From the NCBI GenBank assembly GCA_965208575.1, contig CBDBOV010000006.1, positions 896,001-960,000 of the forward strand: a stretch of 64,000 nt of DNA, read 5' to 3'. Of the stretch, positions 1 to 64,000 are shown piece by piece. Origin of the DNA: Spirochaetia bacterium (GTDB taxonomy: Bacteria; Spirochaetota; Spirochaetia; SZUA-6; Bin103). The translations under genes and the position numbers were made by a program. The notes beneath the pieces are model-generated. The model was not told where the DNA came from, did no database searches, and saw nothing but the letters and a program-made list of their open reading frames with translations. Positions within the stretch are counted from its first letter, which is position 1. Each line of letters begins with the position of its first letter.

Positions 1-1220
1 TCATCGCGCGGCTGGTGCGGGACGGCCTGGACCGCTACGACCCGGCGCGGCCCCGGGGCACGCGGGGCACCGGCGGTCGCGGCTCGGTCAACGGCGCGCG
101 AACCGTGAGCAAGCCGGCGCGGCGCGATACGGAAACGGTGCAGCAATGCGCGGTGCGCGGGCGCGGGAGCGATGTCGAACGGCAGAGCGAAGTCGTGCAG
201 GGTGACGCACCGTCCGCGACCGTGCGGGATGTGGTGCCCGCTTCGGCGCCGAAGCGCCCCTTGGAAGCCGGGCACGGCAGCGCGTCACCGGCGACGGCAC
301 CCAACAACGGCGGGCACACGACTTCGGCGCGGAAGCGCGCCTCGGAAGCCGAGCACGGCAGCGCGTCACCGGCGACGGCACCGAACAGCGGCGACCACAC
401 CATTTCGGCGGCGAAGCGCCACGAGCAAGCCGAGTTCGGTCGCACTTCCCGTGCGGCGGCGGGGGTCGGCAGCGGGCGGGCCGCTTCGCCGGCGAAGCCG
501 TATACGGAAGCCGAGGCCGGCAGCACGAAGTCCGCGGTGGTGCGCAGCAGCGGCGGGCACACCACTCCGCCGGCGAAGCAGGTCGCGCAGGATGAGGACG
601 CGCACATCGAGGTAGCGGAGCGCCTTTGTGGCGCCGCCGTTCCCGCGCCGGACCGCCGTCGGGAGACCGAGCAGGCATGCGGGCAACCGAAGGCCATGCA
701 CGGAAACGGCGGCCGGGCTGCTTCGCCGGCGAACCGGCCAGGGCGGGCCGACGACGATGGCCGGGGCGCGGCGGGAGCGCAGTTCGATGCCGGCAAACGC
801 GGCGCTTCGCGGGCACCGGTACGGGGCCACGACCGGTTCACGAGTTCGGCGGCGGAGCGGCTGGCGTACGCAGCCGGGCAAGGCGCGGTGGAGCGGTCGC
901 CGGCCCTGGCGCGGCACCTCGCCGCGTTGAACGGCTTCGGCGCGTCGCCGGGCTCCCGCTCACGGTACATCCCGGTGGCCGTGCGGCGCGAGGTGTGGCG
1001 CCGCGACAACGGTTGTTGCAGCTATGTCGACCCGCACAGCGGCCGGCGCTGCGGTTCCCGCTATCGGCTGGAGATCGACCACGTGGTGCCGTTCGCGCTC
1101 GGCGGCGCTACCGAGCTGTGGAACCTCAGAATTCGGTGCCGTGCCCACCACAGGTTGCGCCACGCTCCGCGCCATGCCCACCCGGCGAGTGTGCCGAGTG
1201 AGAACCCGGGCGCACCGTGA
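1..1220 (+). CDS. HNH endonuclease domain protein, probably 5'-truncated by the window edge, with an internal 27-aa repeat region
   Basis: C-terminal RYIPVAVRREVWRRDNGCCSYVD..C..LEIDHVVPFALGG...NLRIRCRAHH is a typical HNH motif. Confidence 0.85.
   Translation, partial: IARLVRDGLDRYDPARPRGTRGTGGRGSVNGARTVSKPARRDTETVQQCAVRGRGSDVERQSEVVQGDAPSATVRDVVPASAPKRPLEAGHGSASPATAPNNGGHTTSARKRASEAEHGSASPATAPNSGDHTISAAKRHEQAEFGRTSRAAAGVGSGRAASPAKPYTEAEAGSTKSAVVRSSGGHTTPPAKQVAQDEDAHIEVAERLCGAAVPAPDRRRETEQACGQPKAMHGNGGRAASPANRPGRADDDGRGAAGAQFDAGKRGASRAPVRGHDRFTSSAAERLAYAAGQGAVERSPALARHLAALNGFGASPGSRSRYIPVAVRREVWRRDNGCCSYVDPHSGRRCGSRYRLEIDHVVPFALGGATELWNLRIRCRAHHRLRHAPRHAHPASVPSENPGAP
241..600 (+). repeat. 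81-bp (27-aa) degenerate tandem repeat inside the HNH gene
   Basis: Units start (c/t)ttcg(g/c)c..cgaagc at 241, 322, 403, 484 and 565. Confidence 0.8.
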
Positions 1221-1489
1221 AGTCGCATGACGCGAGCCGTCGCGCCGGTACGTGATCGCGCCATCGTGGAGACCTGTGACGCCACGCATGATCGCGCCGC
1301 CGCTCCAGCTCGCATCGCCTTCGCAGTCTCCCTCGCTACGATGTGGATGCTATCTGCCTACCGCTTCACGCATGCGGCGCGAGCCTGCAAATCCTGCGTT
1401 CCCCAGAGCCGCAAGACCGGCGCGGCGCCGCTAGTTGGTCCCGAGAAGGCTTGACGCCTGCGCGCACCTGCGCTACCTCTACCAGCAGG

Positions 1490-2047
1490 ATGCGAGCGTC
1501 AGACCTGATCCTGTACATCCTGCAGTACCGGCCGCTGCCGACGACCAAACTGGTGAAGTTGCTGTATCTCGTCGATCTCGCCTGGGTGCAACTCACCGGG
1601 AAGCCGTTGACCAATCTCCCGTATATCTGGTACCTGCGCGGTCCTTACTGTGACGAGATTGAGGCTGCGCTATGGGACCTGGAGGATGAGCGAGCCGTAA
1701 CCGTCACGTCGGGCACGACGCAAGACGGGCATGATTACACGCTGTATAGGGCTGCGACTGATCTCGCCGAGCATGTCGGTCCCGAAGTGGAGAAGGTTGT
1801 GAAGTACATTGTGCGCCGCTTCTCCGACATGAAACTGCAAACCCTGCTCGATTACGTGTACGCGACGCCGCCGATGGCTCAGGTTCAAACAAGGGGCGAG
1901 AGGTTCGTGAAGCTGGACCTCGAGCTGGATCCGAAGCGGCGGTTCAGTCGGGACGACGTCCTGTCCATACTTGATCAGCAGCTCGCCGCCGACACTGCCA
2001 AGCGCGTGCCCGGCGACGAGGTGATGAACAAGCTCGGCCTCGATTGA
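1490..2047 (+). CDS. Panacea-domain (DUF4065/SocA-like) antitoxin
   Basis: TKLVKLLYLVD...Y.WYLRGPY motif; ATG at 1490. Confidence 0.8.
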   Translation: MRASDLILYILQYRPLPTTKLVKLLYLVDLAWVQLTGKPLTNLPYIWYLRGPYCDEIEAALWDLEDERAVTVTSGTTQDGHDYTLYRAATDLAEHVGPEVEKVVKYIVRRFSDMKLQTLLDYVYATPPMAQVQTRGERFVKLDLELDPKRRFSRDDVLSILDQQLAADTAKRVPGDEVMNKLGLD

Positions 2048-2339
2048 GCGCTCGCACGCCTACGATTCAATACACCGAGAATGCCGAGAGCTACCTCCTG
2101 GGGCGCTGGGGTGATCTGACTCCCGCTCAGCAAGCAAGGGCGCGAAGGTTCTTCGCCGACTTCCACGCGCCGACCCGTGGTCGATGGCCCGGGAGCCGGC
2201 GTTGCCGCTGAACGGCCCCTGGTACGCCGAGCGCCCGATAGGCGAGGGCCGGATTGCGAATGTGCACATCAAGACAGAGACCGCGCACGGCAAAACCACC
2301 GTGGTGGTGCTCGCCGTTTCGTTCGCCTACGTGATTTAG
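2044..2339 (+). pseudogene. Frameshifted ~97-aa putative toxin (RelE/ParE-like size) coupled to the Panacea gene
   Basis: TTG overlaps the antitoxin stop (TTGA). Removing 2 nt near 2167 gives one ORF ending at TAG 2339. Confidence 0.5.
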
Positions 2340-2355
2340 CTTTTAGCGGGCGAGG

Positions 2356-3329
2356 TCAGCCGCCGTGGCCAGACGATCGGCGCAGCGCGGAAAGGAAATC
2401 GGCCTCATCGGCGCAGCCGAGGGCCGCTGTCAGCAGCGCCGCCTCCGACGCCGTGGCGAACGCCTCCGCATCGGCAGAGAAACCCTCCGACACCGCAATG
2501 CCCCGCGACTGCAGAATCTGGCGGACCATCCGTGCACGACCTTGCGCCAAGCCGCGCTCGAACCCCTGGCGCCGTTGCGAGCGCAGCAGCGGGTCGTCGT
2601 CCGGGCCGGTGCCTTCGCGCGCGCCGAGCGCCGCGGCAACCCGCTCCACGGCCGCGCTCGTCTGCGCCGACGGCGCCGGTTCGTTCAGCGCCAGGTGAAT
2701 CTCTTCGGCCCGCCAGCCGGGAAAGGCCCGGCTCGCGGCCGCGACCCGGAACCGGCCATGCTCCAGCACATGAATCGTCAGTCCCGAGGGACGCCGGTGC
2801 GGCCGGCTCGGCGACGGCGCGTCCGGCACCTCCACCCACACTTCCGGGAATCCCCACGCTTCGTACAGCGCGAGCTTGCCGCGGTGGACGTCGGTGGTGT
2901 GATCCACCTCCAGCACCACGTCGGGAAAGTCGTCCTCGCCCACCACCATGGCGCCGGCCCCGGCTTGGCCCGCCCCGGATGCAGGTACACCGACTCGTCG
3001 GCCTGCATGATGCGCCGCGGCTCGCCGGCGGCGTCGCGCAGCAGCAGGTCCATCGAGCCGTACGATTCGATCGGCGAACCGCGCACCCTGGCTATCCGCT
3101 CAGTCAGGCGCGTCAGGAGCCGCGACGGCCGCTCGTGATAGGGAGTGGTGGGGTCGCAGATCCAGGCGGTCTCGGTGGCCGCATCCCAGTACTCGAGCCG
3201 CCCCTCGAAGCGGTCGATCTCGGTGCGCGGCAGGTGCACCGGCTTGCAGCCGGGGAACGCCGGCGGGTGGGCGCGTCGGGGTTGGGCTGCCGCGTGGCGC
3301 CCGGATGGCGGTGCTTCGGTGCTGGCCAT
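2356..3329 (-). pseudogene. Uma2/DUF820-family endonuclease, frameshifted near 2955
   Basis: N-terminal half (RLEYWDAATETAWIC...QADESVYLHP) and C-terminal half (PDVVLEVDHTTDV..GKL.LY) lie in different frames; the paralog at 35592-36632 is intact. Confidence 0.8.
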
Positions 3330-3414
3330 GACGCCATGGTAGGCCATCTCGCGCGCGCATGCAAACCGAACGTTCCAGATCCGCCAGAGCCGGGAACGCA
3401 TCAAAACCGTGAGA

Positions 3415-3443
3415 TTGACAGTGTGCGGCGGGCGGTGCATAGT
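3415..3443 (+). promoter_or_regulatory. sigma70-like promoter, cassette 1
   Basis: TTGACA-N17-CATAGT; homologous copy at 47214-47242. Confidence 0.55.
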
Positions 3444-3831
3444 AGAGTTTTTAGGGATTCTTGCCTCATGCCGACGACGCTCGACCATAGCACTCAGCGC
3501 TGTCACCAGTTGACGCAGTTGGTTACGCCCCCCCCCGGAGATCGAAGGACTCGGTAGGGCCTGACCGCTCACCGCGCCGCGTCCGTATCTTCCACGTTGC
3601 CGGCGGCGGCGCGGTTCCCGTAGACAGCCACATCCATCACACCACGCCCGCCCGCGGCGGCGGCCGCGGGGCACCCTCAGCCCTGGCAGCCAGCCACGAG
3701 CCGCCAGGCCCCGGGGCGACCACCCGCACCCTGCGAACCAGACGGAGTTTCCGGCCGGAGTTTCCGGCCACACATCAAACAACACGGGTACCGGGATGCA
3801 TCCCGATCCCGAGAACGAGGAGGAGTACGTT

Positions 3832-5622
3832 ATGACTCCAAAACTCATTGTACTGTCACTGGCGTTCGCGCTGGTGGCTGTCGTTACGTTCGCCAGCGCC
3901 GACGCCGAAGAGGCGGGCGCGGCGATGGAGAAGGAGATGGTGCTCGACCCCACCACCGGCGAGATGGTGCTCGCCCCCGAGTACGGCGGGACCTTGACCT
4001 ACGCCAACAATCAGGAGCCGCCAAACAGTGACATGTTTGTTGGGTCGCTGACTGCGGGATGGGCCATTTCGGGGGTGCTTGAGAAACTCAGTGTCGCCGA
4101 CTGGGGCGTGGACCGGAGTGTGAACAACCTGCGCAACGAGTATCTCTCGGACGATCAACTGAGACCGGCGCTGGCGGCAAGCTGGGAGAACCCCGATCCG
4201 AACACGTATATCTTCCACATCCGCCAGGGTGTGCACTGGCACGACAAGGCCCCGATGAACGGCCGGGAATTGACTGCTGAGGATGTCGTGTTCAACTATC
4301 ACCGGGCAACGGGGATGGGCAGTGGCTTCAGTAAACCCGAGGAGCTGAGCAGCCAACTCCCGACCCTGGAATACGAATCGATCTCGGCGAGCGACCAGTA
4401 TACGGTCGTTGTCAAGTTGGAGAACCCCCGCCTCGATGCGTTCCGAGTGCTGGTCGAAGACAACGTCGGCTTTATAGCACCCCCCGAGGTCATCGAGCAG
4501 CACGGCGATCATTCGGATTGGCGGAACCTGGTCGGCACCGGGCCGTTCGAGCTGACGGATTGGGTCGACGGCTCGTCGCTGACCTGGACCAGGAATGCGA
4601 ACTACTGGGGCACTGACGAGAAGTACCCGCAGAACCAGTTGCCCTATATCGACACCCTGAGATTACTGGTGATGCCGGACGAGGCATCCCGCCTCGCGGC
4701 CCTGCGTTCGGGGAAGGTGGACTACATCGGTCACAACGCCGGCTCGTCGATCAAGACCCCGGACGCGGTCGAGAGCATCGAGCGGACCAACCCCGACCTC
4801 AATATCTGGCCGTACTATTTTCGCTCGAACGCCGGTATGGCCTATGACGTGACCAAGCCGCCCTTTGACGATATTCGGGTCCGCAAAGCCCTGCAGATGG
4901 CCGTGGATGTCGAGACTATCAACGACACCTACTACAAGGGATTGGCGGTGGCGACTCCGCAAGGCAACCTGGGCAACTTCCAAACCGCGTTTGCCATCCA
5001 CTATGACGACTGGCCTGAAGAAATAAAAGCCGGCTATCGGTACGACCCCGACGCCGCAGAGAGGCTGTTGGATGAGGCCGGGTATCCGCGCGGTGAAAAC
5101 GGCATTCGGTTCAAGACACCTATGGATGGCACCACCTATGCCGCCTTCAATGCCGATTATTTCGACATCGTCAGAGACTACTGGAGCAAGATTGGCGTCG
5201 GAACAGAAATGGCGCTCCATGAAATAACGGCGTGGGCCGCTCGCGCTCAGAAGCGTGAGTTTGAAGGGATGAGCTGGGCGATAGCAGCTGGCCCTTATCA
5301 TCCTTTGAACACCCTGAACACGTTCACCTCCGGCTTCACCTGGAACAAGGGTGGAGTGAGTGACCCGAAGTATGACGCCCTCTATGAGTCGATGAGAACC
5401 GCTCAAACTGCGGAGGAGTTGGGGAATTACGCCAAGCAGGCCGATCTCTACGCGGTTGCCCAGCACTGGCAACTCTTTGGACCCGTTGAACCTTCGTACA
5501 ACGTCACCCAGCCATGGCTCAAGGGTCACATCGGAGAGTTCTACATGGGGGTATGGAACAAGAATGCCGTCTACGCCCGCGTCTGGATCGATCAGGACTT
5601 GAAGGAAGAAATGGGCTTCTAA
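3832..5622 (+). CDS. ABC transporter substrate-binding protein, family 5 (cassette 1)
   Basis: Signal peptide; EYGGTLT, LAASWE, GTGPF and PPFDDIRVRKALQMA motifs; GAGGAG RBS. Confidence 0.95.
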   Translation: MTPKLIVLSLAFALVAVVTFASADAEEAGAAMEKEMVLDPTTGEMVLAPEYGGTLTYANNQEPPNSDMFVGSLTAGWAISGVLEKLSVADWGVDRSVNNLRNEYLSDDQLRPALAASWENPDPNTYIFHIRQGVHWHDKAPMNGRELTAEDVVFNYHRATGMGSGFSKPEELSSQLPTLEYESISASDQYTVVVKLENPRLDAFRVLVEDNVGFIAPPEVIEQHGDHSDWRNLVGTGPFELTDWVDGSSLTWTRNANYWGTDEKYPQNQLPYIDTLRLLVMPDEASRLAALRSGKVDYIGHNAGSSIKTPDAVESIERTNPDLNIWPYYFRSNAGMAYDVTKPPFDDIRVRKALQMAVDVETINDTYYKGLAVATPQGNLGNFQTAFAIHYDDWPEEIKAGYRYDPDAAERLLDEAGYPRGENGIRFKTPMDGTTYAAFNADYFDIVRDYWSKIGVGTEMALHEITAWAARAQKREFEGMSWAIAAGPYHPLNTLNTFTSGFTWNKGGVSDPKYDALYESMRTAQTAEELGNYAKQADLYAVAQHWQLFGPVEPSYNVTQPWLKGHIGEFYMGVWNKNAVYARVWIDQDLKEEMGF

Positions 5623-5650
5623 GTCTGGCCGGGAACTGTTCCGCCATGGA

Positions 5651-5686
5651 GACAGGCGCCGGGAGATACCTCTTCCGGCGCCTGTC
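5651..5686 (+). terminator. Intergenic hairpin after SBP1
   Basis: gacaggcgccgg...ccggcgcctgtc inverted repeat; no U-tract. Confidence 0.5.
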
Positions 5687-5703
5687 AGACCTCCTCGCCA
5701 CCC

Positions 5704-6660
5704 ATGAAAGCGTACATTATCCGCCGGGTTCTGCTTCTCATTCCCACCTTTCTGCTGTTGACGATTCTGGTGTTCCTGTCAGTCCGCTTCATCCCGGGAG
5801 ATGTCATAGACAGGATGATGGTCGACATGGAAGCCCACTTCGCGGACAATGTGGACCGCGCAGCGCTCGAGCGCAAGTTGGGACTGGACCAGCCCGTGTA
5901 CGTACAGTACGGACGCTGGATGGGAGGTATCCTACTGCGCGGTACCCTCGGCAATTCACTATTCGGCGACTGGTCGGTCGAGGAGAAGATATTGGGCAGA
6001 TTGCCGGTCACCATCGAGTTGGGTGTCATGGCTATCGTAATCGGGCTGGTGATAGCCCTGCCGGTCGGCATCTATTCCGCGATTCGCCGCAACACGGCAG
6101 CCGACTATGTGGGGCGCTCGGTCGCGATCGTCGGTCTGGCGACTCCCAACTTCTGGTTGGGGACGATGGTGATGATCTTTCCGGCCATCTGGTGGGCCTG
6201 GTCGCCACCCATGGAGCTGGTGCCGCTGGCGGAAGATCCGCTCGGCAACTTCGGCGTGTTCATCATTCCCGGTCTCATCCTGGGGACCTATCTGGCCGCG
6301 GCCACCATGCGGATGACCCGCACCATGATGCTGGAGGTGCTCAGGCAGGACTACGTCAGGACTGCCTGGTCCAAGGGTCTGAAGGAGCGGGTGGTCGTCA
6401 TGAGACACGCCGTCAAGAATGCCCTCATCCCGGTCGTCACCCTGATCGGCCTGCAGTTGCCCATCCTGGTAGGCGGCTCGGTGATCATGGAGAACATCTT
6501 CAACCTGCCGGGGCTCGGCCGCCTCATGCTGGACGCTCTGACGAACAGAGACTACCCGGTGGTGTCCGGAGTAAACCTGTTTTTCGCCACCGCGGTGATG
6601 GTGATCAATCTCGTCACCGACCTGACCTACGCGTACCTGGACCCCCGAGTCCGCTGGTAG
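5704..6660 (+). CDS. ABC permease, DppB/OppB-like (cassette 1)
   Basis: YIIRR N-terminus; RTMMLEVLRQDYVRTAWSKGL loop; LDPRVR end. Confidence 0.95.
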   Translation: MKAYIIRRVLLLIPTFLLLTILVFLSVRFIPGDVIDRMMVDMEAHFADNVDRAALERKLGLDQPVYVQYGRWMGGILLRGTLGNSLFGDWSVEEKILGRLPVTIELGVMAIVIGLVIALPVGIYSAIRRNTAADYVGRSVAIVGLATPNFWLGTMVMIFPAIWWAWSPPMELVPLAEDPLGNFGVFIIPGLILGTYLAAATMRMTRTMMLEVLRQDYVRTAWSKGLKERVVVMRHAVKNALIPVVTLIGLQLPILVGGSVIMENIFNLPGLGRLMLDALTNRDYPVVSGVNLFFATAVMVINLVTDLTYAYLDPRVRW

Positions 6661-6683
6661 CTGGGAGTGACCCGGGCTGACCC

Positions 6684-7592
6684 ATGGGCGTGTCGCTGAA
6701 ACGACTGGTACAACGACTGGTAAAGGAGCAACCTCTTGGCACACTTGGGGGGTGTGTCGTCCTTGCATTCATCGTCGTGAGTATCTTTGCCGGTGCTCTG
6801 GCTCCGTATGAACCTGACGACCTGCACCTGGTGGACAGGTTCCAAGGCCCGTCGGCCCGCTATCTTCTGGGTACCGACCAACTCGGACGCGACCTGCTGA
6901 GCCGCCTGATCTACGGGGCGCGGATTTCGGTATTCGTCGGGCTGGCCGGAACTACGGTGCACGTGGTGGTGGCCGCGCTGATCGGCGGCACGGCCGGGTT
7001 CTTCGGGGGAAAACTGGATCTGGCAGTGCAACGAATCATCGATGCCTGGATGTCGTTCCCGGGACTGCTGCTGTTGTTGACGATCATGTCCATAGCCGGG
7101 CAGGGACTGGCGCAGATAATCATCGTGTTGGGGGTGTCCGCCGGCATTACCAATTCGCGGGTGGTGAGAAGTGCCGTCATCGGGATCAAGGGGAATGACT
7201 ACTTCGCGGCGGCACAGGCGACCGGCAGCCAAACCCCGCGCACGCTGATGCGGCACGTGCTGCCCAATGTCGCAGCACCCATGATCATCATCTACTCGAT
7301 TACCATCGGCGGCATCATCGTGTCCGAGGCCTCCCTGAGTTTTCTGGGATTCGGTCTGCCGCACGACGTTCCCAGTTGGGGTGGGATGCTCAGCCGCGAA
7401 GGACGCCAACACATGGAGATAGCCCCGCGGCTGGCGCTGTGGCCCGGTCTCTGCCTGACGATTGTCGTGTACAGCGTCAACATGTTCGGCGATGCGCTGC
7501 GCGACCTGCTCGACCCGCGGCTCAGAGGCGGCGACGGTGGGCTGGGCTCCCCCGGCAGCAGTTCGGTCAGGAGAGCCGCCAAGGCCGAGTGA
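6684..7592 (+). CDS. ABC permease, DppC/OppC-like (cassette 1)
   Basis: LLGTDQLGRDLLSRLIYGARIS; EASLSFLGFG..PSWG; GDALRDLLDPR. Confidence 0.95.
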   Translation: MGVSLKRLVQRLVKEQPLGTLGGCVVLAFIVVSIFAGALAPYEPDDLHLVDRFQGPSARYLLGTDQLGRDLLSRLIYGARISVFVGLAGTTVHVVVAALIGGTAGFFGGKLDLAVQRIIDAWMSFPGLLLLLTIMSIAGQGLAQIIIVLGVSAGITNSRVVRSAVIGIKGNDYFAAAQATGSQTPRTLMRHVLPNVAAPMIIIYSITIGGIIVSEASLSFLGFGLPHDVPSWGGMLSREGRQHMEIAPRLALWPGLCLTIVVYSVNMFGDALRDLLDPRLRGGDGGLGSPGSSSVRRAAKAE

Positions 7593-7607
7593 CAGAGCGA
7601 CACGGAG

Positions 7608-8057
7608 TCGCACAAGCTGCGGCGCAACCCGGGGCCGGGGGAGGCGGCGAAGCTGGCCGTTCCGGTGGAGGCGCCGGCCGGCTCGGTGATCGTGTTCCAC
7701 GGCAACCTATGGCATGGATCGTTTCCACGGGCGAATCCCGGACTGCGGCTGACGATCACGGCGTTCTACAGTGCCCACTACTGCCGCCCGCAGGAGCACT
7801 TCCCCGGCCAGGTTACCGACGAGAGCCTGGCCCGCAATGGCGAGCGGTTTCGGCAACTGGTCAACCTGCAGGACGTCTGGGGCATCGAGACCGCGGGCGA
7901 CCACGGGGTTCCCCGGTGGGAGCGCGGCACCGGGGTGACGCTGCGTCAGATCCAGGAGGGGACGGTCACCCATCACGGTCGGACCTATCGCATCGAGAAC
8001 GACGACACCATCACCGAACACGCGGCGGGGCGCATGCGCTACCGCGCCGTCGACTGA
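7608..8057 (+). pseudogene. C-terminal fragment of a phytanoyl-CoA dioxygenase (PhyH)-family 2OG-Fe(II) oxygenase
   Basis: SHKL...VPVEAPAGSVIVFHGNLWHGS..N...LR; the N-terminal HxD half is missing. Confidence 0.7.
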
Positions 8058-8169
8058 GCCGGCATGGGGGAGGGGCACCGCGCCGCGATGGGCTCTCCAT
8101 CGAGTGGCACAACCTGCAGCCGGACATTTGAGCGCACGCTGGTAGGCCGCTTTCTCGACGAACTCGACG

Positions 8170-8345
8170 ACGTGCGCTTGACGGCCTGTTGCGGCGGCGC
8201 CTATGATGACCGCCTTGGGTGCCCGACGGATGCGGACGATGCATGCGATGTATGCGATGTATGACGCGCGCTTGACGGCTGTTGCAGGGTCGGCTATGAT
8301 GAGGGCCCTTGGAATCGCGACCGATGCGAATGCTGCATGACCACA
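8170..8345 (+). promoter_or_regulatory. Tandemly duplicated sigma70-like promoter, cassette 2
   Basis: TTGACG-N18-TATGAT (8178-8207) and TTGACG-N17-TATGAT (8272-8300) in ~94-bp repeat units. Confidence 0.65.
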
Positions 8346-8623
8346 GGTTCCGGCGCAGCCACCGGTTAGCTTCACTGCCGCCGGTGCGCCTCCCCCCCCC
8401 TCCCCCTCCCCCCGCAACTCTTTATACAATAATCCATTAACACTAACCGCCCCGGCTGATCGTCCCGTACGCGACCTCGCGTACGCCGTCGCCTTCACCA
8501 CCGCCGTAGCTATAGCTGGCGCCGCCTCGATCCATCGCCGAACCGGCATGCGGGCCGCCCGCCACGCGCAGCGCACCCGACAAACACGGCAAGCACCCGG
8601 ACCAGGGCCTACCTACAGAAAAC

Positions 8624-8812
8624 GGAGGTGCAAGTGATACTCAAAGAACCGCACCATGCGCGCGGCCCGAGTTCATGACGCTCATGCCGCGCGCATGACC
8701 ACCAGGGATTGCCGCCGCTGTCTGGCCGCCTGCGTTGCGGGCGCGAGAGTGGCAGGGAAAGGCAACTCGCTCGGAGAGCACTCTCAGAATCTCAGATATG
8801 GGAGAGATCAGT
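8624..8812 (+). promoter_or_regulatory. MILKEP leader, divergent copy (uORF 8634-8678, MILKEPHHARGPSS) with hairpins
   Basis: GGAGGT then GTG ATA CTC AAA GAA CCG; stems catgcgcgcggc/gccgcgcgcatg and gagagtg/cactctc. Confidence 0.7.
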
Positions 8813-10603
8813 ATGATTTTTCCAAGAATCGCACACCCCTTCGTGGTTGTGCTCGTGTTCGCCCTGACCGCCACCGGCGTCTGGGCCAGTCCGGCCGGAG
8901 AAGAGGAGCCGGCAGCCGCCGCCGACAAGGAAATGGTGCTCGACCCCACCACGGGCAAGATGGTGACCGCGCCGGAGTACGGCGGGACAATGACCGTTTG
9001 GGGGGGCGCCTGGGTTACTGAGTCTTCTAGTGACCCCTATTTCAGCTACAGCGACGCCACCGTAGGCGTCGTAGAGAAGCTAGGTATTTCGGACTGGGGC
9101 ATAGATAGAGACGAATTTGACTTTAGAACAGTGTTCTTCCCTGACTCTTTCCTGACAGGGAGGCTGGCTGAAAGCTGGGATATTTCCTCGGACGGCCTCA
9201 CCTATACCTTCAACATCCGCGAGGGCGTCAACTGGCATAATAAGGCACCGATGAACGGTCGTGCGCTGACAGCCGAGGATGTCGTATATAACTTTCACCG
9301 TCAATTGGGTCTGGGCAACTTCACCGACGCCGGGCCTAGCCCCAACTGGCCCGCCGGCAACCTCAAGCGCATCCCATTCGAATCGATAACAGCCACCGAC
9401 GATTCGACGGTTGTCATGAAGCTAAAGGAGCCATCCCTCCCCGCGCTGAATATTATTCTCCTCGACCTCCCTACTTACATAATGCCCCCCGAGGTAATCG
9501 AGCAACATGGCGACGTTCAGGATTGGAGAAACCTGGTCGGCACCGGACCCTTTATGCTGACTGACGTAGTCGATGGGAGCTCTGCCACCCGCACCAGGAA
9601 TCCTGACTACTGGGGCTATGACCCAAAGTACCCGCAGAACCGCTTGCCCTACGTTGACGAGTTAAGGATAGTGGTAATGCTAGAGGAATCATCAATTTTC
9701 GCAGCACTACGCTCAGGCAAGCTTGATTTCAGGGCTCGGGCTCTGTCCCTGGACTCGGTAGAGAGCCTGCTGCGGACCAACCCCGAAATCGCGGTGACCC
9801 CGATTTGGTTTCGGTCGAGCGATTCTTTTGCTCCTGACGTGCGCGTGCCGCCCTTTAACGACATCAACGTGCGCCGCGCAATGCAGCTGGCGCTGGACAA
9901 CGAGACTGCGGCGGCTTCGTACTGGAAGGGTCAGGCAAATGCGACACCTCAGGGGCTGATAGGGGTGAAAGGGTATTACATCCCCTTCGAGGAGTGGGAC
10001 GAAGAGGTCAAGCAATACTACCGATATGACCCGGAAGCTGCCGAGAAGCTCCTTGATGAGGCCGGATACCCTCGAGGCGCCGACGGCACTAGATTCCAGA
10101 CCGTCTTGAATACAGCGGCTTTTGCAAGCTTAGACTTTGCCGAAATCGCTGCCGCCTACTGGGCTGAGATTGGTGTCGATGTTAAGATTGATGTACTGAC
10201 CGCCCCCGAATTTGCCCAGAGGATGCGCCCCCCCAGTGATTTGGAAGGCATGTCCGGTGCCACTGCGGGCCAACTTGGAGACCCTGTCACGGTGATAGAC
10301 GATTTTCACTCGGATTCAGAGGTGAACCGCGGCGGAGTCCAGGATCCTGAGTACGACGCCATGGTTGAAGCCGCCCTAGGCGCTACCAGCATTGAGGAGC
10401 AGAAGAGGCTGATTGCAGAAGCAGATATGTACGCGATCGAGAAGCACTGGCATATATTTGGTCCCAAAAGTCCAGTGTACTATTTGGCCCAGCCGTGGGT
10501 CAAAGGTTATAACGGTGAAGCTGGCTTGAATAAATGGGAAGACTGGCTCATTTTTACCTACCTCTGGATTGATAGTGAGATGAAGGAAGCAATGGGTTAT
10601 TAG
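8813..10603 (+). CDS. ABC transporter substrate-binding protein, family 5 (cassette 2)
   Basis: Same motifs as SBP1; ATG 8813 downstream of GGAGAG. Confidence 0.95.
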   Translation: MIFPRIAHPFVVVLVFALTATGVWASPAGEEEPAAAADKEMVLDPTTGKMVTAPEYGGTMTVWGGAWVTESSSDPYFSYSDATVGVVEKLGISDWGIDRDEFDFRTVFFPDSFLTGRLAESWDISSDGLTYTFNIREGVNWHNKAPMNGRALTAEDVVYNFHRQLGLGNFTDAGPSPNWPAGNLKRIPFESITATDDSTVVMKLKEPSLPALNIILLDLPTYIMPPEVIEQHGDVQDWRNLVGTGPFMLTDVVDGSSATRTRNPDYWGYDPKYPQNRLPYVDELRIVVMLEESSIFAALRSGKLDFRARALSLDSVESLLRTNPEIAVTPIWFRSSDSFAPDVRVPPFNDINVRRAMQLALDNETAAASYWKGQANATPQGLIGVKGYYIPFEEWDEEVKQYYRYDPEAAEKLLDEAGYPRGADGTRFQTVLNTAAFASLDFAEIAAAYWAEIGVDVKIDVLTAPEFAQRMRPPSDLEGMSGATAGQLGDPVTVIDDFHSDSEVNRGGVQDPEYDAMVEAALGATSIEEQKRLIAEADMYAIEKHWHIFGPKSPVYYLAQPWVKGYNGEAGLNKWEDWLIFTYLWIDSEMKEAMGY

Positions 10604-10616
10604 GGGCTGAGCTTAG

Positions 10617-10666
10617 GAAAAAAGGGAGCTGGGGGGTGTCGCCTGGGCGCGCTTCCCAGCTCCCTT
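10617..10666. terminator. Conserved post-SBP hairpin
   Basis: aagggagctggg...cccagctccctt; related copies near 25276, 30615, 42621, 49347 and 59778. Confidence 0.6.
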
Positions 10667-10694
10667 ACTCATTGAAGGGTGAGAGAACGGCAAC

Positions 10695-10733
10695 GAGATC
10701 GCCAGGCCCCCATGAATCTTGGCTCGCAATGAC
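10695..10733. repeat. REP-like palindromic unit (GAGATTGC...GCTCGCAATGAC type)
   Basis: Also at 42677-42715, 49403-49439 and as a cluster at 59879-60128. Confidence 0.6.
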
Positions 10734-10748
10734 AGGGAGTACTGTGAC

Positions 10749-11759
10749 ATGAGAGCCTATCTCATCAGGCGGTTGCTGCTCATAATCCCTACCTTGTCTG
10801 TATTGACCATCATGGTCTTTCTAGCGGTCCGCTTCATTCCTGGCGACGTGATCGACGTAATGGTGGCTAGGATCACGGAACAAGGTGCCGAGGGCGCGGA
10901 GATTGACCGCGCAGCTCTTGAGCGTAGGCTCGGATTAGACGTGCCTGTGCACGTGCAGTATGGACGCTGGATAGGAGTGTTGCCAACCCCTGACTTTATT
11001 ACCGGTGAGTCCCACTTCAAAGGTCTCCTCCAGGGCGCCCTTGGCCAGTCACTGTGGGGCGCCCATTTCTCGGTGGAGGAGAAGATAATAGGCAGATTGC
11101 CAGTAACCATTCAGCTTGGTGTCATGGCAATCGTAATCGGGCTCGTGATAGCGCTGCCGGTCGGCATCTACTCGGCGATTCGCCAGGATACCGCCGCCGA
11201 CTACGCGGGGCGCTCGGTCGCCATCATCGGCCTGGCAACGCCCAACTTCTGGCTGGGAACCATGGTCATGCTCTACCCGGCAATCTGGTGGGGCTGGTCG
11301 CCACCGATGGAAACGATTCCTTTCACGGAAGACCCGCTGGGCAATATTGGGATGTTCCTCATTCCGAGCCTGATTCTGGGGACGGCCTCGGCTGCAGCCA
11401 CCATGCGGATGACCCGCACCATGATGCTGGAGGTGCTGCGCCAGGATTTTATCAGGACGGCCTGGGCCAAGGGTCTCCGGGAGCGGGTCGTGGTGCTGCG
11501 GCATGCCGTCAAGAATGCCCTGATCCCGGTGGTGACCCTGATCGGCCTGCAGTTGCCGATCCTGATAGGTGGCTCGGTCATCATGGAGAACATCTTCAGC
11601 CTGCCGGGATTGGGTCGTCTCCTGCTGACTGCACTCGATACCAGAGATTACCCAATGGTCTCCGGAATAAACCTGATTTTCGCCACCGCGGTGGTGCTGT
11701 TCAATCTCCTGATCGACCTGCTCTATTCCTATCTGGACCCGAGGGTGCGCTATGAGTGA
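10749..11759 (+). CDS. ABC permease, DppB-like (cassette 2)
   Basis: MRAYLIRR...; conserved permease loop. Confidence 0.95.
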   Translation: MRAYLIRRLLLIIPTLSVLTIMVFLAVRFIPGDVIDVMVARITEQGAEGAEIDRAALERRLGLDVPVHVQYGRWIGVLPTPDFITGESHFKGLLQGALGQSLWGAHFSVEEKIIGRLPVTIQLGVMAIVIGLVIALPVGIYSAIRQDTAADYAGRSVAIIGLATPNFWLGTMVMLYPAIWWGWSPPMETIPFTEDPLGNIGMFLIPSLILGTASAAATMRMTRTMMLEVLRQDFIRTAWAKGLRERVVVLRHAVKNALIPVVTLIGLQLPILIGGSVIMENIFSLPGLGRLLLTALDTRDYPMVSGINLIFATAVVLFNLLIDLLYSYLDPRVRYE

Positions 11760-11843
11760 GGCTTTTTGCTAGGCCCGCGAGTGTGCTGTCTATGAGTGAG
11801 GCTTCTTGGCTGGACCCGGGAGTGCGCTACCTATGAATGAGGC
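11733..11843 (+). repeat. Triplicated ~40-bp dppB/dppC junction
   Basis: ctatga(g/a)tgaggc occurs three times, each preceded by a ct(g/a)g(a/g)cccg..gtg.gc-like stretch. Confidence 0.65.
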
Positions 11844-12726
11844 GCGCGGCCAGTTTGCCGATTTCTTCGGCAGGTTGTGGCGGCAGAAGCCCCTGGGCAT
11901 CGCCAGCGGGATCGTCATCCTGATCCTGATTTTGTTGGCGATCTTCGCCGATGCTCTGGCCCCCTATCCGTTCGATCAACTGAACCTGGCAGAAAGGCTG
12001 CAGGGCCCGTCGGCCCGCCATCTGCTGGGGACCGACCAGTTGGGCCGCGACCTGTTGAGCCGGCTGCTGTTCGGGGCGCGCATCTCGCTGGTCGTTGGTC
12101 TGGCGGCGACCACGCTGAACGTGGTGGTCGCTACCCTGATCGGCGGCACCTCCGGGTTCATTGGGGGCAAGCTGGACCTGGCGGTGCAACGTTTCGTCGA
12201 TGCCTGGATGGCGTTCCCGGGACTGCTGCTGTTGCTCACGATCATGTCGGTCGCGGGGCAGGGTCTGCTACAGATCATCGTGGTGCTGGGGGTCGCCGGC
12301 GGCGTGGGCGGCTCGCGCGTGGTCAGAGGCGCGGTGGTGGCCACCAAGGGCAACGACTTTTTTCTGGCCGCCCGGGCGGTGGGCTCGCCGACGCGACAGG
12401 TCCTGGTGCGCCATGTTCTGCCCAATATCGTGGCGCCGCTCATCATCGTCTTCAGCATCAACGTCGGCGGTGTGATCCTGGCCGAGGCGTCCTTGAGCTT
12501 TCTCGGCTTCGGGCTGCCGATCAAGGTGCCGAGCTGGGGCGGGATGCTCAGCCGGGAGGGGCGGCGGTTCATGGAGCAGGCGCCGTGGCTGGCGCTGTGG
12601 CCCGGGCTGTGCCTGACGATCGTGGTGTACAGCTTCAACATGTTGGGTGATGCGATGCGGGACCTGCTCGATCCGCGGCTGCGCGGCGGGGGGCGTCTGG
12701 CTGCCGGCGGCGCCACGTCGGTGTAA
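11833..12726 (+). CDS. ABC permease, DppC-like (cassette 2)
   Basis: GTDQLGRD and GDAMRDLLDPR motifs. Confidence 0.95.
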   Translation: MNEARGQFADFFGRLWRQKPLGIASGIVILILILLAIFADALAPYPFDQLNLAERLQGPSARHLLGTDQLGRDLLSRLLFGARISLVVGLAATTLNVVVATLIGGTSGFIGGKLDLAVQRFVDAWMAFPGLLLLLTIMSVAGQGLLQIIVVLGVAGGVGGSRVVRGAVVATKGNDFFLAARAVGSPTRQVLVRHVLPNIVAPLIIVFSINVGGVILAEASLSFLGFGLPIKVPSWGGMLSREGRRFMEQAPWLALWPGLCLTIVVYSFNMLGDAMRDLLDPRLRGGGRLAAGGATSV

Positions 12727-12734
12727 AAAGGAGT

Positions 12735-12935
12735 GAACACTCGGTCACCTCGCCGTTGTTGGCCCACTTCAGGGCCACCGTCTTGGGACGGCCGAACACC
12801 ACGCACAGCGGCACAGCGGCACTCCGCCGAACGCCACGAAATGGTCGGCCAGGGTGCGGATCAGCGCCTCGGCCACCTGATTGGGCACCAGATCGACCAC
12901 CGCCCAGCGCGACCACTTCAGCCGCGAGCCGGTCA
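12735..12935 (-). pseudogene. IS21-family transposase (IstA) internal remnant
   Basis: SRLKWSRW..V.LVPNQVAEALIRTLADHFVAFGGVPLC-VVFGRPKTVALKW, read across a frameshift. Confidence 0.6.
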
Positions 12936-12954
12936 ACATAGATGCAGAAAGATC

Positions 12955-13174
12955 GCATGGCATCACCCATTGGTGGCGGAGCCGACTTGTTGCGAGTGCT
13001 CAGCGGAGCGCCGTCATCACCTCGCGCGCGTCCACCAGGTGGACACCGGTAGCCGGATCGGTTCTGGTCGATGCCTCGGGCACGAACAGCGCACTGATCA
13101 CCTCGCTGTCGCGCGCACCGGGTGTCGCCTCGATACCGCGCCGCCGCCCGGCACGAGACACCGCTCCCGGTCGC
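12955..13174 (+). repeat. ~220-bp direct repeat, copy 1
   Basis: Near-identical to 14077-14297. Confidence 0.9.
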
Positions 13175-13300
13175 ACCGAACACTTCACTTCGCCCACCAG
13201 CATCCGCCGCCCGTCTACCGAACGCGCGAGGATGTCGAACTCCGGGGCGTTTCCGTGCCAGTAGCGCTACGCCGGTTCCCAGGGGCCGAGACCGGCCAGC
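13000..13300 (-). pseudogene. C-terminal DUF234-like PD-(D/E)XK fragment of an ATPase-nuclease
   Basis: RYWHGNAPEFDILARSVDGRRMLVGEVK, with an in-frame stop just upstream. Confidence 0.55.
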
Positions 13301-13444
13301 GGGCCGTCGCATCGATGCAGCGCGCCCCATCACGGTGTGCGGATCGGCGGCACCAACGCAAGCGGTGACGACGCAAGTGGACACCCGATGGACACCCGGT
13401 GAACGCCGGGCCAGCTGGGCTATGGTGACCCCCTGGCGACCCCC

Positions 13445-13723
13445 GTGACCCCGATCCGATGGCAGCTTCACGCCCTGGAACGGATGCTGGAGCGGAGCAT
13501 TTCCCGCGAAGAGGTCGTACGCGCAATCGTGAACGGACAGGTGATCGAGCCGTACCTTACGGACAGGCCACTTCCAAGCTGCCTCTTGTTGCACATGGGA
13601 GAGCACCCCCTCCACGTTGTCGCAGCCGTCGATGTGGAAGCGGGCATCGGCTACGTGATCACCGCCTACCGGCCGGATCTGGAGCATTTCGAGGCGGACT
13701 ACAAGACGCGAAGGAGGGCTTGA
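13445..13723 (+). CDS. DUF4258-family protein (putative toxin)
   Basis: HALERMLERSIS...IEPY..D.P.PSCLL...PLHVV...VITAYRPD. Confidence 0.85.
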   Translation: MTPIRWQLHALERMLERSISREEVVRAIVNGQVIEPYLTDRPLPSCLLLHMGEHPLHVVAAVDVEAGIGYVITAYRPDLEHFEADYKTRRRA

Positions 13724-13968
13724 TGAAGTCGAACGAGGGCAGATGTGCCCTGTGTGGGGGGCCGCATGAACCGGGCACGACGGTCTTTGCCGTGGATCTG
13801 AAGACCGGAGTCGTCGTCGTCCGCGGAGTTCCGGCCCGGGTCTGCTCGCAGTGCGGCGAGGCCTGGATCGAAGATGCCGTGGCGGCGCGCCTGGAGACCA
13901 TCGTCGCCGAGGCCCGCCGGAAGCACACCGTGGTCGAGGTTATCCAGTGGGAACAGGTGGCGGCCTGA
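13723..13968 (+). CDS. YgiT-type zinc finger (MqsA-like antitoxin)
   Basis: CALCGG...VVVVRGVPARVCSQCGEAW; TGATG coupling to DUF4258 gene. Confidence 0.85.
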   Translation: MKSNEGRCALCGGPHEPGTTVFAVDLKTGVVVVRGVPARVCSQCGEAWIEDAVAARLETIVAEARRKHTVVEVIQWEQVAA

Positions 13969-14076
13969 CCGCCGCGGCGGCGTCCAGCGGACATCGCCGA
14001 CACGCAGGCCGAGGCAACGGAATGACGAAGCTGCCCGTCGCCCCCGGAGATCGGAGCGTGCTTTGGTCGGCCAATA

Positions 14077-14297
14077 GCATGGTATCACCCACTTGGTGGC
14101 GGAGCCGACTTGTTGCGAATGCTCAGCGGAGCGGCGTCATCACCTCGCGCGCGTCCACCAAGTGGACACCGGTACCCGAATCGGTCCTGGTCGATGCCTC
14201 GGGCACGAACAGCGCACTGATCACCTCGCTGTCGCGCGCACCGGGTATCGCCTCGATACCGCGCCGCCGCCCGGCACGAGACACCGCTCCCGGTCGC
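14077..14297 (+). repeat. ~220-bp direct repeat, copy 2
   Basis: Near-identical to 12955-13174. Confidence 0.9.
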
Positions 14298-14361
14298 TCG
14301 CTAGGCGGGCGCCTTTCCCCAGGGTCGGCGGTCGGGTATCATTGGGCGCATTGTGCGAAGC

Positions 14362-15495
14362 ATGGATGTGGCGGCGCCGGGCGCCGGCCACCCGGTCCTC
14401 AGCGCGGCCGACGCGCAGGGCGTCAGCGCCGAAATACAGCGCCTGCTGGACAACGTCCGCTCGCTGATCTACATCGATCCGCGCACGCTGGAGTTCCTGA
14501 TCGCCGCCAAGATCGCCGGCGGCCACGTGATCCTGGCGGACTCCCACGGGGTCGGCAAGACCTCGCTGGCGCGGGCGCTGGCGCAGTCGATACAGTGGAC
14601 GGGGCCGCGCCGCGGGGGCGCCGACGGTACGGACGGCGAGGTGGCACGCATCGACCAGTCGGTGGCGGACGTGTCGGCGGAAAACGTGCCGATCTCCAGC
14701 TTCAGCCGCATCCAGTGCACGGTCGACCTGCTGCCGCAGGACATCCTCGGCTTCTCGCGCTACGAACTCAGCACCAGCTCGCTGATCTTCAACCGCGGCC
14801 CGATATTCGCCCACTTCGTGCTGTGCGACGAAATCAACCTGCTCACCCCCAAGACCCAGGGCAGCTTCTTCCAGGCGATGGAGGAGCAGGCGATCTCGAT
14901 CGAGGGCAACACCTATCACCTGCCCGACCCGTTCTTCATCATCGCCACCATGAACCTCAAGGGCGCGCACCTGTTCCCGCTGCCGGTGCCGCAGCTCGAC
15001 CGCTTCATGGTGCAGCTCTCGCTCGGCTACCCGAGCGACGACGACGAGGAGCGCATCGTCCACCAGCACGGGCGCGACGACTCCTGGCGCGGCTTTGCGC
15101 CGGTGGTGGCGCAGGAGCGGCTCAACCAGTGGCAGGGCATGGTGGACTCGATCACCATCCACGACGAGGTGGTCTCCTACCTGGTGACCCTGATCCGCCA
15201 GACGCGCGGCCACCCGGCCATCGAGACCGGCGCCAGCCCGCGCACCGGCGTCAAGGTGTCGCGGCTGGCGCGCGCGGTGGCGCTGGTGCGCGGCGACAAC
15301 TGGGTATCGGTCGACCTGATCAAGGAGATCTTCCTGCCGGCGGTGGCACACCGGCTGATCATGCAGGACCCGGCCACTCCCGCCGCCGGAGTGCTGGAAG
15401 AGATCCTGGAGACGGTGCCGGTGGACGGCCGGCGGCCGGCACCGCGCGACGTGCCGGACAGCGTTCGGGCGGCGCCGGTGGCCGCCACCTCCTGA
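14362..15495 (+). CDS. MoxR-family AAA+ ATPase
   Basis: GHVILADSHGVGKT, RIQCTVDLLPQDILG, LCDEIN, ATMN and QLDRF motifs. Confidence 0.92.
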   Translation: MDVAAPGAGHPVLSAADAQGVSAEIQRLLDNVRSLIYIDPRTLEFLIAAKIAGGHVILADSHGVGKTSLARALAQSIQWTGPRRGGADGTDGEVARIDQSVADVSAENVPISSFSRIQCTVDLLPQDILGFSRYELSTSSLIFNRGPIFAHFVLCDEINLLTPKTQGSFFQAMEEQAISIEGNTYHLPDPFFIIATMNLKGAHLFPLPVPQLDRFMVQLSLGYPSDDDEERIVHQHGRDDSWRGFAPVVAQERLNQWQGMVDSITIHDEVVSYLVTLIRQTRGHPAIETGASPRTGVKVSRLARAVALVRGDNWVSVDLIKEIFLPAVAHRLIMQDPATPAAGVLEEILETVPVDGRRPAPRDVPDSVRAAPVAATS

Positions 15496-15503
15496 GCCGG
15501 AAC

Positions 15504-17429
15504 ATGGCCGCGAGCGTTGCAACCCGGACTGGCGACCAGCGCACGCACCACGACACCAGCGACGGTCGCGCGCGCGCCGCGACGGCCCCCTGCGCAGGTT
15601 CCCCACCGGGCGGGTGCACCGCTGCGTCGCCAGCCGTACGCCCGCCATGCCGGCGGGCGCACCACGTGCCCGCCTCTTGTGCGCCCTGCACTACCGGGCG
15701 GGCCGCTGCCGTTTCGCCCCGGGCATCCCAGGCCGGGTCGCATGCACGCACCACCGCAGTTTCCGGCTTACACCAGGATACCCGCCGGGCAGCCGACGGA
15801 TGGATACCGGCACGCCACGGCAGCGTGGACCGGCGCCGCGCGGCCGCTCCCGGCGCACACGCCGGTGCCGGGTGGACCGCCGCCGGCTCAGCACGGGCCC
15901 GCTCCACCTCGGCGGACGCACGTTCGTCCCTGGTGTCCGGCTCGCACGCACGTTCCGCCCCAGCGCCCGCGGCGCCGGCGCAAAGGGACGATCGCCTGCG
16001 CTACGGCAGGATCGGCTCAGCGGGAGCGGGGAAGGACGGTGGCCGCGATGCGCCGGGCGCGCAACGATCCGCCGCACCGGCGCCGGCGGCGACCCTGCGG
16101 CGCATGGGACCGCGCGCGGGCGGCGCCCTGGACCACGTTGTGCGGGATGCCGCGCGGCGGGTGCTGCACTACTACCCGCTCACCCTGCTCGGCACCGCCC
16201 TGGCGGCGGCGGCGGTGTACCTGCTGGGCAGCGCCTTTGCGAGCGGATCGCCGCACGAGTTTCTGCTGTCGGTGACCGGGTTCCTGGTTCTGCTGGTGCT
16301 GGCCGGGCTCGGGCGGCTGCAGGCGTACCGCTTCAAGCTGGTGGAGTTCGAGTGGGACAGTTCGGCTCCGTTGGGCGCGCGCGAGTATGGCGCCCAGCAC
16401 CGGCTGCGCACGCGCGCGGCGAAGAGCTGGCTGTTCTACCGCATCCACCTGCGCATCGCCTGGCGCCTGCAGGCGGGCCGGCGCGCGGTGCTGCGCGGCT
16501 ACCGCGAGGCGGCCACCTCCGGCGGCGAGGCGGCGATCGCGCTCTGGTTTCCGTGCAGCGGCGTGCTGCAGATGACCGGGCGGTTAACGGTGCGCGACGT
16601 GTTCGGCCTGACGCGCGCACAGATCCGCCCCCCGGAACGGCGCGCGCTGGTGGTGCGGCCGGGGCTGCTCGCCGAGCAGGCCACGCCTCCGGTGGAGATC
16701 TCGGCCGGCTTCGACACCACGCAACGCGCGCAGACCTCCGACGAGGAACAGTACTTCATGCGCGAGTACATTCCCGGCGACCGCTTGAAGGACATCAACT
16801 GGAAGGCGACCAGCCGGCTCGGCGAGCTGATCACCCGTATTTCGCCGATCACCCAGGAACAGACCCAGGAGCTGCACGTGGTGCTGCGCCGCTACCGGCG
16901 CCGCGGCGGCGAGACCCTGGCCGCGGTGCTGCACCTCGACTTCATCAAGAGTTGGCTGCTTACTTTCCTGCGCGTGGTCAAGCAGCACCACCCCGAGTAT
17001 GTTTTCATAGTGGACAGCGGCGGGGAAATCCACCGGGTCGATTCGGCGGACGACATCGAGCGGCTCGCCCGCCGGCTCGCCGAGCTGCCGCTGACCTCCG
17101 AGCTGCCCGCCGCGGACGACGCTCAGGCGCGCGAGCTGTTCATCTTCTCCACCGTGTTCGACGAGGACCTGCCGCGCTTCGTGGAGCGCAGCGGCGCCGC
17201 GTACGTCAACGTGTTCCGCAGCGTGCCGGGCGGGCGCGGCGGCGAGGATGAGCCGGACCCGTACCGGATGAGCGTGTGCGATACGCCGCTGCCGACCTGC
17301 GCCGGCGGCGGCTGGCTGCTGGCCCGCGAACGGCGCGTGCGCATACCGCAGGCGGTCGCCGGCCGGCAGCCGGGGATGCGCGAAGAGCAGCCGCTCAAAG
17401 TGAGTTACCTGTGCACCTCCTCTTCCTGA
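15504..17429 (+). CDS. DUF58-domain protein; long low-complexity N-terminus, start uncertain
   Basis: DVFGL; MREYIPGDRLKDINWKATSR motif; lies between moxR and the transglutaminase gene. Confidence 0.8.
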   Translation: MAASVATRTGDQRTHHDTSDGRARAATAPCAGSPPGGCTAASPAVRPPCRRAHHVPASCAPCTTGRAAAVSPRASQAGSHARTTAVSGLHQDTRRAADGWIPARHGSVDRRRAAAPGAHAGAGWTAAGSARARSTSADARSSLVSGSHARSAPAPAAPAQRDDRLRYGRIGSAGAGKDGGRDAPGAQRSAAPAPAATLRRMGPRAGGALDHVVRDAARRVLHYYPLTLLGTALAAAAVYLLGSAFASGSPHEFLLSVTGFLVLLVLAGLGRLQAYRFKLVEFEWDSSAPLGAREYGAQHRLRTRAAKSWLFYRIHLRIAWRLQAGRRAVLRGYREAATSGGEAAIALWFPCSGVLQMTGRLTVRDVFGLTRAQIRPPERRALVVRPGLLAEQATPPVEISAGFDTTQRAQTSDEEQYFMREYIPGDRLKDINWKATSRLGELITRISPITQEQTQELHVVLRRYRRRGGETLAAVLHLDFIKSWLLTFLRVVKQHHPEYVFIVDSGGEIHRVDSADDIERLARRLAELPLTSELPAADDAQARELFIFSTVFDEDLPRFVERSGAAYVNVFRSVPGGRGGEDEPDPYRMSVCDTPLPTCAGGGWLLARERRVRIPQAVAGRQPGMREEQPLKVSYLCTSSS

Positions 17430-19927
17430 CCCGGCTGCTGGTGTACGCGCTGGCGGTGGCGATGCCGCTGGTGCACCCGGCCGTCACGGTACCCTACGAC
17501 CGCGCCGGCTACCTGGTGTGGTTCGCACTGGTGCCGCTGGAGATGCTGCTGGCCTATTCGCTACGCCACGCCGCCACCGGCAGCACGCCGATTCTCCGCC
17601 GCGGCCGGCTGGCCCGCTTCGCCGCCCGCACGCGCGGCTGGCTGCGCCCGCCCCACCTGCTGGCCGCTGCCGGCCTCGCCGTGGTGGCGGCAATCGCGTT
17701 CGGCACCGGCTTCGACAGCGCAGCGCGGCTGGTGGCCGGCGCCGGCGCCGGCGCCTTCCTGCTCACCCTGCTGATCTTCGGCTCGCGCGAGTACGGCCAC
17801 ACCATCGCCGCCGCCGAGCTGTTCTTCATCGGCTACATCTACGTCAAGATGCTGCGCTTCTCGCGCGCGTCGGCGGAGATCTCGGGAGCCAGTTCGCTGC
17901 TCACCACGGTGATCCTGCTGGTCGCCATCGGCGGCTTCCTGCTGCACGGCATCGTGATCTACCAGGCCGCGTTCCCGAACCGGCGCCCGGGCACCGGGCG
18001 TGCCGAGGACCGCCGGCGCGGGCGCCGGGAGGTAACCCTGTTCGCGTCGGTCATCATCCCGCTGATCATCGTGCTCGCCATCATCCTGCCGCCCGACTTC
18101 GTCGAGCACCGCATCGCCTTCAACGAGCTCAACGAGCTGCCGCCGTCGCCGCCGGTGCCGGTCGACGACTTCAGCACCGCGCCGCCGGGCGGCAACCTGC
18201 GCGGCGACCAGCAGTTCGAGCCGCGCGACAACCAGGGCGGCGGCGGCCAGGGCGACCAGCAGCAGAACCAGCAGGACGGCGAAGGCGAGGGGGAAACCGG
18301 ACAGATGCCGGGCCTGGTGGGCATCCCGGCGCGCGAGTGGGACCAGCGCAGGCAGCCACAGCAACCGCAGCCGCAACCGCAACCCCAGCCGAGCCAGGGA
18401 CAGGGTCAGGGGGAGACCGATGGCAGCGGCGGCGGCAGCACCGGCGAGCAGGGCCAGTCGGGCGGCGGCTCCGGCCAGCCCAACGACCAGAACCAGGGCG
18501 AGACCGGCGAGGAGGGCGACGGCAACCAGGACAGCGGCGACGGTGAGGGCGAGAACCAGCAGCACGCGGTGATGATCATCGCCAGCGAGCACGATCCCGT
18601 GTACGCCGCCGACGGCTACTTCGGCCTGTTCGACGGCACCCTCGGGTTCTCGTACTCGCGCGACGAACCGCTCAACGAGCTGGTGTACCGCCGCCTGTTC
18701 GAGACCTGGGAGGATCCCGCACCGCCGCGCGAGCTGGGCCGCAGCCCGCTCGAGCACGGCTTCTTCTCCACCATCCCGGAGCGCGTCATGCCCTACCGCC
18801 CGCTGGCCGTGGAGCCCACCGTGCAGCAGCGCCGCTATCACCCGTTCGATCTTTCCTACCGGGTGCTCTCGCAGGTGAGCACCGCCGGCCCGCCCGGTTG
18901 GAACCAGGCGCGCCCGCTGTCCGACCGCGAGCGCGCGCGCATGAGCGACTTCCTGGAGGTGCCGCTGGACGCCGAGCAGCGGGCGCGCTTCCAGGTCTAC
19001 CTCGACGAGGCGGTGAGCGATGCCGGAACCGACTTCGAGAAGATCGACCAGCTTATGCGCAGCTACGCCGACTACCAGTACGAGATCGGCTTCACCGACG
19101 ACGTCTCGATCGCCCACGTCGACAACTTCCTGTTCGAGACCAAGGCCGGCGACTGCACCGAGTTTTCCAACACCTCGGCGATCCTGGGGCGCATGCTCGG
19201 CATTCCGACGCGGGTGGTGACCGGCTGGCTCGGTTCCGAGTCGCTGCAGACCCCGCAGCACGCGCGCGGCGCCGCCATTCTGCGCCAGGCGATCGAGCCG
19301 CTGCAGGAACACCCGGTGGAGGACCTCTACCTGATCACCACCGCGCACCGCCACTCCTGGACCCAGTTCTGGCTGCCCGACTTCGGCTGGATCGACTTCG
19401 AAACCACCACCCACGCCAAGACGCCGCCGCCGGGCCAGGACGCCAACTCGCTGGACATCGTGATTCCGATCATCGAGGTGGAAGAGGTTCCGGTGCCGCG
19501 CGATTTCGTGTTCCCGTGGCGCTTCGCCCTGACCGTCCTGGGCACTCTGGCCGCGGCCGGCATCGCCGGCGCCTACGGCCTGCGCTACGGGCGCGAGGGC
19601 TGGCTCACGATGCGTGCCCGGCACACCGACGCCGGCGGCCTGCGCGCCCTCGGCAAGCTGCTGTACATGCGCATGGCCAGCGCCGGCTGCGCGCTCAAGC
19701 CGCACGCCCACACCGTGCAGGAGTACGCCCGGCAGTATCCCCAGATTGGCCGCTTCGCCGCCCTCTACACCATGCTGCGCTACCGCGCCGCCTTCGACCC
19801 CGGCGAACGCACCAGCACCTGGCAGGAGCTGCGCACCCAATACCAGGCCGCCCTCAAGGAAGTGCGCCCAGGCGGCATCCTCCCCCTCCTGCGCCGCACT
19901 TTCAGCCTGCGCGCCCTCTACTACTGA
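17411..19927 (+). CDS. Membrane transglutaminase-like (TgpA-type) protein
   Basis: Multiple TM helices; GDCTEFS, GIPTRVVTG and HSW...GWIDFETT motifs; Q/G-rich linker. Confidence 0.9.
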   Translation: MHLLFLTRLLVYALAVAMPLVHPAVTVPYDRAGYLVWFALVPLEMLLAYSLRHAATGSTPILRRGRLARFAARTRGWLRPPHLLAAAGLAVVAAIAFGTGFDSAARLVAGAGAGAFLLTLLIFGSREYGHTIAAAELFFIGYIYVKMLRFSRASAEISGASSLLTTVILLVAIGGFLLHGIVIYQAAFPNRRPGTGRAEDRRRGRREVTLFASVIIPLIIVLAIILPPDFVEHRIAFNELNELPPSPPVPVDDFSTAPPGGNLRGDQQFEPRDNQGGGGQGDQQQNQQDGEGEGETGQMPGLVGIPAREWDQRRQPQQPQPQPQPQPSQGQGQGETDGSGGGSTGEQGQSGGGSGQPNDQNQGETGEEGDGNQDSGDGEGENQQHAVMIIASEHDPVYAADGYFGLFDGTLGFSYSRDEPLNELVYRRLFETWEDPAPPRELGRSPLEHGFFSTIPERVMPYRPLAVEPTVQQRRYHPFDLSYRVLSQVSTAGPPGWNQARPLSDRERARMSDFLEVPLDAEQRARFQVYLDEAVSDAGTDFEKIDQLMRSYADYQYEIGFTDDVSIAHVDNFLFETKAGDCTEFSNTSAILGRMLGIPTRVVTGWLGSESLQTPQHARGAAILRQAIEPLQEHPVEDLYLITTAHRHSWTQFWLPDFGWIDFETTTHAKTPPPGQDANSLDIVIPIIEVEEVPVPRDFVFPWRFALTVLGTLAAAGIAGAYGLRYGREGWLTMRARHTDAGGLRALGKLLYMRMASAGCALKPHAHTVQEYARQYPQIGRFAALYTMLRYRAAFDPGERTSTWQELRTQYQAALKEVRPGGILPLLRRTFSLRALYY

Positions 19928-19970
19928 CTCATGTTGACAGAGCGCTCCCGCAGAGCGCATAGTAGCCTCG

Positions 19971-20207
19971 ATGCGAAACGAGCGTTCCACCCGATTCTGT
20001 GGAAACGCCGATTGCTCCGGCGATGTGTTCTCCAAGTGGAAGATGATTGGGTATTCGATTCCGTTTTCCGGTTTGATTTTGATTCCACAAGTGGTCCAGG
20101 ACATTCGCACACTGAGAACTACAAACCTTGATCTCGAACTTGGTGCAGGCATCATCGTGTTGCTGATCGTTTGGTTCGCCAGCGTTGCTATGGTGGCTCA
20201 CGAATAG
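19971..20207 (+). CDS. Small hypothetical membrane protein or fragment
   Basis: Two hydrophobic stretches; lower GC than flanks. Confidence 0.3.
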   Translation: MRNERSTRFCGNADCSGDVFSKWKMIGYSIPFSGLILIPQVVQDIRTLRTTNLDLELGAGIIVLLIVWFASVAMVAHE

Positions 20208-20700
20208 ACGAACCACTTTTTGACGCTAGTTCTGTCCAGCTTGGGCGCCCCGGCGTTCCTGCTTGGCCTCATGAATCTGTTTTCCCGCTGATGAGCGAGA
20301 GAGGAGTGTCTTGGTGCGTACAATGACCGTATTTGTGACTCTCTTGTTTGTCGGAGTGACATTGCACTCTCAGGATGGCCTCGCTGGTCTCGATGGATTC
20401 GCTCCGACCGGACAATCGTACATGATTGACGACTATACCGCGTGGCACTATACCGCGTGGCACAGATTCCGTGTCTTCGCGACAGCGATCGCTAGACCAA
20501 GTCGACTCTCCGATCTTCGCGCTGCATACGAGATCCCGGGCAGCGAATACATCAACTCGCCCGAATTCGACGCAAACAGATTTGCGCGGGACCTGGCCAA
20601 CATGAATGCTGTGGTTGGAGAGTATGGTGAGAGCGGTGACATCTTCCTTCCGTTTACGCCGAGTGACTACAACAACTGTAGTGTACAGTGTTGGGCTAAA

Positions 20701-22677
20701 CCGAGGTTTGAGAGGCCGTTCTTGTAACTGTTTCCTATTACAGGAATTAGCGTGTTCATGGGTGTAAATCGTGTCCATGTAAATAGTCCTGTGGTTCAGC
20801 GTTAATTTTCTCTCATCTGGTTGACATGTAATTATTAAATGATCTACCATTCCCTCCGTAGGGTGCCCATGTACATCGACACCGTCCCCAACCGCAACTC
20901 TCCCCCGGCCGTCCTCCTCCGCGAGTCCTTCCGCCAGCACGGCAAGGTCAAAAAACGCACCATCGCCAACCTCTCCAAGTGGCCCGATCACCTCGTCGAG
21001 GGTTTGCGCGTCCTCCTCAACGGCGGTATCGCTCTGCGCTCTCCCAACGAACTGCTCTCCATCTTGCGCAGCTATCCCCACGGCCACGTCGCCGCCGTCC
21101 TCGGTTCCCTCCGCAAGCTCTCCCTCCATTCCCTCGTCGCTCGTCCCGCCTCCCGTGAACGCGACCTGGTCGTCGCCATGATCGTCGCTCGCGTCGTCGA
21201 CGCTCGCTCCAAACTCGCCACCGCTCGCGGCCTGAACCCCGAAAGCGCCGTCTCCTCCCTCGGCCACCTGCTGCAGTTGGGAGCCGTCGACGAGAATGAG
21301 CTGTATGCCGCCATGGATTGGCTGCTCGCTCGCCAGCACGGCATCGAGCAGCGCTTGGCCAAGCGCCATCTGCATGACAACACGCTCATGTTGTACGACC
21401 TGACTTCCAGTTACTTCCATGGCCACACCTGCCCGTTGGCGCGCCGTGGTCACAGCCGCGACGGCAAACGCGGCACCTTGCAGATCGTGTTCGGCCTGCT
21501 GTGTACCGCAGACGGCTGTCCCATCGCCGTCGAGGTATTCGAGGGCTCCACCAGTGACCCCAAGACGGTCGCCGCTCAGGTCGACAAGATTCGCAACCGT
21601 TTCGGCTTGCAGCGCGTCGTGCTGGTCGGCGACCGCGGCATGCTCACCGGCGCGCGCATCCGCGAGGACCTGCAGGGGATCGACGGCCTGCGCTGGATCA
21701 CGACCCTGCGGGCGCCCACCATCCGCAAGCTGATCGAGGCCGGCGAAGTGGCGCAGACCATGTTCGACGAGCGTGACCTGGCGGAGATCAGCTCACCCGA
21801 GTTCCCCGGCGAGCGGCTGATCGTGTGCCGCAACCCGATCCTGGCCGAGCAACGGCAGCGCAAGAGGCAGAAGTTGCTGGCCTCCACGGAGGAGGAACTG
21901 ACGCCGATCGTGACGGCCACGCAGCGCGCCAAAAAGCCGCTGCGCGGCGCCGCCGCGATCGGCCTGCGGGTGGGCAAGGTGATCAACCACTACAAGGTGG
22001 GCAAGCATTTCACCACCACCATCACCGACGACTCGTTCTCGTTCGTGCGTGACCTGGACAAGATCGCGGCCGAGGAAGAACTGGACGGGCTCTACATCGT
22101 GCGCTCCAACGTGGAGCCGGAGCTGTTCGACGCCGAGCAGACGGTGACGGCGTACAAGGATCTGGCCAAGGTGGAGCGCGCCTTCCGCAGCATGAAAACG
22201 GTGGATCTGAAGGTGCGACCGATCTATCACCGCAGTGCTGACCGGGTGCGGGCGCACGTGTTCCTGTGCATGCTGGCCTACTACGTGGAGTGGCACATGC
22301 GCAGCAAGCTGGCGCCGGTGCTGTTCGACGACCACGACCGCGCCGCCGGCGAGGCGCTGCGCGAGTCGGTGGTGCAACCGGCGGAACGCTCACCGGCCGC
22401 ACACCGGAAGGCGGCGAGCAAGCGTACCGACGACGGTCTGCCGGTGCACAGCTTTCGCAGCCTGATGAGCGAGTTGGGGACGCTGACGGCCAACCGCGTG
22501 CGGATAGTGGATAGCGGCGCCACGTTCACCATGCACAGCGAACCGACCGCGCTGCAGCAGCGCTGTTTCGATCTCCTGGAGGTCAGCGCCCAAGTGTAGC
22601 CAGTAACGGACATCGGCTGTTGAGCGCAATTTTCAGATCAATAACGAATTAACAAGATTCCCGCTCTGGAACTTCGG
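20701..22677 (+). mobile_element. IS1634-family insertion sequence with 6-bp TSD GCTAAA
   Basis: Imperfect TIRs (ccgaggtttgagag; right end ...ctctggaacttcgg); GCTAAA at 20695-20700 and 22678-22683. Confidence 0.9.
20869..22599 (+). CDS. IS1634-family DDE transposase
   Basis: VPNRNSPPAVLLRES, LYDLTSSY, GHSRDGK, VGDRGM, VERAFRSMK and VRAHVFLCMLAY motifs. Confidence 0.93.
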   Translation: MYIDTVPNRNSPPAVLLRESFRQHGKVKKRTIANLSKWPDHLVEGLRVLLNGGIALRSPNELLSILRSYPHGHVAAVLGSLRKLSLHSLVARPASRERDLVVAMIVARVVDARSKLATARGLNPESAVSSLGHLLQLGAVDENELYAAMDWLLARQHGIEQRLAKRHLHDNTLMLYDLTSSYFHGHTCPLARRGHSRDGKRGTLQIVFGLLCTADGCPIAVEVFEGSTSDPKTVAAQVDKIRNRFGLQRVVLVGDRGMLTGARIREDLQGIDGLRWITTLRAPTIRKLIEAGEVAQTMFDERDLAEISSPEFPGERLIVCRNPILAEQRQRKRQKLLASTEEELTPIVTATQRAKKPLRGAAAIGLRVGKVINHYKVGKHFTTTITDDSFSFVRDLDKIAAEEELDGLYIVRSNVEPELFDAEQTVTAYKDLAKVERAFRSMKTVDLKVRPIYHRSADRVRAHVFLCMLAYYVEWHMRSKLAPVLFDDHDRAAGEALRESVVQPAERSPAAHRKAASKRTDDGLPVHSFRSLMSELGTLTANRVRIVDSGATFTMHSEPTALQQRCFDLLEVSAQV

Positions 22678-22901
22678 GCTAAAGCGCTGCAAAAATTGCA
22701 GGAGTCTAGTTCCAACAACCCATGGTACGTACTGAGCTTCGATAGGGCCGGCGACTACGGGTCCGACGATCTGCGCGAGTTAATTGTCGATACAAACTCA
22801 TTCGTCCGTGACCCGTGACGGCGGACAAGCCCGCGCCAGCAGCTCCGCCGCTGACAGCGTTCTGGCGGCCCGCCTCCACTCTCCGAGCACCACGTCGCGG
22901 T

Positions 22902-23069
22902 TCACAGCACGGATACCGCGTCGCGCTCGACAGCCCGCTGGAACGGAAATCCCCTTTCCTTCCTGTGCTGCCACTCGTCGTGCGTGTAGGCGAAGATCGA
23001 CGGCGCGGCCCAGGATGTCGCGGCGAGGTCATAGCCGATGTCGCGGAGCGCATTACTACTGAGTCCCAG
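22902..23069 (-). pseudogene. C-terminal fragment resembling a minimal nucleotidyltransferase antitoxin
   Basis: RDIGYDLA...PSIFAYT.DEW..RK..GFPFQRAVERDAV; cut off at the 89-bp repeat. Confidence 0.45.
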
Positions 23070-23158
23070 TCGCCTGGTCCGAAGAAGCCGGCCCGCAGCC
23101 GATGCTTCGGCATCGGTATTCATCGTCTTCAATGTCACGGAGTGACCGTACAGCCTCA
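23070..23158. repeat. 89-bp junction repeat, copy 1 (after dppC3)
   Basis: Contains hairpins ccgatgc-ttcg-gcatcgg and gtcac-gga-gtgac. Confidence 0.9.
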
Positions 23159-23159
23159 G

Positions 23160-24110
23160 CTATACCGGCTTGGCGGCGTCGGCGCCGTAGCGGCCGAGGC
23201 GGCCGCGCAGCCGCGGGTCCAGCAGGTCGCGTACCGCGTCGCCGAACATGTTGAGGCTGTAGACGACCACGGTCAGGCACAGCCCCGGCCACAGCGCCAG
23301 GTGCGGCGCCATCTCCATGTACTGCCGCCCCTCGCGGCTCAGCATACCGCCCCAGCTCGGGATGTCCGGCGGCAGGCCGAAGCCCAGAAAGCTCAGCGCC
23401 GCCTCCGACATGATCACCCCGCCGACGTTGATGCTGAAGATGATGATGATCGGCGCCGCGATGTTGGGCAGCACGTGGCGCAGCAGCGAGCGCCGGCGCG
23501 AGCTGCCGATCGCCTGCGCGGCCTGGAAATAGGCGTTCTCCTTCACCCCCAGCACCGCGCCGCGCACCACCCGCGATGCCGGGATGCCGCCCGACACGCC
23601 CAGCACGATGATGATCTGCGGCAGGCCGCGGCCGGCTATCGACATGATGGTGAGCAGCAACAGCAGCCCCGGGAACGCCATCCAGGCGTCGACGAAGCGC
23701 TGCGTCACCAGGTCCAGACGACCGCCGATGAAGCCGGTGGTGCCGCCGATCAACACCGCCACCACGACGGTGAGGGCGGTGGCGGCCAGCCCCACCGACA
23801 GCGACAGCCGCGCCCCGTGGATGAGGCGGCTCAGCAGGTCACGCCCGACGTGGTCGGTGCCCAGCAGGTACGCGGCCGAGGGGGCCTGCAGGCGGTCGCG
23901 CAGGTGGATCTCCTCGAAGCGGTAGGGCGCCAGCGAATCGGCGAAGATGCTGACCAGCACCAGGAACAGGATGACGATGCCGCCGGCGGTGCCCAGCGGC
24001 TGTTCACGGAGCAGCCGGGCGAAGAAACGCCGCGCTCCCGCGTGCCCGGGCGCAGCCGCCCCGGTGGCCGGCTCGGCGCCGGCCGGAGTGATCTGTGATA
24101 CGTCACCCAC
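23160..24110 (-). CDS. ABC permease, DppC-like (cassette 3)
   Basis: GTDHVGRD and GDAVRDLLDPR motifs. Confidence 0.95.
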   Translation of the reverse strand: MGDVSQITPAGAEPATGAAAPGHAGARRFFARLLREQPLGTAGGIVILFLVLVSIFADSLAPYRFEEIHLRDRLQAPSAAYLLGTDHVGRDLLSRLIHGARLSLSVGLAATALTVVVAVLIGGTTGFIGGRLDLVTQRFVDAWMAFPGLLLLLTIMSIAGRGLPQIIIVLGVSGGIPASRVVRGAVLGVKENAYFQAAQAIGSSRRRSLLRHVLPNIAAPIIIIFSINVGGVIMSEAALSFLGFGLPPDIPSWGGMLSREGRQYMEMAPHLALWPGLCLTVVVYSLNMFGDAVRDLLDPRLRGRLGRYGADAAKPV

Positions 24111-24128
24111 GGGCTCTCCTCATTGCAT

Positions 24129-24217
24129 TCGCCTGGTCCGAAGAAGCCGGCCGGCAGCCGATGCTTCGGCATCGGTATTCATCGTCTTCAACGTCACGGA
24201 GTGACCGTACAGACTCA
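24129..24217. repeat. 89-bp junction repeat, copy 2 (between dppB3 and dppC3)
   Basis: Near-identical to copy 1. Confidence 0.9.
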
Positions 24218-25168
24218 TTCGTAGCGGATCCGCGGGTCCAGCGACGCGTACAGCAGGTCGGTCAGCAGGTTGACCGCCACCACCACCGTGGCGAAGAACA
24301 GGTTCACCGCCGACACCACCGGGTAGTCGCGCTCGTTGAGCGCGTCCAGCATCAGCCCTCCGAGCCCCGGCAGGTTGAAGATGTTCTCGATGATCACCGA
24401 GCCGCCCACCAGGATCGGTAGCTGCATGCCCACCAGCGTCACCACCGGGATGATGGCGTTCTTGACCGCGTGGCGCAAGATCACCGACCGCTCCAGCAGC
24501 CCCTTGGCCCAGGCCGTGCGAATGTAGTCCTGGCGCAGCACCTCCAGCATCATGGTGCGCGTCATGCGCATGGTGCTGGCCGCCAGGTAGGTGCCCAGGA
24601 TCAGGCTCGGGATCAGGAACATGCCGAGGTTGCCCAACGGGTCCTGGGCCAACGGGACCAGTTCCATCGGCGGCGACCACGCCCACCAGATGGCGGGATA
24701 AATCATCACCATCGTTCCCAGCCAGAAGTTGGGTGTTGCCAGCCCCATGATGGCGACCGACCGCCCCACGTAGTCGGCGGCGGTGTACTGGCGCACCGCC
24801 GAGTAGATGCCCACCGGCAGCGCGATGACCAGGCCGATGACGATGGCCAGCACGCCGAGTTCGACCGTGACGGGCAGTCGTCCCAGCATGCGCTCCTCGA
24901 TGCGCCAACCGCCCATCATTGATTCCCCGAGGGTGCCGCGGAGGATGCCACCGATCCAGCGGCCGTACTGCACGTGCACCGGCAGGTCCAATCCCAGCAT
25001 GCGCTCGACCGCTTCACGGTCAACTCCGCCCTCCCACCATTCCGCCCTGCCCGCCATGACATCTATGACGTCGCCGGGGATGAAGCGGACCGAGAGAAAG
25101 ACCAGGATGGTCAGTATGAACAGGGTGGGAATTGTCAGCAACAAGCGCCTGATGATATAGGCTTTCAT
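24215..25168 (-). CDS. ABC permease, DppB-like (cassette 3)
   Basis: MKAYIIRR...; conserved permease loop. Confidence 0.95.
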   Translation of the reverse strand: MKAYIIRRLLLTIPTLFILTILVFLSVRFIPGDVIDVMAGRAEWWEGGVDREAVERMLGLDLPVHVQYGRWIGGILRGTLGESMMGGWRIEERMLGRLPVTVELGVLAIVIGLVIALPVGIYSAVRQYTAADYVGRSVAIMGLATPNFWLGTMVMIYPAIWWAWSPPMELVPLAQDPLGNLGMFLIPSLILGTYLAASTMRMTRTMMLEVLRQDYIRTAWAKGLLERSVILRHAVKNAIIPVVTLVGMQLPILVGGSVIIENIFNLPGLGGLMLDALNERDYPVVSAVNLFFATVVVAVNLLTDLLYASLDPRIRYE

Positions 25169-25175
25169 GTGCTCA

Positions 25176-25258
25176 GGTCCGAAAAAGCCGGCCGGCGGCC
25201 GATGCTTCGGCATCGGTATTCATCGTCTTCCCTGTCACGGAGTGACCGTACAGACTCA
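25176..25258. repeat. Junction repeat, copy 3 (between SBP3 and dppB3)
   Basis: Near-identical core to copies 1 and 2. Confidence 0.9.
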
Positions 25259-25319
25259 ATGACATCGTGTGTCGGAGCTGGGCGGCTCGAGCCGCCCAGC
25301 TCACAAGGGATGAAACCCG

Positions 25320-27086
25320 CTAGAATCCCATTGCTTCCTTCAGGTCCTGGTCAATCCAGAGGCGGGCCTCGAGGGCATTGGAGATAAAGATTTCACCGTT
25401 CCAACCTTTCACCCACGCCCGAGCCAAATTGAAACTTGGCGTCTGCGGGCCCCATATCGAAAAATGATTCCGTATCAAATACATGTCCAGGTCTTTGGAG
25501 AACTTCTGCTGGTCCGCAACGGTGGTAGCGGCGACATAGCCATTATACGCTGCGTCCAACTCCGCGTCGGCTCCGGGGTTCCCGCCCATGATGTCCTCTC
25601 TGAAAGCAGTGTTATACCAGGACATCAAGTGGTCCACGGAGGTAACGGCCAACGTGCCGGTGCACATCTCATACGTCTTGTCTGTGAGACGGGCGACCAT
25701 GGTCGCCACGTCAACTACATCGATCTCCAGGTCGACGCCAATTTCATCCCAATATGCGGCAGTTACTTCTACATAGCCCAAATCAAAGATGTTACGGTGG
25801 CAATAGGTCAGCTTGAATCGAACACCGTCCGCGCCGCGCGGATAGCCAGCCGCATCAAGCAATGCTTCTGCCCCTTCCGGGTCATACCTGTAGGTCTTCT
25901 TGACCTCTTCGGGCCATTCTTCAAATGGCACGTAGAACCCTTTGACGTCGCCGACGAGCCCCATGGGTACCCACCTTGCAAAACCACCCAGGTAAGTGTC
26001 GTTGATTGTCTCCAGGTCCAGTGCCATCTGCATAGCCTGGCGTACTCTGAGGTCGTCAAGGGGCGGGTTGCGCCGGTTCATGGTCGGAGCGTTACTATTC
26101 GAGCCGAAAAAAGGTTCCACCTGCAGTTCGGAATTGGTCCGCTGCAGGCTCCGTATAGTATCGATACTCCGGATAGAGCCGGCGCCAAGTATGATGTCAA
26201 TCTTACCCGACCGAAGTGCGGCCAGGCGGGTTGCTTCTTCTGGCATATGCAGGGCCCGTAACTGGTCAATATAGGGCAGGCGGTTGTCCGGGTACTTTTC
26301 GTCGTAGCCCCAGTAGTTGGGATTCTTGGTAAAGGTGAAAGAGCTGGCCTCGACGTAGTCAGTCAGCATAAAGGGTCCGGTGCCGACCACATTCCTCCAA
26401 TCCTTCATGTCACCGTGTTGCCGGATCACCTCGGGGGGTAGAATGTAGGCGTTGGTTGAGATGAGGATAGCTCTCAGTGCATCCGGTCTTGTCCGTTCCA
26501 GCTTGACCACAACCGTCCAGTCGTCGGTGGCCGTTATCGATTCGATTGGCAGTTGGGATATTTCATAGGTAGTTACGGGCGGTCCCTCCTCGCTCAAACC
26601 GGTAATACGCAACAGGCTGAACTCGACATCCTTGGCAGTCAGCTCGCGACCGTTCACCGGCGGCTTGTCATGCCAGTGAACGCCTCGGCGGATGTTGAAG
26701 ATCATCGTCTTGTCATCGGGGGTCTCCCAGCTTTCCGCCAACTGCGGTCCCATGGAAAAAAGACCTCTGTACCACGTTTGAAAGTCCGCTTCGTCCCTAT
26801 CTATTGCCCAGTCCTCGACGGATAACCGCTCACTGACACCAGCGAGGAAGAAATGCACGCCGGTGCCATAAAAGGGATCAGAATGCTCACCGAATGAGAC
26901 GCTGGCCTTGGTCAGCGTTCCGCCATACTCGGGCGCGGTCACCGCTTTGCCGGTGGCGGGGTCGGTGACGTACTTCTTGTCGGCCGCGGCTGCCGGCGCC
27001 TCTTCTGCGGCGGCGGCCCACAGGCCGGTCGCGGTCAGGATGAGGACCGACGCGACCGCGAAGGTCCTTGAGAAAAGTAGCTTCAT
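25320..27086 (-). CDS. ABC transporter substrate-binding protein, family 5 (cassette 3)
   Basis: MKLLFSRTFAVA signal peptide; family motifs. The longer upstream ORF extension is shadow. Confidence 0.95.
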   Translation of the reverse strand: MKLLFSRTFAVASVLILTATGLWAAAAEEAPAAAADKKYVTDPATGKAVTAPEYGGTLTKASVSFGEHSDPFYGTGVHFFLAGVSERLSVEDWAIDRDEADFQTWYRGLFSMGPQLAESWETPDDKTMIFNIRRGVHWHDKPPVNGRELTAKDVEFSLLRITGLSEEGPPVTTYEISQLPIESITATDDWTVVVKLERTRPDALRAILISTNAYILPPEVIRQHGDMKDWRNVVGTGPFMLTDYVEASSFTFTKNPNYWGYDEKYPDNRLPYIDQLRALHMPEEATRLAALRSGKIDIILGAGSIRSIDTIRSLQRTNSELQVEPFFGSNSNAPTMNRRNPPLDDLRVRQAMQMALDLETINDTYLGGFARWVPMGLVGDVKGFYVPFEEWPEEVKKTYRYDPEGAEALLDAAGYPRGADGVRFKLTYCHRNIFDLGYVEVTAAYWDEIGVDLEIDVVDVATMVARLTDKTYEMCTGTLAVTSVDHLMSWYNTAFREDIMGGNPGADAELDAAYNGYVAATTVADQQKFSKDLDMYLIRNHFSIWGPQTPSFNLARAWVKGWNGEIFISNALEARLWIDQDLKEAMGF

Positions 27087-27280
27087 CGTTGCTTCCTTCA
27101 GAGTAGTCTTGAGAGCATTGCGGAGCGGATCGCCGCTCCCTGGCTCCTCTCGGGCGCGCAACGCGCGCCGCCAGGCAGAGTCAATCTGTGCAGCGCGCGG
27201 CGTGTGACTCAGCCGGGTTCCACCCGGGCTCACGCCGCGCGCGCGTAAGGTTCTTTGAGTATCATTTGGACCTCCTCTCC
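27087..27280 (-). promoter_or_regulatory. MILKEP leader (uORF 27230-27265, MILKEPYARAA)
   Basis: AGGAGGT, uORF and conserved hairpins. Confidence 0.8.
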
Positions 27281-27423
27281 TGGGGCACGGGGTCGCCCTG
27301 CGAGGTGCTGCTAATTCCACCATCAACAGTGTTGCACACGCCCGGCCACCCGTCAATGAAACGGGATCCCGGCCCGGCGGTTGGCGCTGATGCGGTGGTC
27401 TGGTATACGTTACGTTGGTCGAC

Positions 27424-28593
27424 ATGAAGGCAATCGAGCAACGCCTGTTCACTCCCGGCGACGGCGCCACGCCGCCAGCCCTTACCGGACGGAAGCGGGA
27501 GGAGGCGGTGCTTACGCGGTGCTTGGAGGATCTGCTCGGCGGCCGGGCTCCGCCGCACAACGTCGCTCTGACCGGGCCGCGCGGCACCGGCAAGACGGTG
27601 CTGCTGAATTGGTTCAAGCGCGCCTGCCGCGACCGCGAACCGGAAGTGGACGTGGTGAGCCTGACCCCTGCCGACATCCCGACCCGGGACGCGCTGACCG
27701 AGGTTCTGACGCCGCCGCACGGGTTGGCGAAGCTGCTGCCCAGGAAGCTGGGCGTGGCAGCGGTGGGCTCGGTCGAGTGGGCGCCGGCGGCCGGGGGCAT
27801 GCGCAACCTGCGGCAGGAATTGACCGCCCGGTGCCGCAGGAGGCCGCTGGCGACGCTGGTCGACGAGGCGCACACGCTTGACCTCGAGGTGGGCAGAACG
27901 CTGCTCAACGCCAGTCAACAGGTGCGCGACGAGGCGCCGTTTCTGCTGGTGCTGGCCGGCACGCCGGGCTTGGAGGCGCATCTTGGCGCCATGAATGCGA
28001 CGTTCTGGAGTCGGCTGGACGAAGGTCGCCTCGGCATCGGCCTGCTGAGTTCCGCCGCCGCCCGCGCTGCTCTGGTCGTGCCGCTGGCGGCTCACGGCGT
28101 GAGCATCGACACCGCCACCCTCGATGCGGTAGTCAAGGACAGCCAATGCTACCCCTACTTCATCCAGGTCTGGGGCCGCGCCCTGTGGCAGCGGCGTCTG
28201 GCCACCGGCGCGACCCGGCTGTCCGCCGCCCACGCGGCGGCAGCGCAACCCGACGTGGCAACCAGGGTCACCGACTACTACGAGGATCGATACCTGGAGT
28301 TGGATCGATCCGGCTGGCTAGCCATTGCCGAGCGCGTGGCCGACCGTTTCCAATCCATGCCGACGTTGACCTACGAGGAGTTGAAGTCCGCGGTCGCCGC
28401 CGGTCTCGCTGCGAACGCGGACCCGCAGCAGGTGCATACGGCCCTGACCGTCCTGCAGCGCCTGGGCTTCGTCTGGCGCCCGCCCGGCCAGCTTCCGCCG
28501 GTCCGCTACGAGCCCGGAATTCCCTCGCTGATGGCGTACGTACTCGACCATGCCGCACCGTCGCATGGAGAAGCACTTCCCGAGACCAGGTAA
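27424..28593 (+). CDS. AAA ATPase (AAA_16-like) with probable C-terminal winged helix
   Basis: FTPG.G..PP.L.GR, GPRGTGKT, LVDEAH and YPYFIQ motifs. Confidence 0.88.
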   Translation: MKAIEQRLFTPGDGATPPALTGRKREEAVLTRCLEDLLGGRAPPHNVALTGPRGTGKTVLLNWFKRACRDREPEVDVVSLTPADIPTRDALTEVLTPPHGLAKLLPRKLGVAAVGSVEWAPAAGGMRNLRQELTARCRRRPLATLVDEAHTLDLEVGRTLLNASQQVRDEAPFLLVLAGTPGLEAHLGAMNATFWSRLDEGRLGIGLLSSAAARAALVVPLAAHGVSIDTATLDAVVKDSQCYPYFIQVWGRALWQRRLATGATRLSAAHAAAAQPDVATRVTDYYEDRYLELDRSGWLAIAERVADRFQSMPTLTYEELKSAVAAGLAANADPQQVHTALTVLQRLGFVWRPPGQLPPVRYEPGIPSLMAYVLDHAAPSHGEALPETR

Positions 28594-28605
28594 CTCTGCT
28601 CGCTC

Positions 28606-29538
28606 TCAAACCTGCCTGGCGGCATCGGCATCGAGGCGTCCGCCGCCGCCCCGCAGCCGCGGGTCGAGCAGGTCGCGCACCGCGTCGCCGAACATGTTCG
28701 AACAGTACACGACAATCGTCAGGCACAGGCCCGGCCAGACCGCCAGCATTGGCGCCACCTCCATGAACTTGCGCCCCTCCCGGCTGAGCAGGCCTCCCCA
28801 GCTCGGCACCCCGATCGGCAGGCCGAAGCCCAGGAAGCTCAAGCTGGCCTCACTCATGATCACCCCGCCGATGCTGATGCTGAATATGATGATCATGACA
28901 GGCATGATATTGGGCACCACGTGGCGCACCAGTGTCGCGGCGCCGCCGCTGCCGATCGCGGGGGCCGCCAGAAAATAGTCATTCTCCTTGATGCCGATGA
29001 CCGCCGCCCTGACTACTCTCGAGGTGCCGATGCCTCCCGCTATGCCCAGGACCAGTATTATCTGCAACACACCGCGTCCCGCTATCGACATCACGGTCAA
29101 CAACATCAGCAGCCCCGGGAAAGCCATCCAGGCATCGACGAATCTCTGCACAGCCAGGTCCAGCCTACCACCAAGGAATCCTGAAATGCCGCCGATCAGG
29201 GCAGCGACCACGACCGTGAGAGCGCTCGCCGCCAGGCCGACAACTATGGAAAGACGAGCCCCTACGATGAGGCGGCTCAAGAAGTCCCGCCCCAACTGGT
29301 CCGTACCCAGCGGATATTGCGCTGACGGGCCCTGCAGCCTGTCTGCCAGGTGCATTTCCCAGTACGGATAAGGTGCCAGCGCATCGGCAAAGATACTGAC
29401 CAGAATCAATATCAGGATGACGATCCCGCTGACCGTACCCAGCGGCTTTTCCTTCACCATCCTGATAAAGAAATCTGCCAACTGGGAGCGTCTCTTCGGC
29501 TCACTTACCGGTGCTGGTATCCCCGTGGCGTCGCTCAT
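28606..29538 (-). CDS. ABC permease, DppC-like (cassette 4)
   Basis: GTDQLGRD and GDAVRDLLDPR motifs. Confidence 0.95.
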   Translation of the reverse strand: MSDATGIPAPVSEPKRRSQLADFFIRMVKEKPLGTVSGIVILILILVSIFADALAPYPYWEMHLADRLQGPSAQYPLGTDQLGRDFLSRLIVGARLSIVVGLAASALTVVVAALIGGISGFLGGRLDLAVQRFVDAWMAFPGLLMLLTVMSIAGRGVLQIILVLGIAGGIGTSRVVRAAVIGIKENDYFLAAPAIGSGGAATLVRHVVPNIMPVMIIIFSISIGGVIMSEASLSFLGFGLPIGVPSWGGLLSREGRKFMEVAPMLAVWPGLCLTIVVYCSNMFGDAVRDLLDPRLRGGGGRLDADAARQV

Positions 29539-29555
29539 TCTCCTGATTCTCCTGT

Positions 29556-30557
29556 CTACCGGTAACGGACCCTGGGGTCTATATAAGGATAAACCATGTC
29601 GATAAGCAGATTGGTCACCAGCACCAGGGCACCAAAAAACAAGTTTACTCCGGACACCAACGGGTAGTCCCTGTCATTGAGGGCCGTCAGCATGAGACGA
29701 CCGAGCCCCGGCAGGTTGAAGATGTTCTCCATGATAACGGAGCCGCCTACCAGGAGGGGCAACGACAAGCCGACCAGGGTAACTATCGGCATGAGGGCAT
29801 TCCGGATGGCGTGTCTCACAATGACTACCCGCTCCTTGAGACCCTTGGACCAGGCCGTCCTGATATAGTCCTGCCGGAGCACCTCCAGCATCATGGTGCG
29901 CGTCATCCGCATGGTGCCGGCCGACATGGCCGTCCCCAGAATCACGCTGGGAATGATGAGAATCCCGAGATTCCCCAGCGGGTCTTCGGTGAACGGAACC
30001 CAGCGCATCGGTGGCGACCAGCCCCACCAGATCGCGGGGAATATCATGACCATCAGTGCCAGCCAGAAGTTGGGCGTTGCCATGCCGATTACGGCCGCGG
30101 TGCGGCCCACGTAGTCGGCGGCTGTATCCTGGCGAATCGCCGAGTAGATGCCGACCGGCAGTGCGATCACCAGCCCGATTACGATGGCCATGATACCGAG
30201 CTCAATAGTGACCGGCAACCTCCCCAGTATCTCCTCCTCTATCGTCAAGTGGGTGCGCCTCAGTGATTCGCCAAGGGTACCCTGGAGGAGACCCCTGAAG
30301 TGGGCTTCACCGGTCTCCCAATCAGGGGTCGGCAACACTCCCATCCAGCGTCCATACTGCACGTGGACCGGCACGTCCAACCCCAGCATGCGCTCGACAG
30401 CTTCGCGGTCGATGTCGACGCCCCACCGTTCCATCTCCAGCCTCATTGCGTCTATTATGTCGCCGGGGATGAAGCGGACCGCGAGAAAGACCAAGATGGT
30501 CAGGATCAGCAAGGTGGGGATGATGAGCAACAACCGCCTGATGATATAGGCTCTCAT
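29556..30557 (-). CDS. ABC permease, DppB-like (cassette 4)
   Basis: MRAYIIRR...; conserved permease loop. Confidence 0.95.
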   Translation of the reverse strand: MRAYIIRRLLLIIPTLLILTILVFLAVRFIPGDIIDAMRLEMERWGVDIDREAVERMLGLDVPVHVQYGRWMGVLPTPDWETGEAHFRGLLQGTLGESLRRTHLTIEEEILGRLPVTIELGIMAIVIGLVIALPVGIYSAIRQDTAADYVGRTAAVIGMATPNFWLALMVMIFPAIWWGWSPPMRWVPFTEDPLGNLGILIIPSVILGTAMSAGTMRMTRTMMLEVLRQDYIRTAWSKGLKERVVIVRHAIRNALMPIVTLVGLSLPLLVGGSVIMENIFNLPGLGRLMLTALNDRDYPLVSGVNLFFGALVLVTNLLIDMVYPYIDPRVRYR

Positions 30558-30679
30558 GGCACACTCTTCCTTGCGATTTTGCCCGTCATTCGCAGTCTTG
30601 TCCTGAAAAATCAAGGGAGCTGGAAGGCTGCCGCCCGCCAGCTCCCTTTGCGCTACGGTCAGCCACGAGGGGTGAACCC

Positions 30680-32482
30680 CTAGTGACCCATGGCTGCCTT
30701 CAGCGCGCTGTCAATCCAGAGGTAGGCCAGGAACGACTGGGTCTCACTATCGCCTATTCTCATTTCGCCGTTGTAACCAATTATCCACGGTTGGGTTGCC
30801 TGGAACTGTGGGGTTTCAGGACCCCATATCCTGAATTGATTCTCGATGATGTACATGTTCGCCTCTTTGGCCAGCTTGTTCTGCTCGTCAAGAGTGGAAG
30901 CGGCAAACATGGCGTCGATCATGGCGTCATATTCGGGGTCTTGCAAACCGTCGCGGCTCGTTCTCTCCGAATAATACGCCCATGTCAAAGGATTGGGGAG
31001 AGAATACCTGAAGGCCCCTTCCCCCCAACTGATTCGGTAGGTATCCTGATCTGCGGTGACCGCTCCGGTTTCCCCAACACCGAAAACGTCTATCTCGACA
31101 TCCACGCCAATCTCGCGCCAGTATCCGGCGGCCAGTTCTGCATAGCTCACATCGTACCGTTCAAAGTAGGCCATGCCCGTCTTGAACCTGATGCCGTCGG
31201 CGCCGCGCGGATACCCGGCGGCATCAAGCAACGCTTCGGCACCTTCCGGGTCATACCGGTAGGTTGCCTTGATCTCTTCGGGCCACTCCTCGAACGGCGT
31301 GCCGATCCCGGCCACGTCATTGCCTATCCGACCGTGCGGAGTCGCATCGCCATATCCCTTGTAGTAGGTATCCACGATGGTGTCGAGATCCAGTGCCATC
31401 TGCATGGCTTGGCGCACCCGGATGTCATCCCAAGGCGGTCTCTGCAGACCGACGAGAAAGAACACGTTGTCGGACCGGAACTTGTATTCATGCAGCACGA
31501 TTTCGGGGTTGGTCCGGTTGAGGCCCTCTACCTCGTCGATAGACCTCAATTGAGAGTCGCCGACAGTCCCCAGCATATCAAGCTGACCGGCGCGCAGAGC
31601 CGCCAGGCGAGTTGCCCCTTCCGGCATCAACAAGGTCACTACCTTGTCGGTATAGGGCAAGCGGTTGTCCGGGTACTTCGGGTCGTAGCCCCAGTAGTTG
31701 GGATTCTTGGTCCAGGTCCTGGAGCTTTCCTCGACCACCTCCGTCAGCGCATAGGGTCCGGTGCCGACCGTGTTCCGCCAATCCTTGTAGTCGCCGTGTT
31801 CCTCGATCACCTCCGGAGGGTATATCACCGCAATCCATTGGCCGAGAAGATTTTTCAGGGCGTGAAAGTTGGGCTTGTTCAGCTTGAAAACGACCGTCCA
31901 ATCGTCGGTGGCCGTTACCGACTCGAAGTCTTCCGGCGGGAAGCCACCGGCCATCGGGCTGGCTCCGGCTTCACTGAACTTGCCCAGGCCCAATAGCCGC
32001 TGCCAGTTGTACTCGACGTCCTTCGCAGTCAGCTCCCGGCCGTTCATCGGTGCCTTGTCATGCCAGTGAACGCCCTGGCGGATGTTGAAGATGATGGTGG
32101 TATCGTCGGGCGTTTCCCAGCTTTCCGCCAGTGCCCCTCTCCAGGCCGCGGCAGGCTGGTCCGTCAGCACCCGCCAATCCCATATATCCCTGTCCAAAGC
32201 CCAGTTCCCGATGCCGAGCATTTCATTCACCAAACCGATGTTGTGGCTCGCCCAGCCACTGATGTACCAGACATCGCAATGCTCAGCCCAACTGACCCGG
32301 CCATAGGTTATGGTGCCGCCATACTCGGGCGCGCTCACCATCTCGCCGGTGGCGGGGTCGGTCACCATCTCCTTGTCCGCGGCGGCTGCCGGCTCCTCTT
32401 CTGCGCCAGCGGCCCACAGGCCGGTCGCGGTCAGAACCAGGACCAGCGCAACCGCGAACGTCCTCGAAAAAAGTAGCTTCAT
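30680..32482 (-). CDS. ABC transporter substrate-binding protein, family 5 (cassette 4)
   Basis: Signal peptide and family motifs. Confidence 0.95.
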   Translation of the reverse strand: MKLLFSRTFAVALVLVLTATGLWAAGAEEEPAAAADKEMVTDPATGEMVSAPEYGGTITYGRVSWAEHCDVWYISGWASHNIGLVNEMLGIGNWALDRDIWDWRVLTDQPAAAWRGALAESWETPDDTTIIFNIRQGVHWHDKAPMNGRELTAKDVEYNWQRLLGLGKFSEAGASPMAGGFPPEDFESVTATDDWTVVFKLNKPNFHALKNLLGQWIAVIYPPEVIEEHGDYKDWRNTVGTGPYALTEVVEESSRTWTKNPNYWGYDPKYPDNRLPYTDKVVTLLMPEGATRLAALRAGQLDMLGTVGDSQLRSIDEVEGLNRTNPEIVLHEYKFRSDNVFFLVGLQRPPWDDIRVRQAMQMALDLDTIVDTYYKGYGDATPHGRIGNDVAGIGTPFEEWPEEIKATYRYDPEGAEALLDAAGYPRGADGIRFKTGMAYFERYDVSYAELAAGYWREIGVDVEIDVFGVGETGAVTADQDTYRISWGEGAFRYSLPNPLTWAYYSERTSRDGLQDPEYDAMIDAMFAASTLDEQNKLAKEANMYIIENQFRIWGPETPQFQATQPWIIGYNGEMRIGDSETQSFLAYLWIDSALKAAMGH

Positions 32483-32675
32483 CGTTTCTCCCTTCAGAGT
32501 AATCTTGAGAGTATTGCGGAGCGAATCGCCGCTCCCTGGCTACTCTCGGGCCCGCAACGCGCGCAGCCAGGCAGAGTCAATTTGTGCAGGGCGCGGAGTG
32601 TGACTCAGCCGGGTTCAACCGGGCTCACGCCGCGCCCACGCAAGGTTCTTTGAGTATCATTTGGACCTCCTCTCT
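32483..32675 (-). promoter_or_regulatory. MILKEP leader (uORF 32625-32660, MILKEPCVGAA)
   Basis: AGGAGGT and uORF; compensatory stem gggcgcgg/ccgcgccc. Confidence 0.8.
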
Positions 32676-32904
32676 TGGGGCACAGGTGCCCTGCAAGGTG
32701 TGCGTTCGCGTCCCACAGGGGACCATGCCACACCTGCGGTGACCGGTCAAGACACGCATCACACGCATCTCGTTTCGCGAGGCGCTCCAGGAGAGAGGCG
32801 GGCAGGTTCCGCCACCGCGGCTCCTCGAGGTACGAGCACCTGCCGGCGGCGGCTACCGGCCCCGGGCCGCGCAGCCGGGGCCCGGGGAACCGCGCGCACG
32901 CCCA

Positions 32905-32956
32905 ACTGAAGCGCGCGGTCTCAAACCGACCTGGCGGCATCGGCATCGAGGCGTCC
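32905..32956 (-). pseudogene. Remnant of a dppC 3' end
   Basis: Matches 28600-28640 (ctcaaacc..cctggcggcatcggcatcgaggcgtc). Confidence 0.55.
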
Positions 32957-32997
32957 CCCGCAACGAGGAAGGCGCGCACCGGCACTGCCGGCTACCC

Positions 32998-33438
32998 TCA
33001 GGCAAGGATGTCTCGTCCCTCCAGACCGAAGCAGGCAGCAGCATCGAGCATGCGTTGGTCATGACTGTAGACGGCGTCAAACCCGTTGTCGGCGGCGCAC
33101 GTCAGATGGAGCGCATCGGCCGCCCGCACGAACTCAGCGCCGGACACGGTCCTGACTCTCCGGCACGCAACTCGCACGAGTCGGTCGGTGACCGGAATCC
33201 ATCTCCACAGGCCCCGCTCCTCATCGCGACGCAGGCGCTCGAATACGGTGTGCAGCGCGTCGGCACCCAGGTTCCCTTCCCGCTCATGCCTCTTGAACGC
33301 CGCGAACAGCTCCAATCGGCCATGCGAGCAGCAGCTCAACCCCGACTTCCCGGCCAGCCACTCAAGCACACGCGGGCTGCCCGGCTCGTTGAGATAGCAC
33401 TTGGCGATGTATGAGGTATCGAGATAGGTCAGTGTCAG
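32998..33438 (-). CDS. vapC: VapC PIN-domain toxin, probably with a CTG start
   Basis: YLDTSYIAKCYLNEPGS...RAADALHL...SHDQRM..AA. Confidence 0.85.
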   Translation of the reverse strand: MTLTYLDTSYIAKCYLNEPGSPRVLEWLAGKSGLSCCSHGRLELFAAFKRHEREGNLGADALHTVFERLRRDEERGLWRWIPVTDRLVRVACRRVRTVSGAEFVRAADALHLTCAADNGFDAVYSHDQRMLDAAACFGLEGRDILA

Positions 33439-33665
33439 CGTTGCGACCGGTCCCTGGAGATCAACTCGGTGGAGTCCACGCCGACTGCCGGCATGCTCGC
33501 GGGATCGCGCGCGGGAAACGGCTGGCCGACGACTTCCTCATCCGAATACGGCTTGAGTAACGCGATGCGGGTTCCCCGATCGGTGACGATCACCGGCTGC
33601 TGCGTCGCCTGCCGCACGATCCTGCCGGTGCTCTCATGGAGTTCCCGAATCGAGACCACTCTCAC
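33435..33665 (-). CDS. Phd/YefM-family antitoxin
   Basis: VSIRELHE.TG.IVR...VIVTDRG..IALL.P. Confidence 0.85.
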   Translation of the reverse strand: MRVVSIRELHESTGRIVRQATQQPVIVTDRGTRIALLKPYSDEEVVGQPFPARDPASMPAVGVDSTELISRDRSQR

Positions 33666-33884
33666 GACGGCCCGAAAAGTGACACATCGTGACACGCACT
33701 GTCAAGGGAGATCCGCACAGCGCCACAGCAAGGGCTCGCGCAAGAGAAACTCCCGAGTGCCACAGCCGTCAGGAAGCCGTCCGGCAGGTTGCGCCGACGT
33801 TCCCATCGCAGCGCGGAAAGTCGGGTACCATAGTCGGGTGTGGTGGATGGCCCCGCAACGAGGACGTGAGAGACCGGCACGGAG

Positions 33885-35207
33885 GTGGCAGGCGTGACGG
33901 GTCGTGACGCCAGGAGGGGCCGGGAGCGCCGGTGCGGCTCGCCGGGAGCGTTCCGCATCGCGTTCGCGGTTCTCGTCGCGGTGGCGGGGACGCTGGGGCC
34001 TGCGGCGGTGTTCGGGGGGGCGAGCCATGACTGGGTGATGTTCCGCGGCGAGGAGGGGCGCGGCACAACCGAAACCCGGATTCAGCCGCCGCTGGCGGTG
34101 AAGTGGCAGCTTCAGTTGCAGGCCGGCGGCGAGCAGGCGCGCTCGTTCAACCCGCCGGTGGTGGTGGACGACACCATCTACTTCGGCTCCGACGACGGCA
34201 ACTTCTACGCGCTGGACGTGCACAGCGGCTACATGCGGTGGATCTTCAAGTCGCTGGCCCCGGTCAACTCGGTGCCGTTCGCCGATCAGGATCACCTCTA
34301 CTTCGGCTCCAACGACGGCCACGTCTACGCGGTGGCGCGCGACACCGGCGAGGAGCGCTGGCGATTCCCGACCGAGTACACCGTGCAGTCGCTGATCCTG
34401 CGCTACGACGACCTGGTGATGTTCACCAGCGACCGCGGCAACACCCACTTCGTGACCGCCGACGCCGGTCAGGAGGTGCACTACATCCCCAACCCGGTGT
34501 GGTCCTACCACACCTTCCAGGTGTACGACGGCGTGATGTACTGGGCGCCCGGACCGCCCGGCAGCGGCGCCAGCTTCGGCGCCTACGACGTGTACGAGCA
34601 GGGCTACCTGTGGGTGAAGCGCACCACGCCGGGGCTCAACTGGTATTCGTTCCCCGCCCTGCGCGGCGACGAGCTGTTCTACTCGGCCGCCGGTCCCGGA
34701 CGGACGATGACCGGCAACCTGCTGTTCGTCTACTACGCGGTCGACCGGCTCACCGGCGAGGAGCTGTGGCGCGAAGAGGACGAGTCGTTCTTCGGCGATG
34801 CCGGCGAACGCATCTATCAGCCGTACCGGATGTTTGTCGACAACCTGCAGCTCCTGGACTACCTGGCGCCGGCGCTGTGGCGCAACACCGTGATCTACAC
34901 CAGCGGCGACGCCGTGGTGCGCGCCTTCAACTCCCGTAACGGGCGGGAGACGTGGCGCTATACCTTCCAGTACCCCACCAGCAGCGCGCCCACCGTGGCC
35001 GGCGACCGGGTCTACTTCGGCGTGCGCGGCGACGGCGTCCCCGGCGGGCGGCCGCCGCGGCTGGTGGCGCTGTCCGCCCAGAACGGCAAGCTGCTGTGGG
35101 AGATGGACCTGGAGGGCGCCGTGCTCAGCGCCCCGGTGGTGGCCGGCAAGTACCTGATCTTCGGCACCGACCAAAACTACTTCTACGTCATGGAAGAGGT
35201 GTTCTGA
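33885..35207 (+). CDS. PQQ-like beta-propeller repeat protein (BamB-like)
   Basis: Repeated P.V....YFGS.DG..YA.D..G...W motifs; signal peptide. Confidence 0.9.
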   Translation: MAGVTGRDARRGRERRCGSPGAFRIAFAVLVAVAGTLGPAAVFGGASHDWVMFRGEEGRGTTETRIQPPLAVKWQLQLQAGGEQARSFNPPVVVDDTIYFGSDDGNFYALDVHSGYMRWIFKSLAPVNSVPFADQDHLYFGSNDGHVYAVARDTGEERWRFPTEYTVQSLILRYDDLVMFTSDRGNTHFVTADAGQEVHYIPNPVWSYHTFQVYDGVMYWAPGPPGSGASFGAYDVYEQGYLWVKRTTPGLNWYSFPALRGDELFYSAAGPGRTMTGNLLFVYYAVDRLTGEELWREEDESFFGDAGERIYQPYRMFVDNLQLLDYLAPALWRNTVIYTSGDAVVRAFNSRNGRETWRYTFQYPTSSAPTVAGDRVYFGVRGDGVPGGRPPRLVALSAQNGKLLWEMDLEGAVLSAPVVAGKYLIFGTDQNYFYVMEEVF

Positions 35208-35245
35208 AACGGATAGCGGGGGGCGGCATGGCGGAACGCGATCAC
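35203..35245 (-). pseudogene. First codons of a RES-domain toxin
   Basis: GTG overlaps the antitoxin stop and reads VIAFRHAAPRYPF before being cut off. Confidence 0.5.
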
Positions 35246-35591
35246 GCGGCTGGCGAGAACACCAGGGCCTCGGCGAGGTCACGGACCCGTCGCGGACCGG
35301 GATCCTCCGGACGCCATGTCCCACTCAGGAGCTGGGCCGGAGAGCGGCTGCCGAGCAGCTTGCGCGGGCGCTGGAACCAGCGGCGGACTCCGAAGTCGTT
35401 GTAAGCGGCGGCAAGATCCCCGATGACCAGCGCCAGAAAGTGGAGACGGGCGGCAATCTCGTCTGGAGTGGTGCGGCTCCCCGAGTGATAGCGGCGCAGG
35501 CTGGAAGCGGAAATTCCGAGTAGCTGGGCGAGCACGTCGCCGCCGAGCACGTCGTGTACGCCGCGCCATTCCACCGGTGCTGGTTCCGTGT
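35242..35591 (-). pseudogene. Xre/MbcA/ParS-type antitoxin, probably 5'-truncated
   Basis: LAQLLGISASSLRRY HTH; GVRRWFQRPR..L..RSP..LL. Confidence 0.7.
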
Positions 35592-36632
35592 TCAGGGTCG
35601 CGGGCCGCGAATCATGCGCAGGAAGTGGGCCTCGTCGCGGCACTCCAGGGCGGCCTGTACCAGCGCCGCGGTGGACACGGGTTGCAACTCGGCCAGACGC
35701 CGGGGCAAAGCCGCCGACACCGGCAGGCCGCGCAACCGCAACACCTGCAGGACGGCATCCCGCCGTGTCTCCGCAAGCGCCTCCGTCGCGCCTTCCACGA
35801 GGCCCTCCGCATAGCCCGCGGCATGGCCCTCTGCATGGCCCTCTGCATGGCCCGCGGCATGGCCCTGGGCGCGGCTATCCAGGCGCTCGGCCTGCAATTG
35901 CGGGTCGTCATCCGGTCCCGTGCCCTCGGCCGCACCCAGCGTCCGCCCCACGCGGCGCAGCGCCGCCAGCGTGGCCTGCGACAACTCCGGCTCGTTCAGT
36001 GCCCGGTGGATTTCCGCCGCCGTCCAGCCGGCAAAGGCGCGGCTCTGCGCCGCGCCACGGAAGGCGCCGCCCTCCAGCAGGTGGATCGTCAAGCCCGGGC
36101 GCAGGCCGGCCGGGCGGCTCGGGGAGGACTGCTCGGGCACCTCGACCCACACTTCCGGGAAGCCCCACGATTCGTACAGCGACAGCTTGCCGCGGCGCAC
36201 GTCGGTGGTGTTGTCCACCTCCAGGACGACATCCGGCAGCGTGTCGCTGCCCACTTCGATCCGGGCGCCCCCGGGGCGCGTGGTGCGCGGGTGCAGGTAG
36301 ACGGTCTGGTCGGCCTCCAGGATGCGCCGCCAAGCGCCGTCGGCATCGCGCAGCAGGAGGTCGGCGGCGCCGAAGGTCTCGATCGGCGAGCCGCGTACCA
36401 GGGCGATGCGCGTGACCAGCTCGCGCAGGCGCTGGCCTGGATGTTCGTGGTAGACGCTGACCGGCTCGCAAATCATGGCGGTTTCGGTGGCGGCGTCCCA
36501 GTACTCGACGCGGCGCTCACAGTGTTCGATCTCGGCGCGCGACATGCGCACCGCCCGGCAGCCGGGAAACTCCAGCGACGGCTCATCGTGAGCCGCCGCT
36601 GGCGGGGCGGTGGTGACGTGAGGCTCAGGCAT
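35592..36632 (-). CDS. Uma2/DUF820-family endonuclease with a GHAE-repeat tail
   Basis: EADQTVY...PDVVLEVDNTTD...KL.LY..WGFPEVW. Confidence 0.88.
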   Translation of the reverse strand: MPEPHVTTAPPAAAHDEPSLEFPGCRAVRMSRAEIEHCERRVEYWDAATETAMICEPVSVYHEHPGQRLRELVTRIALVRGSPIETFGAADLLLRDADGAWRRILEADQTVYLHPRTTRPGGARIEVGSDTLPDVVLEVDNTTDVRRGKLSLYESWGFPEVWVEVPEQSSPSRPAGLRPGLTIHLLEGGAFRGAAQSRAFAGWTAAEIHRALNEPELSQATLAALRRVGRTLGAAEGTGPDDDPQLQAERLDSRAQGHAAGHAEGHAEGHAAGYAEGLVEGATEALAETRRDAVLQVLRLRGLPVSAALPRRLAELQPVSTAALVQAALECRDEAHFLRMIRGPRP

Positions 36633-36713
36633 GGTACGACGGTAGCACATTCAGACCGTTCATTCCAGGATCGATTGCTCCGTCCCTTGCGAGGCCGATC
36701 GCGTGCGAGCGCT

Positions 36714-36743
36714 GAGCAGGCGCGCTCGTTCAACCCGCCGGTG
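36714..36743 (+). repeat. Exact 30-bp copy of 34131-34160
   Basis: gagcaggcgcgctcgttcaacccgccggtg present at both positions. Confidence 0.9.
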
Positions 36744-36826
36744 TCAAAAATGCTCAGCGAGCCCCGGAAGACGCCACGTTCCTGACTACACAACTGCGGG
36801 CGCCGTTCTGATACTATCGCGCCGAT

Positions 36827-37588
36827 ATGGCGGTTGATGTATTGGCGGTGTGCGCGCATCCCGACGATGCCGAACTGGGGTGCGCCGGCCTCTTGCTGCG
36901 CTGCAAGGCGGCCGGGGCGCGCATCGGCGTGGTGGACCTGACCCGCGGCGAACTGGGCACGCGCGGCAACGCGGCGTTGCGGGACGAGGAGCGTTCCCGC
37001 GCCACCGCCATCCTGGGGCTGGACGTACGGCGGGACCTGGACCTGCCGGACGGCTTCGTCGAGCGCACCGTCGAGTATCGCACGCGGCTGGTGGAGGTGA
37101 TCCGCAGCGAGCAGCCGCGCATGCTGGTGGGCCCCTACTGGGAGGATCACCATCCCGATCACGTCAACACCAGCCTGCTGATGAAGGACGCCTGGTGGTT
37201 CGCCGGCGTGGCCAAGCACCCCGGAGGCCCGCATGCCCACCGCCCGGAGGCGATGCTGTTCCAACTGTCACGCTACGTCGCGCGCCCTTCGCTGATCGTG
37301 GACATCAGCGAGCAGTTCGCCACCAAGGCGCGCGCGGTGGCCTGCTACGCCTCGCAACTGCACCGCGCGGCGCCGACGGATGGCACCACCGACGGAGACG
37401 CCACGGCAGCGGACGCAGAGCCGGAGACCTACCTGTCCCGGTCCGACTTCCTGGCCGCCTGGGAGGGCCGCCACCGCTACTACGGGCGCATGATCGGCGC
37501 CGAGTTCGGGGAGGCCTACCTGATGCGCAACCCGGTGCCGATCACCGACCCGATGACCCTGCTAGCCGGCCGGCCCGGTGTGATGTAG
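36827..37588 (+). CDS. bshB1: PIG-L/LmbE-family deacetylase, BshB1-like
   Basis: AHPDDAEL, DLTRGELGTRG, HPDH, Y.SQ and GEAY motifs. Confidence 0.8.
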   Translation: MAVDVLAVCAHPDDAELGCAGLLLRCKAAGARIGVVDLTRGELGTRGNAALRDEERSRATAILGLDVRRDLDLPDGFVERTVEYRTRLVEVIRSEQPRMLVGPYWEDHHPDHVNTSLLMKDAWWFAGVAKHPGGPHAHRPEAMLFQLSRYVARPSLIVDISEQFATKARAVACYASQLHRAAPTDGTTDGDATAADAEPETYLSRSDFLAAWEGRHRYYGRMIGAEFGEAYLMRNPVPITDPMTLLAGRPGVM

Positions 37589-38401
37589 ATGGCTTCGATG
37601 AACGGTAGTGCGCCGACACCTTCGCCGCCGGTGGCCCTGGTTACCGGCGGCAGCCGCGGCCTCGGCGCCGGGGTGGCGCTCTCGCTGGCGGCGGCCGGCT
37701 ACTCGGTGGCGATCGGCTACCGTAGCGACGCCGGAGCGGCGGACGCCACCGCGGCGGCGTGCCGCGAGCGGGCTCGGTGTGACCGGCAGCGCTTCCATCC
37801 GGCAAAAGCGGACGTCGCGGTGACGGCAGACCGCGAACGCCTGCTCGCCGCCACCCTGGAGAGGTTCGGCAGCGTGGAGGTGCTGGTGAACAACGCCGGC
37901 ATCGCGCCGCGGCAGCGCGCCGACCTGCTGGAGGCGAGCGAGGAGTCGTTCGCCGAGGTGCTGGCCACCAACCTCACCGGCCCCTACTTCCTTACCCAGG
38001 CGGTCGCCCGCCACTGGCTCTCCCAGCCGGCGGAGGCGGCCCGGCGGCGGGCGGTGATATTCGTCAATTCCATCTCCGCCGCCTACGCCTCGGTGAGCCG
38101 CGGCGAGTACTGCGTGTCCAAGGCGGGGCTGGCGATGGCGCGCGAGCTGTTCGCGGTGCGCCTGGCCGAAGCCGGCATCGGTGTCTACGAGGTGCGCCCC
38201 GGACTGATGGAGACCGACATGACGCGCGCCGTCAAGGCAAAGTACGACGCCCTGATCGCCGAGGGACTGGTGCCGCAGGGCCGCTGGGGCACGCCCGAGG
38301 ACGTGGGCCGCGCGGTGGCGGCGCTGGTCAGTGGCGACTTCGACTTCTCCCAGGGTACGGTAGTGGATGTGGACGGCGGCTTCAGCCTGCTGCGCCTGTG
38401 A
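37589..38401 (+). CDS. SDR oxidoreductase (3-ketoacyl-ACP reductase-like)
   Basis: TGGSRGLG, NNAG, YCVSK and VDGG motifs. Confidence 0.92.
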   Translation: MASMNGSAPTPSPPVALVTGGSRGLGAGVALSLAAAGYSVAIGYRSDAGAADATAAACRERARCDRQRFHPAKADVAVTADRERLLAATLERFGSVEVLVNNAGIAPRQRADLLEASEESFAEVLATNLTGPYFLTQAVARHWLSQPAEAARRRAVIFVNSISAAYASVSRGEYCVSKAGLAMARELFAVRLAEAGIGVYEVRPGLMETDMTRAVKAKYDALIAEGLVPQGRWGTPEDVGRAVAALVSGDFDFSQGTVVDVDGGFSLLRL

Positions 38402-38590
38402 GCAGCCGTGGTCACTCCGCGGTCCGGATAGCCAACTGACCGAGGTTTCACTTGTGCAAGACTTGCGACCAACGACGCAATGGAATCGCCGCCTGGCCGG
38501 CATGTTCGGCCACCGCGGACGGACGAGACCGGCCCGAAGATCCACCGGCAGGATACCGATTCGGGACGCCGGCACCCTTGGTACCGCGCG

Positions 38591-39976
38591 ATGAAAGTTG
38601 ACACCGCACTGCAACCGCGCGACCTCGGCACCGCCGTCGAGTCAGTGTTCGCCCTGGCCAGTGGCAAGATCCGCGACCTGGACGCGAGCTGGGATCCGGC
38701 GCGCGGCGCACCGGTGTTCACGGTCGAGGGCAAGTACACCACGCGCGGCTGGACCGAGTGGACGCAGGGTTTCCAGTACGGGGCGGCGCTGCTCACCTTC
38801 GACGCCACCGGCGACGAGGGCCTGCTGGAGTTGGGCCGCGCCGGCATGCGCCGCGTGATGCCGGCCCACCTCACCCACGTCGGCGTGCACGACCACGGCT
38901 TCAACACCATGAGCACCTACGGCAACCTGCTGCGCCTGGCCCGCGAAGGGCGCTGGCCGGCCACCCCCGGCGACCTCGAGCACCTGCAGTTGGCGATCCG
39001 CGTATCCGGCGCCGTGCAGGCCGCGCGCTGGACCCCGCTGCCCGGCGGCCTGGGCTACATCTGCTCCTTCAATGGCCCGCAGTCGCTGTTCATCGACACC
39101 ATCCGCTCGCTGCGCGTGCTGGCCGCCGCGCACGAGCTAGGCCAGGTGTTGATGGGCGAACGCGACCGCCGCATCTCCCTGCTGCGGCGCCTGCTGCAGC
39201 ACCTGGAAACCACCCTGCGCTACAACGTGTTCTTCGGCGCCGGCCGCGACCACTACGACGTGCCGGGCCGGGTGGTGCACGAGGCGCTGTTCAACGTCAA
39301 CGACGGCTCTTACCGCTGCCCGAGCACGCAACAGGGCTACTCGCCGTTCTCGACCTGGACCCGCGGCCTGGCGTGGGCGATCCTGGGCTGTGCGGAGATG
39401 CTGGAGTACCTCGCCGAGGTACCGGCGGAGGCGGTCGAGGAGGCCGCCGTCCCCGGACTGGCCGCCCACGCCGAAGCGGTGCAGCGGGTGGGCGCCGCGG
39501 CGGCCGCCACCGCCGGGTTCTACCTCGCCAACAGTGCCGCCGACGGCATCCCCTACTGGGACACCGGCGCCCCCGGCCTGGCCGCCCTGGGCGACTGGCG
39601 CGCCGCACCCTCCGACCCGTTCAACGACCACGAGCCGGTCGACAGTTCCGCCGCCGCCATCGCCGCCCAGGGCCTGCTGCGCCTCGCCGGGCTGCCTGAA
39701 GCGGTCCGCCCGCCCGGCGCCGGCCGCCTGCTGGCCGCCGGCCTCACCGTCGCCCGCACCCTGTTCGCGGCGCCCTACCTGGCCACCGACCCGGCGCACC
39801 AGGGCCTGCTGCTGCACACCATCTACCACCGCCCCAACGGCTGGGACCACGTCCCCGAAGGCCGCCGCATCCCGTGCGGCGAGTCATGCCAGTGGGGCGA
39901 CTACCACGCCCTGGAGCTGGCCCTGCTGATCCGCCGCCTCGCCGCCGGCCGCACCCTCCCCTGGCGGGCGGCATAG
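38591..39976 (+). CDS. Glycoside hydrolase family 88-like (unsaturated glucuronyl hydrolase)
   Basis: WTQGF, HDHGF, STWTRGLAW, IPYWD, DSSAAAIAA and WGDY motifs. Confidence 0.85.
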   Translation: MKVDTALQPRDLGTAVESVFALASGKIRDLDASWDPARGAPVFTVEGKYTTRGWTEWTQGFQYGAALLTFDATGDEGLLELGRAGMRRVMPAHLTHVGVHDHGFNTMSTYGNLLRLAREGRWPATPGDLEHLQLAIRVSGAVQAARWTPLPGGLGYICSFNGPQSLFIDTIRSLRVLAAAHELGQVLMGERDRRISLLRRLLQHLETTLRYNVFFGAGRDHYDVPGRVVHEALFNVNDGSYRCPSTQQGYSPFSTWTRGLAWAILGCAEMLEYLAEVPAEAVEEAAVPGLAAHAEAVQRVGAAAAATAGFYLANSAADGIPYWDTGAPGLAALGDWRAAPSDPFNDHEPVDSSAAAIAAQGLLRLAGLPEAVRPPGAGRLLAAGLTVARTLFAAPYLATDPAHQGLLLHTIYHRPNGWDHVPEGRRIPCGESCQWGDYHALELALLIRRLAAGRTLPWRAA

Positions 39977-40000
39977 CAGCCGGTAACGGTGTGCGGCGGG

Positions 40001-40095
40001 TCAGTCTGCCCGCGGCAACCGAGGCAGGTAGTCGAAGTGGCTGTCACGCGTGAACAGCGACAATTCGTGCTGCGCCGCGAGTGCGGCGATCCACT
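40001..40095 (-). pseudogene. C-terminal PIN/VapC fragment
   Basis: WIAALAAQHELSLFTRDSHFDYLPRL. Confidence 0.65.
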
Positions 40096-40179
40096 GCACA
40101 ATGTCCCGTAAGGCCGTCACCTACCACCCCCTGAGGTATCCACTTGGCCTGACCCGTGTGGTAGGCATTGTTTGACTGT

Positions 40180-40386
40180 CTCATGCCTCGCTTGGGGTTC
40201 GGATCGATGATAACGCGCCACGACGACAGGCAGCGCAGTAACCGGTTGGCGGTGACGTTCGGTGACCTCCGGTGACCTGACCGCCGAGTCGTTGACAGGC
40301 GCGCCGCGCCTATGCTAGCGTGCCTCACATGGGGTTCGACGGATGGTCATGAAGGGTCACGATGACAGGCACCGCAGTGACCGGTT
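40180..40386 (+). promoter_or_regulatory. Promoter-repeat region, cassette 5
   Basis: TTGACA(40292)-N18-TAGCGT with extended TG; homologous to 50775-50960 and 54935-55170. Confidence 0.65.
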
Positions 40387-40590
40387 TGTGGCCTTCCGCA
40401 TCCTCCTACGGCGTCGGCACCCCAAAGTAATTCCTTTCGCGGCTCGATACCCGGCCCGCACGTACCCCGGTCAACGCTTCACCCCCGCCCTAGCGGGCGA
40501 CGGCGCATGAATCGGAGCCGCCGTGGGTCGCTAGCCCTTCGACGTATGCCTCTTCCACTCACGACACCTTTCCGGTTTGTGCCGGCGCAC
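40387..40590 (-). mobile_element. 5' fragment (part of domain I) of a group II intron
   Basis: GTGCG 5' end at 40590; closely matches 56963-57166. Confidence 0.85.
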
Positions 40591-40780
40591 AGGAGGTGAA
40601 GATGATACTGAAAGAACCGCACGCGCGCGCGGCGTGAGCCCGGGTGATCCCGCCGACTCACACGCCGCGCGCTGTCAGTGTATTTGGCTCTGACTGGCCG
40701 TCCGTGTAGCGGGCGCGAGAGTAGCCAGGGAGCGCCAATCCGCTACGCAATACTCTCGAAGTAACATTCAAGGAGAAACG
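40591..40780 (+). promoter_or_regulatory. MILKEP leader (uORF 40602-40637, MILKEPHARAA)
   Basis: AGGAGGT, uORF and hairpins. Confidence 0.8.
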
Positions 40781-42589
40781 ATGAAGGTATTCATTGCAAG
40801 GACCTTCGCGGTTGCGTTGGTCCTGATTCTGAGCGCAACCGGCCTCTGGGCTGGCGCTGGCACGGAAGAGGCGCCGGCAGCGGCGATGGAGAAGGAAATC
40901 GTGACCGACCCCACCACCGGCAAGATGGTGACGGCGCCACAGTACGGCGGGACATTGACCTTTCCGTATGCCTTGATAGGCGAAACTACCGACCCCTTTT
41001 TTACTGGCGGCTATGCGGGCATGCTCATAGGCGGTGTCAATCAGAATCTCGCCGTCCCGAACTGGGGTCTGGACAGGAACGAATTCGCCTTTAATGGGCC
41101 TAACGTCCCTCTGTTTACTTGGACAGAGGAGCTGGCGGAAAGCTGGGAGCAACCCGACCCGCTGACCTATATCATCAACGTCCGCCAGGGCGTTCACTAC
41201 GCCCTTGATCCAGACAGTGAGGCCAGCCGCCTGGTAGGTGGTCGAGAGCTAACTGCCGATGATGTCGTATTTAACTTTCACCGTCAGTTGGTGATGGGCG
41301 ATTTCACCGAACCTCCTCAAGAGACCAAACAAGCTTCCTTTCTGCCATGGGAATCGATAGAGGCCACCGACAAATACACGGTTGTTATGAAGTTGACGGA
41401 GCCAAACCTCAATGCGCTGCAGCTTATCATCACCGAAGTTGGGTTCTGGATATTGCCCCCCGAGGTAATCGAGAAATACGGCGACTATACGGACTGGAAG
41501 AACGTGGTCGGCACCGGGCCCATGATGCTGACCGACTACGTCGAAGGCGTCTCCAAAACCTGGACCAAGAATCCTGACTACTGGGGCTACGACGAAAAAT
41601 ACCCGGAGAACCGCTTGCCGTATCTTGACAAGTTAGTGGGCCTGTATATGGCAGAAGAAGCGACCCGTCTATCGGCACTGCGCTCGGGCAAGATTGATAT
41701 GACACGCCTCTCTGGTGCTGAGATACAATCCATCGACGTGGTAAAGAGCCTCCAGCGGACCAATCCCGAACTCGAGGTATGGCCATTTTACCAGCGCTCG
41801 TTGGATGCCATCATACTGAACATTCGCAAGCCGCCCTTTGACGACATCAGAGTACGCCACGCACTGCAGATGGCACTGGACCAGGAGACGATTAACGATA
41901 CCTACTTTGGCGGTTTCGCCGACTGGCACCCTCCTCGCTACATTGGCACCAAGGGGTATTACAACGAATGGGAAGAGTGGCCCGCAGAGCTCAAGGGATA
42001 CTACACCTACGACCCGGAAGGTGCCGAGAGGCTCCTTGATGAGGCAGGATATCCGCGCGACGCGGACGGCGTCCGATTCAAGTTCGAACATCTGCACCGC
42101 GACGTCGGAGATTTGGGCTATGTAGAAATAGTCGCCGGCTACTGGGCTGATATTGGCGTTGATGCATCGATCAGGGTTACCGACTGGGCGACTATAGCCG
42201 CTGCCAAGACAGAACATGACTATGAGTCGATTTATGGCTACATGGCCATAGAGTCCCCGGGCTGGGCCATGGGACATTATGGCGCGGATCTCCTTTGGCG
42301 AAGGGCACACCTGGGGGCCGGAGTCGAGAACCCTGTGCTGGCCGCCGCCCACGCTGCCTATCACGGTGCCACTAGCGTCGATGAGCAGATAAAGGCGGCA
42401 AAAGAGTTTGGTATGGAAGCAATAAAGCAGCACTTTCAGATATGGGGTCCTCTGGCTCCAAGGTATCAGCACAGCCATCCGTGGGTGAAAGGTTTTAACG
42501 GTGAAACCTTGAACACAGTCATGCATGAGCAAAGCGTCCTCGTCCGCCTTTGGATTGATAGTGAGCTGAAGGAATCCATGGGTTATTAG
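40781..42589 (+). CDS. ABC transporter substrate-binding protein, family 5 (cassette 5)
   Basis: Signal peptide and family motifs. Confidence 0.95.
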   Translation: MKVFIARTFAVALVLILSATGLWAGAGTEEAPAAAMEKEIVTDPTTGKMVTAPQYGGTLTFPYALIGETTDPFFTGGYAGMLIGGVNQNLAVPNWGLDRNEFAFNGPNVPLFTWTEELAESWEQPDPLTYIINVRQGVHYALDPDSEASRLVGGRELTADDVVFNFHRQLVMGDFTEPPQETKQASFLPWESIEATDKYTVVMKLTEPNLNALQLIITEVGFWILPPEVIEKYGDYTDWKNVVGTGPMMLTDYVEGVSKTWTKNPDYWGYDEKYPENRLPYLDKLVGLYMAEEATRLSALRSGKIDMTRLSGAEIQSIDVVKSLQRTNPELEVWPFYQRSLDAIILNIRKPPFDDIRVRHALQMALDQETINDTYFGGFADWHPPRYIGTKGYYNEWEEWPAELKGYYTYDPEGAERLLDEAGYPRDADGVRFKFEHLHRDVGDLGYVEIVAGYWADIGVDASIRVTDWATIAAAKTEHDYESIYGYMAIESPGWAMGHYGADLLWRRAHLGAGVENPVLAAAHAAYHGATSVDEQIKAAKEFGMEAIKQHFQIWGPLAPRYQHSHPWVKGFNGETLNTVMHEQSVLVRLWIDSELKESMGY

Positions 42590-42730
42590 AGGGGTTCACT
42601 CCCTGTGGCGTAGCTTGGGGAAAAAGGGAGCTGGGGGGTCAAACCGCCCGGCTCCCTTACCCCTGGAGAGGGCAATGAGATTGCCCCGCCCCGATAGATC
42701 GGGGCTCGCAATGACGGGGAGGAGTGTGCC

Positions 42731-43705
42731 ATGAGAGCCTACATCATCAGGCGGTTATTGCTCTTGATCCCCACCGTGTTTCTATTGAGTATCATAGTCT
42801 TTCTCTCGGTCCGCTTCATTCCCGGCGATGTAATAGACGTAATGTCGGGTAGGTCGTTAACATCTACAGCTTCGGCGGCTGGCGGCAAGATGGACCGTGC
42901 AGCTATTGAGCATTTTCTGGGATTAGACCTGCCTGTCCACGTGCAGTATGGACGCTGGATAGGAAATATCTTCCTGCACGGCACCCTTGGCCAATCACTG
43001 ATGGGCGGTGGTTACAACATAGAGGATAGGATATTTGATAGATTGCCGGTAACCGTTGAGCTTGGCGTCCTGGCAATCGTAATCGGGCTTATGATAGCCC
43101 TGCCCGTCGGCATCTACTCAGCGATTCGCCAGGATACCGCCGCCGACTACGTGGGACGCTCGTTCGCCATCCTCGGCCTGGCAACGCCTAACTTCTGGCT
43201 GGGAATGATGGTCATGATATACCCGGCAATCTGGTGGGGCTGGTCGCCACCGATGACGTGGGTTCCTTTCACCGAAGACCCGCTCGGGAATCTCGGGGTG
43301 TTCATCATTCCCAGCCTGATTCTGGGGACGGCCATGTCTGCGGCCACCATGCGGATGACGCGCACCGTGATGCTGGAGGTGCTCAGGCAGGACTATGTCA
43401 GGACGGCCTGGTCAAAGGGTCTGAAGGAGAGGGTCGTTGTCATGAGACACACCATCAAGAACACCCTCATCCCGGTAGTTACCCTGGTGGGCCTGCAGTT
43501 GCCTCTGCTGGTAGGTGGCTCCGTTATCATGGAGAACATATTCAACCTGCCGGGGTTGGGTGGCCTCATACTGGATTCACTCAAAAACCGAGACTACCCG
43601 GTGGTCTCCGGAATAAACCTGTTTTTCGGCACCGCGGTTATGGGGGCCAATCTAATGATAGACCTGCTTTATCCTTATTTAGACCCCAGGGTCCGTTATA
43701 GGTAA
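42731..43705 (+). CDS. ABC permease, DppB-like (cassette 5)
   Basis: MRAYIIRR...; conserved permease loop. Confidence 0.95.
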   Translation: MRAYIIRRLLLLIPTVFLLSIIVFLSVRFIPGDVIDVMSGRSLTSTASAAGGKMDRAAIEHFLGLDLPVHVQYGRWIGNIFLHGTLGQSLMGGGYNIEDRIFDRLPVTVELGVLAIVIGLMIALPVGIYSAIRQDTAADYVGRSFAILGLATPNFWLGMMVMIYPAIWWGWSPPMTWVPFTEDPLGNLGVFIIPSLILGTAMSAATMRMTRTVMLEVLRQDYVRTAWSKGLKERVVVMRHTIKNTLIPVVTLVGLQLPLLVGGSVIMENIFNLPGLGGLILDSLKNRDYPVVSGINLFFGTAVMGANLMIDLLYPYLDPRVRYR

Positions 43706-43723
43706 AGGGGGAAAATCACGAGT

Positions 43724-44653
43724 ATGAGTAATGTCAGAGGGATACCATCACCAGTAAGTGAGCCAAAGAGACGTACCGGGCTGGCTGATTTCTTTAGCAG
43801 GCTGTGGACGGAGAAGCCACTGGGTACTGCCAGCGGGATTATCATATTGCTCTTGATTCTGGTGGCTATCTTTGCCGATGCTCTGGCTCCTTATCCATAT
43901 GATAAAATAAACCTGGTAGACAGGATGCAGGGCTCATCAGCCCAGTATCTGCTGGGTACCGACCACGTAGGGCGAGACTTCTTGAGCCGCCTTATCCACG
44001 GTGCTCGTCTTTCGATAGTTGTCGGTATGGCGGCGACCAGTCTCAATGTCGTGGTGGCTGTCCTGATAGGCGGCATCTCAGGATTCCTTGGTGGTAAATT
44101 GGACCTGGCTGTGCAGAGATTTGTCGACGCCTGGATGGCTTTCCCGGGACTGCTCCTGTTGTTAACCGTAATGTCCATAGTGGGGCAGGGTCTGTTACAG
44201 ATGATAGTCGTCCTGGGGATAACCGGTGGCATCGTTGGCTCAAGAGTAGTCAGAGGCGCCGTTATTGGTGTAAAAGAGAATGTGTATTTTCAGGCGGCGG
44301 AGGTGATTGGCAGCTCAAAATGGAGAACACTCATCCGACATGTCCTGCCCAATATCATGGCTGTCGCAATCATCATATTCAGCATCAACATCGGGGGGGT
44401 GATTATCAGTGAGGCCTCTCTGAGCTTCCTCGGATTCGGCCTGCCATTGGACATTCCTAGCTGGGGCGGTATGCTCAGCCGGGAAGGACGTCTCTACATG
44501 GAGATGGCGCCATGGCTGGGTCTCTGGCCGGGTCTTTGCCTGACTATTGTCATTTACAGTCTAAACATGTTCGGCGACGCCCTGCGGGACCTCCTCGACC
44601 CGAGGCTGAGGGGCGGTGGTAGTCTCGGCGCCGGAGCCGTCGGGTCGGTCTAA
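43724..44653 (+). CDS. ABC permease, DppC-like (cassette 5)
   Basis: GTDHVGRD and GDALRDLLDPR motifs. Confidence 0.95.
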   Translation: MSNVRGIPSPVSEPKRRTGLADFFSRLWTEKPLGTASGIIILLLILVAIFADALAPYPYDKINLVDRMQGSSAQYLLGTDHVGRDFLSRLIHGARLSIVVGMAATSLNVVVAVLIGGISGFLGGKLDLAVQRFVDAWMAFPGLLLLLTVMSIVGQGLLQMIVVLGITGGIVGSRVVRGAVIGVKENVYFQAAEVIGSSKWRTLIRHVLPNIMAVAIIIFSINIGGVIISEASLSFLGFGLPLDIPSWGGMLSREGRLYMEMAPWLGLWPGLCLTIVIYSLNMFGDALRDLLDPRLRGGGSLGAGAVGSV

Positions 44654-44701
44654 GGAGAGCGCGCCTGCGGCGGCCTGGGAGCCACGCGCCTGCTGTGGGC
44701 C

Positions 44702-44974
44702 GTGCACCCCACCGAGCTGATCCTGGTGCTGGGCGTCTCGGGCGGCGTGGTGACCTCGCGGCTGGTCTGGGGCGCGGTGATCACGGTCAAGGAGCACGAC
44801 TACCTGCAGGCGGCCACGGCCACCGGCAGCACCCGGATGGGAGCACTGGTGCGCCACGTGCTGCCCAACGTGGCGGCGCCGATCATCGTGGTGTTCAGCA
44901 TCAACATCGGCGCCGTGATCGACGCGCTCAGGGAACTGCTCGATCCGAGGTTGCACGGCGGCGCGGTTGCGTAG
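44702..44974 (+). pseudogene. Internally deleted dppC fragment
   Basis: LILVLGVSGG..SRLV.GAV...RHVLPNV...INIGAVI joined directly to DALRELLDPRL. Confidence 0.8.
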
Positions 44975-45028
44975 GCCGGCTGCACGCAGGTCAGGTCAAC
45001 AGCAGCGGCCCGTCGTCTGTCGACCAGT

Positions 45029-46378
45029 TCAGTTGTTCGGCCCTGTCCTGGCGTTCGCCCGGTAGAAGGCCGCTCTGCCCACGCCGCCACGCTCCACGAG
45101 CCCGGCATCCCGCAGCGCTCGGAGTTCGCGCAGCGCCGTATCGCCGCTGACCGCCAGGAAGGTCGCCGCCTCTACCTTGGTCGTGCGCGGACGTTCGGCG
45201 ACGAACTGATACAGTCTGCTCTGACGGGCCGACAGAGGCGACTCGGTGTCCAGCCGCGGCCGAAAGGTGACCACGAAGAAGTTGGATGCCGAAACCTCCA
45301 TCGGAGGGTTGCCGTTCTCCTCCAGCGCCCGCCTGATCCTCGGGATGCCGCTGCCGATGCGTTCCACGTAGCGGGCGCGGAACAGGAGATCGGCCACCAG
45401 ACGATTGCGGCGCACACTGCGCTTGCCCAGGTCTGCCAGCGACAGCCCACTGAACAGGCCGCCGGGGTTCTCGACTTCCAACCGGTCCGCGAAGATGCTG
45501 ACAAAGACGTGCGCGGCATCGTAGTGGTAGTCGCGATGCATGACCGCGTTGGTGATCGCCTCCCGGATGGCGACCGGCGGGTACTCGTACACCTCGCGGC
45601 GTTGCGGGCGAGCGTCCACGAGGTAGGCGGTGCGGATGTTCCTGGTGGTAAAGGCTATCGCACCTTCGATGAGCTCGGGCGGACTGCCGGTTATCTCCTG
45701 CCGATCCAGCACGTTGAGCCGCTCGGTTCCCGCGAAGCGCACGCAGCTAATGTGGCTCTCCTTCACGTAGCGTTGTGGATCCCGTGCGAAGAACAGGACG
45801 CCGCCTTGCCGGAGAGAGATGCCCTCAGCCGCTGGTACCGCCGCGTCGAGACTCGCGAGCAGGTCTTCCGGACGCGCCTGGATGCGGATTTCCGCGGCTT
45901 GCAGGTAGGCACGGTAGCGGTTCTGGTCGAAGTCCCGCGGGTAGCGAAAATGCCGGTTGACGCTCTCGTCGAAATGGTAGTCGCCGGCCTGCAGCACCAG
46001 TCGCCGTATCTCGGCGGTGCTGAGCTTCTGCGTCGTCGCACCCTGCCTCAGGTAGAAGCCTTCCTTGCAGCGATACGGTTTCTGTGCCCCCTCAGCCACC
46101 ACCACTTCCAGCACGCCGCGGCCAGGGTTGGCTACCTCGACCTGAACCGAAGGGTCGCAGTTGCGGGCGATGGCCTGTATCTCGCTGCGAATGCGGTTGG
46201 AGGTGTCGACGCCAACCACCTCGCCGTCATCGTCGACGCCGAGTAGAACCGTGCCGCCCGCGGAGTTCGCGAATGCGACGATCTCACGGTCGAGCCGGGA
46301 CAGCGACTGTCTGAATTCAAGGCGCTGCCCTTCCCCATCGGCCAGGAGGAGGGCGAGACGGCCTGCCGGGTCGATCAT
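45029..46378 (-). CDS. AlbA_2/Schlafen-like + HATPase_c_4 + HTH protein
   Basis: GEGQRLEF, IVAFANSAGG..LLGVDDDG, REAITNAVMHRDY, RRN.LVAD and ERIGSGI motifs. Confidence 0.88.
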   Translation of the reverse strand: MIDPAGRLALLLADGEGQRLEFRQSLSRLDREIVAFANSAGGTVLLGVDDDGEVVGVDTSNRIRSEIQAIARNCDPSVQVEVANPGRGVLEVVVAEGAQKPYRCKEGFYLRQGATTQKLSTAEIRRLVLQAGDYHFDESVNRHFRYPRDFDQNRYRAYLQAAEIRIQARPEDLLASLDAAVPAAEGISLRQGGVLFFARDPQRYVKESHISCVRFAGTERLNVLDRQEITGSPPELIEGAIAFTTRNIRTAYLVDARPQRREVYEYPPVAIREAITNAVMHRDYHYDAAHVFVSIFADRLEVENPGGLFSGLSLADLGKRSVRRNRLVADLLFRARYVERIGSGIPRIRRALEENGNPPMEVSASNFFVVTFRPRLDTESPLSARQSRLYQFVAERPRTTKVEAATFLAVSGDTALRELRALRDAGLVERGGVGRAAFYRANARTGPNN

Positions 46379-46542
46379 CTGAGCCAATGTACCGAAGCAG
46401 ATCCAAGACGTACAGTGTTTGCGGCGCAACTGCGGCGCAACTGCGGCGCATTGCTGTCTAAGACGGCCGCTCAGCTCGATCGACAACGCGCCGTTGACAG
46501 ACGCTGCTTGTCATGCGAACGGTGTAGCCGTACGCTTGTGGC

Positions 46543-46832
46543 GTGATCCTTCGCTCCGTCCGGCACCGAGGGTTGCGTCGCCTGATCGAGGACGACAACC
46601 CCAGGTTTCTGGGTCAGAACCTTGTCGACCGGGTGCGAAAGATCCTGGCCGTGCTCATCCTGGCTGAAGACATCAACCAGTTCGTCGCCACGGCACCGCG
46701 TGGCTGGCATGTTCACCGACTCTCCGGTGACCGAAAGGACGACTGGAGCGTTCGGTCTCCGGCAATTGGCGGATCACGTTTACGGCAGAGGACGGCACAA
46801 TCGACGGCTTGAACCTGGAGGATTACCACTGA
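46543..46832 (+). pseudogene. higB: HigB toxin with a 1-nt frameshift near 46751
   Basis: RHRGLRRL...HRLSGDRKDDWSV, then in another frame VSGNWRITF...LEDYH*. Confidence 0.85.
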
Positions 46833-47137
46833 TGGCTAGCGACGGTATCAACGTGAACATGACCCCGCCGCATCCGGGGGATTTCATCCGTACGGAGGTC
46901 ATCGAAGAGCTTGGACTGAACGTTTCGAAGGCAGCCCTGATTCTCGGTGTCCGTCGGGCGACACTGTCGGCCCTGCTCAATGGCAACGCCTCGCTCTCGC
47001 CGGAAATGGCGCTGCGCATCGAGAAGGCGTTCGATGTCAGCATGGACGTGCTCCTGAAGATGCAGGCATGGCACGACGCCGCCCGGATGCGCGCACGTGC
47101 AAGCGAGATCGCGGTCAGGCGCTACGAGTCAGCCTGA
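46832..47137 (+). CDS. higA: HigA antitoxin
   Basis: PPHPGDFIR...LGV.RATLS.LLNG...SPEMALRIEKAF. Confidence 0.92.
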   Translation: MASDGINVNMTPPHPGDFIRTEVIEELGLNVSKAALILGVRRATLSALLNGNASLSPEMALRIEKAFDVSMDVLLKMQAWHDAARMRARASEIAVRRYESA

Positions 47138-47213
47138 TAAGGAGCGGATAATTCGCACGCCCAGTGCCGGCAACGCGGGGTGCAGGCGTATCTGAACACC
47201 AAAGAACGCGTGG

Positions 47214-47242
47214 TTGACAGACTGCGACGGGCGGTGCATCGT
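47214..47242 (+). promoter_or_regulatory. sigma70-like promoter, cassette 6
   Basis: TTGACA-N17-CATCGT; homologous to 3415-3443. Confidence 0.55.
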
Positions 47243-47527
47243 GGCTTACTCGGGGTCCTGGACTCGTGCAAACGATGCGTGACCATAACACTCAGCGCTA
47301 CCACCAGTTGACGCAACCAGTACCCCCGTCCGGTCCGCGTACGAGGGGGTGCACGTGAAGAGGTAATCCATCCCGCGGCCCGCGATCGACGCCGTGGTCA
47401 ACTCGAAGCTGTCGCCCTCGTCGGAATCGCCTGCGCCGCACACGCGCGGACCGGCACACACGCCACGGGAACAGGCGAGGGAGCGGCACTTGAAGTGCGT
47501 GTTCTCGAAAACAGAGGAGATCAATTC

Positions 47528-49315
47528 ATGAACCTTGTCACGTTCAGAACGTGCCTCGCCGTGCTGGCGAGCTTGGCCATTGCCGCAACCGGCGCCTGGG
47601 CCGGCGGCGAAGAGGAGCAGCCGGCCGCGGCGATGGAGAAGGAAATGGTGACCGACCCCACCACCGGCAAGGCGGTGACCGCGCCAGAGTACGGCGGGAC
47701 ATTGACCTATCCGTATGTCTTAATTGGCGAAACTACCGACCCCTTTGTTACTGGCCCCTATGCGGGCATGCTCATAGCCGGTGTCAATGAGAATCTCGCC
47801 GTCCCCAACTGGGCACTAGATAGGAAAGAATTCGCCTTCAATGGGCCTTACTTCCCTCTGTTTACTTGGACAGGGCAGCTGGCGGAAAGCTGGGAAACGC
47901 CCGACGACACAACGATCGTTTTCAACATCCGCAAGGGCGTTTACTGGCATAATAAGCCACCGATGAACGGTCGGGAGCTCACTGCCAACGATGTCGTATA
48001 TAGCCATCAGCGTATGTTGAGTCTGGGCGATTTCACCGAACCTCCTTTCCTAGCCAGGCCAGTTTACGAATTGCCATGGGAATCGGTAGAGGCCACCGAC
48101 AAATACACGGTTGTTATGAAGTTGAAGGAGCCAAAACTCGATGCGCTAGAGGGTATCATCACGACACCTGACTTCTGGATATTGCCTCCCGAGGTAATCG
48201 AGAAATACGGAGACTATACGGACTGGAAGAACGTGGTCGGCACCGGGCCCGTTATGCTGACCGACTACGTCGAAGGCGTCTCCAAAACCTGGACCAAGAA
48301 TCCTGACTACTGGGGCTACGACGAAAAATTCCCGGAGAACCGCTTGCCCTATATTGACAAGTTAGTGGGCCTGTATATGGCAGAAGAAGCGACCCGTCTA
48401 TCGGCACTGCGCTCGGGTAAGATTGATATGACACGCCTCTCTGGTGCTGAGATAAAATCCGTCGATGTAGTACAGAGCCTCCAGCGGACCAACCCCGAAC
48501 TCGCGATATGGCCATTTTACCTGCGGGCGGATGGCATCATACTGAACATTCGCAAGTCGCCCTTTGACGACATCAGAGTACGCCGCGCACTGCAGATGGC
48601 ACTGGACCTGGAGACGGTTAACGATACCTACTATGGCGGTTTCGCCCAGTGGCAACAACCTCGCTACATTGGCGCCAAGGGGTATTACACCCCATTTGAA
48701 GAGTGGCCCGCAGAGCTCAAGCAATACTACACCTACGACCCGGAAGGTGCTGAGAGGCTCCTTGATGAGGCAGGATATCCGCGCGGCGCGGACGGCGTCC
48801 GATTCAAGTTCGAACACATGCACCGTGACATCGCAGATTTGGGCTATGTAGAAATAGTCGCCGGCTACTGGGCTGATATTGGCGTTGATGCAGCGATTAG
48901 TGTTACGGACTGGGCGACTTTAGCCGCTGCTAAGTCAGAACATAACTATGAGTCGATTTATGGCTACATGGCCTGGGGGAACCTGACTTTCGGCATGGGA
49001 ATGTATGGCGCGGACCTCCTTTGGCGAAGGGCAAGCGTGGGGGCCGGAGTCGAGAACCCTGTGCTGGCCGCCGCCCAAGCTGCCTTTTTCGGTGCCACTA
49101 GCATCGATGAGCAGATGAAGGCGGCAAGAGAGTTTGGTATGGAAGCAATAAAGCAGCACTTTCAGATGTGGGCTCCTCTGGCTCCATTGTATCAGCACAG
49201 CCATCCGTGGGTCGTAGGTTTTAACGGTGAAACCATGCACTCAGTCTACCATGAGCAAAGCGTCCTCGTCCGCCTTTGGATTGATAGTGAGCTGAAGGAA
49301 TCCATGGGTTATTAG
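47528..49315 (+). CDS. ABC transporter substrate-binding protein, family 5 (cassette 6)
   Basis: Family motifs; close paralog of SBP5. Confidence 0.95.
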   Translation: MNLVTFRTCLAVLASLAIAATGAWAGGEEEQPAAAMEKEMVTDPTTGKAVTAPEYGGTLTYPYVLIGETTDPFVTGPYAGMLIAGVNENLAVPNWALDRKEFAFNGPYFPLFTWTGQLAESWETPDDTTIVFNIRKGVYWHNKPPMNGRELTANDVVYSHQRMLSLGDFTEPPFLARPVYELPWESVEATDKYTVVMKLKEPKLDALEGIITTPDFWILPPEVIEKYGDYTDWKNVVGTGPVMLTDYVEGVSKTWTKNPDYWGYDEKFPENRLPYIDKLVGLYMAEEATRLSALRSGKIDMTRLSGAEIKSVDVVQSLQRTNPELAIWPFYLRADGIILNIRKSPFDDIRVRRALQMALDLETVNDTYYGGFAQWQQPRYIGAKGYYTPFEEWPAELKQYYTYDPEGAERLLDEAGYPRGADGVRFKFEHMHRDIADLGYVEIVAGYWADIGVDAAISVTDWATLAAAKSEHNYESIYGYMAWGNLTFGMGMYGADLLWRRASVGAGVENPVLAAAQAAFFGATSIDEQMKAAREFGMEAIKQHFQMWAPLAPLYQHSHPWVVGFNGETMHSVYHEQSVLVRLWIDSELKESMGY

Positions 49316-49460
49316 CGGGGTTCACTCCCTGTGGCGTAGCTTAGGGAAAGAGGGAGCTGGGGGTTCAAACCTCCCGGCTCCCATACCCCTAAAGAGGGCA
49401 ATGATTGCCACGCCCCGATAAATCGGGGCTCGCAATGACAAGGGGGGGGGGGGGTGTGAC

Positions 49461-50459
49461 ATGAGAGCCTACATCATCAGGCGGTTATTGCTGATAATCC
49501 CCACCGTGTTTCTATTGAGTATCATAGTCTTTCTCTCGGTCCGCTTCATCCCCGGCGATGTAATAGACGTAATAGTGGGTAGGATAGAAACTTCTTATGC
49601 CACCGTTGACCATGAAGCTATTGAGCGTAGGCTGGGATTAGACGTGCCTGTCCACGTGCAGTATGGACGCTGGACAGGAGTGTTGCCGACCCCTGACTGG
49701 GTTACCGGTGAGTCCCACTTCAACGGTATCCTCCAGGGCACCCTTGGCGAATCACTGCTTGGTGATTTTGCGGTAGAGGAGAGGATATTAGACAGATTGC
49801 CGGTAACCGTTGAGCTTGGCGTCCTGGCAATTGTAATCGGGCTTGTGATTGCCCTGCCCGTCGGCATCTACTCGGCGATTCGCCAGGATACGGCCGCCGA
49901 CTACCTTGGGCGCTCGTTCGCCATCCTCGGCCTGGCAACGCCTAACTTTTGGCTGGGAATGATGGTCATGATATACCCGGCAATCTGGTGGGGCTGGTCG
50001 CCACCGATGACGTGGGTTCCTTTCACCGAAGACCCGCTCGGGAATCTCGCGGTGTTCATCATTCCCAGCCTGATTCTGGGGACGGCCATGTCTGCGGCCA
50101 CCATGCGGATGACGCGCACCGTGATGCTGGAGGTGCTCAGGCAGGACTATGTCAGGACGGCCTGGTCAAAGGGTCTGAAGGAGAGGGTCGTTGTCATAAG
50201 ACACACCATCAAGAACGCCCTCATCCCGGTAGTTACCCTGGTAGGCCTGCAGTTGCCTCTGCTGGTAGGTGGCTCCGTTATCATGGAGAACATATTCAAC
50301 CTGCCGGGGTTGGGTCGCCTCATACTGGATTCACTCAAGAACAGAGACTACCCGGTGGTCTCCGGAATAAACCTGTTTTTCGGCGCCGCGGTTATGGGGG
50401 CCAATCTAATGATAGACCTGCTTTATCCTTATTTAGACCCCAGGGTCCGTTATAGGTAA
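49461..50459 (+). CDS. ABC permease, DppB-like (cassette 6)
   Basis: Family motifs; G13 tract at the RBS position. Confidence 0.95.
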   Translation: MRAYIIRRLLLIIPTVFLLSIIVFLSVRFIPGDVIDVIVGRIETSYATVDHEAIERRLGLDVPVHVQYGRWTGVLPTPDWVTGESHFNGILQGTLGESLLGDFAVEERILDRLPVTVELGVLAIVIGLVIALPVGIYSAIRQDTAADYLGRSFAILGLATPNFWLGMMVMIYPAIWWGWSPPMTWVPFTEDPLGNLAVFIIPSLILGTAMSAATMRMTRTVMLEVLRQDYVRTAWSKGLKERVVVIRHTIKNALIPVVTLVGLQLPLLVGGSVIMENIFNLPGLGRLILDSLKNRDYPVVSGINLFFGAAVMGANLMIDLLYPYLDPRVRYR

Positions 50460-50477
50460 AGGGGAAAAATCACGAGT

Positions 50478-50760
50478 ATGAGTAATGTCACAGGGATACC
50501 ATCACCAGTAAGTGAGCCATAGAGACGTACCGGGCTGGCTGATTTCTTTTCCAGGCTGTGGCGGGAGAAGCCACTGGGTGCTGCCAGCGGGATTATCATA
50601 TTACTCGTGATTCTGTGGCGGAGGTGATTGGCAGCTCAAAATGGAGAACATCATTGTCATTTACAGTCTGAACATGTTCGGCGACGCCCTGCGGGACCTC
50701 CTCGACCCGATGCTGAGGGGCGGTGGTAGTCTCGGCGCCGGAGCCGCCGGGTCGGTCTAA
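50478..50760 (+). pseudogene. dppC pseudogene (cassette 6)
   Basis: Matches both ends of dppC5, with an early TAG and two large internal deletions. Confidence 0.9.
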
Positions 50761-50774
50761 GGAGAGCGCGCCTC

Positions 50775-51100
50775 GACGGATCGATGATGACGCGCCATGA
50801 CGACAGTCAGCGCAGTGACCGGTTGGCGGTGACGTTCGGTGACCGCCGAGTCGTTGACATGCGCGCCGCGCCTATGCTAGCGTATCTTGCTTGGGGCGAC
50901 GGATGCCGATGAAGCGCCATGATGACAGGCAGCGCAGTGACCGGTTAGTTGTGACGCAGCCAGTGCACCCCCCCTCATTACGAACCGAGAAACAACTAAC
51001 CGCTCCGGCTGATCGCCCCGTACGCGCCTCCGCGCACCCCGTCCCCTCCACTACCGCCGCATCTGTACGTGGCGCCGGCTCGGCCATCGCTGAACCACAC
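50775..51100 (+). promoter_or_regulatory. Promoter-repeat region and conserved upstream block, cassette 7
   Basis: TTGACA(50854)-N18-TAGCGT; aactaaccgctccggctgatcg block shared with ~8440 and ~55215. Confidence 0.65.
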
Positions 51101-51140
51101 CCGAAACAGACAACTTCCGTCTTGTCCAACTCACGAAAAG

Positions 51141-51325
51141 AGGAGGTCAAGATGATACTCAAAGAGCCGTGGGCGCGCGCGGCGTGAGCCCGGGTGAACC
51201 CGGCTGAGTCACACGCCGCGCGCTTTCCGAGAATTTGACTCAGACTGGCCGCCTGCGTTGCTCGTGGCCAGGGAGCGGAAATCCGCTCCGCAATACTCTC
51301 GAAATAACATTCTAAGGAAGAAACG
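51141..51325 (+). promoter_or_regulatory. MILKEP leader (uORF 51152-51187, MILKEPWARAA)
   Basis: AGGAGGT, uORF and hairpins. Confidence 0.8.
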
Positions 51326-53122
51326 ATGAAGATATGTTTCACAAGGACCTTCGCGATTGCGATGGTCCTGATTCTGAGCGCGACCGGCCTCTGGGCCACT
51401 GGCGCAGAAGAGGCGCCGGCAGCCGCTGCCGACAAGAATTATGTGACCGACCCCGCCACCGGCAAGGTGGTGACCGCGCCCGAGTATGGCGCGACATTAA
51501 CCTATCCCGACCTGTCAAAGGCCGAGACTACTGACCCCTTTATTACTGGCCACCCTGCGACCCGTTTCATTGGTAGCGTTAATGAGAAGCTCGCCTGGGG
51601 GGACTGGTCAATAGATAGGGACCTGTGGGACTTTACAACCAATTTCAGCTATCCCACTGTTGCCACTACAGGGGGTCTGGCGGAAAGCTGGGAGCAGCCC
51701 GACGACACGACGATCGTCGTCCACGTCCGCCCGGGCGTTCACTGGCATGATAAGCCACCGATGAACGGTCGGGAGCTAACTGCCGATGATGTCGTGTATA
51801 CCTTTCAGCGTAATACCGTTCAGGGCGACTTCACCGAACGTCCCCTCAAGACTTACGAGTTGATCAACCTGCCATGGGAATCGATAGAGGCCACCGACAA
51901 GTATACGGTTGTCTTCAAGCTGAAGGAGCCATATCTCGGTGCGCTGAAGGCCATCCTCAGCGACATACAGGGTTGGATATTACCCCCCGAGGTAATTGAG
52001 CAATACGGCGACTATGCGGATTGGAGGAACGTGGTCGGCACCGGGTCCATTATGCTGACTGACTATGTCGAAGGCGTCTCTATTACCTGGGACAAGAATC
52101 CTGACTACTGGGGCTACGACCCAAAATACCCGGAGAACCGCTTGCCCTATATTGATCAGTTAAGGCTCCTGTACATGCCAGAAGAATCAACACGTCTATC
52201 GGCACTACGCACGGGTCAGATTGATATGATACATGCCGGCACGGCGGCGGTAAATACCCTCGACGTGGTAAAGAGCCTGCAGCGGACCAACCCCGAAGTT
52301 CAGGTGACCGGTTATTTCATGCGAGCGGTTGGGAGTTTCGGTCTGAACGTACACAAGCCGCCCTTTGACGACGTCAGGGTTCGCCACGCACTGCAGATGG
52401 CGCTGGACCTCGAGACGATCAACGATACCTACTTTGGCGGTTACGCAAAGTGGGAACCCATGGGGATGATAGGGTATGCCCTCCCGGAGTATTACACCCC
52501 ATTTGAAGATTTTCCCGAAGAGGTCAAGCAATACTACAGGTATGACCCGGAAGGTGCCGAGAAGCTCCTTGATGCGGCTGGATATCCGCGCGGCGCGGAC
52601 GGCGTTCGATTCAAGGTCAACTATGACCACGTCATCGCCGATGATTTAGGCTATGCAGAAATAGCTGTCGGCTACTGGGATGCGATTGGCGTTGATGTAG
52701 AGATCGATATGTATGACGGGCCTACTTGGTACAATCGTAGAAACGACGGTATTTATCACATGACCCTTGGCGACATGGGCTTTAATCTCAGCCCTTCAAT
52801 GTTGATAGGCTGGTATCGTGGGGGTGGACATGTCCGCCATTACATGGGCGGCGATGTCGACACCCCTGAGATGACCGCCGCCTATGAAGCCTTTTTCGCC
52901 GCTACCACCGTTGAGGAGCAGCAGAGGGCATTTAAGGAGTTTGACATGGCCATAATAAAGCACCACAATCAGATATATAGTCCTATGCGTCCAAGGTATC
53001 AGGTGGCGCAGCCGTGGGTCAAAGGTTATAACGGAGAATGGGAGCTGGAAATTGCGGGAGAACGTAGCGTCCTCATCCACCTTTGGATTGACCAAGATCT
53101 AAAGGAAGAAATGGGATTCTGA
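51326..53122 (+). CDS. ABC transporter substrate-binding protein, family 5 (cassette 7)
   Basis: Signal peptide and family motifs. Confidence 0.95.
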   Translation: MKICFTRTFAIAMVLILSATGLWATGAEEAPAAAADKNYVTDPATGKVVTAPEYGATLTYPDLSKAETTDPFITGHPATRFIGSVNEKLAWGDWSIDRDLWDFTTNFSYPTVATTGGLAESWEQPDDTTIVVHVRPGVHWHDKPPMNGRELTADDVVYTFQRNTVQGDFTERPLKTYELINLPWESIEATDKYTVVFKLKEPYLGALKAILSDIQGWILPPEVIEQYGDYADWRNVVGTGSIMLTDYVEGVSITWDKNPDYWGYDPKYPENRLPYIDQLRLLYMPEESTRLSALRTGQIDMIHAGTAAVNTLDVVKSLQRTNPEVQVTGYFMRAVGSFGLNVHKPPFDDVRVRHALQMALDLETINDTYFGGYAKWEPMGMIGYALPEYYTPFEDFPEEVKQYYRYDPEGAEKLLDAAGYPRGADGVRFKVNYDHVIADDLGYAEIAVGYWDAIGVDVEIDMYDGPTWYNRRNDGIYHMTLGDMGFNLSPSMLIGWYRGGGHVRHYMGGDVDTPEMTAAYEAFFAATTVEEQQRAFKEFDMAIIKHHNQIYSPMRPRYQVAQPWVKGYNGEWELEIAGERSVLIHLWIDQDLKEEMGF

Positions 53123-53154
53123 GCAAGCCCATTGCCCTTGGGCGAGTGAAACTA

Positions 53155-53203
53155 AGGGCGCCGGGAGAACGGTTCCGACCGCGCTTCCCGGCGCCCTTTT
53201 TTG
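53155..53203 (+). terminator. Intrinsic terminator between SBP7 and dppB7
   Basis: agggcgccggga...tcccggcgccct followed by a T-tract. Confidence 0.75.
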
Positions 53204-53213
53204 TCACGAAGAA

Positions 53214-54170
53214 ATGAGAGCCTACATCATCCGGCGGCTGCTGCTGGTCATCCCCACGTTGTTCATTCTGAGCGTTTTGGTGTTCCTGTCGGTGCGCTTC
53301 ATCCCAGGCGACGTCATCGGCGCCATGGCAAGCCGTATGTTGTCCGTGGGCGGCGCTGTTGACCGTGAAGCTCTTGAGCGCATGCTGGGATTGGACGTGC
53401 CTGTCTACGTACAGTATGGACGATGGATCGGAGATGTTTTGCTGCGCGGCACGCTCGGCGAGTCGCTACTTGGCGGTTGGCGCATCGAGGAGCGCATGCT
53501 GGGACGACTGCCGGTCACCGCCGAGCTCGGGCTGCTGGCCATCCTCATCGGACTGGTCATCGCGCTGCCGGTAGGCATCTACTCGGCGGTGCGCCAGTAC
53601 ACCGCCGCCGACTACGTGGGACGGTCGGTCGCCATCATGGGACTGGCGACACCCAACTTCTGGCTGGGAACGATGGTGATGATCTACCCGGCCATCTGGT
53701 GGGCGTGGGCGCCACCGATGGAGCTGATCCCGTTCGCCCAGGACCCGCTCGGCAACCTCGGCATGTTCCTCATCCCCAGCCTGATCCTGGGCACCTACCT
53801 GGCAGCCAGCACCATGCGCATGACGCGCACCATGATGCTGGAGGTGCTGCGCCAGGACTACATTCGCACCGCCTGGGCCAAGGGTCTGCTGGAGCGGTCG
53901 GTGATCCTGCGCCACGCCGTCAGGAACGCCATCATCCCGGTGGTGACGCTGGTGGGTATGCAGCTGCCGATCCTGGTGGGCGGCTCGGTCATCATCGAGA
54001 ACATCTTCAACCTGCCGGGGCTGGGGCGGCTGATGCTGGACGCGCTTAATGACCGCGACTACCCGGTGGTGTCCGCGGTGAATCTGTTCTTCGCCACGGT
54101 GGTGGTGTTCGTCAACCTGCTGACCGATCTGCTGTACGCGTCGCTGGACCCGCGGATTCGCTACGAATGA
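53214..54170 (+). CDS. ABC permease, DppB-like (cassette 7)
   Basis: Close paralog of dppB3. Confidence 0.95.
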   Translation: MRAYIIRRLLLVIPTLFILSVLVFLSVRFIPGDVIGAMASRMLSVGGAVDREALERMLGLDVPVYVQYGRWIGDVLLRGTLGESLLGGWRIEERMLGRLPVTAELGLLAILIGLVIALPVGIYSAVRQYTAADYVGRSVAIMGLATPNFWLGTMVMIYPAIWWAWAPPMELIPFAQDPLGNLGMFLIPSLILGTYLAASTMRMTRTMMLEVLRQDYIRTAWAKGLLERSVILRHAVRNAIIPVVTLVGMQLPILVGGSVIIENIFNLPGLGRLMLDALNDRDYPVVSAVNLFFATVVVFVNLLTDLLYASLDPRIRYE

Positions 54171-54195
54171 GGCAATGAGGCAGTGAGGGAAGCCC

Positions 54196-54569
54196 GTGGG
54201 TGACGTATCACAACTGACGCCCGCCGGCGCCGAGCCGGCCGGCGTCTGCTGCGCCACGTGCTGCCCAACATCGCGGCGCCCATCATCATCATCTTCAGCA
54301 TCAACGTCGGCGGGGTGATCATGGCGGAGGCGGCGCTGAGCTTTCTGGGCTTCGGACTGCCGCCGGACATTCCGAGCTGGGGCGGCATGCTCAGCCGCGA
54401 GGGGCGGAAGTACATGGAGATGGCGCCGCATCTGGCGTTGTGGCCGGGGCTGTGCCTGACCGTCGTCGTCTACAGCCTCAACATGTTCGGCGACGCGGTG
54501 CGCGACTTGCTCGACCCGCGGCTGCGCGGCCGCCTCGGCGCGGCCATAGGCCAGCTGACCCCGGGCTGA
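54196..54569 (+). pseudogene. dppC pseudogene with a large internal deletion (cassette 7)
   Basis: dppC3-like start (VGDVSQLTPAGAEPA) fused to LLRHVLPNIAAP... Confidence 0.9.
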
Positions 54570-54632
54570 CACGTCGGTGACACGCCCTGGCCATGGAGGC
54601 GTTGGACGCTCAGTTTTCGCAGCAGCAATTCA

Positions 54633-54787
54633 GCGTTCCGGGCGCGCCTCCGGAGTTGCCGACCGGCTCCCAGCCCACGACGTCCTGTCGCGGGCCGGGA
54701 GCTACATGCCACCCGTGGGGCCATGGAGGGTGCCTCGGGTGGAGGTCACGCTGCATAAGACGTGATACCGGGGGGGTGCCGGTCGGC
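54633..54787. repeat. ~155-bp repeat, inverted relative to 62198-62352
   Basis: gcgttccgggcgcgcctccggagt...gtcgcgggccgggagctacatgcca matches the reverse complement of the partner. Confidence 0.8.
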
Positions 54788-54790
54788 GCT

Positions 54791-55170
54791 GTTGACAGGG
54801 TGGCCGCGCTCGCAAGAGAGTGCACCGTTAGGGGTTCGGCGAATGCAGATGATGCGCCCCGACGACCGCCAGCGCGGTGGCCGGTGATGTTCGGTGACGT
54901 CGGTGACGTCGGTGACGTCGGTGACGTCCGAGTCGTTGACAGGATGGCCGCGTCCATAGCAAGCTTGCCTCGCCTCGGCTTCGACGGATCGATGATGACG
55001 CGCCATGACGACAGTCAGCGCAGTGACCGGTTGGCGGTGACGTTCGGTGACCGCCGAGTCGTTGACAGGCGCGCCGCGCCTATGCTATCGTGCCTCACTT
55101 GGGGTTTCGACGGATGGTCATGAAGGGTCACGATGACAGGCAGCGCAGTGACCGGTTGGTTGTGGCGCAG
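54791..55170 (+). promoter_or_regulatory. Three tandem promoter-containing repeat units with (TCGGTGACG)x4, cassette 8
   Basis: GTTGACAGG at 54791, 54935 and 55061; last unit is TTGACA-N18-TATCGT; 9-mer array at 54891-54926. Confidence 0.7.
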
Positions 55171-55510
55171 CCAGTGCATCCTGCTACCCCCCCCCCCACT
55201 TTTTCGAACCGAGAAACAACTAACCGCTCCGGCTGATCGCCGCGCACGCGGCCCCGCGCACGCCGTCGCCTTCTCCACCGCCGTAGCTGTCGGTGGCGCC
55301 GGCTCGGTCGATCGCCAGACCGCCCGCACCCATCCCGTCGACTCAGGCGGTGCCGGATCCCCGCCTGCGACTAACTGCGCGCAAAACCCTCCGCCTGCGT
55401 TGGCGGCCATTCAGACTCACTGCTGCTCAGACCACCGCCACGCGTGGCGTTGTAACGCAGATCCCGACGTAGATCTAGAGAAGAGTTGGAGTAGGGATGA
55501 CCATCGCTGA

Positions 55511-56362
55511 TCACCCCCTCCACAGATCCCGGCGAGCGGGACTACCGCACCGGGCTCCTGCCTCAGGGATGACGCCAAGGCGGTGCAAGGGATAGGGATG
55601 GCACCCTCGGGGCGGTGGCAACCAGTGGTCAAGCAGGCGGCTCATCCGCTCCCAGGTAAGCCGGGTTTTCTGACTGCGCCGCCGCATCGACCGATACCAG
55701 AGCCGACCAACCCGGACGCGGAACAGGCGGAGTGCGCGGGAGTTCGTGGGCACCCCGTATTAACGCAGGTGCCCACTCACAACCGAGCGCAGCCAGCTTC
55801 CCACCTCCGGGACCGGATCGTGCAGGCGCCGCCGAAGCTCGGTCTTCACCAGCCAGCCGTGGTCGATGGCATCGAAGAACCCACGGATGTCCATGTCGAG
55901 CACCCAGGTCACCTTCCGTGTCAGCAGGCCCACATAGAGCGCGTCCAACGCATTGTGCTGGCTGCGCCCCGGTCGGAACCCGTAACTGAACCCGAGGAAG
56001 TCGGTCTCGTAGATGGTGTTCAGCACCTCGACTGTCGCACGCTGGACGATCTTGTCTTCCAGCGCCGTCACGCCGAGCGGTCGTTGCCGCCCGTCGCTCT
56101 TGGGGACGAACACCCTCCGCACCGGCTTCGCCCGGTACGCTCCTCGCTTGAGCCGTCCGGAGAGGTCCAGGAGGTTGCCCTCCAGGTCCCTTCCGTGCTG
56201 CCGCCACGTCACCCGGTCCACGCCCGGCGCGGCTTCCCGCCCCCGGCGGAAGTACGCCTCCCGGAGGATCGCGGGGTTGTCGACGTGGTGCATGAGCGCG
56301 GTGAACCGCAGCGTCCTATCCCGTCGCGCTGCTTGACGTATCCGCTCCAGCGCACTGTGCAC
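55511..56362 (-). pseudogene. ltrA: Intron-encoded RT/maturase, internally deleted (no YADD) and with a stop at 55760
   Basis: RPLGV.ALEDKIVQRA, FSYGFRPGRSQH and DIRGFFD, then a jump to X-domain sequence. Confidence 0.9.
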
Positions 56363-56365
56363 GCC

Positions 56366-56531
56366 CTAGCAGCCGGTGGCGAAACTCCAGCTGCATTCGA
56401 GCGGCGAATGCATCCCGGCTGGCTGCGTTGCTCCTCGCTCACATATGGCCGATATGCTCGTTCGTCGCGCCTTGCCAGCCGGGCGCCTCGCCGCTCTCGG
56501 TGCGACGCCGGGTTCCGCCACGGGCTGCTAG
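56366..56531. mobile_element. MITE nested in the intron, with 16-bp TIRs and flanking CTAG
   Basis: CTAG-cagccggtggcgaaac ... gttccgccacgggctg-CTAG (14/16 inverted match). Confidence 0.8.
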
Positions 56532-57166
56532 TGCCGGCGCGGTGTCCGGGGCGCGCTTTGCTGGTGCGGATTCCCTTTGGCCAGGCCCCTTCCCTCCACC
56601 CGCTCCGCGGTTGGGGCGCTACCGGCCGGCGTGGCCGTAGGTGCTCCCTTGGCTGTGTCCGGCGTTTCCGCCTGCGTGCCCGTGTAGGGTTCACCATAGC
56701 CGCGCCGCCTGCGGCAGCTCCCGTCCTTGTTCGCGGGTTTCCCAGGTACCCCGAAGGGCGGCCGGCAGGCCGGGGGCCTGTCCGACTTCCCAGCGCCGTT
56801 CATCGTCGGCGTCCGTCCTTCGACTTCCCGACACGGCCTGCGGCGCCATCCGCCACCGGCGAAGCTGGGATCTCCCGGCTCCCGCGCAAGGTGTTTCCGT
56901 ACGTGCCCGGGGTCTGTGACCGCGCAGGGTCCCGTGGCGCCTCGCGATATCGGCGTCCCGGGTGTGGCCTTCCGCATCCTCCTACGGCGTCGGCACCCCA
57001 AAGTAATCTCTTTCGCGGCTCGATACCCGGCCCGCACGTACCCCTGTCAACGCGTCACCCCCGCCCTCGCGGGCGACGGCGCATGACTCGGGGCCGCCGT
57101 GGGTCGCTAACCCTTCGACGTATGACTCTTCCATTCACAACACCTTGCCGGTTTGTGCCGGCGCAC

Positions 57167-57358
57167 AGGAGGTTCGAATGATACTCAAAGAGCCGCACGT
57201 GCGCGCGGCGTGAGCCGGGGTGAACCCGGATGAGTCACACGCCGCGCGCTCTTAGTGAATTTGACTCAGACTGGCCGTCTGCGTTGCGGGCATGAGAGTA
57301 GCCAGGGAGCGGCAAGTCGCTCCGCAATACTCTCGAGAATCAAGATCCGGAGTTACGC
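57167..57358 (+). promoter_or_regulatory. MILKEP leader (uORF 57178-57213, MILKEPHVRAA)
   Basis: AGGAGGT, uORF and hairpins. Confidence 0.8.
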
Positions 57359-59161
57359 ATGAAGTTTGTAAAAATTAGAATGACCTTCGCGTTTGCGTTG
57401 GTCCTCGTAATGACCGCAACCGGCCTCTGGGCCGCTGGCGCAGAAGAGGAGCCGGCAGCCGCTGCCGACAAGAAGTATGTGACCGACCCCTCCACCGGCA
57501 AGGCGGTGGTGGCGCCAGAGTATGGCGGGACATTGACCTACGCCTCGCATAATATAGTTCCGCATACTGACGCCTATTTCCATCACCACCCGGGAGAACA
57601 TGTCTCCAGTGTTGTAGAGAAGCTTACTATGCTGGACTGGGCAGCGCCCAGGGACGTATTCAACATTAGAACACATACTTCAACCGCGCCTCTGTCTCTC
57701 TATAAAGGGCACCTGGCGGAGAGTTGGGAAAAGCCCGACGACACAACATTTATCTTCCACATCCGCAAGGGCGTTCACTGGCATAATAAGCCACCGATGA
57801 ACGGTCGGGAGCTGACTGCCGATGATGTGGTATATAACTATCACCGTATGACGGGTCTGGGCAGCGGCTTCACGGAACCCAGCCCCACTTGGACCGCAAA
57901 TTTGTACCTGGTCGAATCGATAACGGCCACCGACAAATATACGGTCGTCTTCAAGCAGACGAAGGTAGACCCCACTGCGCTGTTTACTTTCACTCAACAC
58001 ATGAATTGGATATACCCCCCCGAGGTCATCAAGCAACACGGCGACATGAAGGATTGGAGGAACTTGGTTGGCACGGGGCCCTATGAGCTGACTGACTGGG
58101 TCGAGGGCAGCTCTGTCACCTGGACCAAGAATCCCGACTATTGGGGATTCGATGAAAAATACCCACAGAACCGCTTGCCCTACGTTGACAGTGTAACGAA
58201 GCTGATTATGCCAGACGCGGCAACACGGCTGGCGGCACTGCGCTCGGGAAAGGTTGATGCCCTGGGTATGCCTTTCGGCGACAGTCAATTAGGGTCTATC
58301 GACCAGGTAGATAGCCTCAAGCGGACCAATCCCGAAATCGTGCTGGAGCCGATGTCATATCGGTCGGAAACGTCTTGGGTTGTTAACCCGAATGTACCAC
58401 CCTTTGACGACAACCGGGTGCGCCACGCACTGCAGATGGCACTGGACCTTGATTCAATTAACAATACCTACTGGAAGGGTTTTGCAGAAACGACACCTAT
58501 GGGGTATTTGGGGAGTGGTTTGGTCGGGTATGTCACCCCGTTCGAAGATTGGCCTAAAGAGATCAAGCAATACTACAGGTATGACCCGGAAGGGGCTGAG
58601 AAGCTCCTGGATGAGGCTGGTTATCCCCGCGGCGCGGACGGCATTAGATTCAAGACCGTTCTGGATGTGAGCGTACCATGGCAGGTTGCAGCCTATCACG
58701 AATTAGCTGCCTCCTACTGGGATGCGATTGGCGTTGATGTAGAGATTGTGGAGAACGACGGCCCTACTGTCCGTGCGAAGCGAAAGGAAGGTACTTTTGA
58801 GATTCAGGCTTTTATTTCGGGGAACGACTGGGACCCCCTGGAGCAGATTAAGCAGTTTTACACTCCTGCTGCTTCACCGTATAATACTCCCAACGTAAAG
58901 GATCCGGCTTATGACGCCCTGGTTGCACCGGTCTTAGCCGCCGATACCATTGAGGAGCGGCAGAGGCTGATTAAACCGGTAGAAAAGTACATTAATGAAC
59001 AGCACTGGTATATATGGGGTAGTCGAGTTCCACAGTTTCACGCGCTCCAGCCGTGGGTTATAGGTTACAACGGTGAAACCGGCCTGGGAGACATGGACCG
59101 TGTGGTCCTCCTTGCCCGCCTCTGGATTGATAGTGAGCTGAAGGAAGCAATGGGTCATTAG
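57359..59161 (+). CDS. ABC transporter substrate-binding protein, family 5 (cassette 8)
   Basis: Signal peptide and family motifs. Confidence 0.95.
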   Translation: MKFVKIRMTFAFALVLVMTATGLWAAGAEEEPAAAADKKYVTDPSTGKAVVAPEYGGTLTYASHNIVPHTDAYFHHHPGEHVSSVVEKLTMLDWAAPRDVFNIRTHTSTAPLSLYKGHLAESWEKPDDTTFIFHIRKGVHWHNKPPMNGRELTADDVVYNYHRMTGLGSGFTEPSPTWTANLYLVESITATDKYTVVFKQTKVDPTALFTFTQHMNWIYPPEVIKQHGDMKDWRNLVGTGPYELTDWVEGSSVTWTKNPDYWGFDEKYPQNRLPYVDSVTKLIMPDAATRLAALRSGKVDALGMPFGDSQLGSIDQVDSLKRTNPEIVLEPMSYRSETSWVVNPNVPPFDDNRVRHALQMALDLDSINNTYWKGFAETTPMGYLGSGLVGYVTPFEDWPKEIKQYYRYDPEGAEKLLDEAGYPRGADGIRFKTVLDVSVPWQVAAYHELAASYWDAIGVDVEIVENDGPTVRAKRKEGTFEIQAFISGNDWDPLEQIKQFYTPAASPYNTPNVKDPAYDALVAPVLAADTIEERQRLIKPVEKYINEQHWYIWGSRVPQFHALQPWVIGYNGETGLGDMDRVVLLARLWIDSELKEAMGH

Positions 59162-59166
59162 GGGTT

Positions 59167-59753
59167 TTGAGCAGCCGACAAGACTGCATTCCAGCCGGGG
59201 AAGGACCGGCCGTACCAATTGCCCGGTTCGGGTACGTAGTGATGCCACAGTTCGTGTTGGGTAACCGCACTATAGCTGCGTGGTGTATAAGGCCCTGCCG
59301 CTTTGTCAGGCACAGGACTGCAAGGTGGGGGCATCCAGAGGGTCGAGCGAGCACAGGAGCCTGAACATAAAGGAATGTCTGCAGCCCCGAAATATGACCC
59401 CCGGCGAACGATGCTGTCCGGGACCCTTTGGTGTGCCGAGCACGTAAGCCCTATTGCGAGGCCGACGCTCTTCGTGAAGAAACGGGTACATGCCGCGAAG
59501 AGACACTACGGGGTACCGGCGGGGTTAGGGGCGTATGCGTGCCAGCGCTTGAGCTTCGGCCCCGTCGGGAAGGTCCATCGGGGAAAGTGGGCATGGCCGC
59601 CAACCGGACTCGAGAAATTCGACCGTCCGGGATGAGAGGGGGGCTTCGCGGAAACGTGGACTATGGTGGAACTAGGATCCTGCCTCGCAATCGAAAGAGC
59701 TGGGTGGTTATGAATCTCTGCCTACGGCTGCGCGCGCCGCGATTCTACCCGGC
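59167..59753 (+). mobile_element. ORF-less group II intron-like insertion (587 bp)
   Basis: Splits the gggtt^cacccct site that is intact in paralogs, with no TSD; DV-like aaccggactcgagaaattcgaccgtccggg; 3' end ...ctacccggc. Confidence 0.7.
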
Positions 59754-59878
59754 CACCCCTTATGGCTGAGCTCAGGGAAAAAGGGAGCTGGGGAGGCTCA
59801 GGCTTCCCAGCTCCCGATTTTGATTAACCAACTGAACAGAGAATGGCGGGACTTGTATGACGAATTATGACGAATAGG

Positions 59879-60128
59879 GACGCCATTGCGAGGAGTCCCT
59901 TCTTACTGTCTTTGCGAGTCCTTCCCAGAAGGACGATGAAGTAATCTTGGAGGCGATGAGATTGCCGCGCTGCGCTCGCATTGACGGAGGAAAGGGGGCG
60001 ACGAGATTGCCACGCCCTACCGTACTGTCATTGCGAGGAGCCTCAGCGACGAAGCAATCTGGTGGAGAAGCGACGGGATTGCCACGCCTTCGGCTTGTCC
60101 TGAACGAAGTTAAGGGGCTCGCAATGAC
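59879..60128. repeat. Cluster of REP-like palindromes (GTCATTGCGAG..GAAGCAATC / GATTGC..CTCGCAATGAC)
   Basis: Several alternating units, e.g. gtcattgcgaggagcctcagcgacgaagcaatct. Confidence 0.7.
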
Positions 60129-60143
60129 AAGGAATACAGTGAC

Positions 60144-61151
60144 ATGAGAGCCTATATCATCAGGCGGTTATTGCTGATAATCCCCACCCTGTTTATATTG
60201 AGCACGCTGGTCTTTCTCTCGGTCCGCTTCATCCCGGGGGATGTAATAGACGTAATGTTGGAGAGGATGATGATGTGGGGTTTCGGGGGGGATCATGTTG
60301 ACCGTGAAGTGCTTGAGCGTATGCTGGGTTTGGACGTGCCCGTCCACGTGCAGTATGGACGCTGGATAGGAGTGTTGCCGACCCCTGACTGGGTTACCGG
60401 TGAGTCCCACTTTAACGGTCTCCTCCAGGGCACCCTTGGCAACTCACTGCTTGGCGATTGGACGGTAGAGGAGAAGATAATAGGTAGATTGCCGGTAACC
60501 ATTGAGCTCGGTGTCATGGCCATCGTAATCGGGCTCGTCATAGCCCTGCCGATCGGCATCTACTCGGCGATTCGCCAGGATACCGCCGCCGACTACGCAG
60601 GACGCTTCATCGCCATCATCGGGCTGGCCACGCCTAACTTCTGGCTGGCACTTATGGTCATGATCTACCCGGCAATCTGGTGGGGCTGGTCGCCACCGAT
60701 GAGGTGGGTTCCTTTCACGGAAGACCCGCTGGGGAATCTCGGGGTGCTCATCATTCCCAGCCTGATTCTGGGGACGGCCACGGCTGCAGCCACCATGCGG
60801 ATGACGCGCACTATGATGCTGGAGGTGCTCAGGCAGGACTATATCAGGACCGCCTGGTCCAAGGGACTCAACGAGAGGGTAGTTGTTATGAGACACGCCA
60901 TCAAGAATGCCCTCACCCCGGTCGTAACCCTGATAGGCCTGCAGTTGCCTATCCTGGTAGGTGGCGCCGTTATCATGGAGAACATATTCAACCTGCCGGG
61001 GCTAGGTCGTCTCTTGCTGAAGGCACTCACTGATAGAGACTACCCGGTGGTCTCCGGAATAAACCTGTTTTTCGCCACCGCGGTTGTAGGAATAAATCTA
61101 ATGATAGACATGATTTATCCTTATTTAGACCCCAGGGTACGCTATAGATAA
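60144..61151 (+). CDS. ABC permease, DppB-like (cassette 8)
   Basis: MRAYIIRR...; conserved permease loop. Confidence 0.95.
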   Translation: MRAYIIRRLLLIIPTLFILSTLVFLSVRFIPGDVIDVMLERMMMWGFGGDHVDREVLERMLGLDVPVHVQYGRWIGVLPTPDWVTGESHFNGLLQGTLGNSLLGDWTVEEKIIGRLPVTIELGVMAIVIGLVIALPIGIYSAIRQDTAADYAGRFIAIIGLATPNFWLALMVMIYPAIWWGWSPPMRWVPFTEDPLGNLGVLIIPSLILGTATAAATMRMTRTMMLEVLRQDYIRTAWSKGLNERVVVMRHAIKNALTPVVTLIGLQLPILVGGAVIMENIFNLPGLGRLLLKALTDRDYPVVSGINLFFATAVVGINLMIDMIYPYLDPRVRYR

Positions 61152-61169
61152 AGGAAGAAAAACGGGAAT

Positions 61170-62102
61170 ATGAGTGACGCCACAGGGATAGCATCACCAG
61201 TAAGTGAGCCAAAGAGACGTGCCGGTCTGGCTGATTTCTTTATCAGGCTGTGGAGGGAGAAGCCGATGGGTACTGCCGGCGGGATTATCGTATTGCTCTT
61301 GATTCTGGCGGCTATCTTCGCCGATGTTCTGGCTCCTTATCCATATGATGAAATACACATGGCAGACAGGCTGACTGGCTCATCAGCCCGGTATCTGCTG
61401 GGTACCGACCAGTTGGGGCGAGACTTCTTGAGCCGCATTCTCTTCGGGGCTCGTATTTCGATAGTCGTCGGTCTGGCCGCGACCACTCTCAATGTTGTGG
61501 TCGCTACCCTGATAGGCGGCATTTCAGGATTCCTTGGTGGTAAATTGGACTTGGCTGTGCAGAGATTTGTCGATGCCTGGATGGCTTTCCCGGGACTGCT
61601 CCTGTTGTTAACCATAATGTCCCTGGTGGGGCGGGGTTTGCCACAGATGATAATGGTTCTGGGGATATCAGGAGGCATCGGTGGTTCAAGGGTAGTCAGA
61701 AGCGCCGTTATCGGTGTCAAAGAGAATGACTATTTTCAGGCCGCGGAGTCGATTGGTTCTTCAAAAAGGAGAACATTTATCCGACATGTCCTACCAAATA
61801 TCATGGCTCCAGCAATCATCATATTCAGCATCAACATCGGGGGAGTGATTATGTCTGAGGCTTCCTTAAGCTTCCTCGGATTCGGTCTGCCAGTCGAGTT
61901 TCCTAGCTGGGGAGGTATGCTCAGCAGAGAAGGGCGTGGGTACATGGAGATGGCGCCATGGCTGGCTCTCTGGCCCGGTCTTTGCCTGACTGTTGTCGTT
62001 TACTGTCTCAACATGTTCGGCGACGCGGTGCGGGACCTGCTCGACCCGAGGCTGCGCGGCGGTGGCGGGCGGCTGGGTGCCGATGCCGCCAGCGCGATTT
62101 GA
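61170..62102 (+). CDS. ABC permease, DppC-like (cassette 8)
   Basis: GTDQLGRD and GDAVRDLLDPR motifs. Confidence 0.95.
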   Translation: MSDATGIASPVSEPKRRAGLADFFIRLWREKPMGTAGGIIVLLLILAAIFADVLAPYPYDEIHMADRLTGSSARYLLGTDQLGRDFLSRILFGARISIVVGLAATTLNVVVATLIGGISGFLGGKLDLAVQRFVDAWMAFPGLLLLLTIMSLVGRGLPQMIMVLGISGGIGGSRVVRSAVIGVKENDYFQAAESIGSSKRRTFIRHVLPNIMAPAIIIFSINIGGVIMSEASLSFLGFGLPVEFPSWGGMLSREGRGYMEMAPWLALWPGLCLTVVVYCLNMFGDAVRDLLDPRLRGGGGRLGADAASAI

Positions 62103-62197
62103 GAGAGCGCGCCTGCGTCGGCCCAGGTGGCTGCGCGCCCGGGCGATCGATCACTTGGCGCCGGCCCCCTTCGGCTTCGCCACCCGCTGCGTGCGCG

Positions 62198-62352
62198 GCC
62201 GACCGGCAACCCGCGGTATCACACCGGATGCACGGTGACCCCCACCCGTGGCAGCCTCCCTGCCGCCACAGCTGGCATGTAGCTCCCGGCCCGCGACAGG
62301 GACGTCGTGGGCCGGGAGCCTGTTGGCTACTCCGGAGGCGCGCCCGGAACGC
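62198..62352. repeat. ~155-bp repeat, inverted partner of 54633-54787
   Basis: Reverse-complement match by direct comparison. Confidence 0.8.
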
Positions 62353-63153
62353 GGCCGACCAGGTCGACAAGCGCCGCGCTCGGTACGGGCGTGACGTGGC
62401 CGGTCAGCTCGAAGCAGCGCCTGGCATCGTAGTGTCGGCGCATCATCGGGCAGCGCAGACCGAGTCGGCGGAGTGTACAGGTACCTCATCACACGACTGA
62501 CGCGTCGTCCGTTCGTGGGCCCCGTCCGACGCGGTCCGCCGCGCGCACAGACACAGGCGTTCCCGCGCCATGGAAGGCGCGGGCGAATTGGGCGCGTCCG
62601 GAGTCACGTGCACCATCACGCTCACCAGCGCCGAGTCAGGGAACCCGGTGACCGAACCGGTCAGTCTGAAAGTAGCGACTGGCATCGCAGGGTCTGTGCA
62701 TCATCGTAGCGAAGGTCGGAGGCCACCACCCGGCAGTAGCCGGCGGCTGGGAGTCCACGCCACACGAGCCGTGGACCCGCTCCCCCACCGACCGTCGGCA
62801 GGCCGCTCGGGGAACAACACCACTGACCTCGGGGTGAGTCCGGCGGGGAAGCCGGGCACCAGGTATACTCGGCAATCCGCTGCGCATCTGACGCGGTCCC
62901 CCGCGCGTACACGACAGGCGCACCGCGCCAAGGATGGCGAGCGTGCGGCTGCCCTGTGCACAACTTGGGGCGCGGCGTCCGGAGTCCGCGACGATTCAGC
63001 CCAGCGGCCGCCGGGCCCTCGGGGAATCGCCACGGCTCCTGCCAATGTGCCCACGCCTCTCGTCGGTCGCTTCGCACGAAACCGTTGCCGAAGCGGCGCG
63101 CCCAGGGATCTTCCGCACCAGAACCTGAGAGGCTGTTGCCTGATAACGCGAAT

Positions 63154-63600
63154 CTAACCGTGGTCGCCGGTGGGCACAAACGGCGCCAACCGATGCTTGA
63201 TACGGAACTTCCTTGGATCTCCGATGATGGCGTAGTGCCGGGAGTAGTCTTCCTCCAATCGCCGGTTCCGAGTCTTCGTGAAGCGCAGAGTCGTGTATGG
63301 TCCCGCAGTGCGTCGACGATACTGTCGTACCGCGGGACCGAGCTGGAGGTCGTGACCATGCATGCGAAGAATCCGGAGAATCCTTCCGGCCTTTGCGAGA
63401 TTGCAGTTGATCACTCTCTCGAGATAGGAGACTCGACCCAGGTGCCAAGCCCGGACCTTCTTCTCTTCCAGCAGGCCCATGCGGACGAACACGTCCACTG
63501 GGGCAACCTCATCTTGTTCTGTGAGGATCTCTCGTACCGCCTCGACGATCCGTGGATAGTACCGATCCTTCCTGTAGTTCTGGAGCGTTATCTCCTTCAC
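63154..63600 (-). CDS. Hypothetical basic protein
   Basis: GGGAGAA RBS then GTG; protein-like composition (VAPVDVFVRMGLL...W..GRV.YLERVI.CNL). Confidence 0.75.
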   Translation of the reverse strand: MKEITLQNYRKDRYYPRIVEAVREILTEQDEVAPVDVFVRMGLLEEKKVRAWHLGRVSYLERVINCNLAKAGRILRILRMHGHDLQLGPAVRQYRRRTAGPYTTLRFTKTRNRRLEEDYSRHYAIIGDPRKFRIKHRLAPFVPTGDHG

Positions 63601-63669
63601 CGTTCTCCCGATTTGTCTGCTGCGCCGTTGCGTTGGCCGACCGGAGGTGGACCGATTCGGGTCTCGTCA

Positions 63670-63795
63670 AACTCCACGCGTGCCGGGATTGGGTAGTCGA
63701 CTGTACGACGCAGTTACTGAAGCTGTCGAACAGGCGGAGACCTTCCCGGAGTCTGGTCGGCGGCGTCGACGGGATGTCCGCCAGATCCCTTTGGA
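63670..63795 (+). pseudogene. RelE/ParE toxin internal fragment
   Basis: PGLGSRLYDAVTEAVEQAETFPESG....DVRQIPL. Confidence 0.5.
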
Positions 63796-63907
63796 CCGAG
63801 CTCGAGCAGAGCGGAGCCCGGCGGCGATGGCGAAGCCGAAGGAGGCCGGCGCCAGGTGATCGATCGCCAGGGCGCGCAGCCACCTGGGCCGACGCAGGCG
63901 CGCTCTC

Positions 63908-64000
63908 TCAAATCGCCCTGGCGGCATCGGCACCGAGACGTCCGCCACCACCCCGTAGCCGCGGGTCGAGCAGGTCCCTCACCGCGTCACCGAACATGTT
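63908..64000 (-). CDS. 3' end of a ninth DppC-like permease; the gene continues beyond the window
   Basis: NMFGDAVRDLLDPRLRGGGGRLGADAARAI*. Confidence 0.9.
   Translation of the reverse strand, partial: NMFGDAVRDLLDPRLRGGGGRLGADAARAI

What the first reader, a model, noticed from the sequence alone, without database searches (positions are those of the whole stretch)
8624..57358. Conserved MILKEP-x leader peptide in front of six SBP genes: candidate new ribosome-coupled sensor
Seen: six copies (8634+, 27265-, 32660-, 40602+, 51152+, 57178+) of a GGAGGT Shine-Dalgarno, then a start codon and a short uORF about 175-180 nt upstream of the SBP start. Codons 1-6 always encode MILKEP and vary only synonymously (CTC/CTG, GAA/GAG, CCT/CCG, ATG/GTG). 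Codon 7 varies: His, Tyr, Cys, His, Trp, His. Five copies are 11 aa and stop at a TGA inside the 5' arm of a GC-rich hairpin. Established: leader and arrest peptides (TrpL, TnaC, SpeFL, MgtL) work by stalling a ribosome over such a hairpin arm. Inference: this is a translated attenuator in which a Pro-X stall, possibly tuned by residue 7, controls each importer paralog. I do not recognise it as a known family.
Basis: partly seen in the sequence, partly recalled or inferred. Interest (0 to 1): 0.9.

Follow-up and report, generated by a model that had tools for sequence, protein, structure and literature searches.

The report
Translated mini-ORF leader before importer genes
About sixty peptide-importer operons in this uncultured bacterium each start with the same short translated reading frame (M-I-L-K-E-P) that runs into a conserved folded RNA, a previously undescribed leader that probably lets a ribosome set how much importer is made.

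Summary
All six window copies exist (0 expected by chance). The genome holds about 60 copies, each heading an SBP_bac_5 plus permease operon. The leader occurs in 7 of 10 other genomes of the same genus and in none of 90 genomes outside that genus.

In 171 copies collected without using the mini-ORF, 158 have an NTG start and 148 of those have a Shine-Dalgarno core. Codons 3-6 (L-K-E-P) show 80 synonymous against 24 nonsynonymous inferred changes, where 22% synonymous is expected. Lys and Glu wobble changes are almost only A/G, while the Pro wobble takes all four bases. The mini-ORF is therefore very probably translated and its peptide is under selection.

Codon 7 drifts freely and is a stop in 15 copies. 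Tuning by residue 7 is not supported.

Downstream lies a conserved RNA with hairpins P1, P2 and P3 and an extra helix. It has modest covariation support and no Rfam match.

Classical attenuator features were not found. Few copies have a U-tract after P1. No masking of the importer ribosome-binding site is predicted. There is no run of regulatory codons.

Best reading: a new ribosome-coupled leader with a pause at Glu-Pro. The output step is unknown.

The parts
8624..8678 (+). Leader copy 1: SD (8624-8629) and mini-ORF 8634-8678 (GTG start, 14 aa, subfamily B)
8652..8796 (+). Leader copy 1: structured RNA P1-P2-P3 (divergent subfamily B)
   Evidence: covariance model R1, 102 bits
8813..10603 (+). 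SBP_bac_5 gene 1, followed by permease genes 10719-11759 and 11806-12726
27230..27275 (-). Leader copy 2: SD and mini-ORF 27265..27230 (11 aa, Tyr at codon 7)
27100..27247 (-). Leader copy 2: structured RNA P1-P3
   Evidence: R1, 138 bits
25320..27086 (-). SBP_bac_5 gene 2, followed by permease genes 24215-25213 and 23160-24110
32625..32670 (-). Leader copy 3: SD and mini-ORF 32660..32625 (11 aa, Cys at codon 7)
32496..32642 (-). Leader copy 3: structured RNA P1-P3
   Evidence: R1, 141.5 bits
30680..32482 (-). SBP_bac_5 gene 3, followed by permease genes 29556-30614 and 28606-29538
40592..40637 (+). Leader copy 4: SD and mini-ORF 40602-40637 (11 aa, His at codon 7)
40620..40768 (+). Leader copy 4: structured RNA P1-P3
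   Evidence: R1, 150 bits
40781..42589 (+). SBP_bac_5 gene 4, followed by permease genes 42731-43705 and 43724-44653
51142..51187 (+). Leader copy 5: SD and mini-ORF 51152-51187 (11 aa, Trp at codon 7)
51170..51311 (+). Leader copy 5: structured RNA P1-P3 (P2 3' side partly deleted)
   Evidence: R1, 136 bits; alignment
51326..53122 (+). SBP_bac_5 gene 5, followed by permease gene 53214-54170
57168..57213 (+). Leader copy 6 (exemplar): SD 57168-57173 and mini-ORF 57178-57213 (11 aa). The TGA at 57211-57213 lies inside the P1 5' arm
57201..57249 (+). Exemplar P1: 5' arm 57201-57212, apical hairpin 57215-57229, loop heptamer 57231-57237, 3' arm 57238-57249
57262..57268 (+). Exemplar linker heptamer complementary to the P1 loop heptamer (pseudoknot or alternative hairpin)
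57276..57334 (+). Exemplar P2 (57276-57292) and P3 (outer arms 57294-57300 and 57328-57334; inner hairpin 57306-57323)
57359..59161 (+). SBP_bac_5 gene 6 (own SD about 57348-57352), followed by permease genes 60144-61151 and 61170-62102
55485..57167 (-). Not part of the leader but abutting it: a degenerate group II intron on the opposite strand, whose 5' end touches the SD of copy 6
   Evidence: RF02005 at 176 bits; RVT_1 fragment; RF00029 at 36 bits, below its gathering score of 40

Best explanation
This is a genus-specific cis-acting 5' leader that heads each operon of a greatly expanded family-5 solute-binding-protein (peptide-type ABC importer) family. It has two coupled parts.

Part 1 is a ribosome-binding site and a translated mini-ORF. 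Only its first six residues, M-(I/V/T)-L-K-E-P, are under amino-acid-level selection. Codon 7 is free and may be a stop. The remaining codons are simply the 5' arm of hairpin P1.

Part 2 is a conserved RNA. It has P1 (12 G-C-rich pairs with an apical hairpin), a helix between the P1 loop and the downstream linker (a pseudoknot, or an alternative hairpin), then P2 and P3. An A/U-rich spacer and the importer's own ribosome-binding site follow.

Proposed mechanism. A ribosome with Pro6 in the P site covers most of the P1 5' arm. This holds whether the next codon is a sense codon or a stop. The nascent Lys-Glu-Pro slows peptide transfer or release at that point. The time the ribosome sits there then decides whether P1 or the alternative pairing forms. 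That choice sets read-through or stability of the importer mRNA. Because the same leader heads about 60 paralogues, the signal would be a general one, such as translation capacity, ion or energy state, or a compound acting at the peptidyl-transferase centre. It would not be each importer's own substrate.

What is shown: copy number and gene context, the coding signature, the conserved RNA helices, and the geometry of the ORF relative to P1. What is inferred: the pause, the switch and the output step.
For: Copies and context:
- 61 copies in the genome by an nhmmer profile that excludes the ORF.
- 56 of 61 are followed by an ORF longer than 550 aa. The seven examined in the window are all SBP_bac_5, followed by permease genes.

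Selection rather than recent duplication:
- The 56 SBP paralogues have a median amino-acid identity of 47%.
- The most common base accounts for 90% or more of copies at most leader positions. The figure is roughly 30-70% upstream and 30-80% in the P3-to-SD spacer, and 61-70% at CDS third positions.

Coding signature in 171 unique copies anchored only on the RNA part:
- 158 of 171 have NTG at codon 1 (ATG 126, GTG 18, TTG 7, CTG 7).
- 148 of those 158 have an SD core.
- Inferred changes per nucleotide in codons 3-6 are [3,6,19], [3,2,15], [3,3,26] and [2,2,27].
- This gives 87 third-position changes against 24 others (p 3e-22), and 80 synonymous against 24 nonsynonymous changes where 22% synonymous is expected (p 3e-32).
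- AAR and GAR wobble changes are 36 transitions to 3 transversions. CCN wobble changes are 8 to 18 (Fisher p 2.4e-7).

Geometry:
- Mini-ORF lengths are 11 aa in 116, 6 aa in 15 and 14 aa in 11 of the 158 copies. 132 stop at a TGA, which in the window copies lies in the P1 5' arm.

RNA structure:
- 92.4% of cells are paired, against 28-57% in slid controls. 17 pairs show compensatory change, reached by 0 of 500 shuffles.
- The extra helix is 87.4% paired, against 16-36% in slid controls.
- This helix becomes a hairpin in folds where the P1 5' arm is masked.

Transcript context:
- Promoter-like TTGACN-N16-18-NANNNT sites (spacer 17 in 11 of the 12) lie 32-218 nt upstream of the mini-ORF in 12 of 57 copies. 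The reverse-complement control gives 3 of 57.
- The same promoter type sits before the single leaderless orthologue in G009 and G010.

Literature (passages read):
- C-terminal Glu-Pro and Asp-Pro before a stop are reported to induce strong ssrA tagging in E. coli (PMC7246954, citing Hayes 2002).
- The MgtL leader peptide pauses or drops off at its early E-P-D-P motif, with Pro3 in the P site. This remodels the mgtA leader RNA (PMC11282234).
Against: - 13 of 171 copies have no NTG start, yet keep the 14-nt box of codons 2-6 almost unchanged. One group of three G000 paralogues has three different non-start codons. Part of the constraint may therefore act on the RNA, or these copies work without the ORF.
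- Codon 2 is ATA in 134 of 171 copies and never ATC, although ATC is 77% of Ile codons genome-wide. This is not explained by coding.
- No output device was found. Only 33 of 137 copies have 4 or more T in the 8 nt after P1. The simple terminator scan flags none of the three leaders in 40000-59500. The predicted unpaired probability of the SBP SD and ATG is 0.44 with or without a ribosome on the mini-ORF (137 copies).
- Lys-Glu-Pro has one acidic residue and is not a documented arrest motif. No experiment shows a pause.
- The parsimony counts rest on a FastTree of flanking sequence from paralogues that may recombine, so event numbers are approximate.
- All RNA helices are highly conserved, so covariation support is modest. 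The structure was derived from the same sequences.
Confidence: 0.5

Rival explanations
1. The folded RNA (P1 with pseudoknot, P2, P3) is the real sensor, either a riboswitch or the binding site of a regulatory protein or small RNA. The mini-ORF is only an accessory, for example the expression platform or a helper that opens P1.
For: - Most P1-to-P3 positions, including linker and loop positions, show the most common base in 90% or more of copies. This is typical of aptamers and protein sites.
- The helices, including a possible pseudoknot, have covariation support.
- Start-less copies keep the whole RNA and the box sequence.
- At least three copies keep only the P3 part (partial nhmmer hits starting at model position 59-67). 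The leaderless SBP at 47495 keeps a short stretch resembling the P3 inner arm in its upstream region (seen by eye, not tested).
Against: - It does not explain amino-acid-level selection on L-K-E-P, nor the NTG and SD conservation.
- No Rfam family matches, even at E up to 1.
- No expression platform such as a terminator or SD sequestration was found downstream of the RNA.
- One ligand for about 60 importers of presumably different substrates would have to be a global signal.
Confidence: 0.2
2. The leader is a constitutive 5' stabiliser and ribosome-loading module, not a sensor. A ribosome held near the 5' end by a strong SD and a slow Glu-Pro step, together with stable 5' hairpins, protects the abundant SBP mRNA from 5'-end-dependent decay.
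For: - SBPs are usually made in excess over permeases. A hairpin with a T-run lies between the SBP and permease genes at 53181-53194.
- The SBP ribosome-binding region is predicted to be open in all states, so no switch is needed.
- The leader is identical in design before about 60 paralogues.
- From my own recall, not from any call: stalled ribosomes in ermC, the STAB-SD element of cryIIIA and the ompA 5' UTR stabilise mRNAs.
Against: - The distance from the putative promoter to the mini-ORF varies from 32 to 218 nt, so the ribosome is not at a fixed place near the 5' end.
- Selection on three specific residues is more than simple ribosome loading needs.
- Nothing here measures mRNA half-life.
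Confidence: 0.2
3. The leader is a classical amino-acid attenuator. Codon 7 (His, Tyr, Trp, Cys or Arg) is the sensing codon, P1 is the terminator, and each paralogue is tuned to a different amino acid.
For: - Codon 7 varies among paralogues.
- A ribosome waiting at codon 7 would cover the P1 5' arm (geometry).
- P1 is a long G-C stem, usually followed by TT.
Against: - There is a single codon, never a run.
- Codon 7 is His in 118 of 171 copies and a stop in 15, and it changes at a near-neutral rate.
- Only 33 of 137 copies have 4 or more T in the 8 nt after P1.
- No antiterminator alternative that competes with the P1 3' arm was found.
Confidence: 0.07
4. The leader has no function of its own. 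It would be a relic copied along with the gene family, kept similar by gene conversion, or shaped by the group II intron that targets it.
For: - The leader is confined to one genus and to one expanded gene family.
- Third positions of the first 45 aligned SBP codons are somewhat more conserved (0.76-0.82) than later ones (0.61-0.70).
- An intron family uses the leader as its insertion site.
Against: - Conservation is patchy in the way selection predicts. The P3-to-SD spacer inside the conserved block is poorly conserved.
- The wobble-specific substitution pattern cannot come from conversion or from an intron target.
- The paralogous proteins have diverged to 47% median identity.
Confidence: 0.03

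Closest known systems
MgtL leader peptide in the mgtA leader RNA (Salmonella, E. coli)
   Same: A very short ORF sits inside a structured 5' leader of a transporter operon. An early Glu-Pro-containing motif makes the ribosome pause or drop off with Pro in the P site. That event changes the leader RNA fold and downstream transcription (PMC11282234, passages read).
   Different: MgtL needs a repeated acidic E-P-D-P motif at residues 2-5 and acts through a Rho-dependent terminator. Here there is one acidic residue (K-E-P at residues 4-6), a different RNA, no known Rho site, no sequence similarity, and about 60 copies per genome.
TnaC and PepNL (arrest at a stop codon after the nascent peptide)
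   Same: In both, a leader ORF works through slow peptide release at a stop codon. The Pro24-tRNA position of TnaC is recalled. The abstract of PMC11890864 describes PepNL arrest at UGA. Here 15 of 171 copies end K-E-P-stop.
   Different: TnaC (24 aa) and PepNL (14 aa) need longer peptides and specific inducers or inhibitors. Here only 6 residues are conserved, and most copies carry a sense codon after Pro.
Glu-Pro-stop and Asp-Pro-stop termination stalling (Hayes, Bose and Sauer 2002, as cited in PMC7246954)
   Same: The last two residues before a stop in the 6-aa variants are Glu-Pro. This pair is reported to give strong ssrA tagging in E. coli.
   Different: That is a general property of termination in E. 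coli, not a regulatory element. The same paper found no expression loss for EP-stop in its own library.
Drug-dependent short leader peptides of cat, cmlA and erm genes
   Same: Five to ten N-terminal residues suffice to hold a ribosome so that it melts the 5' arm of a hairpin just downstream.
   Different: In those systems the hairpin sequesters the ribosome-binding site of the resistance gene. Here P1 lies about 110 nt upstream of the SBP ribosome-binding site, and masking it changes nothing in the predictions.
Classical attenuators (trpL, hisL, pheL)
   Same: A translated leader ORF overlaps the first arm of a stable hairpin.
   Different: There is no run of regulatory codons, no conserved U-tract terminator and no evident antiterminator.

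Membership tests
Any Rfam family (release 15) | Covariance-model match at or above the family's gathering score | tested here: not met
   In the whole window at gathering threshold, the only hits are two group II intron matches. At E up to 1 over 54000-57420, no hit overlaps the leader.
Classical amino-acid attenuator (trpL/hisL type) | Tandem or multiple codons for the regulatory amino acid in the leader ORF | tested here: not met
   There is one variable codon (codon 7). It is a stop in 15 of 171 copies.
Classical amino-acid attenuator (trpL/hisL type) | Intrinsic terminator (G-C stem plus U-tract) with a competing antiterminator | tested here: not met
   33 of 137 copies have 4 or more T in the 8 nt after P1. 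The simple terminator scan flags none of the three leaders in 40000-59500. Constrained folds show no antiterminator involving the P1 3' arm.
Translation attenuation of the erm/cat type | The leader hairpin sequesters the downstream gene's ribosome-binding site, which a stalled ribosome frees | tested here: not met
   The mean unpaired probability of the SBP SD and ATG is 0.44 free and 0.44 with the mini-ORF region masked (137 copies). This is a prediction only.
MgtL-type intrinsic ribosome destabilisation leader | Two or more acidic residues, adjacent or one apart, often with Pro, early in the nascent chain | tested here: not met
   The consensus M-I-L-K-E-P-H has a single acidic residue. The motif definition comes from PMC11282234.
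MgtL-type intrinsic ribosome destabilisation leader | Pause or drop-off that changes the leader RNA fold and Rho-dependent termination | not testable with these tools
   This needs toeprinting, peptidyl-tRNA assays and a Rho inhibition experiment.
Translated leader ORF (generic uORF or leader peptide) | Start codon with SD, and a substitution pattern that follows the genetic code | tested here: met
   158 of 171 copies have an NTG start, and 148 of those 158 have an SD core. There are 80 synonymous against 24 nonsynonymous changes in codons 3-6, and two-fold and four-fold wobble sites behave differently (p 2.4e-7).
Ribosome arrest peptide | Demonstrated peptide-dependent ribosome stalling | not testable with these tools
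   Only the conservation of K-E-P, with a free or stop codon after it, points that way.
Riboswitch | Conserved structured aptamer with covariation, plus a ligand-dependent expression platform | tested here: inconclusive
   The helices are supported, but variation is low.

The most novel reading that the evidence does not exclude
A six-residue nascent peptide (M-I-L-K-E-P) would be among the shortest natural ribosome-pausing sensors. Working with a pseudoknotted G-C hairpin that the paused ribosome holds open, it would put about 60 importer operons per genome under one cis-encoded global signal, forming a regulon wired through copies of a leader rather than through a transcription factor. The signal could be translation capacity, Mg2+ or energy state, or a small molecule from the sponge habitat acting at the peptidyl-transferase centre.
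Probability: 0.3. Interest if true: 0.8.

Novelty: new variant of a known kind. Interest (0 to 1): 0.6.

Why it matters
Leader peptides and arrest peptides are known from a handful of model-organism operons. Here an undescribed one appears to have been multiplied about 60 times per genome along with an importer family, in uncultured bacteria whose records and matching RNA runs are labelled as sponge metagenome.

If the pause is real, it gives a minimal peptide (three conserved residues next to the peptidyl-transferase centre) for studying sequence-dependent slowing of the ribosome. It also gives an example of genome-wide co-regulation by a copied cis element.

The paralogues offer a natural mutational series for experiments: codon 7 variants, stop-at-7 variants and start-less copies. 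Even if the leader is only an mRNA stabiliser, it is a compact module that could be tested for boosting expression in high-GC hosts.

Tried and rejected
1. The box as a promoter (-10-like hexamer inside codons 1-3). No conserved -35 lies at the right distance. Promoter-like sites lie upstream instead, and the wobble pattern argues for translation.

2. An antisense ORF as the cause of the three-base periodicity. In the antisense frame that shares the wobble positions, the CCT variants of codon 6 (13 copies) followed by CA would read as a stop. This is my own reading of the codons.

3. P1 as a canonical terminator, and P3 or P1 as a sequestrator of the SBP ribosome-binding site. Not supported.

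4. Pairing of the box with the linker or with the P3 5' arm. The partners vary while the box does not, and I saw no compensation by eye. A naive all-against-all search for compensating column pairs gave only noise.

5. More distant homologues.
- Model R1 found nothing at E up to 0.001 in 0 of 13 sister-genus genomes and 0 of 77 others. With five handles at E up to 1 it gave only scores of 16 bits or less.
- The metagenome-contig scan with a P3 pattern gave 21 stretches. None matched R1, so all are chance hits.
- Three of the 28 genome contigs stretches (labelled Terriglobia twice and Paceibacterota once) are also chance hits.

6. RNA evidence. Four runs labelled sponge metagenome (metatranscriptomic libraries) hold 0.27-0.39 of the sampled words. 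They were laid on 56700-59300.
- They are kept as contigs only. Summed depth mixes paralogues and may include DNA.
- Contigs do cover the SD and mini-ORF. One paralogous contig runs about 81 nt further upstream.
- No start, end, strand or level of an RNA can be read from this, so I draw nothing from it.

No earlier notes were seen.

8. Supplementary files of papers were not opened. They are unlikely to bear on this element.

9. Papers. MILKEP gave 0 papers. For PMC7246954 and PMC11282234 I read only the passages returned by 'find'. For PMC11890864 I read the abstract and outline. Statements about cat, cmlA, erm, ompA, cryIIIA and TnaC residue numbers are recalled. No search of the library was made for this RNA structure under another name beyond Rfam.

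Full report
THE OBSERVATION

A pattern made of the SD hexamer, 3-12 nt, and an ATG or GTG followed by codons for I-L-K-E-P matches six times (8624+, 27275-, 32670-, 40592+, 51142+, 57168+). It matches zero times in 100 shuffles.

The translations are V/MILKEP followed by H, Y, C, H, W, H. Five ORFs are 11 aa and end at a TGA. The first is 14 aa. Each lies 174-181 nt before the ATG of an approximately 600-aa ORF. All six of those ORFs, and a seventh leaderless one at 47495, are PF00496 SBP_bac_5. They are followed by BPD_transp_1 permease genes.

The region from the SD to about 25 nt before the SBP ribosome-binding site aligns across all six copies. It folds into three hairpins, and the mini-ORF stop lies in the 5' arm of the first.

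SCALE AND DISTRIBUTION

The window is G000:C6:896001-960000 of a 6.5-Mb, 67% G+C genome.

An nhmmer profile built only from the part downstream of codon 7 finds 61 copies. Fifty-six of them are followed by an ORF longer than 550 aa with a very similar signal peptide.

A covariance model of the same ORF-free part (R1) hits 7 of 10 other genomes of the same genus. A relaxed search of five non-hit genomes gave nothing above 16 bits.

Public records with the pattern are MAGs labelled Spirochaetia, Tectimicrobiota, Acidobacteriota or simply 'bacterium'. Three further labelled hits, and all 21 metagenome-contig hits, are chance matches.

Two complete genomes of the genus without the leader each hold one 45%-identical orthologue. 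It has a plain TTGACR-N17-TACRGT promoter, a 5' UTR of roughly 35-45 nt and no mini-ORF. The leader therefore arose with, and spread with, the expansion of this SBP family.

SELECTION, NOT RECENT COPYING

The 56 SBP paralogues are 47% identical at the median. The most common base accounts for 90% or more of copies at most leader positions. The figure is roughly 30-70% upstream of the SD and 30-80% in the spacer between P3 and the SBP SD. Third codon positions of the SBP genes sit at 61-70%, or 76-82% in the first 45 aligned codons. A poorly conserved spacer inside the conserved block argues against gene conversion as the cause.

IS THE MINI-ORF TRANSLATED?

I collected 171 unique copies from eight genomes, using only matches to the ORF-free model or profile.

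- Codon 1 is ATG 126, GTG 18, TTG 7 and CTG 7. Thirteen copies have a non-start codon.
- 148 of the 158 NTG copies have an SD core 4-16 nt upstream.
- Codon counts are: codon 2 ATA 134, GTA 16, ACA 8, ATT 4; codon 3 CTC 136, CTG 20, CGC 9; codon 4 AAA 150, AAG 14, other 7; codon 5 GAA 128, GAG 35, other 8; codon 6 CCG 138, CCT 13, CCA 9, CCC 8, other 3.

I then counted changes by parsimony on a tree of the flanking sequence. The numbers of changes per nucleotide are [29,7,5] for codon 1 and [15,11,8] for codon 2. For codons 3-6 they are [3,6,19], [3,2,15], [3,3,26] and [2,2,27]. For codon 7 they are [31,15,26]. At 14 of the 16 positions counted upstream of the start codon they are 39-66.

- In codons 3-6, 87 of 111 changes hit the third position (p 3e-22).
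- 80 of 104 codon changes are synonymous, where 22% is expected (p 3e-32).
- The two-fold Lys and Glu codons change almost only A to G or back (36 transitions, 3 transversions). The four-fold Pro codon takes all bases (8 transitions, 18 transversions; Fisher p 2.4e-7).

This last contrast follows the genetic code and is hard to explain by an RNA constraint. An antisense reading frame cannot explain it either, because the CCT variants would create a stop there (my own reading of the codons).

The event counts are approximate, because paralogues may recombine and the tree is a quick one.

WHAT IS AND IS NOT CONSTRAINED

Only L-K-E-P, and loosely a hydrophobic or small residue at position 2, is held at the amino-acid level.

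Codon 7 is His in 118 of 171 copies, a TAG stop in 15, Tyr in 13, Arg in 8 and Trp in 4. It changes at a near-neutral rate. The remaining codons are the 5' arm of P1. Mini-ORF lengths among the 158 NTG copies are 11 aa (116), 6 aa (15) and 14 aa (11). The stops are TGA 132, TAG 19 and TAA 5.

The state common to all variants is a ribosome with Pro6 in the P site. From the exemplar coordinates, P1's 5' arm begins 6 nt after codon 6. Such a ribosome therefore covers most of that arm.

Two features are not explained by coding.
- ATA at codon 2 is never replaced by ATC, although ATC is 77% of Ile codons in the genome. AAA and GAA are also preferred against genomic usage.
- The 13 start-less copies keep the box of codons 2-6 nearly intact. 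These include a group of three paralogues with three different non-start codons, and copies in two other species.

THE RNA PART

On 105 aligned copies, the structure consists of P1 (12 pairs), an apical hairpin, P2 (7 pairs) and P3 (7 outer and 7 inner pairs). It has 92.4% of cells paired, against 28-57% when partners are slid. Seventeen pairs show compensatory change, a number reached by 0 of 500 shuffles.

A heptamer in the P1 loop is complementary to a conserved heptamer in the linker after P1. This helix is 87.4% paired, against 16-36% in slid controls, with 14 compensated cells. Relative to P1 it is a pseudoknot. In folds where the P1 5' arm is masked, as under a ribosome, it forms as a plain hairpin. 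I cannot tell which applies.

Variation is low throughout, and the structure was derived from these same sequences, so the support is modest. No Rfam family matches.

LOOKING FOR THE OUTPUT STEP

- P1 is not followed by a consistent U-tract. Only 33 of the 137 copies with a recognisable 3' arm have 4 or more T in 8 nt. The organism does have canonical terminator-like hairpins elsewhere.
- The SBP ribosome-binding region lies in an A/U-rich spacer. Its predicted unpaired probability is 0.44 whether or not the mini-ORF region is masked (137 copies).
- Promoter-like sites of the lineage's type lie 32-218 nt upstream of the mini-ORF in 12 of 57 copies, against 3 of 57 in the reverse-complement control. 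This places the mini-ORF inside the transcript, but at no fixed distance from the 5' end.
- RNA-library contigs cover the mini-ORF but cannot show starts, ends or levels.

INTERPRETATION

The data show a translated mini-ORF whose peptide identity matters, physically overlapping a conserved RNA fold, at the head of every operon of an expanded importer family.

A 6-11-aa peptide with a free C-terminal part is unlikely to act away from the ribosome. The most economical reading is a nascent-chain effect at the peptidyl-transferase centre: a slow step with Glu5-Pro6.

Two documented facts make this plausible.
- Glu-Pro before a stop is among the C-terminal pairs reported to provoke ssrA tagging in E. 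coli (PMC7246954, passages).
- The MgtL leader pauses or drops off at an early E-P-D-P motif with Pro in the P site, and thereby refolds the mgtA leader (PMC11282234, passages).

The present peptide has only one acidic residue and no similarity to MgtL, so it works like that system at most. It is not a member. Whether the outcome is read-through, mRNA stability or something else is open.

My rough odds are:
- about 0.85 that the ORF is translated;
- about 0.6 that the peptide acts as a nascent chain;
- about 0.5 for the full ribosome-coupled leader model;
- 0.2 for an RNA-centred sensor;
- 0.2 for a constitutive stabiliser;
- under 0.1 for a codon-7 attenuator.

NOVELTY

No Rfam match was found. 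No paper in the searched library contains the string MILKEP. No match was found outside one genus.

The kind of element (a leader ORF coupled to an RNA fold) is known. This family, its six-residue core, its lack of the classical output devices and its roughly 60-fold multiplication are not. I rate it a new variant of a known kind.

Noticed in passing
window 55485-57167 (-) and 40360-40591 (-); G000 genome-wide: A degenerate group II intron sits on the opposite strand with its 5' end directly against the leader's SD. It has an RF02005 match of 176 bits, a truncated RVT_1 ORF and a domain V/VI match below gathering score. All 12 blastn hits to this intron's 5' end in the genome lie next to a leader: 11 within 80 nt and one at 133 nt. 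Most are truncated to 47-270 nt. The reverse complement of the SD and start region therefore appears to be the intron's homing site.
   Followed up: partly
G000 genome-wide; L188 and L189 (G009, G010): The SBP_bac_5 family is massively expanded. At least 56 full-length paralogues lie behind leaders in G000, with 47% median identity. Two complete genomes of the same genus without the leader have a single 45%-identical orthologue.
   Followed up: partly
window 47130-47620 (upstream of SBP gene 47495-49315): A seventh SBP_bac_5 gene in the window has no mini-ORF and no P1. Its upstream region still holds a short stretch resembling the P3 inner arm. Three further genome copies match only the P3 part of the profile.
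   Followed up: no
first 45 aligned codons from 15 codons upstream of the conserved signal-peptide motif, in the leader-associated SBP genes (e.g. window 57359-57540): The signal peptide and the following acidic, Ala-rich stretch are conserved among paralogues. Their third codon positions are somewhat more conserved (0.76-0.82) than later ones (0.61-0.70). The functional RNA may therefore extend into the coding region, or this end may be exchanged between copies.
   Followed up: partly
L009 (G005), L023 (G006), L027 (G001): Some leaders are broken by rearrangement after P1 or P2. In L009 the SD, mini-ORF and the first part of P1 are joined to unrelated sequence and then to a permease-like ORF.
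   Followed up: no
L019 (G005), L028 (G006): Some copies carry a tandem duplication of the P2 hairpin region (about 19 extra nt in the alignment).
   Followed up: no
window 53181-53204 (+): A G-C hairpin followed by a T-run lies between an SBP gene and its permease gene. It looks like an internal terminator that would give more SBP than permease.
   Followed up: no
upstream of the SD in many copies (e.g. window 27276-27300 (-), 32671-32700 (-)): Short hairpins of different sequence lie at a similar distance upstream of the SD in different leader subfamilies, and some subfamilies share about 55 nt of further upstream sequence. It is not clear whether these are part of the transcript or are terminators of the preceding gene.
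   Followed up: no
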